NCBI GenBank assembly: GCA_964035545.1
Contig: OZ037765.1
Span: 32,797,504 to 32,861,503 of the forward strand
Reading direction: 5' to 3'
DNA: 64,000 nucleotides
Origin: Bugula neritina
Taxonomy: Eukaryota > Animalia > Bryozoa
Shown piece by piece: positions 1 through 64,000 of the stretch (the first letter of the stretch is position 1; every line of letters starts with the position of its first letter). The notes below the pieces were generated by a model. That model searched no databases and was not told the DNA's origin. It saw only the letters and a list, made by a program, of their open reading frames with translations. The position numbers and the translations under genes were made by a program.

Positions 1-1445
1 TGGTAGCAAGTTCTTCCGCACGTTGGACTTGCTAAGCGGGTATTGGCAGGTGCCCCTGAGTCCTGAAGCACAGGACAAGGCCACGTTTATAACGCGGGAT
101 GGGCTTTGGAAATGGAAGGTGTTGCCATTCGGACTTACGTCCGCACCAGCTACCTTCCAGCGACTCATGGAGCAGGTCCTGAGTGGGCTGCACTGGAAGA
201 CTTTGCTCATCTATCTCGATGATGTCATTGTCATCTCCCCCGACACCGACACACATGTCAGTCGACTCAGGGAGGTGTTTGACAGGCTTCGAGCTGCTGG
301 TCTGAAGCTCAAGCCCTCTAAGTGTGCATTACTGCAACGCGAGGTCAAGTACCTGGGCCATGTAGTTGGCCGAGACGGGGTACGGGCTGTGAGGGACTGG
401 GCTGTCCCTGTCGACCTCCCTGAATTGCGGGCATTCCTGGGACTGGTAAGGTACTATCGTCAGTACATACCAGATTTCGCCGGAATTGCACAGCCGTTAA
501 ATCGGCTGACAGCAAAGGGGGTGCGATGGCAGTGGACGCAGGCCGAGCAGAAGGCGTTTGACCACCTGAAGGATCGCCTGGTGGAAGCACCCATCTTGGC
601 GTATCCTGACCCTGCGAAGGAGTACATTTTGGATACTGATGCCAGTAACCATAATGTGGGGGCTGTGCTATCGCAGGTCCAAGATGGTCGCGAGGTGGTG
701 GTGGCTTACTATAGCAAGGCCCTGTCGGCGCCTGAGAAGAACTACTGTACAACCAGGAGGGAACTCTTGGCAGTAGTCAAGGCGGTCAAACACTTTAGAC
801 CATATCTGTATGGGCGCACATTCCGTCTTCAGACGGATCATGCGTCTTTGATATGGCTGTGTCGACGAGCGGAACCATCAAGCCAAGTAGAGCGCTGGCT
901 GGAGATCCTGGCAGAGTTTTCTTATCGGATCGAACATCGACCCGGTAAGAAACACAGTAATGCCGATGGACTCAGCCACCGCCAGGCCGATGGGTGTAAG
1001 CAGTGCCAGAGCATTGAGCGCAGGGATGGTGGACCCCTCGCTCGGACGTTGAAGCACAGTTGGGAAAAGCGGGTGTATACAGCTGGGAAGAAGGACAACT
1101 CCTGTCCGAATTTCCTAACGAAGCTGTTAACAACCTTCACGCAAACCCTACGCTGCTCAGGAACGTCGGGGAGCTGTGTCGGCTCCAGGCTACGCTACCA
1201 GGGGTGGTAGCTGACCTAGTCCGGACCAAGAAAGAGGGACGGCGGCCGAGTGAGGCCGAACAGCGAGTGAAGAGTGCAGAGTTTAAGTACTTCTGTGACC
1301 GCTGGGACTCCCTCAGGTTCAACAGCGATGGGCTGCTAACGATCACATTGGCAGCCGGCACCAATCGCAGTGAACGAGAGAGGGTAGTCTGCCCATCCGC
1401 TCTGAGGCGGGAGTTGATCTGGGACACCCATAGGCAAGCTCACGC
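1..1445 (+). mobile_element. Gypsy/Ty3 LTR-retrotransposon pol fragment (RT-RNaseH, frameshifted, truncated before the integrase core)
   Basis: ORF 23-1210 has DLLSGYWQ, LPFGL, YLDD, LDTDAS and NYCTTRRELLA motifs; it shifts into ORF 1060 and breaks off at (GGGT)4. Same family as 28530-30251. Confidence 0.93.
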
Positions 1446-2000
1446 GGGTGGGTGGGTGGGTGCCTGCATGAACTTTCTAAAAGTTGTCCACCAACAGCTG
1501 TCCTTGCCTTCCCAGAGAGAGATTTTTTCAAATATCTTAAAGAATTCCTGACACACTTTACTTATATAGCATGAAAATATTCATTTATGTCTTAGCTATC
1601 ATTTTAACACTCTTTTAGGATTTCAGGTCTAAACAATTTTGTTTTATAACAGTTTTAGTGCATGCATGTCCAAAAAACTTCGAGAATTTTTTTCGCCCTT
1701 CTGTGACGTATTACACCGCAGTTGCGAGAAATAGATGGAAACGCCGCCTGTAAGACATTCGGGAAATAAGTATAGGCTATATTTTCCGTTGCATGTAACC
1801 TTAGTTTTAGCATTTTTTAATTTATCGGACGTCTGTCTAGCCCCCCCAATTAGTATTTTTTTGTGGAATTTAGGTTTTATTTCATAAACAAATTTCGCGG
1901 CAATAAATACATAGCTACCAACTTACCGTGTCCGAGTCTGTGCAGTGTAATTGTGATAAAGATAAACCTAATACAGAAATAACATAAATACGATATCAAT

Positions 2001-3721
2001 ATGAACATATCTGGCTCTGACGAAGAATACTTAGAGCACAGTGAGAATCGCAATGAGTATGACTATGACAATCACACTCACGCTGTCACTGAGATTTCTG
2101 AAGTAATGGGCTATCAGTTTGAGCCGTTTACGTATCAAGATGAAAATGGAGATGATAGTCATGACAAGGATTTTACTGTCACTGATGAGCAACAGGTGAT
2201 AATATTTATAATTTTACAGTATCACTACGATTTAATTTTATAAACTATAGTCATAGTGTTACTAATACCGTAATACTAATACTAATAGTAATACTTTAAC
2301 TTTAAGTTATAAGTATAAGCTAGTATTAGTATAAGTTATAAATTATTATAATTATAATATTTCATTTTCATTTTGTAATCGTAATTCCAATGCTCAATGC
2401 CAATGTTCGTATTGATCCTGGCTTAATTAGTTAATATAGCTGAGTTTTGTGCTACTAAAGCTTTAGAGCAAGCATGATATCAAATTACAAGCTAAATATT
2501 TGATGATTGCTATCGGTTTATATAATATTATTAATAATAAAGTGATAATCATTAAATTTAATGATTACAAATTCCAGTCAAGTAATTAAATATTTGATCA
2601 ATACTAATTTTGTTATTACTACTACCAATACAGGTATTAGTATTAATTATTTGTAGTTAGATTTACCTGATAATTTAAGTCAAGGGAAAGACTGTATTTT
2701 TATAAATGCAAAATAATGATAATTATTATTCACTTTTATTGTAATTGTGGTTATACCGATCCTTAACAAAATAAGTTAATCACATACATAATCATGTCAA
2801 ACTTGCATTCACGATGATAGCATTTAGTATTTTATTTCTAAGCCCCCTATTTCTCTGAATTTCTGCTTTTATAGTATAACATATAGTACTAACAACAATA
2901 AAATATTTTAAAATTCCTGAAAATTAGTTTATTTCATAGCAAAAATTATGAGTTTGTTTTAATATAAAAAATCTAATTAATTTTCAACTATAAATATAAA
3001 AATAGTTTGAACAGTAATGCAAACTTGGAATATTTTAAAACCCATGATTTTAAAGTATTTTCAAACTTCAGCCTCATTGGACTCAATTTTCAATACAAAG
3101 AAAAGTACAGGAAACAAATTTAGACACAGTAATTAATGGACTTAATGTGGATGATACTGGTAATAACGTTTTTAGAAAAGCTTGTTTGTTTTGTAGAAAA
3201 ATATAAAGCCAGCCACGGAGTGGTGCACTTGCCACCGCTGCCAAAATCAGCCTACAGTGGAACAGTCTGTTTGTTGCCGTGATCATGCTGCAAACCTTCG
3301 ATTAGATAGCAGCATGGAATGTATAACACAGCACCCGGGAGTACAGCAATTGACGCAACCAGCTGTATTAGAAGTTGCATACAGCAGCTACCTGAGATAT
3401 CATGGTCAGTCAATTGCTACTGTATATCAGTAACTGTCATTGTTAGTTTTTCTAGATAGTCTTACTTGATTATTTAGCCAATCATTTATTTTGGTAGATG
3501 ATTTGTTTGATGAGAAGGCCCATTCTCTCAACACTAAAAAAAGGTTCTGCAGCTACCGGTTTTTGGTGTTCTGGCTGTTTCCAGATATTAAAAAAGGTGA
3601 GAGACGCCCTTTACCAGCTTGCTTATATGATTGGGTGCAAGCTACATTCCCCCCAACTGATGACGAGGAAGAATTTGCTGAATGGATGTTCAGCAAATTC
3701 GTGTACAATGAAGATTTATGA
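2001..3721 (+). CDS. KolX-like protein (P2X7 ballast-like Cys-rich domain); join(2001..2195,3197..3404,3498..3721), 208 aa
   Basis: GT-AG introns with compatible phases (0, 1) and no stops; motifs YQFEP, WCTCHRC, VCCRD, CITQHP, SYRFLVFW, GERRPLPAC. Confidence 0.8.
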
Positions 3722-4566
3722 ACATTAACACTCTGGTGATTTTTAGTAGCAGTCAGTTGCTACTGCCTCTTGTAGTGTGTACTTACAAAGTCGTACTAGT
3801 AACACTTTATAAACCTTATCAAGATTTCACATTCATTCATGTAACAGTCAGAATGTCCCTTTTGTAATACATCCTGTTTGTGCACATAATCAGTAATTTA
3901 GTAATGAAATGTATTTAATTAACGGCCCAGAAAATATCTTTTTAACCTTATTACCATTAACATTTGTTTTGTTAAAGTTACTGTTATGAATGTGTTTTCA
4001 CATTGCTATTTATGGCTCTAATAAAGTACCAACAAAACCAAACATACAGCTGCTCTACAGTGAAAACGAATATCTACATTTCAATGGAAACTGAGACTAC
4101 AAGTAGATATATTGTCCAAATTTATTTTTGACACACCTTGAGGTGGAAAATTAAAAATATTATTTCCATTACACAAAAATATTTGGTTTTTTGTTGCATT
4201 AGAACATGCATTTTAAATAAAAATAAATATGGAGAAAAGCTATGAATTCAGTTTTTGAGCTAAGTGAACAATACTATTTCGCCATATTTCTATATACCAG
4301 CATTGAACAGCTTTGCTTCTAATCTTTTTCTGCATCCTTTTAGGTGTTTGCACATATTTGTTGTGTCCTATTCCTTTCTGTAGGCCCTTTTTTTCTGGCT
4401 TACGATGGAGAGCTGGTTTTTTGTTTGACTTGGCAAAGCTCTAAAATATTATTATATATGAAGGTAACTGGAAAAGTATTATTGAAACAGCTGCAGAAAA
4501 TCTCAATTGCTGTCTATATCATATTTCAATTTTATTGCTCAAGATCGCATTTTCAATATTATAATC

Positions 4567-5464
4567 CTTACAGAAAACCAGGGTCTGTTCTTTTTAACCA
4601 GCGAGCTTCTTTAGGTGTGATAGTGGCCGCCTGCTGACTTTGTTTCCGAGGAGTTAATGGAGTGCATCCAGTTGCACCCTCATTTTCCACTAAATGAATA
4701 GTTGGGACTGCTGTTTTCTCTAAATGCAATCTAAAGAGTAAATCAAAGACAATGAATTTTTATTCTTTCAATAAGTGAACAATATTTACCATTAATTTTT
4801 ACTGGTATTGATGATGGGCACCATTACCAGTATCATACTCATAGCATGAGTATCAGTGCGTATGAATCATAATATTAATGGTATGTATCCAAGTGACTAT
4901 GACACATTCTGATAATCATAAGTCTTTCATATTATCGCCATTATAAATGAATTTCCTTACAATAATGGTTATCGTGTAAATCATAAATGCAAACTTGTAC
5001 TTGCAAGTTTATGTCATAGTCACATGAAATTGAATCAACACGGTCATGACAATCCTATTGACTTATACCAACTTGTAGTAATACTTATACTTATTGTTGA
5101 AAATCAACATTAAAAAAACTATCATTAGCCTATCGTCTAATTATATCACAATCACTAAGTCATTAGTCAGTATCACTATGACTATGAGTTTGAGTGAGTT
5201 ATTCACTTACATGTTAATGAGTTTTGCTTTATACATGCCCATGTTTGTAAATTGTTCATCACCAAAATGCTGAAAACACAAACGAGAGTTGTTATCAGGC
5301 AGAAAGTTTTTTCTTTTCGTATTGACAAACTTGGTCCATTTTTCACCACACGCAGTATCAGCAGGCCATTTAAACATGTGTTTTTCCTTGTACGAACACA
5401 TTGCAGCTTCACACACTCTTCTTTTGCATTTGCCTTTAGAACTTGAAGCCATTCGTGTAGTCAT
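4567..5464 (-). pseudogene. THAP-domain N-terminus of the Kolobok transposase (exon 5464-5211, next exon from 4730 downward)
   Basis: CEAAMC...KWP...W...RLCFQHF spliced (phase 2) to LHLEKTAVPTI, completing the THAP AVPT box; an early stop follows and no DDE core was recognised. Lower boundary approximate. Confidence 0.75.
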
Positions 5465-7647
5465 GTCGACAGTAAGTGTAACTAGTAATATAGGTAATAA
5501 GTTTGTTCATTAGAGTCCAATGGCAATATGAATATGAAATCTAATTTATATAGATAGCGAGCGACTACTACTAGTAGTAGTACTACTAGGCACAGGTTAT
5601 ATTGGTAATATCCGGTTACGGTAATGATAATCTATTTGGAAGCGTAATAAGTTACATAATTGAATATGCAATTATTTGTAATGTTTTATAGAAAAGTTTA
5701 CCACTCGTTGGATTTAGCTAATTTCTTTCAACAATATCGTGTTATCGCCGTACTTAGCCACCCGTTCTAATTACATCGTGAGGGTGAGGCTATTTCATTT
5801 TTCCGATGCTCAAAATTTCTAACGGAAGTAACTTTAGCTCTTAATATCAATAATAAAATGGTATCATTTGTTTTTTTCATTGAGCCTTAGTTGTACTCTG
5901 TGTTTTAAAATTTATGTCAGTTTAGTGATTTATCTGTGTGTTGCAGTGGCTAAAAATAAAACGCTGTGAAAGTATGCAATTATTACTATTAGTTATATAG
6001 TAACTAGGACTCGAAGCAGACCGGAAACCGGCGTAATACGTGTGCACTGAGAGCTTAGAAATCCGAAAGTTTTCTGGACATGCATGCACTAATCTTGTTA
6101 TAAAACAAAATAGTCTAGCCATCCACCCTTAAAGGGGTGGTCTAGTGATAGCTAAGATATAGATGAATATTTTCGTGCTATATAAGTAAAGTGTGTCAGG
6201 GATTCTTTAACCCTTTTTTTCCATCCATGCCCTCAGATTCTACGTACGCGTCAAAGTCTGCTTCCCACTCTGCGAATTCCATTTGGGCACCATCAAAGAT
6301 CTGCGGCTCTTGAGCTTTCCTGGTACTGCATTTTACTGTGTTTATGAGCGCTTGCGTTAGGTCCTGTATAGCCCTTGTTCCACTGTCTTGAGCATCTGAA
6401 GATTGAGCTGGACTTTGAAAATCTCGACGTCGTGAGTCCTGAGGGTTAGATAATTCAATAATATCTGAGTTTGTGTTAGTAGCAGGTTGATGCAGAGCTG
6501 TTTCTCGTAGATCATGGCGTGGAGTTATTGCTTGTAGAGAATGAGACAACTCGTTCTGTCTTTGCCTTTGTCTTCTTTTCTCTTCAATCTTAGCTTTTAG
6601 CTGGTTGTATTTATCCACCTTGACTCGAAATGCTGCCTCGGCAGCTTCCATTTCTTCCCGTTCTTTCTGTAACTCTCTTTGCCTCTTTTCTTCTTCTCTT
6701 TGATAGGCTTCCTCCTGCTGCATCTGCATTAAGTTTGCTTCTTTCTGTCTCTGCTCAAGTATATTTTGAAGTGACTCGCTAATTGTTTGAACTTCCTCAG
6801 TAAACGAATGCATAATATCAATTATTGCCTCATTAACACTAACTTTATTTACAGCGCAAACAGTTGAAAATTCATCATACATGTCATTCAAAACACGAGA
6901 ATCTACATTCATTTTCTCTATAAATTCAGAAATACTTTCACTTTTTACACTACTTGTTTCTAATTCGCATTTTTCTGAAAATATATTAAACTCATCAAGA
7001 TGTTCATAAACGAAGCTAACAATTCTGTCAGGAAATTCTCGCAACTTTATTCTAGGTGATGTCCTACAAGTGTCCTCAAATTCTATGTCAGGTTGTGCAC
7101 CAACCTTTCTTGACTGTTGTGAAACTTCAGTGATTGGTGCACTAGCAGCTTGACATATGTGCGGCTGAAGTGAGCTGCCTTCTTCTTCACCTAAGCTTAG
7201 CGAGCTGTCCGCACTAGAGCTAGAATTGTCTTCCCCTAGGTTTGCACTTGCCATGTTAATTGACAGTGCACGACTAAGTATATATTATTCAATACTAAAA
7301 CTATAAATATCCAAATACACAATATAATATAATATAGTTATATTTAACAGCTGTTATGATACAGACCACTTGATACAATGTGTGGAAATAATTACACCTA
7401 TGGTCAACATCCACTATGCAGTGCTACAGCCAGGGCGACAGAACAACAAATCAGCAACCCGAGCAGCGATGCGATGAGACTAGACTAGCGCCAGAATGAA
7501 GAATCCCTACCCCAAGATCAAATTAGACGCAGCACGCGGCAATTGGCACAGATCACCGTCAGTTTACAATAAAAACACAAGAGCAAGCATAAAAAATATG
7601 ACAAAAAAGAACAAGAGACAATATGACAAAAAATACAGAGACTTCAC

Positions 7648-8289
7648 TGTAGCAATTCAGAGACTCTGGAGATGAAGTTCACTGATGATGTATTACTATT
7701 AACTTTATTATTTTAAACACCAACGTGAAGTCTAAAAGACAGACAACACTAGTAAAACTTAATTGACAACAAACTTATATATACAGAACAAAACTTATGC
7801 TAATAACATTGATAATATCTATAACTAAAACTGATATAAATTGATGGCATTTATTACTAAAAACAAGTTAATCTATTTAAGTACTCAAATTGACAAGATA
7901 CTCAAATTATTTTATTAGAAAAAACATACCTTTAGTTCTCTTTAATCTCATGAAATGCTAACTATTTGTGTGGCTTTAACATAAATGTAACTATCTGTTT
8001 AATTAACTTTAAGATAAATACAACTGACTATTAAAATACAACTTTATAATAACTGATTGTCATCTACTGCCTGCACTCTGACCACCTCGTTGTTTACGGG
8101 CTTATTCTCCGGCACAGTTACTTCATATAGCTGTGGTACTTCAGGGGCACACGTATTGCGTACCACCACCACATTCAGCTAAGAAATAATGCAAAAGTTA
8201 CTAGAATTAGCTAAAAAGATCAATATCAAAGTTACTAGAATTAAATCATCCTAGCTAGTGAGTTCAATGTTTAAAAGTTTGAAGTCACA
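7648..8289 (-). repeat. Probable 5' LTR of the BEL/Pao element
   Basis: On the minus strand it begins TGTGAC, ends CTACA, contains AATAAA and lies upstream of gag. No second copy in the window to confirm the boundaries. Confidence 0.4.
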
Positions 8290-8327
8290 GGTTACCTTGA
8301 GAGTGGGTGGGTGGGTGTGTGTGTGTG

Positions 8328-8504
8328 AAACTTTCATAAGTGATTCAAACCTTTTTCATATTATGACATGCACAAAAAACCCAGTATGTCTTTAGATGTC
8401 GTAGTAGGTGCTAAAGCCACCAGTTCAACTGGGATATTATAATTTTGACAAATAATCAATAATATATTTGTAAAGTATGAGTTATGGTAACATGCATATC
8501 TCTG
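8328..8504 (+). repeat. Displaced LRR-gene intron segment (upstream part of the intron before exon E1)
   Basis: Homologous to 13531-13700 and 14766-14946; resumes at 13102 after the nested insertions. Confidence 0.8.
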
Positions 8505-9251
8505 CACAGGATAGTTAAGGGCAACCTTTTAGCTGCAACTGCCTTGCTGAGGTTTGCATTGTAATCATATAAGAATTCAGTACCAGTAAAATAAAATCTC
8601 ACCTAATTGTGCTAGAGTCAAAATTTAAAAACTATGTTGTAGATCTTCTTTTTCTCCAGTGTAAGTTTTTTGGAAATTTCAATTTTCATTTTTTTTGCGA
8701 AGTTATAGACAAAAAACTGCCGAATTTTGGCCAATTTTGCCTGAAAAGCTGACTTTTCAGTACCAGTAAAATATCTCAGCAGCAAAGCATGATATCTGAA
8801 TAAAAATTGCACTGCTGGAATCCTAAGATATTTCTCCAGTGTAAGTTTTTTTCTTTTTTCAATAACTCTGCTAGATTGCTCATAAATTGGTGATTTATAC
8901 ACTGAAAATGCCATATTTTCTCATAAGAAACTAGCAGCGCGCAGCACTTCACGCTTTACTGAGCACGTAGGGATGAGAAGATATTGGCGCCTACATAATA
9001 ATTACAGGCTAACTAGCTGGCAGGCTATAATGAATAGCTTGCTTTGTACTTTGTTTATGTAGCAGCAATAATGGAATGTTGATAGATAACGCAGCCCTAA
9101 CGAAGGTTGCTGCTTATTGGTTGTAGTTTAATCTTAGGCTAAACAATTACAAGTAGGCAACACGCATGCCACCCGCAGAGCAATATTATTCAAGAACCCG
9201 AACTACATTTTGAGAGAAATTTATGATATTCTTAGTGAGGATGCCCTTAAC

Positions 9252-11429
9252 CACTGAGCTGAAATAGACCTGGAGAGGCCAAGGACGTTTTAGCGTGGCC
9301 AAATAGTTTAGCTCCGCCTTAACATGGAAAAATTAACCACGCCTACTTGTTTTGCACACAGCAGTAGTAGTAAAATCCATTATAAATGCAAGCTATTAGA
9401 GCTTATAAATTGAGGTAAACACTAAAAAATAATGAAAATTCAGCAATGTGAAGCAGGAACCAATTATTTTGTTTATTTTACTTTTGGTATTTGTAATTTC
9501 ATGACTAATTATCATTTTATGAAGCATGTACCTCAAGTATATATGATAATAACTTTAATAACCTAACAAATGCATTACATATTTATTGATTAGATCAACA
9601 CATTAGTCAAAATTAAATGAAAAGCAACAGCAAAGCAAATTTCAGCCTTAGTACATGAACACTGGCAGTAAGGATAACAAGTATAAAAGTTTATAAATAA
9701 TATAAAAAAACCGGTGGTAAGACACAGCTTTACAACACAGGCAAGTAACAGATTTCCTTAAACCTTTCAAAGTTTTAAATTCTGTTTTCAAGTGCTACTC
9801 TGAAAGCAATAAGTGATTAAAATAGAATTACAGAATAAACAAAAAATAATATTATATTGCAATAACAATATTTGTTATCATCTAATGTTATAATATAAAT
9901 ACTGTTGTAATAACTTCTAAACGATTAATTACCCACATCCTTATTACTGGCCTCTAAACAGTACACTTTTGTTGCTACATTGCCTGAAATTTAGTTTGTG
10001 CATAGCAATATTTGTTAGTTTAGCAATGTGGTGCTGAAATAAGTCATAATATACTTCAATGAGTAAATTTAAAAGGGAGAAATGATGATTTTCGATGCCT
10101 AATGATGTCTCCATGAATAGCAGTTGTGCTATCTAATGGCTTAGAATTTCCTGAGTTGCCTGGATGTACACCACATCGGGTCACCAATTTTCTAAAGATA
10201 GACTGAAAGCCAGTTACAGATGCGTTGTTATTCCATCCACCTAGAACAGATATTAAAAAAATGCTTGGACATCAATTGCCTGTTCACAATTAATGATTGG
10301 ATTATGTTTACCCAGAAAAAATGATGTTTTTTAGAACACAAGCAAAGCCTTGCATGCAATTAAGCCAAAAAAGTCATTTAATTAAAAAATGCACAATTGC
10401 TTTGACACCACAGTTTTGGAAATTTTTGAAAATTCATTATCTTTGTCTCTTGGTATTCAAAAGTTAATAAAATATACTTCATATTGCATGCATTTTAACC
10501 GCTAAGCTCATGCAAAAAAATTCACTTTTCAACACAGTTGGTCCAACCGACCATCTTAGTTGCCCCTATCAAAGCAAAGTGAAAAACCGAACACCTGAAG
10601 GAAAGAGATAAGAGAGTAAGAGAACAAATGAACATGTTAACATAAGTGGATGCAGACTGGGCTTCATGCATAGCTGTTTAGAGCTATAGCATACCACAGC
10701 TCTAAATGGTCTTGCGAAAATTTATACATTAGCAGATAGTCGAGCGTTTTAGGCACCAACAGTTTCTCCACCAACCCAAATACTGTGTCAATGGCACATA
10801 CAAGTCCAGTAATACAAACATGTCTGCAAATAACACAAATAGGGACAGGCACATATTAGATCTGAAATATAAGCAAGTAACACTTTCTATGGTAATAGGA
10901 AATTTACCTTTTGGTCTTGTACAGAGGTATCCCTTCATTATTCTTTAGGCCTAGCAAATATTGCCAAGTATCTTTCAGAAAAGGAGTGATGACACTGATA
11001 CCATTTAGATGTAAAGGCTGCTTGTAGCCTTTAGCTATTGCTGATCGACTATTCAGGATGTCAAACAACCGATCAACTCGCTACAGAAAAAGTAACATCA
11101 GCAGAACATGGGACGATTGCAGTTACAGTATTTTAAAGAAATAAAACCAAAAGCTGTAACAAACCCTAATGAAGTTGATGGTAGCATCACACTGCTGGAA
11201 TTTAGAGAGTCCCAACTGTTTCAGCGTATCTAGTGAGTCAGCCACTGAAGCTGACAGCAACTGGGTAGCAAGAGACACCTGAGTAGATGACACAATAAAG
11301 ATATTAGTTCAACACTCAATTATAACTGCATTGCCAAAGTAGCGCTCTACTACTAGTAGTAGTAGCAGTAGGCTAGTAGTAGTAGTAGCAGCAGTAGGTT
11401 ATAGTAGAAGTAGCAGCAGTAGTAGTAGT

Positions 11430-11473
<44 letters not shown>

Positions 11474-11728
11474 CAGTAGCAGTAGTAGTAGCAGTAGTAG
11501 TAGTAGTAGTAGTAGCAGTAGGCTAGTAGTAGTAGTAGCAGTAGGCTAGTAGTAGTAGTAGCAGCAGTAGGTTAGTAGTAGAAGTAGCAGCAGTAGTAGC
11601 AGTAGTAGTAGTAGCAGTAGGCTAGTAGTAGTAGTAGGCTAGTAGTAGTAGTAGCAGCAGTAGGTTAGTAGTAGAAGTAGCAGCAGTAGTAGTAGTAGTA
11701 GTAGTAGCAGTAGGCTAGTAGTAGTAGT

Positions 11729-11769
<41 letters not shown>

Positions 11770-12120
11770 CAGTAGTAGCAGTAGCAGTAGTAGTAGTAGT
11801 AGCAGTAGCGGTAGGCTAGTAGTAGTAGTAGCAGTAGGCTAGTAGTAGTAGTAGCAGTAGGCTAGTAGTAGTAGTAGCAGCAGTAGGTTAGTAGTAGAAG
11901 TAGCAGCAGTAGTAGTAGTAGTAGTAGTAGCAGTGGGCTAGTAGTAGCAGTAGGCTAGTAGTAGTAGTAGGCTAGTAGTAGTAGTAGCAGCAGTAGGTTA
12001 GTAGTAGAAGTAGCAGCAGTAGTAGTAGTAGTAGTAGTAGTAGCAGTAGGCTAGTAGTAGTAGTAGCAGTAGGCTAGTAGTAGTAGTAGCAGTAGGCTAG
12101 TAGTAGTAGTAGCAGTAGGC

Positions 12121-12165
<45 letters not shown>

Positions 12166-13084
12166 CAGTAGGCTAGTAGTAGTAGTAGTAGTAGCAGTAG
12201 GCTAGTAGTAGTAGTAGTAGCAGTAGGCTAGTAGTGGTAGTAGCAGTAGGCTAGTAGTAGTAGTAGCAGTAGGCTAGTAGTAGCAGTAGGCTAGTAGTAG
12301 TAGTAGCAGTAGGCTAGTAGTAGCAGTAGGCTAGTAGTAGTAGTAGGCTAGTAGTAGTAGTAGTAGCAGTAGGCTAGTACTAGTAGTAGCAGTAGGCTAG
12401 TAGTAGTATTAGTAGTAGTAGCAGTAGGCTAGTAGTAGTATTAGTAGTAGTAGCAGTAGGCTAGTAGTAGTAGTAGCAGTAGCAGCAGTAGTAGTAGTAG
12501 TAGTAGTACTATCATACTGATACTGTAAGTATGCTATTAGTATTACTACTACTACTAGTAGTAGTAGTAGTACTACTACTAGTAGTAGAGTACTACTAGT
12601 ACTAGTACTACTAGTAGGCAGCAGCACCGCTACCACAACTATTAAGCCTACTGGTACGCTAGTTCATGCATTACTTTCACTGATTGTTGTAACTAAAGCC
12701 ATATACTTACTTGTGAAAAGAGATTTTTTTGTCTTTATGTAACTGCTGTACTGGTAGTTGCGGCAATTGTATGCATAACACTGAGACTCAGTGGTCTTGC
12801 TTCTTTGACCCTTAGTTTGCTTAGGATACGGAGAATTCGACATGTTGAACGAAGTAGAGGTGATAGAAAACACAATTAAATAAAAATATAGTCGCTTCAG
12901 ATATAAAGCAGGACAAAAAACAAAGTTTAAAAGTGAGATTCACTCAATCGAAATGATGGACGACCAGCTCTATTTTCTCCCGCTAGAAAAAGAGCATGCT
13001 CGGGCTCACAAAGCCAATCGGCAACGAGGTTACATTACAAAGTACAATCGTACCCATTCCAGTTAATAATTATTGAGTTCATTG
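9252..13084 (-). mobile_element. P-element superfamily transposon, decayed THAP9-like transposase
   Basis: 8-bp TSD CCCTTAAC (9244-9251, 13085-13092); imperfect termini CAATGAACTCAATA / CACTGAGCTGAAATA; fragments CYAYNC (THAP), VSLATQLLSASVADSL, VDRLFDILNSR, YLLMYKFSQDHLELW, GWNNN. Confidence 0.85.
11345..12620. repeat. Compound microsatellite (TAG)n/(CAG)n with a GCAGTAGGC(TAG)n higher-order unit, inside the P element
   Basis: Directly visible; switches to mixed TAG/CTA orientation after about 12505. Confidence 0.97.
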
Positions 13085-13168
13085 CCCTTAACTATCCTGT
13101 GTGTGCTGTATAACATACATGTTATGCGTAATTTTATTCTCCTGTCATAATATATCTTTATATTACAG

Positions 13169-13306
13169 TCTCAGTCAGCTGACTCAGTTAGAGATTTTAC
13201 ACATAGGATGGAATACTCTCAACACAGTACCAGATGTTGTGTCATCACTCACATCACTTAAATTGTTGAATATGAGTGGATGTGGTATATCCAGTCTACC
13301 TGAGAG
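13169..13306 (+). CDS. LRR exon E1 (138 nt, phase 2-2): SLSQLTQLEILHIGWNTLNTVPDVVSSLTSLKLLNMSGCGISSLPE
   Basis: tattacag acceptor, GAGAG|gtttgt donor, two 23-aa LRRs. Confidence 0.92.
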
Positions 13307-13775
13307 GTTTGTGTGTCACATGTTTATTACTACTTCACAACATCATTATTACTACTCCGTAACTTATATTTATACACAACTCATATAGTATATAAAATAA
13401 TATCCAGGCTATAGGGTGTGGCTATAATCTCTGTACTCAGCCTGAGTTCCCTGTGTTATAGTAAGGGTAGAGTGTACTTATTTTGAAAGCCCTCCTCTCG
13501 AATGACCATGAATAAAATTATTAGGACTCGTGAAAATTTCATAAGTGATTCAAACATTTTTACTAATAATATGACCAACACAAAAACCCAGTATATTTGT
13601 AAAATTCATATTAGGTGCTAAAGCCACCAGTTTATCTGGGATATGAATTTGAAAAATCGTCAATGATATATTTGTAAAATATGAGTTGTAGTCACATGTA
13701 TATTTTTGTGCTGCATAACATACATATGTTATGTGTATTTTTATTCTCTTGTCACAGTATAACTTTATATTACAG

Positions 13776-13913
13776 TCTCAGTCAGCTGACTCAGTTAGAG
13801 ATACTAGACATAGGACCCAATACTCTCAACACAGTACCAGATGTTGTGTCATCACTCACATCACTTAAACAGTTGAAGATGAATAGATGTGGTATATCCA
13901 GTCTACCTGAGAG
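13776..13913 (+). CDS. LRR exon E2 (138 nt): LEILDIGPNTL...LKQLKMNRCGI
   Basis: Same splice signals, open frame. Confidence 0.92.
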
Positions 13914-14394
13914 GTTTGTGTGTCACATGTTTATTACTACTTCACAACATCATTATTACTACTCTGTAACTTATATTTATACACAACTTATATAGTATAT
14001 AAAATAATATCCAGGCTATAGGGTGTGCCTATAATCTCTGCACTCAGCCTGAATTCCCTGTGTTATACAATTAAATAGTAAGGGTAGAGTGTAATTATTT
14101 GGACAGCCCTCCTTTCGAATAACCATGAGTAAAATCATTAGGACTCGTGAAAAATTCATACATTAAGTGAATCAAACATTTTTAATATTCTGACATACAC
14201 AAAAACCAAGTATATTTGCAAGCGTCATGTTAGATGCTAAAGCTGTCGCTTTATCTGGGATATAACTTTGACAAATCATCAATAATATATTTGTAAAATA
14301 TGAGTTGTAGTCACGTGTACATCTCCAAGCTGCATAGAATACATATGTTATGCGTAATTTTATTCTCTTGTCACAGTATACCTTTATATTACAG

Positions 14395-14532
14395 TCTCTC
14401 CAAGCTGATTCAGTTAGAGACACTAGATATAGGATGGAATACTCTCAACACAGTACCAGATGTTGTGTCATCACTCACATCACTTAAACAGTTGGATATG
14501 AGTGAATGTAGAATATCCAGTCTACCTGAGAG
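14395..14532 (+). CDS. LRR exon E3 (138 nt): LETLDIGWNTL...LKQLDMSECRI
   Basis: Same splice signals, open frame. Confidence 0.92.
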
Positions 14533-15012
14533 GTTTGTGTGTCACATGTTTATTACTACTACACAATATTATTATTACTTCTCTGTAACTTATCTTTATA
14601 CACAACTTACATAATATATAAAATAATATCCAGGCTATAGGGTGTGGCTATTATTTTTGTACTCAGCCTAAGTTCTCTGGGTTTTACAATTAAATAGTTT
14701 TAGTAAAGTATAATTATTTGGAGAGCCCTCCTCTTGAATTATAATGAGTAAAGTTATTAGGACTCGTGAAAATCTTATAAGTGATTCATACACTTTTATT
14801 ATTTTGACATGCACAAGCAAACCCAGTATATTTGCAGGAGTCATACTATGAGCTGCTAAAGTCAAAGTTTTATCTGGGATATAACTTTGACAAACAATCA
14901 ATAAAATATTTGTTACATTTGGAGTTGTGGTCACATGCATATCTCTGCTGCATAAAATACATATGTTATGTGTAATTTTATTCTCTTGTCATAGCATATT
15001 TTTATATTACAG

Positions 15013-15153
15013 TCTCAATCAGCTGACTCAGTTAGAGATACTATACATAGGATACAATTATACTCTCAACACAGTACCAGATGTTGTGTCATCACTCACA
15101 TCACTTAAACAGTTGGATATGAATAGTTGTGGTATATCCAGTCTACCTGAGAG
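15013..15153 (+). CDS. LRR exon E4 (141 nt, one extra codon): LEILYIGYNYTL...LKQLDMNSCGI
   Basis: Same splice signals, in-frame 3-nt insertion. Confidence 0.92.
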
Positions 15154-15681
15154 GTTTGTGTGTCACATGTTTATTACTACTACACAACGTCCATATTTTC
15201 TTCCTATAATTTATATATATATATATAGACACAACTTATATAATATGAAAATAATATATAGGATACAAACCTTAGTTACATAATCTCTGTACTTAGCCTG
15301 AACTCCCTGTGTTTTGCAATGAAATGGCAAGGGTGGACTACAGTAATTTGGAGAGCCACCCTTAAGCATGACTATTTGCAGAACTAGTAAGACTTGCAAA
15401 AACTTTATAGGTTGTTTAAGGATTTTTATAATTATGACAAAGACTAAAACCTATCATATTGTAGCATAGTGTATATTCTAGTATATATATGTATATTAGT
15501 ATATAGTCATATGAAGTGCTATATATAGGCTGCTTTATGTGGGTATTAGTTTTAGCTATAATCAATATATCTGTGAAATACAGAGTTGTGGTCTCATGCA
15601 TATTTTAGTGTTGCATAATATACATAGTATGTTGTATGTAAAATTATTATTATTTTCTCATTGTATCTCTTTATATTACAG

Positions 15682-15819
15682 TCTCTCCCAGCTGACTCAG
15701 TTAGAGAAACTAGACATAGGAGAGAATCTTCTCAACACAGTACCAGATGCTGTGTCATCACTCACATCACTCAAATTGTTGAATATGAGTCACTGTGGAA
15801 TATCCAGTCTACCTGAGAG
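15682..15819 (+). CDS. LRR exon E5 (138 nt): LEKLDIGENLL...LKLLNMSHCGI
   Basis: Same splice signals, open frame. Confidence 0.92.
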
Positions 15820-16774
15820 GTTTGTGTGTCACATGTTTAATACTACTTCACAATATTTTTATTATCTCCTTTTAAATTATATATATATATAACACCACTT
15901 AAAGCATATAAAATAATATACAGGATACAAAGCTTACTCGTATTACCTTTACTCAGCCTGAGTCTCTTGTGTTATACAATCAGTCTAGAAGTAACCTCCC
16001 AAAAATTCACGAAAAATTAACTTATTACACTTTACTAGGTAGCAACTCAAAAACAGTTGTTATTCTAGATCAAAATTTACATATTATTCTCTAGATCTTC
16101 ATCTGTACTCCAATTACTCAAATTATTTCACAAAAAACAAATAGACATATTGAATGAGTAATAAAAATCATTGCAGATAGTGCAATATAGCATCCACTAT
16201 TACGTAGCCATCTACAAAAACAATCTAAATATGTGAGAGACCAAAATTCAGTGTTTTTTATAATTCTACACTGATTCTAAATCTATAAATAGCAAAACAC
16301 TATTTTTATTCAAAACCGGGTTGTCAAGAGAAACACATGTTTGCTATATGGAAGCCACGTTATATTTGGCTGAAGCCTATATAATAAGTATCTTAAAGTA
16401 ATGTAGCTAATTATATATAATATATATATATATAATGTAATTATAGATCAAAAGCTTCTTATGCTGATGTGTTAAAGAATTAAGTGTTTTAGAGATATAT
16501 ACTATAATAGATGCATGTTGAAATCTTTTGAGCACTGACTAAATGAGTCTTCTATAATCTCTTAATATCTGTAAAAAGTAACAAGATTCTTTAAATTTAT
16601 TTTGAAATCACAAAAATATTGGGATGATTAAAACATGTATATTGTAAAATTTTTTATTTGAAGCAAAATATATAACAAATGTTTCAAAAAAGTGCTTCAT
16701 TGTATATTATAGTTTTCTTACCATCATTATATTCCTGTCATCGATTTCATTTGCTTATTTTTTTCTAAAGTATC

Positions 16775-17100
16775 TTCTGTTTAAACAATCATCGCATTGA
16801 CATACACCAGTGCACTGTACTTGAGATTTCTGACATTCATATCAGGATGTATTGCAGCAGCATTATAATATGTCTTTCAATAAATTTTTGGGCACAAGGG
16901 CTTGTGTCAGTCATTTTATAGTGATGCTACCAGTCTCAACAATTTCTACCCTTAATAATCTGGAAATGGTGCATTGACAGAAGCAATCGTTGTCCTTCTC
17001 TTGGTGGCTGTTTGATATATATTTTACGTGCAGCATAAGTTTTCTTTTGTGGGGAAAGCTGCAAATTTTATTGTGTCATCTTTGTTGGAGAACAGAATAA
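16775..17100 (-). pseudogene. Old Academ-type transposase C-terminal remnant within a roughly 1.4-kb insertion in intron E5-E6
   Basis: Minus-strand translation IK*LTQALVPKNLLKDIL*CCCNTS*YECQKSQVQCTGVCQCDDCLN resembles the Cys-rich tail at 21364-21552; several stops. Confidence 0.5.
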
Positions 17101-17724
17101 AGCATATCAAACATCATCTCTGCTTATTTACAAACTTTCTATTTATTCATGCAGTTGCAATTGCGACTTGAAGTATGCTTTCCAAATTGTTCAAAGCTTT
17201 CAGAACTTTCTGAATGTTTTTTTATAACAAGGAGTAAATTGGTTACTTTTTTTTCCATATAGCCTAAGTGCTAACCCAATTGCAGCCTGGTTATAGAACA
17301 TAGAAGTGCTGCACTGCACACAACTCATATCCTAGTTCATTTGCAGCAAAATTGACATCTAATTATATATCATATATGATCACGTTTTGTGAATGAATAC
17401 AAATTTCTATAAAAAGTTTTCATAGGTTGTTTAAGGATTTTTATAATTATGACAAAGACCAAAACCTAGCATATTGTAGTATAGTGTATATTTTAGTATA
17501 TATGTATATTAGTATATAGTCATATGAAGTGCTATATAGGCTGCTTTATCTGGGTATTATTTTAACTTATAATCAATATATCTGTGAAATACAGAGTTGT
17601 GGCTTCACGCATGATATTGTATCTGTTAGTAGTATGGTATAGTATAATTGTCCGTATTGCATAATATACATATGTTGTATGCAAAATGTTTATTATCTTC
17701 TCATTGTATAACTATATATTACAG

Positions 17725-17862
17725 TCTCTCTCGGCTGACTCAGTTAGAGATACTAGACATGGGAAACAATACTCTCAACACAGTGCCAGATGTTGTGTCA
17801 TCACTCACATCACTTAAACAGTTGAAGATGAATAGATGTGGTATATCCAGTCTACCTGAGAG
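17725..17862 (+). CDS. LRR exon E6 (138 nt): LEILDMGNNTL...LKQLKMNRCGI
   Basis: Same splice signals, open frame. Confidence 0.92.
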
Positions 17863-18640
17863 GTTTGTGTGTCACATGTTTATTATTTCTTCTTAACATC
17901 ATAACCATCTCCCTTTAAATTATATTTATACATAACTATTAGTATATAAGATATGTACAGGTTATAAATGTGTATGTAGGTAGAATTTTGTACCCACCTT
18001 AAGGTTTTGGTAAAATACAATGAGATGGAAAAGGTGGAGTGCATCATGAATTGAAAAGCCACCCTCTCTCATGAAAAAGTGAATTATAGTTTTGTTTTAC
18101 TACTGTATTGAAATACCACAGTACTGCCTAGCTATAATGTAAAACTCTATAGCTAAGCATTTTGCTAAAGTTTTCATGTGGAAAGAATACTAAATATAGA
18201 ATATTAATGAAGAAAACAATGGTCTAGGGGTTTGAGCCCCGACAAAGGCTATTGATGATGTTAGGAAGACTACCCAGTCATAATTGCTCCTGTGCCTCAT
18301 CTGAATAAGTCCATAGCCCCATTTAACAAAAATCCTTTCATCAGGTATTTTCTCACAGGGATGGTGATTATAAACTTGCGTCAGTTTTATCTTTAAATAA
18401 AATAAAAAAAATCATTTGTTATATAAAGTGATAACAGCTACTAGTGATATAATTTGTTACTGATCACTATCAAATCAAATGGTATCCATTATTAGATGAA
18501 ACAAGTTAAGGTAAAATATCATGAGGATTGCAAAAATATTTTTGTTTTGTTGTTAGAATTTTTCAGAACTGTAAACTGCTGCATATGATACTTTATTCTC
18601 TTCCTGTTGTAAATGTTTATATTATATTTTTATATTACAG

Positions 18641-18778
18641 TTTCTCCCAGCTGACTCAGTTAGAGGAACTAGACATAGGAGACAATACTCTCAACACAGT
18701 ACCAGATGTTGTGTCATCACTCACATCACTTAAACAGTTGAAGATGAATAGTTGTGGTATATCCAGTCTACCTGAGAG
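18641..18778 (+). CDS. LRR exon E7 (138 nt): LEELDIGDNTL...LKQLKMNSCGI
   Basis: Same splice signals, open frame. Confidence 0.92.
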
Positions 18779-19555
18779 GTTTGTGTGTCACATGTTTATT
18801 ATTTCTTCTTAACATCATAACCATCTCCCTTTAAATTATATTTATACATAACTATTAGTATATAAGATATGTACAGGTTATAAATGTGTATGTAGAAATT
18901 TGTACCCACTTTAAGGTTTTGGTAAAATACAATGAGATGGAAAAGGTGGAGTGCATCATGAATTGAAAAGCCACCCTCTTTCATGAAAAAGTGAATTATA
19001 ATTTTGTTTTACTACTGTATTGAAATACCACAGTACTGCCTAGCTATAATGTAAAATTTTGTTGCTACTAAGCATTTTGCTAAAGATTTCATGTGGAACG
19101 AAGACTAGATATAGGATATTATTAAAGAAAACAGTGGTCTAGGGGCTTGAACCCTGACAAAGGCCATTGGTGATGTTAGGAAGACTACCCAGTCATAATT
19201 GCTTTTGTGCCTCATCTGAATAATTCCTAGCTTAGCCCAATTTAACAAAAATCCTTTCCACCGAGTTTTTCACAGAGATGGTGATTATAAATTTGCGTCA
19301 GTTTTATTTTTAAATAAAATAATAAAATCATTTGTTATATAAAGCGATAACAGCTACTAGTGATATAATTTGTTACTGATCACTATTACATCAAATGGTA
19401 TTCATTATTAGATGAAACAAGTTAAGGTAAAATATCACAAGGATTGGAAAAAACATTTTTGTTTTGTTGATAGAATTTTTCAGAACTATAAACTGCTGCA
19501 TGATATTTCATTATTTTCCTGATGTAAATTTTTATATCATATTTTTGTATTACAG

Positions 19556-19693
19556 TCTCTCCCAGCTGACTCAGTTAGATATACTATACATACAACAGAA
19601 TCATCTCAACACAGTACCAGATGTTGTGTCATCACTCACATCACTTAAACAGCTGGATATGAGTTACTGTAGTAGAGTTGGTCTACCTGAGAG
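19556..19693 (+). CDS. LRR exon E8 (138 nt): LDILYIQQNHL...LKQLDMSYCSRVG
   Basis: Same splice signals, open frame. Confidence 0.9.
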
Positions 19694-20168
19694 GTTTGTG
19701 TGTCACATGTTTATTACTACTTCACAACATCACTAATACTACTCTGTAACTTATATTTATACACAACTTATATAGTACATATAATATAACATACAGGGCA
19801 CAGAGTATAGCTATAGTTTCTGTACTTAGCCTTAATTCCCTGTGTTAGACAAGTAGCTGGTAAAGGTGCAGTGTAAAAATTGGAAAAAATTTAAACCTCT
19901 TTAATTGACTATGTGTAGGATGATGAAAGGAGTTGTATTATTTATATATGAATATGTAAGATAGTTTACAAGGATGTGTAAAGTTTGGAAAAGATACCCT
20001 CTTTCTATATGACTATAAGCTGTATTATAAATTAGGAGTTGTATTATTTTCATACGAATATTTTGCGTAGTTTAGAATAATTGTATGCATTATAATATGT
20101 TATTAGGAATTAAATATACAGCAATAATGTGGTTTATATTTTATATCATAACATTAAATTGTCTGTAT

Positions 20169-23100
20169 GCGTAGGGCCACACAACGCGGGTTTTCTGCAT
20201 GCGGGTCCAAATTTTAGGAAACCTGTTCTGGGAACAACTTGCCACACAAATAGCGTGGATTGTGGGTGCGGAAACTCATTGGCTGATGATCTTATAGTTT
20301 AACTTTACTGCTCGCCTACAGACATTCGTTTTTTAAATTTACATCACCGGCAAAGTTAGTGGGGGTGCCAACATGCAAAAATGGGCGGGTGGAGCACATC
20401 AATACTAACCTTTGTTGCTATATATCACTGCAAAGCCAACATTCTACTGATCTCAGATCTGCAAGTACCTTTTTTGTATCTGGGGGGGTTCTCTCGTGAG
20501 AGGGGTGAATATACAGGGGTTCAGCATTTTTCAAGGGGGGACTATGGAACTATAAATATTTAATTTTCTGAGTAGTTTAAGTTTGACATTAAAAATATTT
20601 TCAAGGAATGTTGTACACATATGAAACTTTCTCTAACAAAAGTTTTGACCAAAAATAAAAAAGTGGGCGGAGCCTATAATATGACAAACTACTTTTTTGC
20701 ATATACCGGATATTCTCTAAACTGCTACTTTTCTGTTCTAGCATTTAGAATGTTGATTTTTGGTATGAAAATACTCTATTGTGTTCTAATAATGCTCTCC
20801 AATTTTCATTACATTCTGAACTATATAACTTCTTTCCCAACCATGACAAATAAAAAACATAAAACGGGAGTTATCTCCTCCGTTATAAATTATTGCATTT
20901 CTACCCAATAATATTGCTCTTTGTTGATAGGAACAACATCAGCATGATAAAAATGTATTCTTAGTGTATTTATATTAGCTTATTGACTTATTTTGAGTAA
21001 TTGATTACGATCAACACTATTAAGTATTAATATTCAATATTTACTGTATAAATTGAGTGTCAGCAATAATTAACAGACCACTAATATTTGATTTTTTTAT
21101 CCATAAGTATAGTAACATAAAATATGGTTCATAAAAAAGTAATATTATGATTTCAGCATCACAAACAATTACTATGCTCTTTTATATCAGATATTGATAG
21201 ACATTTTTAATTGTATTTATTTATAAATAAGATAGTATTTAAATTTTAATTTACAATAGATCAAGCTTTATTACAAAGTTTTGTTATCTCTAGCGTTTAT
21301 ATACCAAATTAAATATATTATAATTCTTCATCAGAACTGTGTTTGTTGCCACCATCATCATAATCAGGCTTTGTTTGAAAAAGAAGACTGGCCACTTTTG
21401 TTGTTGCAATCGAAACATTTACATAAACCACAGCATTTCATCATCAGGCGCTTGCATTTGCATGCTTTACTCTTACAGCCTGCTTTTTTGCATTTACATG
21501 CTGTTAAAATCACATCTGCGTTGCTCTCAAAATCATATTTTATTGGAGTCAAGTTAGTATTCCAACCATGGTCAAAAATTGGCTAATGAAGTAAAATAGG
21601 TGTTAAAGCAAGTTGCCAAAGTGTAACTTGATAATTGGCTCGTTTCACGTGATATTCTAGGGAATTCCTACTAGGTGGTAGCCGTGCTTCACTGGAGACA
21701 TTTTTTAAAGCCAATATTTTATATCTTGCTTCAGTGATATCATCATAGGCACCGTATAAGTTGGAGACAAATCATTCACACTCTAAGTATGTTTCATCTG
21801 ATAATGGGGACCAATCATCAGAACCTAAAGACAGATTATAGCTTCCCTTTTCAAGTACCTCCAAAGCACGCTTTTTAGATATTCTGAAGATAGAACTTAC
21901 AGAGTCGCAACCTGTAAGTGCATGGAGTGATAACAGATTCTTGAGAACTTTTTGTGGAATTATTTTGGCTAATTCAAAAAGAGATATATATCTTCTGTGA
22001 CTCCCCATTCCAACAAAGATTACTACATCTTTATTAGCCTGCTCAGGTAAAACATTACTAAGATGATGTTAAGCGCAATAATAGCAACATTAGTATCTAC
22101 TGATCTTATTACTACCAAATCATAATCACTCAGTGCATCAGCTGCGTGAAGGATTAATCTCGTGTCTGCTTCATCATGATTGGATGTCAATTTGTTACAA
22201 TTGTAACGATGATGGTTTTGCAGAACACAGACTTCTTTGGCGCTACACACTAAAAATGTACCAGCTGGAATTTTCTCAATATGTCTACTCCATGCACCTT
22301 CATTATGTAATCTACCAACTCATTTTTGTTGTGAACATTGCTCAGAAAAGCACTCCAGTTTTTAGGAACAGGCACGTTGTTATGAATAATGGAAATAGAT
22401 CACATCTATTGGGCACCCCGTCTAATACGCTCTTGTGCTTTAATTGATGTTTCAGAATACACGTCAACCCTTGTATATCCTTTGCCACATTCAAAAAATA
22501 TTTCCAACATCTTCAGAGCGTAGTTATAAAAAGTGCCTGATGTTTTTGTTGAGTGAAGTATGCACATACCATCAATAATGATCGATTTGTTGGTGGACAG
22601 TTGACTATCATCATTGGAGACCCTGTTTCCAAGATATTTCTGTTCCAAAATATGCATTAGTTGCGATTTGCATGTTTTTCTCATCTGTACGTTTTCAGTA
22701 AATAGAGCAAGAGGAATGGGACCAATTTCTTTCTCTAGAACTGTATGCAAATTTACTTCTAGGCTTTTGGCACTTATGAGAAGTTGAGTAAATGATATTT
22801 TAGGAACATTTGGTTTAATGGCCGGTTGAAGTGATTTAGCCACAAAGTCAAAGGAAGGGATTTTAAGCCGGTGAATAGCAGTGTAAAATGGTTTTATTGC
22901 ATTCAAGAGTCTATCTTGAATAAACTTTTGAGCCGTTTCTGCTCCCTGAGCAATAACAGTCACTATTGACAAGGAGGTCTCCGCATCGGGACTTACTCCA
23001 GTAGCAATATTAATAAGTTCAGTTGAATTATTGCTAAACAACTTAACATCAAACTGCTGTAATGTAAAAAGAATTGCTTGTATATCAATCTCATCCTTCA

Positions 23101-25767
23101 TAGTTGTAATGATTGTGTCTTCCTTGTGTAGTGTTGATGACTGTGAGGCTATTTGGCAAAAATCCTTTTACAAAGAAAGCAGTTGGGCTCTGATATGACT
23201 AGTTAAGAACCATTTTGTCCGAGCTTCTTCGTGGTTGCTAATGCCAATAATACCTCCAGATGTTTTACTGTCTCGGTTCAAAGTTTGCTCCAAGACCTGA
23301 TCTGGAGCCTTACCTGCAAATTTTTTTTTGTCCTGTTTACAGTGAATGAACCCTTTGCAAACATTCCATAAACTTCTGGAGCAGATTCAGGCAAATTTAG
23401 CATATCAATAAGGTATATAGGCAGCCACCTTGAGTAGTTTGTGCGATCATACGCAAACAATACTGGTAGCATTGCCCGCATACTGTCCAAATATAATTGC
23501 CAGTTGCCACTACGCTCAGCTCGAATAAATCCCAACATGGCTTCTACTGCATGAAGGTAGGAACTCCAGAACATTGAAGGGTTAGATTTTAATTTAGTAT
23601 CAGAATCAAAATTTTTTATAGCAGTAGCAACTTTATCTGCGACAGTGGTCCATTCACGTAAGTTATCATCAATAGAAATATTATGAGAATCTGATGGTTC
23701 AAAATGATCATTTTCTTGAAGCTATTCCAAAAGAGATTTTAGTTTCTGCCTTGATATTGCCTCATACAAAATATTGTGCGCCCGTACACCTCTGTTATAA
23801 TGCTTACCACATAGCACCTGTTTCACTGTAACTTCAGAATATATATCACTGTGCACAAGAACTTGGGCGAGGTCGCTTGATTTTACCATTTTGCCAAGTG
23901 CTGCCATGTAATTCATCAAGATATAAAAACCGGCCATTCGAATTATTGTGTTTGAAAATTCAGTTGGTTTGTTCCATTGAATCTCTTTGGCAATCTTGTA
24001 GATAGCTTGGTCAAATGTAATTACTGAATGTTTCTGAGTTAAAACTTCCATGGTTTTTTTAGCTGCAGAAGGATTGTATAAATTGTTGATGGATCTGTTG
24101 ATGGTGCATTAATCATTGGGCAATACCCAATGACTGATCTTTTATTATCTTCTGTGGCAACCAAATTTCTTACATTAAAGCTACTCCAGCTGAGGCAATT
24201 ATGTGTAGAAGGAATTATATCTAATTGAAATAGTTTGATTGGGGTAAGTCTTGCCAATAGCCATGCTGTATTTAGATTACATGAATCCTCAAGTGACTTT
24301 TTCATATTCAGCAATGTCTCTTGACTAAGTTTTGTGATAAAATATGATTTTGAGAGCAACGCAGATGTGATTTTAACAGCATGTAAATGCAAAAAAGCAG
24401 GCTGTAAGAGTAAAGCATGCAAATGCAAGCGCCTGATGATGAAATGCTGTGGTTTATGTGAATGTTTCGATTGCAACAACAAAAGTGGCCAGTCTTCTTT
24501 TTCAAACAAAGCCTGATTATGATGATGGTGGCAACAAACACAGTTCTGATGAAGAATTATAATATATTTAATTTGGTATATAAACGCTAGAGATAACAAA
24601 ACTTTGTAATAAAGCTTGATCTATTGTAAATTAAAATTTAAATACTATCTTATTTATAAATAAATACAATTAAAAATGTCTATCAATATCTGATATAAAA
24701 GAGCATAGTAATTGCTTGTGATGCTGAAATCATAATATTACTTTTTTATGAACCATATTTTATGTTACTATACTTATGGATAAAAAAATCAAATATTAGT
24801 GGTCTGTTAATTATTGCTGACACTCAATTTATACAGTAAATATTGAATATTAATACTTAATAGTGTTGATCGTAATCAATTACTCAAAATAAGTCAATAA
24901 GCTAATATAAATACACTAAGAATACATTTTTATCATGCTGATGTTGTTCCTATCAACAAAGAGCAATATTATTGGGTAGAAATGCAATAATTTATAACGG
25001 AGGAGATAACTCCCGTTTTATGTTTTTTATTTGTCATGGTTGGGAAAGAAGTTATATAGTTCAGAATGTAATGAAAATTGGAGAGCATTATTAGAACACA
25101 ATAGAGTATTTTCATACCAAAAATCAACATTCTAAATGCTAGAACAGAAAAGTAGCAGTTTAGAGAATATCCGGTATATGCAAAAAAGTAGTTTGTCATA
25201 TTATAGGCTCCGCCCACTTTTTTATTTTTGGTCAAAACTTTTGTTAGAGAAAGTTTCATATGTGTACAACATTCCTTGAAAATATTTTTAATGTCAAACT
25301 TAAACTACTCAGAAAATTAAATATTTAGAGTTCTATAGTCCCCCCTTGAAAAATGCTGAACCCCTGTATATCCACCCCTCTCACGAGAGAACCCCCCCCC
25401 AGATACAAAAAAGGTACTTGCAGATCTGAGATCAGTAGAATGTTGGCTTTGCAGTGATATATAGCAACAAAGGTTAGTATTGATGTGCTCCACCCGCCCA
25501 TTTTTGCATGTTGGCACCCCCACTAAGTGACTTTCAATATTATAAAAGCGAAAATGGAAACTATATGGAACTGTTTTGATTCAGTTCGCTAAAAATTAAA
25601 ACTCGAATGGAAATTAAAGAAGTGTGCTTGCTAAATGGTAATCAGCCAATTACATCAAACTTACACAAGCTTTCTGCACTTCCGTCTCAGCATGTTATCA
25701 GCATGGAAACCCGCACGCAACAGCCCATTTTTGGGCTAGACGGGTCTCCCCGCATGTTGCCCTACGC
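20169..25767. mobile_element. Harbinger-like MITE (about 0.44 kb), copy 1, interrupted by Academ
   Basis: Terminus GCGTAGGGCCACAC; uninterrupted copies at 39055-39511 and 44053-44484. Confidence 0.6.
20357..25525 (-). mobile_element. Academ (AcademX-like) DNA transposon, decayed, with about 1.19-kb inverted arms (20357-21543 / 24337-25525)
   Basis: TAG...CTA termini and 3-bp TSD AGT, confirmed by the empty site near 39241 (GGCAAAGTGAC); fragments FDQAIYKIAKEIQW, GKHYNRGVRAH, GNWQLYL, FAYDRTNYSRW, HDEADTR, HALTGCD, Cys-rich tail. Confidence 0.88.
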
Positions 25768-25817
25768 TAAGCTGACTAAGTTATTTGTAATAACTATGTA
25801 ACAAGTCATTATTCTTA

Positions 25818-26200
25818 AGGCCTGGCCACACACTCGTAAGAATCACGCAACATTTGTGTGGATATTTTTGTGAGTTATCCTCTCGTTATGACCAGCCACA
25901 CGTTCATTGGAAAAAAAAGACATAATAAATAGTCAGTGAGTGAGTGTTCCGCTAGATACAAACAGCAAAAGATTGCCAGTCAGAGAAACGTGGTAGAACT
26001 GAAATAATCACTGTTGCTAAACTTCTATTGACCATTCAAGTGTTGCTTATCGTCAATCGCGTTCTTTCATCCAGCGTCTTTGGTGGGTGCACCCAGCGAG
26101 CACAATTTCGTATGAATTCTCTCAAATTTGATTGCACGTCTTGTGTTTTTGTGTAAAATAGACGATTTCGTGTGATTTTCATGAGTGTATGGCTAGGCCT
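25818..26200. mobile_element. PIF/Harbinger-like MITE (383 bp)
   Basis: TIR AGGCCTGGCCACACACTC/GAGTGTATGGCTAGGCCT, TTA TSD; empty site in the paralogous introns (about 39558 and 44531). Confidence 0.8.
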
Positions 26201-26638
26201 TTAGCAGTGAATAGAAAAGAGCTGCCTAAAATCAACCAGCAAGCTTTGTGCAAAAGCTCTCAATAATCTTATAAATTACATTATGCAGACCTGTTTACTC
26301 TGGACACTTTGAAACAAAACAGCATCCTAGGTTAAACACGAAGATATTGAAAACATAGTTTAGCATGTATTGATCCAGAATTAGTAACATTCAGCCATGA
26401 CAATATTGTGTGAAAGTTTTCAATCTGAAGTGAATCTGTATTATATTTATGGCAAAGATTATATGAAGTATTATCATCCTGCTTTATTCAGGATGTTATT
26501 TTGACTGATACTTGATAATATTTGTCTAAAATAAAAACATGTGATATTTGAATCATACTTATATAAGTACTGCATGTTATACTTATATTGTATGCAACTT
26601 TGTTCTTTTCTTATATTCTGTATATCTTTATGTTCCAG

Positions 26639-26767
26639 TGTAAATCAGCTGACTCAGTTAAAGACACCAGGCATAGTAGACAAAAGCCTCAAGACAGCAC
26701 CAGATGTTGTGTCATCACTTAAGCAGTTGAAATTGAATAGATGTGGAATATCCAGTCTACCTGAAAG
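26639..26767 (+). CDS. Divergent LRR exon E9 (129 nt, 9-nt in-frame deletion); possibly a pseudo-exon
   Basis: tgttccag acceptor, GAAAG|gtttgt donor; L-to-P change in the LRR strand. Confidence 0.6.
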
Positions 26768-29700
26768 GTTTGTGTGTCACATGTGTATCACTAATGTAAT
26801 TATTACCTTCCTTTATATTGTATTTATACACAACTTATAGAATAAAAAATAATGTACGGGATACAAGGCATAGCTTTATATTCAAACTTTTCGGGCTTAG
26901 CCTGAGATTGCTGTATTATACAATGAAATGATAAGGGTGCAGTGTAAATATTTATAGAGTAACCCTCTTTTTTGACTCTGAATAGAAATATTGTAATGGA
27001 TTTTAGTATTTAGTATTTAGCATTAGTTAGTTATGTTATATTGAAAAGGTAACTCTATGTCGGACTGCCGCATCAGGCCGACAGCTTCATGTCGACAGTA
27101 TCATGTCGTCAAGATGGCCTGATCGTGTTGGCCAATGAAACAGGACTGACAATTGATGAGTAGGCGAAGTTACGAACGCGTAGTGAAAGCATGTTAGACA
27201 GCTTCACCGGCAGAGTGGATCGAGTTCTAGCAACGTAAAGTTGCATGCAAATCACTCTATATTATGTAATCGTGTGTGGTAATGTTAGTAGTTTAATTTT
27301 TGTACAGTTTGTAACAATAAAGTCCATTCTAACTGTGAAAAAACTGGTGAAGTAGTTATATATATATAGACCCACTAACTATATAGTGAATCAGAAATTC
27401 ACTACAGTGGTGGCAGCGGTGGGATCTTTCTTATAATAAATGCTCCTAGCCAGAGAGTAAAACAATGACCGACGACGAGTATGTGCCCCATCAGGAACCA
27501 GTAGTGATGGAGAAGGATAACATAGGCGGCCCAGCGCTGCCTATGGACAGGTATTACTTACGTGCTCCCATCTTCTCAGGGGAAGAGGATGTGGAGCAAT
27601 TTATTACTGAGTTTAGTGATGTGGCAGCCATCTGTCGATGGCCTGCCAGGGTGACTCTGATCCAGCTACGGTAGTGTCTGACAGGGCCGGCTAAACCCTA
27701 TGGGATAGGCCAAGATGCTGGTGACATATTTGAAGCATTGAGAGCTTGGTTTGGGTTGACTGCTCGAGATGCTCGCGTGCAGCTCCAAGGACTTAGGAGA
27801 AATATTAAGACTAACTTGCGAGAGCAAGCAACCGTAGTTGAACGACTGCACAAGTCGAGTATGGCGACTTGCCTGCTGATAGTCGACAGAGCTTGGCACT
27901 GGATGCATTCCTCCAGTCTATTAACAACCTCGAGTTGAAGCAACACCCGCTGGTAGCCGAGGTTGAGACAATGGAGCGAGCTCTCAGGCTTGGAAATGCC
28001 TATTTCCAAGCCGACAGTACGTGCCGGCCTGAGACGACCGTGCAGCAAGTCGGAGCCGATGACGACGTGTCGACGTCGCCGGCGACGACAGCTGTACATG
28101 TCGTCATGGCGGCAGCCGACGAGCCGACTAGCTTGACCACAAGCTCGGTTCGCGAGTTGTTAGCCGAACTCAGAGAACTACGCCAGCAGTCGACAGCTGA
28201 ACGACCTACCAGGCCGCCGTCAGCAGTCGACGGCAGGCGGAACCCCGTATGCTGAGGTTGTGGTAGTGGTGGGCACTTCATACGAAGTTGCCCCCATGGT
28301 AGAGAGAGGCAGTTAAATGGAAACGACCCATGGTAGACACCGCCAATCGTGGGCCTCGGTAATGACGCAGTTACTTTCTGAGTACAAGGACGTGTTCAGC
28401 TGCGGCGACCATGACATGGGCCAGGCGGAGGCTGTCTGTCATGAGATACCCCTGGCAAGGGGAACGGTGCCCATCTGACAGCCGACCCGCCGGTCAGGTC
28501 TTAAGAAGGAAAGGGAAATGAGCTGACAGGTGCAAGACCTTCTGAACCGAAACCTGATTGAACCAGGCCATTGGGCCTGGAGTTCTCCAGTTGACCTGGT
28601 TCAAAAAAAGGATGGGAGCTGGAGGTTTCGCGTTGACTATCGCAGGCTGAAAAGCGTGACCATCAAGGACGCTTACCCTCTTCCTAGGATCGACGAGTTG
28701 CTAGATGCCTTAGCTGGTAGCAAGTTCTTTAGTAAGTTGGACTTGTTAAGCGGGTGTTGGCAGGTGCCCCTGAGTCCTGAAGCACAGGACAAGCCCTCGA
28801 AGTGTGCGTTACTGCAACAAAAGGTTAATTACCTGGGCCATTTAGTTGGTCCAGACAGGGTTGCTACTAACCCCGAGAAGGTACGGGCTGTGAGGGACTG
28901 GGCTATCTCTGTCGACCTCACTGAATTGCGGGCATTCCTGGGGCTGGTAGGGTACTATCGTCAGTACATACCGGATTTTGCAGGAATTGCGCAGTCACTA
29001 AACCGGCTGACAGCAAAGGGAGTGCGATGGCAGTGGACGCATACAGAACAGCAAGCATTTAGCCACCTCAAGGATTGCTTGGTAGAGGCGCCCATCTTGG
29101 CGTACCCTGACCCGGCGAAGGAATACGTTTTGGATACTGATGTCAGTAACCACAATGTGGGGGCTGTGCTGTCTCAGGTCCAAGATGGGTGCGAGGTGGT
29201 GGTAGCTTACTATAGTAAAGCCCTGTCGGCGCCTGAGATGTACTACTGTACAACCAGGAGAGAATGCTGGCTGTGTCGACGGGCTGAACCATCAAGCTAA
29301 ATGGCGCGCTGGCTGGAAATCCTGGCAGAGTTTTTTTATCGGATCGAACACCGACCCGGTAAGAAACACGGCAATGCCGACGGACTCAGCCGCCGCCAGG
29401 CAGATGGGTGTAAGCAATGCCAAAATATCGAGCGTAGGGATGGTGGACCCCCTCACTCGGACGTTGAGAAACAGTTGGAGAAAGCAGGTGCATATAGCTG
29501 GGAGGAAGGACAGCTTCGGTCCGAATCCCCTAAGGAGGCTGTTAACAACCTACACGCAAACCTCTTGCTGCTCAGGAACGTCAAGGAGCTGTGTCGGCTC
29601 CAAGCTACACTTTCAGGGGTGGTAGCCGACCTAGTCCGAGCCAAGAAAAAGGGACGGCGGCCTAGTGAGGCTGAGCAGCAGGTGAAGAGTGCAGAGTTTA

Positions 29701-30267
29701 GGTATTTCTGCGACTGCTGGGACTCCCTCCGGTTTAACGGCAAGGAGCTGTTAACGATAACGTTAGCAGCCGGCACCAATCGCCGTGAACGAGAGAGGGT
29801 AGTCTGTTCGTCTGCTCTGAGGCGGGAGTTGATCTGGGACACCCATAAGCAAGCTCATGCAGGACCCGGGCGGGTGACTAGGTGTCTTCAACTCCAGTGG
29901 TTTTGGCCCAGTACGACCCGGGATGTCCGACTCCGGGTGCGGAAGTGTGAGGTATGCCAAGCTAGTAAGCATGGACGCTCCACTAAGACCACCGGGAGGC
30001 GCCGCCACCATGCCGGTCATCCGTGGCAGGTAGTTGCTGTAGATCCGCTAGGCCCCATGCCCACGACAGTGAGAGGTAATTACTGGATACTGGTGTTAAC
30101 TGACCATTCCACGCGGTGTGCTGATGCACTGGCTATTTCAGATGCGTCGGCCCGACGGTGGCCAGAGCTTTTGATCAGCAGGTGTTTTGCTATTTTGGCT
30201 TGCCGGAGCAGATCCACTCTGATCAAAGCGCCCAGTTTCAGTCACAACTGATGAGCGATCTCTTCAA

Positions 30268-30956
30268 CCCTTACGCGATCAATGGACCATATATGTCCTT
30301 CAAAGCGACACTATCCACAGATCAATGGACCATATATGGTCTTTTAGGTGAACAAACAATAGCGCTTACTTTAAACTTCTAGTTTTCAACCGAACAGCCT
30401 AAAAATTTTTGTAATTGATGCTGATACTGTAGCTTGGTAATTTTGGGATAATTATAGCCATTAAATTTGATTAAATTAATAGCTACCAAGCCAGCTAGCT
30501 TCTTTTCAATTTAATCCTTAAATTTCAAACTTATCGGTAAATTTTAACGCTACTTTCAAATGCAAGAAACTGCTGTCAAATTATAGAGAGCCAGTTTATT
30601 TTATTTAAATATCATTAAGAAAAACATCTAAATAAACAGAAATGTTAAAGTCACTATATTTTGAATCATATTATAAATTAATTTTATCGTTTTGAGTTTT
30701 TAATTTTAAAATGGCGGTTCTGAGAGGTCAAATTAAAATGACTGATTTTAGCTAGAATTAGGGTCTCCCTTCACTTTAAGAAGCTTTTTATAATAGAAAA
30801 TACTCTTAAAATTATAATAACCAGTTTATATAAGGCCAAAATCAAGTGTAACTTTTAATAATGAAATTGAAATTTATGCAAAATTTGCTAGCAAAATTCG
30901 CAATAAACTCAAACGAGGTATAAAATTACGTAACTTCAAAGTTGATCGCGAAAGGT
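30268..30956. mobile_element. piggyBac-like MITE (689 bp) in the Gypsy integrase
   Basis: TIR CCCTTACGCGATCAA / TTGATCGCGAAAGGT, flanks TCAA and TTAA; removal restores MSDLFKTLGLNQ. Confidence 0.72.
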
Positions 30957-30980
30957 TTAAGACGTTGGGGCTAAACCAGA

Positions 30981-31719
30981 CACAGGATAGTTAAGGGCAT
31001 CCTCACTAAGAATATCATAAATTTCTCTCAAAATGTAGTTCAGGTTCTTGGATAATTTTGCTCTGCAGTTGCATGCGTCTTGCCTACTTGCATTTGTCTA
31101 GCCTAAGATTAAACTACAACCAATAAGCAGCAACCTTCATTAGGGCTGCGTTACCTATCAACATTCCACTATCGGTGCTACATAAACATAGTACAATGCG
31201 AGCTTTTCATTATAGCCTGCCAGCTAGCAAGCCTATAATTATTATGTACGCGCCAATATCTTCTTATCCCTACGTGCTCATTGAAGCGTGAAGTGCTGCG
31301 CGCTGCTAGTTTCTTATGAGAAAATATGGCATTTTCAGTGTATAAATCACCAATTTATGAGCAATCTAGCAGTTGTAGAGTTGCACTGGAGAAATATCTC
31401 AGGATTCTAGCAGTGCAATTTCTATTCAGATATCATGCTTTGCTGCTGAGATATTTTACTGGCATTGAAAAGTCAGCTTTTTTGGCAAAATTGGCCAAAA
31501 TTGGGCAGTTTTTTGTCTATAACTTTGCAAAAAAAATGAAAATTGAAATTTCCAAAGAAATGCACTGGAGAAAAAGAAGATCTACAACATAGTTTTTAAA
31601 TTTTGACTCTAGCACAATTAGGTGAGATTCTATTTTACTGGTACTGAATTCTTATATGATTACAATGCAAACCTCAGTGAGGCAGTTGCAGCTAAAAGGT
31701 TGCCCTTAACTATCCTGTG
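30981..31719. mobile_element. CACTA/EnSpm-like MITE (739 bp) in the Gypsy integrase
   Basis: Perfect 19-bp TIR CACAGGATAGTTAAGGGCA, 2-bp TSD GA; removal restores LNQSRTTPYHPQ. Confidence 0.8.
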
Positions 31720-34648
31720 GAGTCGGACGACCCCGTATCACCCGCAAGGGAATGGGGTTGTGGAGCAGAACAACCGGATGCTAGGGAACTCACTGAGAAG
31801 CCTGCTTATTGGTAACAGCCAGGAAGAGTGGGACTCGGTGTTGCCACAAATCATGCGAGCTTACCGTAGTACCCCTCACTCCAGTACACTGTAGACCCCT
31901 AATTTTCTCATGCTGAGGAGAGAAACAAGGGTTCCTGAGCATGTAATTTACCATATTCCGGCTCCAGAGAGCAGCGTCCATGGTTACGTGAATGAGCTCG
32001 TGAAACGCATGAAGACAGCTCACCAGGTGCTACGTGAGCAGCAGTGGCAGGTCAGGAGTGGTGACTCTGACGAACCCCTTTTGTATAAGGTGGGAGACTG
32101 GGTCTGGATGACCAGTCATCGCTGGCGGCGCGGACAGGCGGCTAAGTTACAGCCGAAGTTCGTGGGTCCTTATTGCGTGATTGAGGTGATGTTAAATCAC
32201 ACGTATAAGGTGGAACGGTCTGGACAAGTGTCGATCCAGAACAAGGCACGACCAAAACCGTACTGGGCGAGCCCTGACGCGGCAGGACAGGCCCCTCCAC
32301 TCTTAGAGCCTGCACGACGCCCTTCTATGAGAGGGCGAGGCATGGCATATAGAGAAATAGAGGAGGTGCTGCCAGATCAGGAAGAAGCGGCGGACGCGCC
32401 GACCGACTCGCCCCGGCCGCCCCCACCAGGAAGAGGCGGCCGACACACCGGAAGATAGGTCTGAGCCGGCCCCACCACCAGTAGAGCCGCCCGACACGCC
32501 TGTCGCCCCAGATGAGATGGTAATTCCTCAGATTCATGAGGAAGAGGCAGCTAGGGAAGAGTCACCCATACTGGTGAACTCTCCCCCCCCCCCCCGTACT
32601 GGCGACACCACCCGTGGTGGTAGAGTCAGCAGTACCAGCAAGTCCCCCTGTACAGTTGGAACGTAGCCAGCGTACTAGGGCGCCACCATCTTATTTGAGA
32701 GACTTCTGGTGTGACATGGTCGACATGCTCAGTATTTTATAGCCTGTCGACTTGTACAAAAGAAGTCTGAGGGCGAGGTAGGTAATAATATGCTACCCAG
32801 TGGCGGATAGAATAGGTCAGCCGAGGGGTCAGCAGAGCAAAGCCAACTCAATAGCGCATGGGCCGTTACATAACCACTCTAGCTGTGAGCACTCTTTTCA
32901 ATTACAACCAGCAAACAGGCAGCAGTCTTTTTGCAGTAAATAAATATGGCCACTATGAGCCCTATATAAACAGACAGCGAGCATTATGTCTAATGCATCA
33001 ACTGTTTTGGAGGGTGAGACTGAAGCTGTGTCTGCTGAGATACAGGCACTACTCGATACACTGACAGCAGCATGGGACAACAATACAGTTAGTTTAAGGT
33101 CATGCTTTTCAGTTTCTGGCTCTTCGCCAGGTGCTTTACGTTCTATATGAACAATGTTCCACTGATAGCCCGAACAGGTTGAATCTCACAGGAACAAAAA
33201 AGTATGAAAAGATAGAGAAACTTATGTTCTCCAATATACTTTTTTATTTTTTTCAAAAGCCAATTCATGTTTAAGTTATCGCTTGTTGAAAAACATAGTC
33301 CCCTTTCTACATTCTTTCTAATTTATATGCTCCTGACTTGTATTGTATCTCAATATACTGTAGTTGAGTGCTTGTTAGTCTCGCTTCACTGGCTTTGCTT
33401 ATACTTCACAAGTGCCAGTGCTGCTGGCTCAAAAGCTAAATGTTATAAACTGTTAGCTAAAACCCAATCTTGTATTCCTAGGTTGGTTGGCCTAAATCAA
33501 ACAATTGTCAAATCATGATTTCATGTTTTAGGAATCTGCTCTATTCCAACCTGCTGCCTAGCTAGTTCTGTTTCCTTATCATAATCTTTGATGTGTTTAT
33601 AGAATTGGTGTGATACATTTTTTTGGCAACCATCCGAGTTATAAAATGCAGTAATGGTACCTATAATATTATATTATTATCATTATAATATATTATACAG
33701 TATTAGGTGTTTTTTATTATATTGCATAATATATATTAATTTATCATTGTTGTTGTGCAAACAAGTGCAATTAACTTAGTTTTCAAAATGTACCTCTAAA
33801 TTAACAGAATATTAGTTTAGATATTTTCATAGTTCGTTAGGTAAACCTAAAAAAGAGGCTGTATTTCCAAAAAAAGGGTGTTGAACCATAATGAACTATA
33901 ATAGATTAGCCACTCTTCTATTCATCAGTATAATATTATATGGCTAGCTGTGATGCTTTGTCTCCGGTGGCTGGCTGCTATATGATAACTTAGCCAACTT
34001 CCAGGAATTTAAAATTGGCGCAATTATTCAAGAGGTTACATACTGCACAGAGCTAGCGGTCATAGTAACCTTGCTATTATCAGTACTTATTACAACTGCC
34101 AGCATATACGCTGCATTATAGAATGCCGTTGGGGTAGGCTACAACACCAAATTTTGTTCCATAACATACTTTAAACACAATGCAGCAACATAATTTTTAG
34201 TTTCAAATTACATTGCCACCCTTACAGGAGCTGTGGGTTTCATAAAGATCCATATGATTAGAGAGTTATGCTATAGGCCCTAACTGTGCCAGTGTATGAA
34301 GAAAAAAACCCACCATTATCAAAGTTTACTTCAAGTATGTTGTTTTCCAAAAACTCAGTATTTTCCATCACTCTTTTGCATACAAATGCTTATGTAATAG
34401 CATACAGTTTAAATTTTATTTTGGAGCACATCTGCAAATTCTACAATAAAAGGCTAGAGCATGCTTTACCAGTCTATTTCAGACCTATTTTTGTAGCTAG
34501 TAATAAGCACAGGACTACGACCGTATAGCTGTGAATAGGTGTAAATAAGCAAGCTACTTATCCTGCAAGTTTTGGTCAATTTGTTCAAAACCATTAGCTG
34601 TGCTAGTAACCTGAGGCTATTGCAACAGTTTATAAAAATAGCTTGACA

Positions 34649-34678
34649 CAATGAACTCAATAATATTCCAGCTCAGTG
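34649..34678. mobile_element. Probable P-element excision footprint (30 bp)
   Basis: CAATGAACTCAATAAT+ATTCCAGCTCAGTG equals the two termini of the 9252-13084 element joined; flanks GCTTGACA/GCTAGCCA match 6 of 8. Confidence 0.7.
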
Positions 34679-35767
34679 GCTAGCCACTGCTAGTCAACAT
34701 GAATTGACAGCCTAATAATTATAATCCATTTGAGGCTCCAAATATTTATGTAATGATAGTTACTCATATAGTGTTGTTCTCATTTACAGTGACTACGTGG
34801 TCCATTGGTCAAAGGCGCCAGCGACAAGTTGAATGGCCCTGGTTCAACCTTGCTTTGAGACAATTCTTTTTGGTCAAATTATGCAAATCCTACGCATGTA
34901 TAATAAATATGGCTATAGCTGTTGAATTTCTTCAGATTTTGAAACAATTTTTACCAGTAGGACAACATACATGCATACTAATTAGATACTGAACACTAGG
35001 CTAAACCTAAAATTAATTTTATGGAATATAATGTACCTAAAACAATCATATGTGAATTAGAGAAACTGAAGGTACACCTGCTGCACTATAGACAGACCTT
35101 TACTGGCAAGACTGCAAAGTGAAGCGATTTAGCTGAAATTAACTCTGCCAAACAAACGAAGAATTATGTTGTGCTGGGGCACTTTCAATAGATTGTAACA
35201 TAGTGAGCAGATGCAGCGAAATGCTAATGTAAAATAGGGAACATTATATTGGCAGAAATTCAATAAATTGCCAATTTGTGCGAGAGGGTACTATGTTATT
35301 GTAATAGCAGAGTGGCAAACATACTAGGAACATTATAATTAGTCACAGGAGCGTAGCCAGAACCACCATATGAAGAATCTAAATAATTGCAGTGAAACTT
35401 GCAAACTGGTGTACGTTTTGACTAAATTGTGAAGAGCATAAACAGAATTTCGAAAAACAAAGAAAGGATATTAGAGAAAACATATCAAGGAATGTCAAGT
35501 TGAAATTTTAGACTTTATAAAATGAATTCTCTGTGCTACAACAGTGGAACATGGAGGGCATAAAATTTCACTTATTATGCAACAACTTTTTCAGAAAATT
35601 TTTTCTTGAAAGATTAAAAAAGTATGAGGAAGAGGAATTCAAGAGCTATCTTTTCATGTAGAATTTGTCAGTGTGAGACAAAAACTGTTCGATCTTTCCC
35701 CTGGAAACGGTTTATATATAACATGAAGCAGTGCCTGGATCTTTAAAGTAGTGACCTTAAACTAACT

Positions 35768-36640
35768 GTGATGTCAGAGGAGAGGATGGAAATATTTTCC
35801 GACATTCACTTATCAACAGTGTCGGACCAATCGACTACAACGACTAACCAAACTGTTAGACAAGTTGACATTACTGAACTAACTGGTGGGCCGCTTGAAT
35901 TGCCACAAGCTTTTATACGGCGTACTACCTGGACAACTAGACAGACGGAGACTTTAATGCAGGCACTGATAGGGACTGATGACCATAGACAGTGTGATGA
36001 ATGCCGGCGGACTTTCTTGACTGTGAAACAACTCAAAATACACATACCACAACATTTTCCTGTAACCTTCTGTTCCTGTGGAGTCCACCACTTCTGCAGG
36101 GACGCTATACTGCAACACCAAAGGAGTCAGAACTGTTACATCGGACACCTATACAAAGTTGACGCCGACTCCTTCACTGAATTTAAAGATCTGATACTGC
36201 CTCATGTGACCGACCCAGATCGACGCCAAACCCTACTAGACCAGTTCACGCGACCCGACCGACGGTGGAAAGTGATTCAGACGCAGACCGCCAGCCTCTG
36301 GCCACCACGAGGACAACACCAGCCCCTGAGGTGACGACTCAGCCTCTCCGTATTCTCATGTCCAGTGCCGGACGCACAATAGAGGGAGACTCCCACCCCT
36401 GACCACAACTACCTCCTTCTTCCCTAGTCGCCGACAGAAGAAGAGAAAGAGCCCTAGTGACCCGACTAACAAAAATACTATCCCCGACCAGTCTTTATTG
36501 ACAGATGTGAAGAAGTTACAGAGGCGTATGGCGTATGTACATATATGGAGTGGGTCCTCTCATACGACATCAGAGAATACACGATATGGTTGAGCATAAC
36601 CAACTTTTTAGAGGACTATTTGAAGGCTCTCAACTGAAAA
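35768..36640 (+). pseudogene. C2H2 zinc-finger ORF, copy 1 (frameshifted), probably Gypsy-borne accessory gene
   Basis: CDECRRTFLTVKQLKIHIPQH followed by CSCG...HQRSQNC; GC content like the Gypsy element; duplicated at 40846. Confidence 0.55.
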
Positions 36641-37538
36641 CTAGATGACTTCCGCTGCTGCTTTGCTACACCGTATTTATTGCTATAGTCAAGCTTTCCT
36701 AATCTGTTTCCCTGTGTGTTTTCAGTATGAAATTTTGCATCATTCTGAAAATGTTTGCATACTAGTTTAATTACACTGCTGGCTTACATTTTCGTTTAGT
36801 CTAGGATTAAACGTATGTTTCTTTTATAGATTGATGGCAGACAGATTTTAACTAAAAAAATGCAAACTTAAGTCTAAAACCTGGTGTGCCCTGTTATAAT
36901 TAACATATGAAAATAATTGGTGGGGAAAGTTGTACCTGGTTCAACTTGCCCCACTTCCTGTGTGGTTCAACTAACCCCACACTGTCATGGGCTACAAATT
37001 ATTGTCAATATCTGCTGTGAATGAAATATTTCTGCAAATTTATGTCATTGTACAGCTTTGGAAGCATGTTGACAATACATGCCTAAATTTATTTGACTGT
37101 GCTCTTAAAATTTGAGAAGCCATGTAACTGTTTATGAAAAATATAAGGTTTTAGTTTGCTCATTTGTCATGCAAAATTGTAAAAATACTCGCTTGAACCT
37201 AAAAACTTCTGCTTGGAGTTTATTTGTTTCTATATATTTTTATATATTTATATAATTTCTATATTGAAAATATAATCTGACATGTATTAAATTAGAACTG
37301 GTAATATTCAGTCTATGAGATAGTGCGTGTAAATTGTACAATGTGGAGTAAATTTGTATTATATTTACTGTATTCATTATATGAGGTACTATTATCCTGC
37401 TTTATTCAGGATGTTGTTTTGACTGATACTCAATATCTCTGTGAAATACAGGAAGGTGATATTTAACTCATACACATGTCAGTACTGCATATTATCCTCA
37501 TACTTTGCTTTGTTTTAATGCATATCTTTATATTACAG

Positions 37539-37676
37539 TCTCTCTCGGCTGACTCAGTTAGAGAAACTAGACATAGGAGACAATACTCTCAACACAGTAC
37601 CAGATGTTGTGTCATCACTCACATCACTTAAACAGTTGAAGATGAATAGTTGTGGTATATCCAGTCTACCTGAAAG
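37539..37676 (+). CDS. LRR exon E10 (138 nt; absent from the ORF track): SLSRLTQLEKLDIGDNTL...LKQLKMNSCGISSLPE
   Basis: tattacag acceptor, GAAAG|gtttgt donor; translated by hand, open frame. Confidence 0.92.
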
Positions 37677-38444
37677 GTTTGTGTGTCACATGTTTATTAT
37701 TTCTTCTTAACATCATAACCATCTCCCTTTAAATTATATTTATACATAACTATTAGTATATAAGATATGTACAGGTTATAAATGTGTATATAGGTAGAAA
37801 TTTGTACCCACTTTAAGGTTTTGGTAAAGTACAATGAGATGGAAAAGGTGGAGTGCATCATGAAGTGAAAAGCCACCCTCTCTCATGAAAAAGTGAATTA
37901 TAATTTTGTTTTACTACTGTATTGAAATACCACAGTACTCCCCAGCTATAATGTAAAATTTTATTGCTACCAAGTATTTTGCTAAAGATTTCATGTGGAA
38001 CGAAGACTAGATATAGGATATTATTAAAGAAAACAGTGGTCTAGGGGCTTGAACCCTGACAAAGGCCATTGATGATGTTAGGAAGACTACCCAGTCATAA
38101 TTGCTCCTGTGCATCATTTAAATAATTCCTTAGCACGATTTAACAAAAATCCTTTCCACCGGGTTTTTCACAGGGATGGTGACTATAAAGTTGCATGCAT
38201 TTTACTTTATAAGAAAACAATGAAATCACTCAAAATATGAAGTACTAATATCTACTAGTGACATAATTTGTTACTGATCAAATCCCATTCATTTTAATAC
38301 ATGAAACAATTGAAGGTAAAATATCACAAGGATTGGAAAAAACATTTTTGTTTTGTTGATAGAATTTTTCAGAACTATAAACTGCTGCATGATATTTCAT
38401 TATTTTCCTGATGCAAATTTTTATATCATTTTTTTGTATTACAG

Positions 38445-38582
38445 TCTTTCCCAGCTGACTCAGTTAGAGATATTATACATACAACAGAATCATCTCAACA
38501 CAGTACCAGATGTTGTGTTATTACTCACATCACTTAAACAGCTGGATATGAGTTACTGTAGTAGAGTTGGTCTACCTGAGAG
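38445..38582 (+). CDS. LRR exon E11 (138 nt), paralog of E8
   Basis: Same splice signals; LEILYIQQNHL...DMSYCSRVG. Confidence 0.9.
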
Positions 38583-39054
38583 GTTTGTGTGTCACATGTT
38601 TATTACTACTTCACAACATCACTAATACTACTCTGTAACTTATATTTATACACAACTTATATAGTATATGTAATATAACATACAGGATACAGAGTATAGC
38701 TATAGTTTCTGTACTTAGCCTGAGTTCCCTGTGTTAGACAAGGAGCTGGTAAGGGTACAGTGTAAAAATCGGAAAAGTTATAAACCTCTTCAAATGACTA
38801 TGTGCAGGATGATGAAAGGAGTTGTATTATTTATATATGAATATGTAAGATAGTTTACAAGGATGTGTAAAGTTTGGAAAAGATACCCTCTTTCTATATG
38901 ACCAGAAGCTGAATTATAAATTAGGAGTTGTATTTTTTGCATACGAATATTTTGTGTAGTTTAGAATAATTGAATGCATTATATTTTATTAGGAATTAAA
39001 TATACAGCAATAATGTGGTTTATATTTTATATATTACCATTAAATTGTCTGTAT

Positions 39055-39511
39055 GCGTAGGGTCACACAACGCGGGTTTTCTGCATGCGGGTCCAAATTT
39101 TAGGAAACCTGTTCTGGGAACAACTTGCCACACACAATGCATGAATTGTGGGTGCGGGAACTCATTGGCTAACGATCTCGGACTTTAACATTACCGCTCG
39201 CCTATAACAGACATTTGTTTTTTAAATTTACATCATCGGCAAAGTGACTTTCCATATTATAAAAGCGGAAATGGAAACTATATGAAACTGTTTTAATTTA
39301 GTTCGATAAAAATTAAACCTCGAATTGAAATTAAAAAAGTGTGCTTGCTAAATAATAATTAGCCAATTACATCAAACCTACACAAGCTTTCTGCACCTCC
39401 GTCTCAGCATGTTATCTGCATGGGAACCCACACACAACAGCCCATTTTTGAGCTAGATGGGTTTCTCCGCATGCTGCCAGCAGGGGTTACCCGCGCCGTG
39501 TGGCCCTATGC
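39055..39511. mobile_element. Harbinger-like MITE, copy 2
   Basis: GCGTAGGGTCACACAACGCGGG...CCCGCGCCGTGTGGCCCTATGC. Confidence 0.65.
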
Positions 39512-39998
39512 TAAGCTGACTAAGTAATTAGTAATAACTATGTCATAACTCATTATTCTTAGCAGTGAATAGAAAAAAGCTGCCTAAAACCAACCAGCAG
39601 CTTTGTGCAAAAACTCTTAAAACTTTCATAAATTACATTATGCAGACCTGTTTACTCTGAATACTTTGAAACAAAACAGCATCCCAGGTTAAACACGAAG
39701 ATATTGAAAACATAGTTTAGCATGTATTGAACCAGAACTAGTAACATTCAGCCATATCACAATATTGTGTGAAAATTTTACAATCTGAAGTGAATCTGTA
39801 TTGTATTTATTGCATTCATTATATGAAGTACTATTATCTTGCTTAATTCAGGATGTTATTTTGACTGATACTTGATAATATTTCCCTAAAATAAAAAGAT
39901 GTGATATTTGACTCATACTCATATAAGTACTGCATGTTATACTTATATTGTATGCAACTTTGTTCTCTTCTTATATTTTGTATATCTTTATGTTCTAG

Positions 39999-40127
39999 TG
40001 TGGATCAGCTGACTCAGTTAGAGACACCAGACATAGTAGACAATAGCCTCAAGACAGCACCAGATGTTGTGTCATCACTTAAGCAGTTGAAATTGAATAG
40101 ATGTGGAATATCCAGTCTACCTGAAAG
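39999..40127 (+). CDS. Divergent LRR exon E12 (129 nt), paralog of E9
   Basis: tgttctag acceptor, same 9-nt deletion, open frame. Confidence 0.6.
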
Positions 40128-40351
40128 GTTTGTGTGTCACATGTGTATCACTAATGTAATTATTACCTTCCTTTATATTGTATTTATACACAACTTATAG
40201 AATAAAAAATAATGTACGGGATACAAGGCATAGCTTTATATTCAAACTTTTCAGGCTTAGTCTGAGATTCCCGTATTATACAATGAAATGATAAGGGTGC
40301 AGTGTAAATATTTATAGAGCCACCCTCTCTCTTGACTCTGAATAGAAATAT

Positions 40352-40845
40352 TGCAGTGAATTTTAGTATTGTATTAGTTAGTTATGTTATATTGAAAGGG
40401 TAACTCTATGTCAGACTGCCGCATTGGGCCGACAGCTTCATGTTGACAGTATCATGTCGTCAGGATGGCCTGATCGTGTTGGCCAATGAAACAGGACTGA
40501 CAATTGATGAGTAGGTGGAGTTACAAACGCGTAGTGGAAGCATGTTAGACAGCTTCACCGGCAGAGTGGATCGAGTTCTAGTAATGTAAAGTTGTATGCA
40601 AATCACTCTATATTATGTAATCGTGTGTGTTAATGTTAGTAGTTTTATTTCTGTATAGTTTGTAACAATAAAGTCTATTGTAATTGTGAGAAACCTGGTG
40701 AAGTAGCTTTATATAAGTAGACCCACTAATTATATAGTGAATCAGAAATTCACTACAGTGGTGGCAGCGGTGGGAATTTTCTTATAATAAGTGCTTCTAG
40801 CCAGGGAGTAAAACAATGGCCGACAATGAGGACGTGCCCCATCAG
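40352..40845 (+). mobile_element. Second copy of the Gypsy 5' LTR (40352-40757), PBS and gag start, at the same intronic position as 26992
   Basis: Homologous to 26992-27495 with the same upstream flank (CTGAATAGAAATAT). Confidence 0.9.
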
Positions 40846-41690
40846 GAGGAGAGGATTGACATGTTGTCCGACATTCACTTATCAACAGTGTCGGACCAAT
40901 CGACAACAACGACAAACCAGACTGTTAGACAAGTTGACATTACTGAACTAACTGGCGGACCGCTTGAATTGCCACAAGCTTTGTTACGGCCTACTACCTG
41001 GACAACTAGACAGACGAAGACTCTAATACAGGCACTGATAGGGACTGATGACAATAGACTGTGTGATGAATGCCGGCGGACTTTCTCGACTATGAAACAA
41101 CTCAAAATACACATACCACAACATTTTCCTGTAACCTTCTGTCCATGTGGAGTCCACCACTTCTACAGGGACGCTATACTGCGACACCAAAGGAATCAGA
41201 ACTGTTACATCAGATACCTATACAAAGTTGACGCCGACTCCTACACTGAATTTAAAGATCTGATACTGCCTCATGTGACCGACCCAGATCGACGCCAAAC
41301 CCTACTAGACCAGTTCACGCGACCCGACCGACGGTGGAAAGTGATTCAGACGCAGACCCCCAGCCTCTGGCCACCACGAGGACAACACCAGCCCCTGAGG
41401 TGACGACTCAGCCTCTCCGTATTCTCATGTCCAGTGCCGGACGCACAATAGAGGGAGACTCCCCACCCCTGACTACAACTACCTCCTTCTTCCCTAGTCG
41501 CCGACAGAAGAAGAGAAAGAGCCCTAGTGACCCGACTAACAAAGATACTATCCCCGACCAGTCTCTATTGACAGATGTGAAGAAGTTACAGAGGCGTATG
41601 GCGTATGTACATATATGGAGAGGGTCCTCTCATACGGCATCAGAGAATACACGGTATGGTTGAGCATAGCCAACTTTTTAGAGGACTATT
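40816..41690 (+). pseudogene. C2H2 zinc-finger ORF, copy 2, fused in frame to the Gypsy gag start codon
   Basis: MADNEDVPHQE (compare gag MTDDEYVPHQE at 27465) joined to ERIDMLSDIHL...; continues after a frameshift in 41334-41663 (RRQKKRK). Confidence 0.6.
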
Positions 41691-42582
41691 TGAAGGCTCT
41701 CAACTGAAAACTAGATGACTTCCGCTGCTGCTTCGCTTCACCGTATTTATTGCTATAGTCAAGCTTTCAGTGTGAAATTTTGCATCATTCTGAAAATGTT
41801 TGCATACTAGTTTAATTACACTGTTGGCTTACATTTTCGTTTAGTCTAGGATTAAATGTATGTTTCTTTTATAGATTGATGGCAGACAGATTTTAACTAA
41901 GAAAAATACAAACTTAAGTCTAAAACCTGGTGTGCCCTGTTATAATTAACATATGAAAATAATTGGTGAGGCAAGTTGTACCTGGTTCAACTTGCCCCAC
42001 TTCCTGTGTGGTTCAACTAACCCCACACTGTCACGGCTACAAATTATTGTCAATATCTGCTGTGAATGAAATATTTCTGCAAATTTATGTCATTGTACAG
42101 CTTTTGAAGCATGTTGACAATACATGCCTAAATTTATTTGACTGGCTCTTAAAATTTGAGAAGCCATAAAACTGTTTATGAAAAATATAAGGTTTTAGTT
42201 TGCTCATTTGTCATGCAAAATTGTGAAAAATACTCGCTTGAACCTGAAAACTTCTGCTTGGAGTTTATTTGTTTCTATATATTTTTATATATTTATATAT
42301 TTTCTATATTGAAAATATAATCTGACATGTATTAAATTAGAACTGGTAATATTCAGTCTATGAGATAGTGTGTGTAAATTGTACAATGTGGAGTAAATTT
42401 GTATTATATTTACTGCATTCATTATATGAGGTACTCTTATCCTGCTTTATTCAGGATGTTATTTTGACTGATACTAAATAGTTTATGAAATACAGAGATG
42501 TGATATTTAACTCATACACATGTCAGTACTGCATATTATCCTCATACTTTGCTTTGTTTTAATGCATATCTTTATATTACAG

Positions 42583-42720
42583 TCTCTCTCAGCTGACTCA
42601 GTTAGAGATACTAGGCATAGGAAACAATACTCTCAACACAGTACCAGATGTTGTGTCATCACTCACATCACTTAAACAGTTGAAGATGAATAGATGTGGT
42701 ATATCCAGTCTACCTGAGAG
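42583..42720 (+). CDS. LRR exon E13 (138 nt; absent from the ORF track): LEILGIGNNTL...LKQLKMNRCGI
   Basis: Same splice signals; translated by hand, open frame. Confidence 0.92.
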
Positions 42721-43492
42721 GTTTGTGTGTCACATGTTTATTATTTCTTCTTAACATCATAACCATCTCCCTTTAAATTATATTTATACATAACTATTAG
42801 TATATAAGATATGTACAGGTTATAAATGTGTATGTAGAAATTTGTATTCACTTTAAGGTTTTGGTAAAATACAATGAGATGGAAAAGGAGGACTGCATCA
42901 TAAATTGAAAAGCCACCCTCTTTCATGAAAAAGTGAATTACAATTTTGTTCTACTGCTCTATTAAAATACTCCAATACTCCCTAGCTATAATGTAAAACT
43001 CTATAGCTAAGCATTTTGCTAAAGTTTTCATGTGGAAAGAATACTAGATATAGGATATTAATGAAGAAAACAATGGTCTAGGGGTTTGAGCCCCGACAAA
43101 GGCCATTGGTGATGTTAGGAAGACTACCCAGTCATAATTGCTCCTGTGGCTCATCTGAATAAGTCCTTGGCCCCATTTAACAAAAACTCCTTTCATCAGG
43201 GGTTTTCTCACAGAGATGGTGATTATAAACTTGCGTCAGTTTTATCTTTAAATAAAATAATAAAATCATTTGTTATATAAAGCGATAACAGCTACTAGTG
43301 ATATAATTTGTTACTGATCACTATTACATCAAATGGTATCCATTATTAGATGAAACAAGTTAAGGTAAAATATCATGAGGATTGCAAAAATATTTTTGCT
43401 TTGTTGTTAGAATTTTTCAGAACTGTTAACTGCTGCATGATATTTTATTCTCTTCCTGTTGTAAATTGTTATATTATATTTTTATATTACAG

Positions 43493-43630
43493 TCTCTCCC
43501 AGCTGACTCAGTTAGAGGAACTAGACATAGGAGACAATCCTCTCAACACAGTACCAGATGTTGTGTCATCACTCACATCACTTAAACAGTTGAAGATGAA
43601 TAGATGTGGTATATCCAGTCTACCTGAGAG
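43493..43630 (+). CDS. LRR exon E14 (138 nt): LEELDIGDNPL...LKQLKMNRCGI
   Basis: Same splice signals, open frame. Confidence 0.92.
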
Positions 43631-44052
43631 GTTTGTGTGTCACATGTTTATTATTTCTTCTTAACATCATAACCATCTCCCTTTTAATTATATTTATACA
43701 ATGTTCAGTCTACATGAGGAGTCAACTATTCTGTAAATTATCTTTATACACAATTTATAGTAATATTTGAAATAATATACAGGATACAGAGTGTAGCTAT
43801 AGTCTCATATACTGATATTCTCTGTACTCAGGCTGTTATATAATGAGCTGGTCAGGGTGCAGTGTAATAATTGGAAAAGCTATAAACCTCTTCAAATGAC
43901 TATGTGCTGGGTTATGGAAATAGTTGTATTATTAATATTTGAATACTTTGTGTAGTTTATAGTAGTTGTATACAATATATGTTATTAGGGGTTGAATATA
44001 CAACACTGATGTGGTTTATATGTTATATCTTTATATATTAAATTATCCTTAA

Positions 44053-44484
44053 GCGTAGGGCCACACAACGCGGGTTTGCTGCGTGTGGGTCCAAATCTTT
44101 GAAAATATGTTTTAGGAACGACCTGTCACACTTAATGCATGGGTTGTGAGTGCGGAAATGTATTACCTAATGATCTTGGAGTTCAGCTTTACTGCTCACC
44201 TGCAGACGCTTGTTTTTAAATCTGCGCCATCAGCAGAAATGGAAACTATATGAAACTGTTTTAATTCAGTTCGCTAAAAATTAAAACTCGAATTGAAATT
44301 AAAAAAGTGTGCTTGCCAAATGGTAATCAGCCAATGAGATCAAACCTGCACGAGCTTCTTGCATTTCTCGCTCAGCATGTTATCTGCATGGGAACCCACA
44401 CACAACAGCCCATTTTTGAGCTAGATGGGTTAATTCTCCCTGCATGTTGCCAGCAGGGGTTACCCGCGCCGTGTGGCCCTATGC
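44053..44484. mobile_element. Harbinger-like MITE, copy 3
   Basis: TIR as above, TAA on both sides. Confidence 0.7.
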
Positions 44485-44968
44485 TAAGCTGACTAAGTAA
44501 TTAGTAATAACTATGTAATAACTCATTATTCTTAGCAGTGAATAGAAAAGAGCTGCTTAAAATCAATCAGCATGCTTTGTGCAAAAACTTCCAAAAAATT
44601 CCAAATAATATATTATTCAGACCTGTTTACTCTGAATACTTTGAAACAAAACAGCATCCTAGGTTAAACACGAAGATATTGAAAACATAGTTTAGCATGT
44701 ATTGAACCAGAACTAGTAACATTCAATCTTGACAATATTGTGTGAAAATTTTACAATCTGAAGTGAATCTGTATTAAATTTATGGCATTCATTATATGAG
44801 GTACTATTATCCTGCTTTATTCAGGATGTTATTTTGACTGATACTCAATATCTCTGTGAAATACAGAGATGTGATATTTGACTCATACTCATATAAGTAC
44901 TGCATGTTATACTTATATTGTATGCAACTTTGTTTTCTTCTTATATTCTGTATATCTTTATGTTCTAG

Positions 44969-45109
44969 TCGGCATCAGCTGCTGACTCAGTTAAAGAAAC
45001 CAGACATAGTAGACAATAGCCTAAAGACGGTACCAGATGTTGTGTCATCATTCACATCACTTGAACAGTCGAATATGAATAGATGTGGAATATTCAGTCT
45101 ACCTGAAAG
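44969..45109 (+). CDS. Divergent LRR exon E15 (141 nt), E9/E12 lineage without the 9-nt deletion
   Basis: tgttctag acceptor, GAAAG|gtttgt donor, open frame, degraded LRR consensus. Confidence 0.55.
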
Positions 45110-45374
45110 GTTTGTGTGTCACATGTGTATCACTACTAGTAGTAGGAAGTGGTTGGTTCTGGGACAACCCCCTTCCCCCGTCGAGTCTTCGACTGTCCGC
45201 TGTCAGGGTGTTGTCTCAGAACGCAACCACTTCCTACTACTAGTATAATTATTTTACTAGTTTTTTAAAGAAGATAAATATAATTTTAGAGTTGTTGTAA
45301 TAAATTATTATACGCTGAGAATATAATAATTTAATATGCAACAGTGTTTAATTTATGTTTATATTTTTTAGTGT

Positions 45375-45896
45375 TTAATTAGTTTTACTATTATAGTAAA
45401 GTTTTAAATATACGTAATCAAAAGGTAGCGCGTCAGTAGCGTATTCACTCGGTGTATTAACAAGAATTACGTCATCGGGTTTATGACTCGGATAAACGCT
45501 CGAAAGAGCTATTGTAAACGAAAAATTATTATTAGCGTTAACGATTTTATTAATATTTATTTTACTATACAGAACATTATGTTCAGCACCGCTAATATTA
45601 TAAAATATATTTTCTTTAGATTCGTCAAACGGATTTACGCTATTACGAATATGTAAACCTAATTTTTTATTAGTCCAATATTTTTCTTTAGTTTTATTAT
45701 TAGGTGAACTTTCGTTATAAAATTGTATTAACGCGTGCGTTATTTCTATAGATTTATCGACTAGATAATCATTAATTAAATCTACCGTAAAGCTATTAAT
45801 ATCTTCGTAATAATAAAATTCGCGTTTAGATATAATGCTCGTAATATACGCTTTATTAGTTGTTATATCGACTTTACTAAATTTATAAATATTCAT
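45375..45896 (-). CDS. Polinton hypothetical protein, paralog A
   Basis: 173-aa ORF; shares YIT..I...EF.YY, L..D.LVD..IEI, YWT.K..GL..R.SV and YPSHKP.DVIL with the neighbouring gene. Confidence 0.65.
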   Translation of the reverse strand: MNIYKFSKVDITTNKAYITSIISKREFYYYEDINSFTVDLINDYLVDKSIEITHALIQFYNESSPNNKTKEKYWTNKKLGLHIRNSVNPFDESKENIFYNISGAEHNVLYSKININKIVNANNNFSFTIALSSVYPSHKPDDVILVNTPSEYATDALPFDYVYLKLYYNSKTN

Positions 45897-45899
45897 TTA

Positions 45900-46419
45900 T
45901 AATTATAATAAAGTTTTATTAATACGTAATGAAACGGTAACGCCGCGGCGGTTATTTCCCTAGCGGGAGTATGGGTTAAAATTACGTCACCGGGTTTATG
46001 ACTAGGATAAGTTTTTGATAACGTCATTGATATTGAAAAGTTTTTATTAGCTTCAATAATTTTATTAGCATTTATTTCGCTAAACGGAAGATCGTGTTTG
46101 CTACCGTTGTATCATAAAAAGTATTTTCATCGGCTCCACCGAATATTTCAACGCTATCTCGAACTTGTAAGCCTATTCGCTTATCAGTCCAATATAGTTC
46201 TTTAGTTCTGTGAGCGAGTTCGCCGTAAAATTGTATTAATATATTCTTTATTTCAATCGGTTCGTCAACTAAAAAATCTTTAATTAACGTACCTCCGAAT
46301 CCGCTAGAACTACCGTCATAATATATAAATTCTGATGGAATTACGATATTCGTAATATAAGGTTTTTCATTTATTATATTGGCTTTAGCCGAATTTCCAA
46401 AAATATAAACCGAACTCAT
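45900..46419 (-). pseudogene. Polinton hypothetical protein, paralog B (frameshifted near 46075)
   Basis: Homologous to 45375-45896; TYPSHKPGDVIL lies in a shifted frame. Confidence 0.6.
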
Positions 46420-46809
46420 TTATATTAGTAATTTATTTATAATTAATTGAGGCGACTCGTGTTTGAACATTTCTTTAAGCCAATATAAACACAAGTGTCC
46501 ACATATAACCGTCCCATACGGTTGCACACGTTCCGTATTATAAAATACTGGCGCCTTTAAATATTTCATTATTTCTAAAGGAGGATTTAGTCCAAAACTA
46601 TCGAAATAACATTTTATATTTCCGTTTTTGTACCAAGCGTCTCAATGAGTACCACCACCCATTAAATCGTCTAAATTTAATATACCGCATTTGTTTTTAC
46701 AAGGTTTATAAGGTAAATTATCTCTAGAAAATACTCCTCTAAAACGCGGTATTTTTAATTTTTTAATTGCGTTATCGATATCAATATTTGATAATGCTTT
46801 AAGTGTCAT
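46420..46809 (-). pseudogene. Adenain-like cysteine maturation protease with a premature stop
   Basis: Hand translation MTLKALSN...FRGVFSRDNLP...GTH*DAW...YFDSFG...VQPYGTVICGHLCL; the HW motif is mutated to H-stop. Confidence 0.85.
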
Positions 46810-49800
46810 TTATATATCCGTAAGGAATTGTCGTAATACTGTCTTCTAATATAATTCTTTTATCGTCTTCGGCTGACAAGGCTACTTTGTTTATCGTTAC
46901 GGCGTACATCGTATGCTTATGACTTCTTAGTACGTTCATCGTTCTATGTTGGTCTCGTCGCGTTAATAAACATTCTTTATAATCGTCAAATGTTATACGA
47001 TTATTACGCGTAGTTTTAATAATTCCTTTACATTTTTTTTCTTCTACCGAGTTATCCATTTTATGCGAATATAACTTGGCTCTTAAACCTACAAACTCAG
47101 TAATTTGTTTTCCACCGGCTTCGTCCTTAAACATACCTATTACCTTTTTATTTACATTAGTTGGTAACAAGTGATTCTTAGGATAATTACTCGTGTCAAA
47201 TCTAGTTTTCACGTCTGGAGCTATATCCTTGTAAAAATCTTTCCTTTGAATATGATACATTAGACTATGAGTATCCGTAAACAATAATTGAGCTTTATTG
47301 CCGTATTTATAGGTTAAATATAATTGTAATGAAAGTTATACATAAGAGTTTTACTAATATCTAAAATTGCGGCTCCTAAATATACGGGTTTATCAAACTT
47401 TAATTTTGTTACGTTCATATGAACGGCTATAAGATTTTTGGAAAATATAGTGAAACTTTTAAAATTAGGTTGATTCGTTAATTTTTTAGCTTAGCTTTCA
47501 TTAGTAACTAATTTAATGTCAACTCTATTACGAATGTTTTCCATCGTTTCACCAAATACTGAATTATTCATAAGCTTAAAAAAGTCTTTTTCAAAATCGC
47601 TCGTAGCTAAAGTTCTTAGCTTAGTATTTAAATTTATATACTCTTTAAGTTTATCGGATTCGTTAAAGGTTATACCTCTATGAATTTTTGTTAGCTTTAA
47701 ACCGTATATAAGACATTGCTCTAATGCTCTATAGTGTATAACGTAATTTTTCTTATTATTTAAATTTGGAATTAAATTTTCTATTTTATCAATTGCTAAC
47801 CTTTCCGGACAAAACGGATAATCTTTATGTAAGTCATACAACTTTTTAGGATATTCTAAATCTACTTCTAAAAAGCTAGGCGGAAAGTTTTCACTTTTTT
47901 CCCAAGTCTCGACATCGTTTTTCAGTTATCCACTTAAAATTACCCGTTAGTAATTTTTGTGACATAGCCCATCCGTATAAATTATTAGCGTCCATGTACA
48001 TGATATAACTATCAGGCTCATCAGAGTTATAATTTTCCATATATTTATTATTAGCTTTAGCGTATCTATGACTAATCATACTTACACCACCTCTAATAGC
48101 TTTTTCAAAGAAAAGTAATTGCTCAACGTCGGTAATTGGATCTAATTCTAATTCCGTAGTTTTAGGCATAGCGTCCCACGATAGGCCGGGAGCCGTATAA
48201 TACCAAGCCGGATCTAACTTGTAGTGTTTAAGACATACGTCTCTAAAGTTTTCAAATACGTCAGCCAACTGTAACACATCGACTTTCATATATAAGTCGT
48301 GATAGTCTCTAAACGTTTCCATATTAAAAGTTTTCCAAACTTTTTGAGCGTGTGCGTAATCTTCGTCTGAAATACCTTGCTCGGTTAAACTCAAATAAAA
48401 CTTTTCTTCAGGCGGTAAAGACGTTTCATCCAACACGCTTAGATTATTAAAATAGTCATACGGAAATACTCCTTTTCTTAATAATAAGTTTAATTCGTTT
48501 TCGTTAAAATATTTTTTCAAATGTTTAAAATCGTCGCGTTTTAAATTCGCTACTAAGCTCGCTAAACTAGAACTCATAAATTTATACGAGTCTAAAAATC
48601 GAATTTCACGAGTAACTTTAACGTTTTTACCTTCTTTATTAGTAAATTCGTCTACTATTAGTTTTTTATTAAAAGATATATATTTTTCTTCGGTATTGGG
48701 TATACACGAAGGTTCACCGCCTAAATTTTTAATAAACAAGTGAGCGTCGTAACCGGACAAGTTATGAATAAACACCGGATAAAATTTTGGAACTTTATAA
48801 TTTAAGTTGCAATTATTATGCGCGGCTTCTCGATAATCTCCAGTTAAATGACAATGATCACGTACTTTATCATTATTTAATTCTTTTTCGCAAATATAAC
48901 AAATTCTTGCTTCTTGAAAAGATTCTTGTTCTTCACGGGTAAGTTTCATAGGTTTAGCGAACTTGTGTTTATTATATATTTTTGTAATTGTTTCTTCTAA
49001 ACTTCTCATAAATATTTCACCGATATCTTCATTTCGTTTAGTATAACTTACTTATTCGCATTCACCCGTAAAGGTTGCGATATAATATCCGAAACCGGAC
49101 GGTTCGTGTTGTTGATATTGATTAGTATAACTTTCTCGAGGATTAGGCTCACAATTTTGTATTGGTTTAGTAAAACATTCAAAGTCTGCGTAAATTATAA
49201 ACGGCACTCTCATATTACGACAATGATGGCTAGACTGAAATTTTATTTTATTCTCGAGCTTAGGAAAAACCGTAGTTACGCTATCGTTTGACAAGCACCA
49301 ATCTTGATGCTTTTTTAAAGATTCATTAGATCAAAACGAGTTCATACAATTTACGCAAATATGTTTAATATTAACACGTTCATTTATTTGCGAAGCGAGT
49401 AATCTACTTAAGTTTTTAATATACGCGTAATGTCTTTTTTCACCATCAGTTATATGAAGTAAATTTATAATTTTTCTCTGATTTTCAGATTTTTTCCACA
49501 AATTTATTATTTTACCATCCCACGTAAATACATTAATTCCGATATCAGGATTAGCGTTTTCAAAAGCGTCAATAGATTTTTTAGTAGCGAGAAATTCAAC
49601 GCCTTCCCACGATAATTATTTTATTAACGTGCTCTATATAGTTGGATATTCTTTCGGCATGCTCTTTAGGTGTATACATACCCGTTAAAACGGCCCACTT
49701 AAAGCACTCGTTATCTTTGTTTTTAGGATTTATTATGGCTTTTCTTTTTTTAATTTCTTCGAGAAGATCAATCCACGATGACCCATTAAAAAGTTTATAT

Positions 49801-50400
49801 TCATTAATGTTAATGTTTATTTTCTCAACGGGTTTAAATATCCAATTACTTCCTTTTGCGTTTAACGAAGCAAAATTTTCTTTTATACGTTCAATCATTT
49901 CATCGTATATTTTATCAACATTCGTAGACTCTAATATAGTTTCAACGTTTGATGTAAATGGCATAGTTTCTACGATAGTTTCACCAGTACTTACATTGTT
50001 TTTTTTCATTTCGCAATATATAAATATTTTAGCTTTTATAGTAGGTTTTAATAATTCTAATACATTTAATTTCACTAGTTTACTAAATGTGTCTATACTT
50101 AGGCAAACCCTTAATTTCATAAGTTTGAAACCAGCCTTTAGCCGCTTCATTTTTTAATACGGGATTAACATCATTAGATATTAATAAGTGTATGAGTTCA
50201 ACTCTTTTTAAACGAGAATATCGTTTTAAACCTTTTTGTTTGGCTATAAGTTTTAAGTCTTTAACGGATTTAAATTCATCCTCAACTTTTAATAACTGCA
50301 TAAAATTGGTTTTATTTGAACGGGAATATCCTTTGACTCCACGCTTTTTTGCTAACGTCGTTAGACTTTTAATCGTAAGTTTATTGGCGTTGTAATGCAT
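46799..50400 (-). pseudogene. Protein-primed family B DNA polymerase, fragmented
   Basis: IYADFE, VRDHCHLTG, HNLSGYD, FLDSYKF, MDANNLYGWAM, KLMNNSVFG, FTDTHS (catalytic D changed to H); N-terminal helical repeats; several frameshifts and stops. Confidence 0.93.
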
Positions 50401-50837
50401 TTATATATCATTTTCTTTAAATAGTATTATCGCTTATGTAAAATAAGAGATAATATTAAAAAATGCAATACAAATGCCAATAAACTTACGAGTGCCGTAT
50501 CACGCGAGCATATTCCCATTTATTATTCTAACGTTTCTTTAACTATACTATTATTTTCTTCTTCGCGTTTATTATTCGCAACTCGAGCGTAAAATTTAGA
50601 TAATGAACGTCGTGAAGTATTTTTTATATTAAAATATTTATTAATTTTAGGAATGTGTTTTCTTTCCATTAAAGTAATATCATCAAAAGAAATATTATCT
50701 ATTAATCGTATAAACATATCCGGGGAGTGGTATATATTTCTTTTGTTTGGCTTTAGCTATTAAACGGTCAATCAGTATATTCCAGTTCATAACATAAAAT
50801 ATCGCGTTATAAAAAATCAATTTTTTGTATATAATAA

Positions 50838-51317
50838 ATGATAGCCAACAAATTTAGACGAGATAAAATTCAAGCGTTAAGCAATGATATGCAAGACATG
50901 GAAAATCGTTATTATAAAAAATTAAAAAAATATAGCGTTTTATCAACGGTTTTAAGAGTTTGCATAAGCGTAAGCGGTATAACTACGATTATATGTAGTA
51001 CCGATAGCGCCGCGTTATTAGGTACTGGTATAGGCGCGATAGCCGCAATTCCTCTTAGTATAATAAGCGGAGTAGCCGGAGTAATAACTACTGGTATTAC
51101 TTCGCGAGACGCTAAAGTGATTAAAAAAATGCAATTATATTTAGACACTCATTCGTTTATAAAAAAATCTAAATTAGAAATTGACGCTATGTTATCAAAA
51201 TATTTAAACGATGATTATATCGATGACGAAGAATATAGTTCTATAATTGAAAAATATAAAAACATTAACGCCGTAATAGCGGATAAAAAGTCTGAAATAA
51301 TTAATGCTCAATGTTAA
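50838..51317 (+). CDS. Polinton membrane-active protein with a Gly/Ala-rich hydrophobic hairpin (GasderminX-like)
   Basis: Intact 159-aa ORF; AALLGTGIGAIAAIPLSIISGVAGVI followed by a helical C-terminus. Confidence 0.5.
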   Translation: MIANKFRRDKIQALSNDMQDMENRYYKKLKKYSVLSTVLRVCISVSGITTIICSTDSAALLGTGIGAIAAIPLSIISGVAGVITTGITSRDAKVIKKMQLYLDTHSFIKKSKLEIDAMLSKYLNDDYIDDEEYSSIIEKYKNINAVIADKKSEIINAQC

Positions 51318-51368
51318 TTAATTACGTTACGTAATTAATTAAAAATGAAATATTAATTATTTAGGGCG

Positions 51369-51779
51369 TTATTTTTCTAATTCATTTAAGGTGTCATTTC
51401 TTCTTTTTTCTAATTCATTTTTAGCGTATTGTAATTTAGCTTCGCATGAGGGTATTCTAGTAAACATATATCTCAATAAGCTAATATTAATTTCTTGATC
51501 TATTACTTTAGTTTTATAAACAGTTTTCATTCTTAAATTTTTATTATCGTCTTTATAAATAATTTCTTTTTTATTAGCGTAAACGCATTCTTCAAGTATT
51601 CTAATTTTATTAGACAGGTTTTTTATTTCATCTAATATATCAAATTTTTTATAAATAATTTTTTCTTTCATATCACCGCTTTCGTATATTCGTTTTTCGG
51701 TATCACCATTTTTATAAATAGTTTTCCTAATTGGGGTGCCGTCGAGGCTTTGGTAAGTAATTTTTTTTACATCGGTCAT
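51369..51779 (-). CDS. Polinton hypothetical protein
   Basis: 136-aa ORF with a TAAATG start; internal K.IYK..D repeats. Confidence 0.5.
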   Translation of the reverse strand: MTDVKKITYQSLDGTPIRKTIYKNGDTEKRIYESGDMKEKIIYKKFDILDEIKNLSNKIRILEECVYANKKEIIYKDDNKNLRMKTVYKTKVIDQEINISLLRYMFTRIPSCEAKLQYAKNELEKRRNDTLNELEK

Positions 51780-51802
51780 TTATATTAAAAATTATTCTTT
51801 AA

Positions 51803-52117
51803 CTATAATATCGCGCCTAAAATAGGAATACCTTTAAAAAGACTTTTTGGACCTAAAAGTAAACCTTTTCCAACTTTTTTATATTCCGAATTATTTAATA
51901 TATAATAGCCGTTACCTTTTATATAGTTAGGTTTTTTAACTTCCGTTAATGTAGCAGTTTTTCCATCAGGAGATACTTTAACTGAACACAAACACTCACC
52001 CCTTTTTAATGATAAACCTTTACCTTTTGATAAATATAAACCTTTACCTTTAATAATACTTTCCGCATCCGATGTCCGTAACTTCGATATAAGGTTGATC
52101 GTATATTTTTGCGTCAA
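51803..52117 (-). CDS. Small basic Polinton protein (core-protein-like), 5' end probably lost
   Basis: GKGLYL repeats and a C-terminal GKGLLLGPKSLFKGIPILGAIL. Confidence 0.5.
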   Translation of the reverse strand: MTQKYTINLISKLRTSDAESIIKGKGLYLSKGKGLSLKRGECLCSVKVSPDGKTATLTEVKKPNYIKGNGYYILNNSEYKKVGKGLLLGPKSLFKGIPILGAIL

Positions 52118-52556
52118 AACCTAAAACGTCTCTTATAGAATTTTCAACGGTAAAATCTATTTGATAATTAAGTTTTAATTTAAGTATAATCCTAAAAGTT
52201 ACTTTATTAGCTTGCAAAGTAATATCGTTTCTATTACCCCCCTCTTTTACTGTTTCATCTTGAATAGCTTGTTCTAATTGATCTAATTCATACACACTAA
52301 TTGGTAATGAAACTAAATACCACGTATTACCACCGTCTTTAGACCATCTATAGGAATTTCTATTGGTACTAATGTTTGGAAAAGAATAAAATGTATCTAA
52401 ACTGATAAGACACATTTCAAATTTTTTATTTTTATTTAATTCTATAGGTGGATTAAGTTGAGTAATTATTCTCGTTTTAGTATCGGTAACTCCTATAGTC
52501 ATAGTTTGTTTAGAGGCCGTATTATCGGCAATTTCTCGTAATAATTTGTTCTCCAT
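52050..52556 (-). pseudogene. Minor capsid (penton-like) protein, C-terminally truncated
   Basis: Lies directly downstream of the major capsid gene; LNPPIEL, YSFPNI and SIRDVLGF motifs. Confidence 0.65.
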
Positions 52557-53830
52557 TTATATAACTTTTAAATTATTTCCATCGGAAGTAAGAGACATAG
52601 TTTTATCGGACAAAATTAGCACGTAAGCTTGAGTGTTAGCTGGCACGTTTTGACTAAATTGAACTCTCAATTGAATATCGGCTACGCTATTTTTAAGAGT
52701 CTCGCTTTGCTTACTAACGTCTATTACGAAAAATGAATAAAGATCTTTATATTCCGAAGGTAATACGTTTGAATAAGCGTTTAGCTCGTTTATACCGTAA
52801 TAATCTCTGCAAAATTTTGAAGCGTCTCCGTAAATTCTACTAAACTTCATTTTAGCAAAATCTATGTCGTAATCAACCTCGGGATACCGCTCGCTATTTA
52901 ACATCGCGTATATGCTTTTAACGTTTTGTGATCGAATACGGCCAGATTAGTCGTTTGACTTTTCGTCTTATTCGTTTGAAAACTTACGATAATATAATTA
53001 GGTTTTTCCTTATCTCCTCTAGAACCCAAACGCCACGTAAAGTTAGTAGTTTGCGGTACTGAAATACTATCACACCATCTAGATCTATATATTATCGGCA
53101 GTTGAGTTTTACTTTCTACAATCTTATAAAACTTATTTTTCATTTCAAAGTCAGGAGTTATGTGAGGCACCCACCACGACACTTTATTCAACGTTATTTT
53201 TCCCGCATCTACACCGTTAGCTCTATAGATGGCGTTATCGTCGGTATCGCGTACTAGCGTAAGTTGATGTTTTATGCCGTACAAAACTTTTTCGTAATCG
53301 TCGGCAAAACCAAACAAATACCTAAGATTTACCCTAATACTAAAAGTTAATTTAGGGTCGGGCTTTTGTATCAAATAAACCTGACGAGCCGCGAAACCTA
53401 AATTAGTAGCTGCGGCTTCGTTACTAGTGTCTTTTGACCACAACTGGTTAAGACCTCTCGACTTACCGTAATCGTCGGGATAAGTTAGCAAACCCATCAT
53501 GGTCGAAGTGTGACCAGGATTATTTATATATTCCAAGTCGTGTCCGTCGAGTTGATACCTAATACTTTTAAACAAATAAGCCATACCGTTATTCGTTAAC
53601 GTTATTAAGTCGGCGTAGGCGTAAGCGGTTCCGTCGGCTTTAGTCAAACAACCTTCGATAATCAAATAACTTTTACTCGGCTGAACGTATAAATCTTGGT
53701 AATTAATAACTATTCTAATTTCACAGGGGTTATTTACATTCGTTCCCGTTACGGGTTCGTATTCATGTACCCGATCGCGCTCTACGCTCGTATCGGTTAC
53801 AATTTTTTGCGTAATGTTCAAAGAGTCTAT
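52557..53830 (-). pseudogene. Major capsid protein (hexon-like double jelly roll), frameshifted near 52910, start ATG apparently mutated to ATA
   Basis: About 420 aa over two ORFs; PSKSYLIIEG, LRYLFGFADDY, KPNYIIVSFQ, LNSERYP, FVIDVSKQ. Confidence 0.8.
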
Positions 53831-53910
53831 TTAAATAAGGAAAAAAGTTAATAAGCTATAGCTTGACCGGAACCTTCTAAAATATTACTAATATTATTTC
53901 GCACTCCGTT

Positions 53911-54177
53911 TTACGCTTGTCGTTCAACCAGTTGACTAAGCGTATTTAATACGGCTCGATTTTTAGCGTTTAATTTTTTCTTTCGACTTGACTTTTTTGA
54001 TATCGCGCTAATAATTTTTTCACCGGCCGCGTTACCGGCTTTAGCTATAGCCTTTTTACCTAATTCTCTTACGCTAGAATTACTAGCTATTTTGCTTACT
54101 AAATTCCTAATGGTGTCAAATATTCCACCACCGGCGTAGTGTCTTTGTAATCGTTGTCTTTTATCGTAAACATACAT
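53911..54177 (-). CDS. Small basic Polinton virion protein with a GGG protease-cleavage-like site
   Basis: YAGGGIFDTIRNLVSK followed by an amphipathic, Lys-rich helix. Confidence 0.55.
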   Translation of the reverse strand: MYVYDKRQRLQRHYAGGGIFDTIRNLVSKIASNSSVRELGKKAIAKAGNAAGEKIISAISKKSSRKKKLNAKNRAVLNTLSQLVERQA

Positions 54178-54986
54178 TTATTATAGACGTAAAAGAATGT
54201 TTTATATTCGTCACGAATAATTTCTTTCATTCTAAGTAATTCGTCTAATATAGCTACGATTTCATTTTGTACACCCGTATGTCCGGCTTGAACGCTTGAA
54301 AATAAATGTTGAAGTCAGTCTACTAAAGCGTTGGGGTCTTGAGATAAATAAACTACTCCGCTTCCCCTCTTAGATATTTTACTATCGGCGCGTTTCGCTC
54401 TTTGCGGATATAATTGTTCCCAAATAGGTCTAACGATACGTCTCCACTTTTCACTATTCTTATCCTTAGAACTGTGTTTACTTTGATATATAGCGCCGCT
54501 ATTATCGAGTATATTAGCGTAATTCGCTAAATCATTATCATCGTATCCTATCGGCGTTTTACGCGTTAAAAGACTTAAAAGTCCTCTAGTCGCTTGATAT
54601 TCTTCGCCGTTAAAAATTATTTTACCATCGTTAAAGCTTATAGGTTTAGTACCGATAACGTGTCTATTACCGTCCCACTTTACGTTATAAGTGCCGGGTT
54701 CTAATCCCGCTAAAGCGTTTTGTGTAAATTCGTCCAAATTTATAACTCCGTCAGTTATAGCCGGTTGAACGTTATAATTGGGTAATGTAAGTAATTGTTT
54801 TAACGCGTCAGTCGTTTGCGCTTGCGAAGTCGTTACTGGTTTAAAATATTTTTCTTGAGCCATTGCGGCATTTAATTCTTGCTCGCGTTCTCGTTTAAAA
54901 TTTTCTTTTATTCTATTCTTTCGAGAAATAAAATGTTGTACGATCTTATCTCTTTTTATCAGGTCATCAATCTTTAAATAACTCAT
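54178..54986 (-). pseudogene. Polinton protein (frameshift at about 54315)
   Basis: ...GSGVVYLSQDPNALVD continues in another frame as LQHLFSSVQAGHTGVQNEIVAILDELL. Confidence 0.6.
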
Positions 54987-54993
54987 TTATATA

Positions 54994-55151
54994 GACACAA
55001 ATTTGTGTCCACTTTTGTGTCTAGTGTCCACTTTTGTGTCCATTTTTGTGTCTAGTGTCCACATTTGTGTCCACTTTTGTGTCCAGTGTCCACATTTGTG
55101 TCCACTTTTGTGTCCAGTGTCCACATTTGTGTCCACTTTTGTGTCCAGTGT
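54994..55151. repeat. Minisatellite of TTTGTGTCCAC / TGTCCAGTG units within the Polinton
   Basis: Directly visible, period about 31 bp; begins with the palindrome GACACAAATTTGTGTC. Confidence 0.9.
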
Positions 55152-57017
55152 TTATAACTGTTCTAAAGCGTCTAAATTTACCCACGAGTTTTGAGACTCG
55201 GGATAACCCAACCATTTTACTAAGGCCTTTTTACCTTTCTTTTTAATTACGCGCTCTATTCTATAAGTTTCTTGACTCGTCTTTTGTAATTCCTGTTTGT
55301 AAAAAGATCCTTGAATTTCTTCTCCTCCCAAATAAGTTAATTTATAAGTCGTTGGATTTGTATATAATATTTTACTTATAGTAAACACCTCCTCCGTCCA
55401 TCTAACGGTATAACCTTTTTCAAACGTTCGTTTCTTACGCGGTATATGCACTCTATCACCTATAGCGAATTTAGGTTTAGAAGGCGTGGGTAAGTTTGGA
55501 TATAATTTTATACGTACTTTATTTACGTTAGAGGGGTCACTAGCTTCAATTGGTGTCATTCCGGTAGACGAATGTTTAGTCTCGTTATACCGTTTTACTA
55601 AATCTTTTAATACGTCTATTTATCTATAGGTATTATTCGCCGAAAAATATTTAAACATTCGCTCTTTCATTGTTCTATTCCACCTTTCTACTACGCTAGA
55701 CTTTTCTTCATTTTCCGTAGAATATAAGTCTATTAAGGGCTTTACATCTTTATTATAAAACTCTTTTCCCTTGTCAACCCATAAATGTTGAGGCTTATGG
55801 AAAATTGTTTTTAAAGCTAAAGCAACGGCTTTACCGGTTTTATTTTTTAAAGGTATTATCCAACCGTATTTAGAAAACACGTCTATTACCGTTAATAAAT
55901 ATTTATAACCGTCGTTAATTTCAGCGAATTCAGTCATATCAACCAAGTCGGCCCCCCAAATATCATCAATACCCGATACCCAAACTCGTCTTTTACGAAA
56001 CTTCTTTTGTACGGGTTTATGCAATTCTTCGGCTAACTCATCCGTCCAACGAACTCCCCATCCAAAATGCTTTTTTGTTCCTATTACCGCCGAGGCAAAA
56101 CGACTGTGTCGCTGTTCGGCGGGTGTGGGATTAGGTATAGCTTTTAGTTTGTCTAGCATATTTTTATCACATATTTCGTTTCTAGTTTTAGTATCTTTAT
56201 TAAGTGCGTAACATATGTCGTGTTTCATAGCTATAGCGTCGTCTCGATCTACCGGTTTACTCCATTTTTTAGGAGTCATATCGTCATTCATACGCTTATC
56301 TAATTTAGTACCGGGACCTAAAAAATTATGATTGGGGTAATGCAATTCAACGGGTAAATTGTTTATTAAATTATTCATTAAACCCGACCCTTTTTTAATA
56401 AATGTAGTCTTTTTACATCCGCATTGACTGCAATTACCGTAACCCATTAGTCTTTTATTTTTACTTTCTCTTTCTCCATAATTGAGAGCTTTTGTTTTAA
56501 TTTTACACTTGAAGACCTCAAAGGAAAAATGGCATATGTCCAATTTTGCAAATTTTCACAAATTGAAAATTAAAATTTGGAAACTTGCAACTGCTATCGA
56601 TATGAATCAATTCTAACCAAATTTGATATTATGGTTTTTGAACATGTTTCAAACAACTAGACAAAAAGAAATTTGACCAAGTTTACATAAAATACACAAT
56701 TTGCTAGTCTAAAAATATTTCACATGCGCACCGTCATTAGTCAATTGTTATCACATGACTGGACATAAGTTATTTTTCTTTTGTGATGACTGGACATAGG
56801 TTATTTTTCTTTTGTGATGACTGGACATAGGTCTTTGTTGCTTTGGGGTGGGTTTCAAATCCAGCCTTAAAACCATGGACAAAATTTGTTTTTCTCTTTG
56901 ATAATTTTATGACTAAAACTTTAATACTTGAGCTATCCAAGGGAAGAAAAATCTCATTTTTTTTTAAAATGGACAAATGTCGTTTTTCTTTTGAGGTCTT
57001 CACTTACAACAATACAT
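55152..57017 (-). pseudogene. Polinton retroviral-type integrase with N-terminal Zn ribbon and PLA2-like domain and C-terminal chromodomain; interrupted by a MITE and a stop at 55620
   Basis: Reconstructed MYCCKCK...CSQCG; NFLGPGT...AMKHDICY; WGADLVD, WVDKGKEF, VVERWNRT; LVKWLGYPESQNSWV. Confidence 0.9.
56511..57001. mobile_element. MITE (491 bp) with a 4-bp TSD, possibly Sola-type
   Basis: About 31-bp TIR GAAGACCTCAAA(G/A)GAAAAA..., TSD ACTT, internal 31-bp tandem repeat. Superfamily uncertain. Confidence 0.75.
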
Positions 57018-57029
57018 TTATTATAATAA

Positions 57030-57566
57030 ATGGAAATAGAAAATCTTTTGTGGAAAAACGAAATTAATCGTAATAATAATCCTTTACTTCCTAAAAGCAT
57101 AAGAGGACTTATCGTTGGAAAGTCTGGATGCGGTAAAACTACGTTACTTTGTAACTTACTATTACAACCTAATTGGCTCGATTACGATAAACTTATGATT
57201 TACGGTAAAAGTCTTTCTAAACCCAAATATATAAATATGAAAAAAGCTTTCGAGCTCGGACTAACTAAAGAAGAAATTTTAAATTTCTTTAAAAATTGTG
57301 AAACGATAGTAAATTCGGGTATAAACGTAAATCGTATTTTAAAAAATTACACTATGGGTAACGGTAATATAAACGCTGAATTTATCGAATCTAGTGACGA
57401 CGTTTATGACCCTAGTGAATTAGACGCTAGTAATAAAAATTTAATAATATTCGATGATTTAATGTTGGAAAAACAAAAAACTTGCGAAAGTTATTGTACA
57501 ACGAGCAATGGTAATATAATAGAATCTACAGAATCTCAACCCACATTTCCAAGTTATAACGTTTAA
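57030..57566 (+). pseudogene. Packaging ATPase (A32/FtsK-like), truncated after Walker B
   Basis: GKSGCGKT and LIIFDD; runs into the right TIR. Confidence 0.85.
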
Positions 57567-58352
57567 ACACTGTTGCATATTAAATTATTATATTCTCAGC
57601 GTATAATAATTTATTACATCAACTCGAAAATTATATTTATCTTCTTTAAAAAACTAGTAAAATAATTATACTAGTAGTAGGAAGTGGTTGCGTTCTGGAA
57701 CAGCACCCTGACACCGGAGAGTCGAAGACTCGGCGGGGGAAGGGGGTTGTCCCAGAACCAACTACTTCCTACTACTACTACTTCACAACGTAATTATTAC
57801 CTTCCTTTATAATGTATTTATACACAACTTATAGAATATAAAATAATATACAGGATACAGAGTATAGCTTTATATTTAAACTTTTCAGGCTTAGCCTTAG
57901 ATTCCTGTATTATACAATAAAATGATAAGGGTGCAGTGTAAATATTTATGGAGCCACCCTCTCTCTTGACTCTGAATAGAAATATGAATGAACTTGTACT
58001 TTCCTACAAGATAACCATAGGGAAAAGATTTATTAAATGAGTTTCAATGCAAATAAATTGTAACATAGAAGATATGATTATCCATGTGAATTTATTCTAT
58101 AGCATGGATAGTTCAAATTAATCTGTAGCAACTATTACTTGGTAAGTCGTGAGAATGAAACTAATCGTGTTAATTTACTTCATATATAGTACACTTACAT
58201 TTATATTTCGGGTTTAGTATGTTAACACTTCATAGACACTAGCCTTTAGGGGAGGGTGAATAATAAAAACGCACTACATACCTAAGGATAGCATAACACA
58301 ACCAATCTAATTAGATGCCGCTATCCAGCTGCACTTATCCAATTGCGCTCTC

Positions 58353-61300
58353 TGTTGTAATATTTACACAGTTTATGTAAACTTGGAGTTACCTTTTCTT
58401 GATGTTTTAACTGATCAATTATTATTCTGTTTTTGAAAATAATAGTCACTTCCTGTTTGACTAACTATAGTGCTTGATTAAAACAATTTGAAGATGAAAA
58501 CTAATCCACTAATAATTGCTAGATAAATAGACATCAAGAGAATAAAACATGGTGGCAGCGTAATTTGATGGTTAGTTTAAAAGATGGAAGGCATTTCACC
58601 ACCTGGACAATTGAATTTAAGGGCAGAAGATTTGTCAGGAGAATGGCGGCGTTGGATTAGGTCATTTGAGGATTATTTGCTAGCAATAGACCTAACTGCT
58701 AACTCAAGAGCCGCAGAAAAAAGGAAATTAGCCTTATTCAGACATTGTGGTGGTGAAGATGTACGTGAAATTTATTCTCAAATGGAATTTAATCTAGAAG
58801 TTAGTGGAGAAATTACTGAAATTGAAGAAGGGGTTGATGGGAGAAAGCTAGAAGATGTAATTAAGCGTTTTCATGAGTACTGTAATCCTCGCACTAGTAT
58901 TGTGCTGAATAGATTTCAATTTCACAACAGTAGCCAAAGTGGAGATACAATTGATGTATACTTGATGAAATTACGAAGGCTGGCGGAAGGTTGTGAATTT
59001 GGCAATCAAAGAGATTCAATGATAAGAGATAAACTGCTTTTTGGAATTAATGATTCAAATGAAAGAGAAAAATTAATGAAAGAGGTTGATGAAAAACTAA
59101 GTTTAGATTTTGTGATTAAGTCGCTGAGAGTAGCTGAGAAGTCTACAAGGCCTAAAGCGATGACGCTACCAGACCCCAAACCCGAGGAAGTGAACGGAGT
59201 GCAAAATGTCGATAATAGGAAGTCAAGAATCCCTTCTGAAGTTGCTTATGATAAACATTCTAAGAACCGATGTGAACAATGTGGGAAAAGCCATTACAAA
59301 AATCAGAGATGTCCAGCTTATGGAACTAAATGTGCGAAATGCAATAAATTTAACCATTGAGCCAGAGTGTGTAGAAATTTGAATAGAGTTAATGAAGTAC
59401 AGCCAGAAAAGGGTGACACAGATTTTTATTTAGAAGAGACACATCTCATTAACTCTATAGATTCTCAATCCTGGTACACCAATCTCAGAGTAAGCACCAA
59501 CAAACACAAAGGACAAAGGATCAAATTTAAATTAGATACTGGTGCGTCTCTTAGTGTATGTGGTCCACATCACATCTCAGGGGAGCTAATCTCAACTAGC
59601 AAAAAATTGTACGGCCCAGGGCAGACACTTTTGACATGTTTAGGAACAATAAAGTGCCAGATAACATCAAAGAATGAGCGCATAAATGAAGACCTTTATG
59701 TTATTCAAGATCAAACCACACCATTGCTTAGCCGTAGTGCATGTGAGAAATTAAGCCTCATCTCTGTGGATTCATCTCAATGCCAAATAGAGAATGTGTG
59801 TGTTGATGAGAAGCTGTTCCAAGGATTGGGGAAAGTAAATACAGAGCATGTCATTACGTTGAAAGGAGATGCTAAACCATTTGCTATCCATGTTCCCAGA
59901 CCCATACCTTTTCCTAGAAGAAAGTTAGCAGATGAAGCATTGATGAAAATGATTGAAGATGGAGTAATTGTTAAAGTTGATGAACCTACTCCATGGGTGG
60001 CACCTATGGTAGTAGTTCCTAAACCTGGCCAAAACAAGGTGAGAATTTGCACAGATTATACCGAGTTAAACAAGCATATTTTGAGAGAGTTCCATCCCAT
60101 GGCAACAGTAGATAGCAGCTTAGCTCAATTAGGACAAGGACAAATTTTTTCCAAGATTGATGCAAACAGTGGATTTTGGCAAATTCCTTTAAGCAAAGAA
60201 TCTAGCAAACTAACAACATTTCTGACTCATTCTGGACGATATCGCTATTTGCGACTGCCTCAAGGCCTATGCAGTGCTCCAGAGATTTCTGTTGCTGAAA
60301 TGAACAATATTTTGAAGGATGTTGATGGTGTGGTTATACATATGGATGACATTCTGGTTTTTGGTGAGAGCAAGGAACAACATGACACAAGATTGCAAAT
60401 AGTGTTGGAAAAACTTAAAGCTTCAGGCATTACGCTCAATAAAGACAAATGTAAATTTGGAGTACCATCTGTTAATTTTCTTGGTTATGTCATAGATCAG
60501 TCTGGTATACATGTTGGCCCTCGAGTTCAAGGAATAGTAGATTTTCCTACTCCGAAAAATGTAACTTCAGTACGAAGTTTTCTTGGAATGGCCAACCAGT
60601 ATGCTAAGTTTTCCGAGGAATTAGCTGCTGTGAGTGAACCAATTAGAATGCTGTTGAAGAAAGAGGTTCCATGGCACTGGTCCAGCAAACAAGAAAACTC
60701 CTTCAAGAGGATAAAAGAAATATTTCAAAATGCACCAGTTTTAGCAGTCTATGATGTAGACAAAGACACCATAATCATAACAGATGCTAGCAATGCAGGT
60801 CTAGGAGCAACACTCTGTCAAATTCAACAGGATGGCTCTCGGCGCTTGATATCTGCTGCAAGTCGTTCTTTAACAGAGACCGAAAAGCGTTATGCAGCCA
60901 TAGAAAAAGAAAGTTTAGCAGTCTGTTGGGCTATGGAAAAGTTTTCTCCATATATACTAGGTATGAAGAATGTGGTTATTGAAACTGATCACCGTCCACT
61001 AGTTACTTTGTTTGGGAATATCTTTCTAGACAGGCTTCCACCAAGAATTCAAGGGTTTAAACTTAGACTTCAAAGATTTCAGTATACTATCAGACATGTG
61101 AGGGGGTCTAAGAATGTTGCAGCTGATGCTCTCTCCAGGTATAACACTGCTGAAGCGAACGAGATTGATGCAGCAAGAGAAATGGAAATTGAACTTTATA
61201 TTGATAACATCTACCAACATGGATCTGATAGCAGGTTGGAGCAGCTTCGTTTAGAACAGCATGAAGATGAAATACTGTCAAAAGTAATCAAATTAGTAGA

Positions 61301-62707
61301 AAATGGATGGCCAGGGTATTTGTCCACTGAAGATGTTCTTCTGAAGCCTTATTTTGAAAGAAGATCTCTTTTAACAATAAACAAAGGATTCTTGACACTT
61401 GGCAATCGTTTGGTAATACCGTTAGCTCAAAGAGAACAGGTGTTGCAAGATTTACATAGAGGACACTTGGGCATTACAAAATGTCAAGCACGGGCTAGAG
61501 ATAGCGTGTGGTGGCCTTCTATGTCAAAGGCTATTGAGGCTATGATCAGCAATTGTGCTGAATGCAAAATCCATGCAGCTAAAATTACAGAGCCATTACG
61601 TCCTTCTGCAACTCCAGATAGACCTTGGCAACACCTTAGCACTGATTTGTTGACTTATAAAGGCCAAGTATACCTTCTGGTTATTGATAATTATTCAAGG
61701 TATCCTGAACTTGCCTTGCTGGGAAACTCTGACTTTTCTTCAAGTAAAGTAATAACACACCTAAAATTTATTTTTTCACGACATGGCATACCTGAAATAC
61801 TATTGTCAGATAACGGCCCGCAATATGCAAGTGCAGAATTTAAACATTTTTCTGTCGAGTATGGATTTACCCATGTGACTAGCAGTCCACATTATCACAG
61901 AGCGAATGGAGCAGCTGAGCGAGGAGTAAGGACCATCAAAAGCATGCTTGCAAAAGAGAAAGATCCTTATTTGGCTTTGTTAGCCTATAGATCCTCACCG
62001 CAGTTTAGCTCATACTCTCCAGCAGAATTGTTAATGGGTAGAAAATTGAGATCCACTGTACCCATCCATCCGGATAAGCTTAAACCTGAACTCCCTGACC
62101 ATGACTTATTCAAAAGGAGCAACGATCAGTATAAAGAGAAAATGAAAGAAAATCATGACAAAAATCCTAAAGTGCGCCCTCTTTTGCCAGTAAATAAAGG
62201 AGACAATATGATGGTGAGAGATATGCAAAGAGAAGGCTATGCTGCCTCTTCTTCAGATAATATTACTCGTCGAACAAATGTCATGACTGACACTGGACCT
62301 TTAATACGTAACAGAGCTGATATAACTAATATCCCAACACGATGTTCTGAGCGAACCAGAAAAGTGCCACGCTACTTAACAGATTTTGATTGTACATAAT
62401 TTATTATCCACGCCTGTAATATAAGTTGCACTTGATTTAATTACTGTTGTCAAACCTTTTCTTTTGTGTGTTTTTTTTTTGGTTGTTGTAGCCTGAAACT
62501 AAAGAGGGGATGTTGTAATATTTACACAGTTTATGTAAACTTGGAGTTACCTTTTCTTGATGTTTTAACTGATCAATTATTATTCTGTTTTTGAAAATAA
62601 TAGTCACTTCCTGTTTGACTAACTATAGTGCTTGATTAAAACAATTTGAAGATGAAAACTAATCCACTAATAATTGCTAGATAAATAGACATCAAGAGAA
62701 TAAAACA
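58353..62707 (+). mobile_element. Full-length young Gypsy (Mag-like) LTR-retrotransposon: LTRs 58353-58549 and 62511-62707
   Basis: 197-bp LTRs identical by eye, TSD CTCTC, PBS TGGTGGCAGCG (tRNA-Leu), PPT AAAGAGGGGA. Confidence 0.97.
58584..62399 (+). CDS. Gag-Pol polyprotein in a single frame with one TGA at 59358-59360
   Basis: Two zinc knuckles, LDTGA protease, HMDD RT, TDAS RNaseH, HHCC plus SDNGPQ integrase. Confidence 0.93.
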
Positions 62708-63667
62708 CTCTCAACCCACTATAATTAGTTAGTCTCCTCATTGTTCACAGCGTACCTTGTTAGTATAGCAATGTAAACACTAGTAGGCCGAACATATTAG
62801 GGACGCTAAGCATTAGGATAATTGTCTTTCGATATACACAGGAGCACAACTCCTTACAATATTACTGACTCTAAGCATTACTATTGGTTACCATTAGCTG
62901 TAATGCTCTTGTTACAAGTGGTTCTTGCTTTATAGCAGTTGTAGGTGTTATTACAGTACTCTTTTATTAGAGATTAAATATTATCAAGCTGAGCTATATT
63001 ATTTTCCTGTAAAATTCGTTTGTAATAAAAACTTGTGTACAAGTGCCTCTCATTCTAAAAAGATAATTTCATTGTTTGAAAAGTTTCACTTTTTTATTTT
63101 TTAAAGGCTTACTTTAAAAAATTCAACTTTTTCTCAAAAATCTTTTGAGAATAATTTCTTATTAAATTCTCTATCTAACAAAAATTAGAAAAATAATTTG
63201 AGCTTGAAAATGTTGTATTTACTCAAAGAAACTCCGTTAAAGTTTCATGAATGCATGTTAGTCCACATCTTTCAAATATATATAATTTCAAACTTCTCAT
63301 GGTATTTCTAAAAATTGCAAGAAACTGGACAAGTTGTTTTGGCTGAGTTGTTTTGCCTTTTAGTTTAAGTAAGCCAGGAAAAGAATACATTTTGTAGTTA
63401 AGGTTTAATTGTTCAAAGTATTTGTAAGCTTCAAATAGAAATTGGTATTTCAATAATTTTTTATTTTGCTTTTCGTTCCAATTCTCTATTTCAACAAATA
63501 TGATGCGATGTAGGTCAAATAAATTTAAACGTTAAAAATTACATGCAATAGCTGATACATCCTAAAACATGCAGTTGTGACTTCCTGCCTATATCTGTAT
63601 TGCATAAAATACTTTTATTTGCATTTAATTTTAGTCTCTTCTCACTATGCATATCTTTATATTACAG

Positions 63668-63805
63668 TCTCAGTCAGCTGACTCAGTTAGAGAGACTAGA
63701 CATAGGAGATAATTCTTTCAACACAGTACCAGAAGTTGTGTCATCACTCACGTCACTTAAACAGTTGAATATGAGTAGATGTGATATAGCCAGTCTACCT
63801 GAGAG
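63668..63805 (+). CDS. LRR exon E16 (138 nt): LERLDIGDNSF...LKQLNMSRCDIA
   Basis: tattacag acceptor, GAGAG|gtttct donor, open frame. Confidence 0.9.
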
Positions 63806-64000
63806 GTTTCTGTTTATTACTACTTTACAACATAGTTATTGCCTTCTTTTAATTTATATTTATACACAGCTTATAATATATAACATAATATGCAGTATAT
63901 AAAAGTTTAGCTCAAAATTTAGACTCAGTCTAAGTTTGTGGAAAAATACAATGGGATGTGAAGGGCGGAGTGTAATACGATATAAAAAGTTATCCTATAT

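What the first reader, a model, noticed from the sequence alone, without database searches (positions are those of the whole stretch)
13169..63805. Array of 16 interchangeable two-LRR cassette exons: candidate diversifying immune/recognition receptor system
Seen: 16 exons of 138, 141 or 129 nt, all multiples of 3, all phase 2-2 and stop-free. Each ends in AG and the next starts with T, so every junction rebuilds the same Ser codon. Any exon can therefore be skipped, duplicated or swapped without changing the frame or the junction residue. Known analogies: one-module-per-exon LRR shuffling in Ectocarpus ROCO genes, cassette-assembled lamprey VLRs, and splicing diversity in Dscam. Inference: a hypervariable LRR receptor (ROCO/MFHAS1-like, NLR-like or other; the effector domain lies outside the window) diversified by alternative splicing and/or recombination.
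Basis: partly seen in the sequence, partly recalled or inferred. Interest (0 to 1): 0.9.

Follow-up and report, generated by a model that had tools for sequence, protein, structure and literature searches.

The report
LRR cassette exons of Roco-caspase gene
The 16 repeated exons are real and form most of the leucine-rich-repeat sensor arm of one very large LRR-Roc-COR-caspase gene, one of about 100 such genes in what is most likely a bryozoan genome; the variety seen was made in the germline by exon duplication, and nothing yet shows that cells mix cassettes.

Summary
Observation confirmed. All 16 exons sit at the stated places (12 of 138 nt, 2 of 141, 2 of 129). Each follows AG, starts with T, ends AG|GT and is stop-free, and each encodes two LRRs.

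The array is longer than reported. Three more cassettes lie 7-9 kb upstream and two lie downstream, giving 21. Next come a 2-kb exon (last LRRs + Roc + COR) and caspase exons, just past the window edge. The missing effector is therefore a Roco GTPase fused to a caspase.

The genome holds at least 75 such Roc-COR exons and 322 cassette cores. The nearest named relatives are Watersipora (bryozoan) "MFHAS1 homolog" proteins. Their cassettes use the same AG|T...AG|GT design.

Cassettes are kept by selection: exon divergence is 0.13 against 0.29-0.50 in flanking introns, with no frame-breaking indels. They vary at predicted exposed LRR positions (dN/dS 1.4-1.8 against 0.4-0.5 in the framework; the excess over 1 is not significant).

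Recent block duplications (92-95% identity) and a cassette count of at least 3 to 21 among paralogs show germline exon shuffling.

RNA contigs show splicing at the predicted borders, but only at family level. Combinatorial splicing and somatic assembly are untested or unsupported.

The scan had already reached the same reading on two other pieces of this genome.

The parts
13169..13306 (+). cassette exon 1 (138 nt, two LRRs)
   Evidence: AG|T...AG|GT, stop-free. Pfam LRR_8/LRR_1. Its protein is identical to the upstream cassette at window -8100..-7963.
13776..13913 (+). cassette exon 2 (138 nt)
   Evidence: member of the 610-bp tandem array e1-e5.
14395..14532 (+). cassette exon 3 (138 nt)
   Evidence: An RNA-run contig ends exactly at 14532 and continues into a cassette start.
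15013..15153 (+). cassette exon 4 (141 nt, one extra codon)
15682..15819 (+). cassette exon 5 (138 nt)
17725..17862 (+). cassette exon 6 (138 nt)
   Evidence: The block e6-e7 is 95% identical to e13-e14.
18641..18778 (+). cassette exon 7 (138 nt)
   Evidence: The block e7-e8 is 92% identical to e10-e11.
19556..19693 (+). cassette exon 8 (138 nt)
26639..26767 (+). cassette exon 9 (129 nt, degenerate type; possible pseudo-exon or irregular repeat)
   Evidence: No Pfam LRR hit. Pro in the LRR core and a 3-residue deletion. The region is 92% identical to that of exon 12.
37539..37676 (+). cassette exon 10 (138 nt)
38445..38582 (+). cassette exon 11 (138 nt)
39999..40127 (+). cassette exon 12 (129 nt, degenerate type)
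42583..42720 (+). cassette exon 13 (138 nt)
43493..43630 (+). cassette exon 14 (138 nt)
44969..45109 (+). cassette exon 15 (141 nt, degenerate type)
63668..63805 (+). cassette exon 16 (138 nt). It is the first of the last three cassettes before the Roc-COR exon; the other two and the Roc-COR exon lie beyond the window end.
   Evidence: 704-bp tandem array with the two downstream cassettes
20356..25526 (.). transposon with 1.19-kb terminal inverted repeats, inserted in the intron between exons 8 and 9
   Evidence: 20356-21543 against 25526-24337 inverted, 99.4% identical. The flanks continue the unit seen uninterrupted at 37522-39478.
27496..35777 (+). LTR-retrotransposon-like insertion in the intron between exons 9 and 10
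   Evidence: ORFs. Integrase_H2C2 in 29301-30251. The unit homology breaks at 27496 and resumes at 35777.
45375..62399 (.). intron between exons 15 and 16, filled by a virus-like element (double-jelly-roll capsid, integrase-like) and an LTR retrotransposon (RT, RNase H, integrase)

Best explanation
The 16 exons are the middle of the LRR-coding region of one germline gene for a single-chain LRR-Roc-COR-caspase protein.

The gene runs from about 9.1 kb before the window to about 8 kb after it. It has a 5' exon ending AA|GT, then 21 cassette exons (3 upstream, 16 in the window, 2 downstream). A 2-kb exon follows that also starts AG|T and encodes the last LRRs, the Roc GTPase and COR. Caspase exons come last.

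It is one of roughly 100 such genes, in what is most likely a bryozoan genome.

The cassettes arose by repeated tandem and block duplication of exon-plus-intron units, that is, by unequal crossing-over. Only exons flanked by introns of the same phase can be duplicated this way without breaking the frame, which explains the interchangeable design.

Selection, perhaps together with gene conversion, keeps the splice sites, the frame and the LRR framework. The predicted solvent-exposed positions of each repeat change freely. Transposons have since inflated several introns.

Inferred working: the LRR arm binds a ligand from a pathogen or from non-self. Roc-COR acts as a nucleotide-driven switch and dimerisation device. 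The fused caspase is activated by induced proximity.

Shown here: the exon anatomy, domain content, family size, duplication history, selection pattern and family-level splicing at the predicted borders. Inferred: that all 21 cassettes enter one mRNA, the identity of the ligand, and the mode of activation.
For: - **Anatomy:**. The Roc-COR exon begins TATAG|T at window 67525, in the same phase as the cassettes.
- **Domains:** COR-A 40.9 bits (cut-off 35.3); Roc 20 bits, with P-loop, DxxG and THLD visible; Peptidase_C14 78.6 bits. PDB sequence matches go to the Chlorobium Roco Roc-COR, to LRRK1/2 and to caspase-3.
- **One gene:** the only 5' exon of this type and the only Roc-COR exon between C1:32.58 and 32.92 Mb bracket the array.
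- **Family:** 75 Roc-COR exons scored out of 114 candidates, with a caspase exon found within about 4 kb downstream of those compared. The 32-nt cassette core occurs 322 times.
- **Relatives:** Watersipora subatra RefSeq proteins carry LRR + Roc/COR + caspase. In one Watersipora gene (P0151) seven or more consecutive 141-nt cassettes are each AG|T...AG|GT; another (P0032) has 141-153-nt LRR exons and a 2055-nt exon spanning the last LRRs to the COR region.
- **Selection:** exon JC 0.13 against intron flanks 0.29-0.50, with no frame-breaking indels. Framework dN/dS is 0.42; exposed positions give 1.77. The Fisher test of exposed against framework gives 2e-5.
- **Duplication:** e6-e7 match e13-e14 at 95%, e7-e8 match e10-e11 at 92%, e9 matches e12 at 92%, and the upstream block matches e1-e3 at 84-91%.
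- **Count per paralog:** at least 3 to 21.
- **Splicing:** in run X8 (its library is recorded as RNA-Seq; the tool marks the RNA kind as a guess) exon bins are deep and intron bins near zero. Contigs join ...GAGAG directly to a cassette start. One contig joins the 5' exon end to a cassette start. None of these joints appears in the DNA-like runs.
Against: - No read or contig proves that the window's own exons are in an mRNA. The RNA contigs are short and fit several paralogs: the 26-nt 5'-exon end occurs at 3 loci.
- Introns of 7, 11, 18.6 and 20.5 kb full of transposons are unusual beside the 470-780-nt introns of the compact parts. Parts of the array may therefore be skipped or dead.
- Exons 9, 12 and 15 have a broken LRR core.
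- The start codon is not established. A short conserved ATG exon upstream has lost the donor position that paralogs use, although an alternative in-frame path exists.
- The excess of dN over dS at exposed sites is not significant (P = 0.12 and 0.23).
- The function is by analogy only.
Confidence: 0.75

Rival explanations
1. Combinatorial alternative splicing: cells include different subsets of the 21 frame-neutral cassettes. One gene would then give many LRR arms, as reported for brown-algal ROCO genes, or in the spirit of Dscam.
For: - Every cassette, the 5' exon and the Roc-COR exon share the same phase, so any subset stays in frame.
- In the RNA run, one contig joins the end of exon 3 to a start like that of exon 5. 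Another joins the 5' exon directly to a start like that of exons 6 and 10.
- Brown-algal LRR-ROCO genes with one LRR per 72-bp exon do show splice variants with different LRR content (PMC11378527).
Against: - The joint contigs carry letters that differ from this locus, and they fit paralogs equally well.
- No docking/selector complementarity is shared by the cassette introns: at most 4 of 21 share an 11-mer.
- The mapped RefSeq model of one Watersipora relative (P0151) uses consecutive cassettes, and none of the Watersipora hits is named as an isoform.
- No spliced cDNA was found in the metagenome contig collection or among the protein hits.
Confidence: 0.12
2. Somatic assembly or gene conversion of cassettes (lamprey VLR-like), with the window acting as a donor-cassette reservoir.
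For: - There are many near-identical cassettes with an almost invariant 32-nt core that could guide in-register recombination.
- Cassettes are far more alike between distant family members than the rest of the gene is.
Against: - All cassettes have canonical, selected splice sites and lie in one orientation between a 5' exon and the effector exons of a complete germline gene.
- The DNA-like runs show no cassette-to-cassette joints over exons 1-7.
- No evidence was sought or found for a dedicated deaminase or recombinase.
Confidence: 0.03
3. Partly dead array: the recent 5-kb block copies and the degenerate exons are non-functional by-products of unequal crossing-over and transposon activity. 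Either the mature mRNA uses only some cassettes, or this gene copy is a pseudogene.
For: - Exons 9, 12 and 15 have a broken LRR core, and the one scanned (exon 9) has no Pfam hit.
- Very large transposon-filled introns lie only in this part of the gene.
- The donor of the putative ATG exon is altered.
- Copies at 92-95% identity are too young for an intact frame to prove selection.
Against: - Taken together, the cassettes are much more conserved than their introns and keep every splice site and frame.
- A degenerate cassette sits at the equivalent place in the closest paralog, before its last cassettes. It may therefore be a regular, irregular-shaped repeat.
- The Roc-COR and caspase exons are open and carry their catalytic motifs.
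Confidence: 0.2
4. Assembly artefact: the repeated blocks are collapsed or expanded haplotypes rather than real tandem copies.
For: The region is highly repetitive. Only exons 1-7 were checked against reads.
Against: - Unique intron pieces between exons 1-7 lie at an even depth of about 100-115 in the DNA-like run X1.
- The blocks differ in cassette content and in transposon insertions, not only in point differences.
Confidence: 0.03

Closest known systems
Brown-algal LRR-ROCO genes with exon-shuffled LRRs (Ectocarpus, Saccharina; PMC3341825, PMC11378527)
   Same: - LRR-Roc-COR order.
- LRRs encoded by short tandem exons of symmetric phase that can be duplicated, lost or skipped in frame.
- Variation at concave-face positions.
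- An expanded family proposed as immune receptors.
   Different: - Here there are two LRRs per 138-nt exon, not one per 72-bp exon.
- The organism is an animal, most likely a bryozoan.
- A complete caspase is fused at the C-terminus.
- There are at least 75 genes, against 9-47 per brown-algal species.
- Alternative splicing and positive selection are shown there but not here.
MFHAS1 / bacterial Roco (Chlorobium tepidum) LRR-Roc-COR proteins
   Same: - N-terminal LRRs followed by the Roc-COR tandem.
- The RefSeq pipeline names the Watersipora relatives 'MFHAS1 homolog'.
- PDB sequence matches go to the Chlorobium Roco Roc-COR region.
   Different: - Vertebrate MFHAS1 has no caspase (my own knowledge).
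- Vertebrate MFHAS1 is not a multigene family (my own knowledge).
- Orthology was not tested.
NLR inflammasome sensors with modular LRR exons (NLRP family)
   Same: By my own knowledge: an LRR sensor with repeat-per-exon, in-frame modules; a nucleotide-driven switch; a caspase as output.
   Different: - The switch is a Roc-COR GTPase, not NACHT. No NACHT hit was found in the Roc-COR exon.
- The caspase is in the same chain, not recruited through CARD or PYD.
Lamprey variable lymphocyte receptors
   Same: Many LRR cassettes lie near one gene, and diversity sits at concave-face residues.
   Different: By my own knowledge, the VLR germline gene is incomplete and its cassettes lack splice sites and are copied in somatically. 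Here the germline gene is complete and each cassette is an ordinary exon.
Dscam-type exon clusters
   Same: Arrays of similar, frame-compatible exons.
   Different: - By my own knowledge, Dscam picks one exon per cluster through docking/selector RNA pairing.
- No such pairing was found here.
- The cassettes here are additive repeats of a solenoid, not alternatives for one position.

Membership tests
ROCO proteins | Roc (Ras-like GTPase) domain | tested here: met
   Pfam Roc scores 20 bits, below the 27-bit cut-off. However, GxxxxGKT, DFGG and THLD motifs are readable in the ORF. phmmer also matches the Roc-COR region of Chlorobium Roco (E 1e-7), LRRK1 and LRRK2.
ROCO proteins | COR domain directly after Roc | tested here: met
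   Pfam COR-A at 40.9 bits against a cut-off of 35.3, residues 323-388 of the same exon.
ROCO proteins, LRR-Roc-COR subtype | N-terminal LRR domain in the same gene | tested here: met
   There are 21 cassette exons plus LRRs at the start of the Roc-COR exon, all on the same strand and in a compatible phase. A single mRNA was not shown.
MFHAS1 orthologues | orthology to vertebrate MFHAS1 and its LRR-Roc-COR-only architecture | not tested
   The only support is the automatic RefSeq name of the Watersipora relatives. No tree was made. The C-terminal caspase is a difference in architecture.
Caspases (peptidase C14) | p20 with catalytic His and Cys, plus p10 | tested here: met
   Peptidase_C14 at 78.6 bits. 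SHG and ACRSG are readable in L005:6663-7229, and a GSPFI-type p10 stretch in L005:7920-8111. Caspase-3 is the best PDB match.
Exon-shuffled LRR-ROCO (brown-algal type) | each repeat unit on its own exon, flanked by introns of one phase | tested here: met
   All 21 cassettes read AG|T...AG|GT. The unit here is two LRRs (138 nt), not one (72 bp) (PMC11378527).
Exon-shuffled LRR-ROCO (brown-algal type) | positive selection at concave-face residues | tested here: inconclusive
   dN/dS is 1.77 and 1.41 at positions fixed in advance as the x of LxxLxLxxNxL, against 0.42 and 0.45 in the framework. The excess over 1 is not significant (P 0.12, 0.23). The contrast with the framework is significant (2e-5, 7e-4).
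Exon-shuffled LRR-ROCO (brown-algal type) | splice variants with different LRR content | tested here: inconclusive
   Contigs of the run recorded as RNA-Seq show exon-exon joints at the predicted borders. They cannot be assigned to a locus or an isoform.
VLR-like somatic cassette assembly | incomplete germline gene; donor cassettes without splice signals | tested here: not met
   The germline gene has a 5' exon, cassettes with canonical splice sites, and effector exons.
Dscam-like mutually exclusive splicing | docking site complementary to a selector before each alternative exon | tested here: not met
   An 11-mer reverse-complement scan of the first and last introns against all cassette flanks found at most 4 of 21 sharing one match. 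This was a simple scan, so weak pairing could be missed.
NLR (NACHT-LRR) | NACHT/NB-ARC NTPase | tested here: not met
   Pfam on the central exon finds Roc and COR-A only.

The most novel reading that the evidence does not exclude
In an animal, a family of about 100 single-chain LRR-Roco-caspase receptors uses arrays of frame-neutral two-LRR exons as a combinatorial library. Regulated exon choice, or in-register recombination guided by the nearly invariant 32-nt cassette core, would give different cells, zooids or colonies different sensor arms wired directly to a death protease. That would be a further independent invention of LRR-based variable receptors, possibly serving colony allorecognition.
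Probability: 0.1. Interest if true: 0.9.

Novelty: new variant of a known kind. Interest (0 to 1): 0.6.

Why it matters
Exon-shuffled LRR-ROCO genes have been described as candidate immune receptors in brown algae. Those algae were said to hold more ROCO genes than any other organism reported (9-47 per species, PMC11378527).

Here the same building principle appears in an animal genome, with at least 75 genes, two-LRR cassettes and a caspase in the same chain. The sensor, switch and executioner of an inflammasome-like pathway are then one polypeptide.

My four searches of the paper library on bryozoans, ROCO, MFHAS1 and caspase found no description of this family. RefSeq labels the relatives only as "MFHAS1 homolog".

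Bryozoans are colonial animals, listed in PMC8195603 among those with allo-incompatibility. The family is therefore a concrete candidate set for that question.

It also gives a clean system for asking how repeat arrays stay uniform in framework yet varied at contact positions.

Tried and rejected
- **Transcript evidence for this locus.** The runs are stored as short contigs and paralogs are 85-95% alike, so only family-level splicing could be shown.
- **Protein search with one cassette.** I used the region option so that proteins of up to about four cassettes could match. All 25 hits are genomic ORFs that read through into the intron (LPERFV...). None is spliced.
- **Scans of metagenome contigs for spliced junctions.** Two patterns can occur only in spliced cassette junctions. 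The first gave 0 hits. The second gave 11 chance hits without any cassette core.
- **Host contigs in JGI symbiont metagenomes.** These were meant for a comparison of haplotypes. They match this genome at only about 85%, so they come from another lineage and cannot serve as alleles.
- **Dscam-like docking/selector scan.** Negative.
- **Positive selection.** The ratio is above 1 but not significant with 17 or 16 cassettes.
- **Start codon.** It was not settled.
- **Transposon or satellite carrying an LRR-like ORF.** Rejected: cassettes always lie between a 5' exon and a Roc-COR exon, and RefSeq models of a relative use them as exons.
- **NLR.** Rejected: there is no NACHT.
- **Spliced model.** Exons were searched singly and by reference.
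Full report
**1. The observation**

A repeat scan finds 16 copies of an 81-166-nt unit on the + strand between 13.2 and 63.8 kb. Working back from the shared donor, I placed each exon.
- 138 nt: 13169-13306, 13776-13913, 14395-14532, 15682-15819, 17725-17862, 18641-18778, 19556-19693, 37539-37676, 38445-38582, 42583-42720, 43493-43630, 63668-63805.
- 141 nt: 15013-15153 and 44969-45109.
- 129 nt: 26639-26767 and 39999-40127.

Every one follows AG, starts with T, ends in AG, is followed by GT and is stop-free in the frame that leaves one base at the 5' end and two at the 3' end. Each regular exon encodes 45 whole residues forming two 23-residue LRRs. Pfam gives LRR_8, LRR_4 and LRR_1.

The pattern is not chance and not merely recent copying.
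- Among the 17 regular cassettes of this gene, exon divergence is 0.13 (JC). The 100 nt upstream and downstream diverge by 0.50 and 0.29.
- The exons have no gap columns, whereas the flanks have 27 and 5 on average.
- AG and GT are invariant in 21 of 21 cassettes, and conservation fades about 25 nt into the introns.

**2. What surrounds it**

The window is G000:C1:32797504-32861503, in a 216-Mb genome of 321 contigs. I fetched the flanks.
- Three more cassettes lie at window -8721..-7346. Two more lie at 64372-64509 and 65080-65217.
- Upstream of the first cassette is an exon at -9115..-8885 that ends AA|GTGAGT. It joins any cassette in frame.
- Downstream, after a minisatellite-filled intron, a large exon starts TATAG|T at 67525. 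It runs in an open frame of 678 residues.
- That exon holds terminal LRRs, a Roc GTPase (P-loop, DFGG and THLD readable; Pfam 20 bits) and COR-A (40.9 bits, cut-off 35.3).
- About 1.1 kb further on, an ORF gives Peptidase_C14 (78.6 bits) with SHG and ACRSG. A p10-like ORF follows.
- PDB sequence matches go to the Roc-COR region of Chlorobium Roco, to LRRK1/2 and to caspase-3.

An earlier first-stage note (s1-487144) gave me this lead, and I verified it.

Between C1:32.58 and 32.92 Mb there is exactly one 5' exon of this type and one Roc-COR exon, and they bracket the array. The simplest model is one gene of about 81 kb with 21 cassettes.

**3. The family and the organism**
- The Roc-COR exon has 75 scored matches in the genome (114 candidates), nearly all open. 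Eight are 81-94% identical on C1:32.86-33.66 Mb, and the rest are about 40% identical.
- Caspase exons lie within about 4 kb downstream of the Roc-COR exons that I compared in the two tables.
- The 32-nt core of the cassette occurs 322 times with up to 3 mismatches. Reversed controls give 0.
- An HMMER search of 1.84 billion proteins finds 90 relatives at E<=1e-30.
- The named relatives are RefSeq proteins of the bryozoan Watersipora subatra, called "MFHAS1 homolog" or uncharacterised. Two of them (1413 and 1419 aa) carry LRRs, the region matching our Roc-COR exon, and a full caspase.
- The runs that hold the window are labelled organism A and "symbiont metagenome".

I take the genome to be a bryozoan. 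That rests on the nearest relatives, not on a marker gene.

**4. The design is family-wide and old**
- In Watersipora gene P0151, seven or more consecutive cassettes are 141 nt and each reads AG|T...AG|GT. Some of their introns are only 88 nt.
- In gene P0032, LRR exons of 141-153 nt are followed by a 2055-nt exon spanning the last LRRs to the COR region, and then by caspase exons.
- In this genome, genes on contig C6 have a Roc-COR exon only 40% identical to ours. They nevertheless use the same 138-nt cassettes with the same borders.

**5. How the array was made**

Self-comparison shows nested duplications.
- Exons 1-5 form a 610-bp tandem array. Exon 16 and the two downstream cassettes form a 704-bp tandem array.
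- The upstream block matches exons 1-3 at 84-91%. The protein of exon 1 equals that of the second upstream cassette.
- Exons 6-7 match 13-14 at 95%, exons 7-8 match 10-11 at 92%, and exon 9 matches exon 12 at 92%.
- The middle of the window is three copies of a unit of about 5 kb. Each copy ends in a degenerate cassette (9, 12, 15) followed by a 188-195-residue ORF of unknown kind.

Later insertions inflate the introns.
- A transposon with 1.19-kb inverted ends, 99.4% identical, lies at 20356-25526.
- An LTR-type element lies at about 27.5-35.8 kb.
- A virus-like element with a double-jelly-roll capsid, and an LTR retrotransposon, lie between 45.4 and 62.4 kb.

Introns are 470-780 nt in the compact parts, but 6.9, 10.8, 18.6 and 20.5 kb where elements sit.

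The cassette count in the eight close paralogs ranges from at least 3 to 21, and ours is the largest. These are lower bounds taken.

**6. Selection and homogenisation**

Variation among cassettes is concentrated at residues 9, 11, 14, 16, 34, 37 and 39. These are the x positions of LxxLxLxxNxL, which by established LRR structure face the solvent on the concave sheet.

I fixed the 12 x positions in advance and obtained the following.

| Cassette set | dN/dS, exposed x positions | dN/dS, framework | P, excess of N over 1 | Fisher, exposed vs framework |
|---|---|---|---|---|
| C1 | 1.77 | 0.42 | 0.12 | 2e-5 |
| C6 | 1.41 | 0.45 | 0.23 | 7e-4 |

Exposed positions therefore evolve at about the neutral rate or faster. 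Positive selection is suggested but not shown.

There is a second, unexpected result. Between our gene and a C6 member:
- The Roc-COR exon is 40% identical in protein and 51% in DNA, with synonymous differences saturated (pS 0.77).
- The LRRs encoded at the start of that same exon are just as diverged.
- Yet the cassettes are 81% identical in DNA, with framework dS of 0.17.
- Intron similarity between the two sets stops about 15 nt from the splice sites.
- Fixed differences separate the two cassette sets. This points to homogenisation within subfamilies rather than very recent exchange between them.

Either cassettes are kept alike by gene conversion or exchange, or their nucleotide sequence itself is constrained. 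The data here do not say which.

**7. Expression and splicing**

Only one read-laying run was allowed, and all runs are kept as short contigs.

| Bin type (example bins) | X1 depth (DNA-like) | X8 depth (library recorded as RNA-Seq; kind marked as a guess by the tool) |
|---|---|---|
| Unique intron pieces | about 100-115 | 0-124 in most intron bins |
| 13540-13739 (intron) | 316 | 4 |
| 14140-14339 (intron) | 103 | 0 |
| 16140-16339 (intron) | 231 | 0.4 |
| 13140-13339 (exon 1) | 17040 | 25392 |
| 14340-14539 (exon 3) | 814 | 3196 |
| 15540-15739 (exon 5) | 7673 | 6368 |

Only X8 has contigs in which ...GAGAG, ending exactly at 14532, is followed by a cassette start. Depths of these joint contigs are 70 to 381.

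In one X8 contig, the last 26 nt of the 5' exon are followed by a cassette start. That 26-mer occurs at three loci, one of them ours. The letters at the joints differ from this locus.

So splicing at the predicted borders is shown for the family. It is not shown for this gene, and no isoform can be read.

Searches for spliced products elsewhere found nothing.
- A protein search with one cassette found only genomic ORFs that read through into the intron.
- Two scans of metagenome contigs for spliced junctions gave only chance hits.
- Host contigs in JGI metagenomes match at about 85% and belong to another lineage.
- A scan for docking/selector pairing of the Dscam kind was negative.

**8. Reading**

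The best-supported account is an ordinary germline gene of an extraordinary family.
- The interchangeable design follows from growth by exon duplication, and it is conserved across bryozoans.
- Combinatorial splicing remains possible (I give 0.12). Somatic assembly is unlikely (0.03).
- Part of the array may be skipped or dead (0.2). This applies above all to the three degenerate cassettes, although a cassette of that type sits at the equivalent place in the closest paralog.
- The 5' end is unsettled. Most paralogs lack an ATG in the exon before the cassettes. A short conserved ATG exon lies about 330 nt upstream. In our copy the donor position used by paralogs reads GA. However, the next GT together with a TTTCAG|T acceptor 10 nt inside the following exon would keep the frame. 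This is inference only.

**9. Comparison and novelty**

The nearest known system is the brown-algal LRR-ROCO family. Its features are 72-bp exons with one LRR each, symmetric phase, four positively selected concave sites, splice variants, and 9-47 genes per species (PMC11378527, PMC3341825).

This case differs in the two-LRR cassette, the animal host, the family size and the fused caspase.

Four searches of the paper library found no description of the bryozoan family.

Earlier follow-ups in this scan (s1-453596, s1-444236) describe the same family on other pieces of this genome and reach the same reading. I checked their main claims on my own data: family size, domain order, and no evidence of cell-level mixing.

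**10. Limits**
No structure was predicted.
- The virus-like and retro-elements are only described.

Noticed in passing
window 45375-57566: A virus-like mobile element, mostly on the - strand, lies in the intron between exons 15 and 16. It has a double-jelly-roll capsid ORF (52898-53821, Pfam DJR-like 1e-30), an ORF with an Endonuclease VII hit and a polymerase-B-like motif by eye (47891-49009), an ORF with PLA2-like and weak integrase-core hits (55620-56543), and a P-loop ORF (57030-57566). It looks like a Maverick/Polinton-type element. I only describe it.
   Followed up: partly
window 20356-25526: A 5.2-kb element is bounded by 1.19-kb inverted repeats that are 99.4% identical. Its - strand ORFs (22406-24599) have no Pfam hit. 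It appears to be a recent DNA-transposon insertion.
   Followed up: partly
window 35768-36334 and 40816-41403: Two copies of a 188-195-residue ORF on the + strand belong to the 5-kb repeated unit between cassettes. One copy has only a weak C2H2 zinc-finger hit, and the other has none. Its nature is unknown.
   Followed up: partly
window 11300-12650: A complex 1.3-kb microsatellite of (CAG)n, (TAG)n and a 23-nt TAG-rich unit lies in the 20.5-kb intron before exon 1.
   Followed up: no
L005:1776-3380 (window 65776-67380): A minisatellite fills the intron between the last cassette and the Roc-COR exon. The same repeat sits at the same place in at least two paralogs and in host contigs of a related lineage.
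   Followed up: partly
all cassettes; G000 genome-wide: The 32-nt core that encodes VPDVVSSLTSL is identical in 46 cassettes on C1. It differs by one base in dozens on C6, including at synonymous sites, although the Roc-COR exons of those genes are saturated at synonymous sites. The cause is unexplained: gene conversion, a splicing signal or a recombination anchor are possible.
   Followed up: partly
window 23-1551 and 28530-32458; 58584-62399: There are Gypsy-type LTR retrotransposon pieces (RT, RNase H, integrase). The 59367-62399 ORF is 1010 residues and open.
   Followed up: partly
window 6196-7254 (- strand): An open 352-residue ORF, rich in Glu, Arg and Ser, has no Pfam hit. It lies inside the long intron before exon 1.
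   Followed up: no
window 54998-55164: A tandem repeat with alternating 12- and 19-nt units (GTGTCCAC-rich) lies inside the virus-like element.
   Followed up: no

Follow-up and report, generated by a model that had tools for sequence, protein, structure and literature searches.

Probable diversifying selection at the exposed strand residues of tandem LRR exons leading into a Roco-caspase gene of Bugula neritina

The variability that we see among the small LRR exons of this Bugula neritina locus is probably best explained by diversifying selection acting together with germline exchange between cassettes. The exons would then be germline-encoded building blocks for the LRR sensor arm of a protein in which a Roco GTPase is fused to a caspase. 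Each of them adds two 23-residue repeats, and the codons that specify exposed residues of the strand and turn (positions 3, 5, 8 and 10 of the repeat motif) have changed faster than synonymous sites. This nonsynonymous excess finds its simplest explanation in selection for new binding specificities, working on a pool of variants exchanged between the cassettes. The variable concave face could bind a putative ligand, with the binding acting via the Roc-COR switch on the caspase, which would make the protein a one-piece sensor-executioner of an immune or self/non-self type. By analogy, the gene is a candidate only for a role in pathogen or non-self recognition.

The window, by which we mean the whole stretch of 64,000 nucleotides that was analyzed, holds 16 copies of one exon, all on the + strand and in frame, with an AG acceptor, a GT donor and no stop codon. 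This agrees with the 16-exon set of an earlier sequence-only reading, and eight of the copies (E01-E08) lie within 13169-19693. The complete array has 21 exons, each with both splice sites intact, its frame kept, the scaffold preserved and no stop codon. Each exon encodes two 23-residue LRRs with the motif LxxLxLxxNxL, and the lengths of the 16 window copies are 138 nt (twelve), 141 nt (two) and 129 nt (two). All 16 are symmetric, with both ends in phase 1, and the frame is thus kept however many of them are joined. The protein encoded by E01 (13169..13306, 138 nt with two 23-residue LRRs) is identical to that of an upstream exon at window position -8100. Canonical exons follow at E02 (13776..13913), E03 (14395..14532), E05 (15682..15819), E06 (17725..17862) and E07 (18641..18778), while E04 (15013..15153, 141 nt) has one added codon following the Asn of repeat A. 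Further along are the canonical E10 (37539..37676), which opens an internally duplicated block of about 5 kb, its recent duplicate E13 (42583..42720, also canonical) and the canonical E14 (43493..43630). Five exons are irregular and evolve conservatively. One type is found in E08 (19556..19693, with IQQNH ... YCSRVGLPE) and E11 (38445..38582), and the other in the short E09 (26639..26767, 129 nt, with a Pro in the strand and three codons missing), E12 (39999..40127, 129 nt) and the diverged E15 (44969..45109, 141 nt). E09 on its own gave no LRR match in a Pfam search. E16 (63668..63805) is the first of three exons, the other two starting at 64372 and 65080 past the window end, that stand directly before the LRR-Roc-COR and caspase exons. 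Across the genome, a 39-base piece of the scaffold is matched 290 times at three or fewer mismatches, on three contigs, and is identical in 43 exons; 45 exons of the family are packed in 310 kb. Judged by these matches, the family is large, with at least 290 cassette exons in the genome.

Amino-acid variation among the exons is concentrated at motif positions 3, 5, 8 and 10. In repeat A, position 3 is I, E, T, K or R, position 5 is D, H, Y or G, and position 8 is written with ten codons (GAC, TGG, AAC, CAG, GGG, TAT, CCC, TAC, GAG and GAT). The residue sets in repeat B are K/N/D, N/S and R/S/G/Y/N/E/H. The sets listed in the sequence-only reading proved correct column by column in the exon alignment. 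Its claim of a near-constant scaffold also stands, as many codons (TTA, CCA, GTG, CTA, CCT, TGT and CAG among them) are base-identical across all 21 array exons, with an exception it did not mention, the replacement of 'IG' by IQ, IV or MG in six exons.

The repeats belong to the 23-residue 'typical' class, with two LxxLxLxxN/CxL motifs per exon at a period of 23 residues. Pfam LRR_8 and LRR_4 match at an E-value of 1e-5, slightly below the gathering score for the 45-residue piece. The exon aligns in register with the solved 23-residue LRR proteins LRRD1, LIC11098 and SHOC2, as well as RSU1, and the unit also aligns to VLR-B and repebody chains. An AlphaFold2 model of a single exon unit, made from 35 aligned exons, placed strands at residues 9-12 and 32-35, with a helix between them at 20-25, and had low confidence (mean pLDDT 62). 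The public Bugula neritina protein models are fragments that contain no cassettes.

Codon site models, run with purpose-written codon likelihood code, favor positive selection. For the whole exon, M0 gives an omega of 1.22. M2a (-880.59) is preferred over M1a (-908.09) with a 2dlnL of 55. With branch lengths fixed to the M2a values the M8 likelihood is a lower bound, at least -880.84, giving a 2dlnL of at least 71 over M7 (-916.56) and at least 56 over M8a (-908.92). The selected class has an omega of about 5 and takes in about 24% of the codons. Its sites are at motif positions 3, 5, 8 and 10 of repeat A and 5, 8, 10 and 12 of repeat B, which are the predicted beta-strand and the following turn, and are therefore not scattered across the convex face. 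Seven of the nine sites with a posterior above 0.95 are in the 12 strand or turn positions defined a priori out of 45 (hypergeometric p = 5e-4); for the strict 10 xxLxLxx positions it is five of nine (p = 0.017). The earlier placement of the variability on the predicted concave face thus largely stands, but one flagged site, exon residue 2 (S/N/D/H/C, with a TCN/AGY serine switch), is on the convex side. The result was repeated in 20 paralogous exons outside the array (2dlnL 65.8), in the canonical exons only (50.4) and in the half-exons each on its own tree (35.2 and 18.3).

One significant problem with these tests is recombination, which screening found to be pervasive. The upstream and downstream intron similarity matrices disagree, indicating rampant recombination in the flanks. 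The downstream intron of E06, for example, has 95% similarity to the downstream introns of E07 and E10, but the intron upstream of E06 bears no relation to the ones upstream of those two exons. The exons form a clustered and expanded family that exchanges sequence and has discordant flank genealogies. Exchange between cassettes is seen, too, in variable-site distances that are nearly flat when plotted against flank distance. Unequal crossing-over and gene conversion have enlarged the array and shuffled its exons, with breakpoints in or beside them, and this exchange keeps the structural scaffold almost base-identical among the copies. The null was simulated with a neutral surface, in 15 replicates with recombination and 4 without. 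Of the 15 recombination-null replicates, 6 cleared the 5% threshold, and the single-tree likelihood-ratio test is unreliable here under recombination. With five independent genealogies, the simulated data gave an M0 omega of 0.30-0.60 and a 2dlnL of at most 27.4, compared with 1.22 and 53.4 for the real data. The test is thus inflated but the observed value is still above the null maximum, and with only 15 replicates the empirical p can be no lower than about 0.06.

These simulations bear on the main alternative, that there is no positive selection and the surface positions drift neutrally while the rest of the exon is held uniform by purifying selection and gene conversion, the purifying selection including synonymous constraint such as splicing enhancers in short exons. 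We think this possible but rather unlikely. It gains from the false positives that recombination by itself can produce in the site test, and from the unusual uniformity of the scaffold synonymous sites, as in the 39 bases described above; the whole-exon omega of 1.22 goes against it, as the simulations with a neutral surface reached at most 0.60. Frequent exchange without selection should also homogenize the variable codons.

Tree-free estimates show where the claim of diversifying selection is strong and where it has to be tempered. The site models and their replication support it, but at the xxLxLxx sites taken a priori dN is only 2.3-2.8 times the exon-wide dS (bootstrap lower bounds 1.15-1.6). 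Synonymous divergence within the a-priori variable codons is also raised about twofold, 0.25-0.29 versus 0.11-0.13 elsewhere. As neutral drift would have it, synonymous divergence in these codons is about as high as nonsynonymous, the dN/dS measured against the synonymous divergence of the same codons being only 1.1-1.3. When the sites are picked in one exon set and measured in the other, dN/dS is 3.6-4.3, and these cross-validated hypervariable sites change 2.3-3.4 times as fast as the synonymous sites of their own codons, which argues against drift. In most pairs intron divergence exceeds that of the variable codons, again as expected from drift. The gap is wide in the older pairs, and because of this the excess over neutral depends on exon synonymous sites as the reference.

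The comparison changes when only recent duplicates are considered. E03 and E02 have flanks that are 15-17% diverged and variable codons that are 33% diverged. Between E07 and a paralogous exon 254 kb downstream, the flanks are 4.5% diverged; within the exons 17 of the 138 bases are different, and 14 of these belong to variable codons. All five amino-acid differences between E13 and E10 are at residue 3 or variable positions. Summed over three comparisons of recent whole-unit duplicates, nonsynonymous divergence in the variable codons of canonical exons is about 2.8 times the flank divergence. Synonymous divergence in the same three comparisons is about 0.7 of the flank divergence, so the synonymous sites are near neutral and strong synonymous constraint is not seen. 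The irregular exons (E08 and E09 types) have no variable-codon excess. The excess in the recent duplicates is dominated by clustered multi-base changes, which may be imported patches rather than new mutations. A 27-base patch sets E07 apart from its recent duplicate. The full patch is not repeated exactly anywhere else in the genome, and shorter pieces are present in other cassettes, which fits import or new mutation alike.

A second alternative is that the cassettes are used combinatorially, by exon skipping, mutually exclusive splicing or somatic rearrangement, so that receptors would differ by cell or zooid in the manner of Dscam or VLR. The symmetric phase-1 exons would allow this, since any subset is in frame, and the intron ends could be a splicing control element, as the first 28 bases of each downstream intron and the last ~13 of each upstream intron are nearly invariant. 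Mutually exclusive splicing of the Dscam type picks a single exon from each alternative cluster by pairing of docking and selector RNA. In lampreys the VLR donor cassettes, which flank an incomplete germline gene, have no splice sites and are copied into that gene somatically. The Bugula exons share with them the LRR cassettes and the predicted concentration of variation on the concave face, but every Bugula cassette has ordinary AG/GT sites and is ordered on the one coding strand, and the observed variety is fixed in the germline assembly. Short contigs from a run labelled RNA-Seq (the RNA nature of which is a guess) cover the exons and leave most introns uncovered, and they contain exon-exon joints not seen in the DNA run. 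The letters at these joints mismatch this locus, so the junction contigs probably derive from paralogues, and two alternative joinings of this gene were seen in no read or contig. Despite the alternative splicing of LRR exons in the brown-alga LRR-ROCO genes (PMC11378527), we therefore consider combinatorial use quite improbable. Least probable of all is a decaying relic, in which the 18 exons upstream of the gaps are outside the working gene and vary through relaxed constraint; the exon groups are indeed separated by 7-20 kb gaps, occupied by Ty3-like retroelements together with a virus-like element and an inverted-repeat element of 5.2 kb, only E16 and two further exons are near the Roc-COR exon, and one exon of a neighboring paralogue carries a stop codon, but decay would strike scaffold and surface codons equally, all 21 exons are intact as described above, and when set against a paralogous gene, E08, E09 and E12 have changed less than the introns beside them. 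A DGR-like or hypermutation mechanism was set aside, since the variation affects every base and all three codon positions, and the exons that it distinguishes are germline paralogues.

Returning to diversifying selection with germline exchange, the gene into which the array leads helps to guide what the sensor might do. E16 and the two exons after it adjoin an LRR-Roc-COR exon, which is followed by a caspase exon. The Roc-COR exon (L001:3505-5541) scores 40.9 bits for COR-A (cut-off 35.3) and 20 bits for Roc, which is below the cut-off of 27. It matches the Roc-COR chains of the Chlorobium Roco (CtRoco), LRRK1 and LRRK2, the Roc motifs GxxxxGKT (P-loop), DxxG and THLD are present, and Roc is directly followed by COR as in Roco proteins. 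The caspase exon scores 78.6 bits for Peptidase_C14 (cut-off 21.4), with SHG present and ACRSG instead of QACRG. On these sequence features its product is assigned to the caspase class, with a predicted p20 fold and catalytic His and Cys.

We know of almost no immune or allorecognition receptors described from bryozoans. Here a single chain would link an LRR surface that diversifies rapidly to a GTPase switch of the LRRK2 type and a caspase, and would thereby be a one-piece counterpart to the NLR-adaptor-caspase inflammasome. The family could be a tractable case for how exon-sized modules, gene conversion and selection jointly build receptor variety, and for whether a death protease can be under the direct control of a Roc-COR switch. 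If combinatorial use were true after all, this would be a third independent animal route to an individualized recognition repertoire, possibly for colony allorecognition.

Hypervariable xxLxLxx residues are familiar from the LRRs of plant NLR and receptor-like proteins (e.g. Parniske et al. 1997). Those proteins and the Bugula exons have in common clustered families, diversifying selection, probable in Bugula, on exposed strand residues, exchange between paralogues and a conserved hydrophobic scaffold. In Bugula the dN/dS above 1 is largely confined to strand and turn positions predicted to be exposed, with the recombination and synonymous caveats given above. Plant NLRs differ in having an NB-ARC switch, 24-residue plant-specific repeats and no arrangement of one cassette per exon, whereas Bugula has Roc-COR and 23-residue repeats, and its effector, a caspase, is on the same chain.

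The closest published analogue is the brown-alga LRR-ROCO genes, in which LRR exons are shuffled (Zambounis et al. 2012; Teng et al. 2024, PMC11378527) and to which the Bugula locus would be an animal parallel. There the whole protein is LRR-Roc-COR with one LRR per 72-bp phase-2 exon, PAML M1/M2 and M7/M8 place selected sites on the concave side, the cassettes are alternatively spliced, and the genes have been proposed as candidate immune receptors (PMC11378527). Both have the LRR-Roc-COR order, 23-residue LRRs and small, tandem, phase-symmetric exons that are shuffled. The Bugula gene works alike but is not itself a member of that group; it has two repeats per exon, exons of 138 nt rather than 72 nt, phase 1 rather than 2, a caspase fused after COR and an animal host, a bryozoan.

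Our literature search found no description of a bryozoan LRR-Roco-caspase family, and a ROC pro-domain caspase is listed in one annelid, Owenia (PMC11463336). The LRR-Roc-COR core is shared with MFHAS1/MASL1, LRRK1 and LRRK2. These proteins and the Owenia ROC-caspase are single- or few-copy and, unlike Bugula, have no hypervariable cassette arrays, and the LRRK proteins have a kinase where Bugula has the caspase. The Watersipora relatives carry the NCBI name 'MFHAS1 homolog'.

The variation at issue is carried by one exon type, present in 16 copies in the window, all on the + strand, from E01 at 13169 to E16 at 63668, with the first eight lying within 13169-19693. All 16 have an AG acceptor and a GT donor, start in codon phase 1 and are free of stops, at lengths of 138 nt (12 copies), 141 nt (two) and 129 nt (two). 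Three further copies 7-9 kb upstream of the window and two just downstream complete a 21-exon array, which putatively belongs to a single message. Each exon encodes two leucine-rich repeats (LRRs) of 23 residues, A and B. The codon split at every cassette junction is a serine codon divided as AG and T, so the frame is kept in any run of cassette exons. From 310 kb around the window (C1:32797504-32861503, eukaryotic DNA in a 216-Mb assembly) we collected 45 such exons, 20 of them clean 138-nt exons from neighbouring paralogous genes. The first 28 bases after each cassette (e.g. 13307-13334) are GT-rich and almost unchanged in all 45 copies while the rest of the intron differs; they could be the edge of a conversion tract or a splicing control element.

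The last cassette is followed, at a distance of about 2.3 kb, by a 678-codon exon that encodes terminal LRRs, a Roc GTPase domain (P-loop, DxxG and THLD motifs) and COR-A, and beyond it comes a caspase exon with the motifs SHG and ACRSG. The Roc-COR part matches chains of Chlorobium Roco, LRRK1 and LRRK2. In the databases the nearest matches are hypothetical proteins of Bugula neritina (78-82% identity); Watersipora subatra proteins named 'MFHAS1 homolog', some of which include a caspase domain, rank second and cyanobacterial Roco proteins third.

The sequence-only reading had described hypervariable residues at the ligand-facing LRR positions of a nearly constant scaffold, and had taken this as diversifying selection. 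A column-by-column table of 21 exons reproduces its residue sets. Within LxxLxLxxNxL, variation is focused on first-repeat positions 3, 5, 8 and 10 and on second-repeat positions 3, 5, 7, 8 and 10. Variable codons do differ at several bases (position 8 of the first repeat uses ten different codons, up to three bases apart), and many scaffold codons are base-identical in 21/21 copies. The 'IG' reported as constant in the first LRR is not invariant among the exons. Two features had gone unmentioned: five irregular cassettes (E08 and E11 of one type; E09, E12 and E15 of a second, shortened type), and the strong variability of exon residue 2, a convex-side position where serine switches between TCN and AGY codons.

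Selection was assessed with a self-written codon likelihood program of the Goldman-Yang type on a FastTree topology of 21 exons. M0 gave an omega of 1.22. M2a (lnL -880.59) improved on M1a (-908.09) with a 2dlnL of 55, assigning an omega of 5.2 to 24% of codons. In the comparison that the sequence-only reading had proposed, M8 (lnL at least -880.84) was better than M7 (-916.56) on this single tree, with M8a at -908.92. Nine sites had a posterior above 0.95: residues 9, 11, 14 and 16 of repeat A (positions 3, 5, 8, 10), residues 34, 37, 39 and 41 of repeat B (positions 5, 8, 10, 12), and residue 2. Seven of the nine fall within 12 positions set in advance from the LRR motif (p = 5e-4) and five within the ten positions of the strict xxLxLxx set (p = 0.017). 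The signal replicates in all four additional data sets, the 2dlnL of M2a against M1a being 65.8 for 20 paralogous exons (omega 5.0, nearly identical site set), 50.4 for the 16 canonical array exons, and 35.2 and 18.3 for the first and second half-exons on their own trees.

One problem with these models is recombination. The similarity matrices of upstream intron, exon and downstream intron disagree strongly with one another. The downstream intron of E06 is 95% identical to those of E07 and E10 and its upstream intron is unrelated to theirs; U2, a cassette upstream of the window, differs from E01 at one of 290 bases in the downstream intron, and their upstream introns are unalignable. These cases place breakpoints inside or adjoining exons, so a single tree for the cassettes is wrong, and the nominal p-values of the site tests are not meaningful. 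We simulated a null with 37% of codons neutral and the others constrained, in which five exon segments each had an independent genealogy. Under the identical pipeline, 2dlnL ranged from 0 to 27.4 and passed 5.99 in 6/15 replicates, compared with less than 2.5 in 4/4 replicates simulated without recombination. The real data gave 53.4 in this pipeline, and their M0 omega of 1.22 compares with 0.30-0.60 in the null, so the signal is greater than recombination alone produced.

The main alternative is that the variable surface drifts neutrally within a homogenised scaffold, and here the choice of reference matters. Exon synonymous divergence is low (averaging about 0.11-0.15, and 0-0.1 for close pairs), far under intron divergence for most pairs. 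In whole-unit duplicates with both flanks alike, it reaches about 0.7 of intron divergence summed over comparisons, and this suggests near-neutrality of synonymous sites; the low mean dS would then stem from homogenisation of the exons by exchange. Since synonymous sites and variable codons alternate along the exon, common genealogies are expected and exon dS is a fair reference. Against it, tree-free Nei-Gojobori estimates of dN/dS at the a-priori positions are 2.3-2.8, not at or below 1, with bootstrap lower bounds of 1.15-1.6, and hypervariable sites give 3.6-4.3 when they are chosen from either data set and evaluated on the other. Synonymous divergence within the a-priori variable codons is itself raised (0.25-0.29), and against this the ratio falls to only 1.1-1.3, as neutral drift would have it. 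Cross-validated sites still give 2.3-3.4 against the synonymous divergence of their own codons. As the real omega and 2dlnL also exceed the highest null values, we consider neutral drift unlikely. Diversifying selection on a germline LRR sensor arm is the probable explanation, and it draws support both from the tests named by the sequence-only reading, whose observation was correct, and from more conservative ones.

Among recent duplicates, flank divergence between E07 and a paralogous exon at a distance of 254 kb is only 4.5%, but the exons differ at 17/138 bases, 14 of these 17 in variable codons; nine changes fall in one 18-base stretch whose intervening Met and Cys codons are unchanged. 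Among E10, E13 and a paralogue there are seven amino-acid changes (5/7 at variable positions) and two synonymous changes. The irregular E08-type and E09-type exons have no excess of changes in variable codons and are better conserved than their flanks, which argues for a function and for purifying selection on them. Distance at the variable sites hardly depends on flank distance, an indication that cassettes often exchange variants, and such exchange is at least part of the proximate source of the variety. No second exact copy of the 27-base changed patch of the E07 pair exists in the genome; parts of it are present in other cassettes.

The exon unit aligns in register with the 23-residue LRR structures of LRRD1, Leptospira LIC11098, SHOC2, RSU1 and VLR-derived repebodies. 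An AlphaFold2 model of a single unit, with 35 aligned exons as input, predicts strands at 9-12 and 32-35 and a helix at 20-25, a layout that would fit the usual LRR geometry at a mean pLDDT of only 62.

Diversifying selection on hypervariable exposed residues of the LRR strand is known from plant resistance genes. The nearest published system to the bryozoan gene is the brown-alga LRR-ROCO family, whose shuffled and alternatively spliced exons are 72 bp long, in phase 2 and encode one LRR each, and in which the concave side holds the PAML-selected sites (PMC11378527). The bryozoan gene differs in its exon content (two repeats in 138 nt), its phase, the fused caspase and its host, an animal. 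For one annelid, a ROC pro-domain caspase is listed (PMC11463336), and our literature search found no description of a bryozoan LRR-Roco-caspase family.

A 39-base scaffold core (13 codons; e.g. 13221-13259) is base-identical in 43 exons and occurs within 3 mismatches in 290 exons genome-wide, on three contigs. A cluster-specific Asp-to-Glu change is fixed in nearly all scaffold copies on one of these contigs (C6), indicating concerted evolution or an expansion in place; E16 has the same change. In a run labelled RNA-Seq, whose RNA status is a guess, contigs lie over exons and leave most introns uncovered. It also contains exon-exon joints, none of which occur in the DNA run; they appear to derive from paralogues. 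Combinatorial use of the cassettes and a relic array each carry small weight. A neighbouring paralogous gene has a cassette exon with an in-frame TAA and one additional codon (L011:2373-2513, window 136373-136513), which marks it as damaged.

Three kinds of element occupy the large gaps of the array: Ty3-like retroelements, one bounded by inverted ends of 1.2 kb, and a virus-like one. The three Ty3-like pieces (23-1551, 28530-30251 and 58584-62399, + strand) encode RT, RNase H and integrase, and the third has an open pol frame of 1010 codons. The 5.2-kb element in the E08-E09 intron (20356-25526) has 1.19-kb inverted repeats (20356-21543 and 24337-25526, 99.4% identical) and - strand ORFs without a Pfam match; it resembles a DNA transposon that inserted recently. 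Between E15 and E16, a - strand ORF run (45375-56543) with double-jelly-roll capsid-like, Endonuclease VII-like and PLA2-like domains beside an integrase core is a virus-like or Polinton-like insertion. An imperfect (TAG)n microsatellite (11338-12617; 1.26 kb, ~400 copies) occupies the intron directly before E01, and a minisatellite of ~1.6 kb with a period of ~19 bases (L001:1750-3380, window 65750-67380) the intron from the last cassette to the Roc-COR exon; the neighbouring paralogue has a similar array in the corresponding position. Contig depth at the intronic stretch 18100-18499 is very high in both public runs, indicating a high-copy dispersed repeat, possibly SINE-like.
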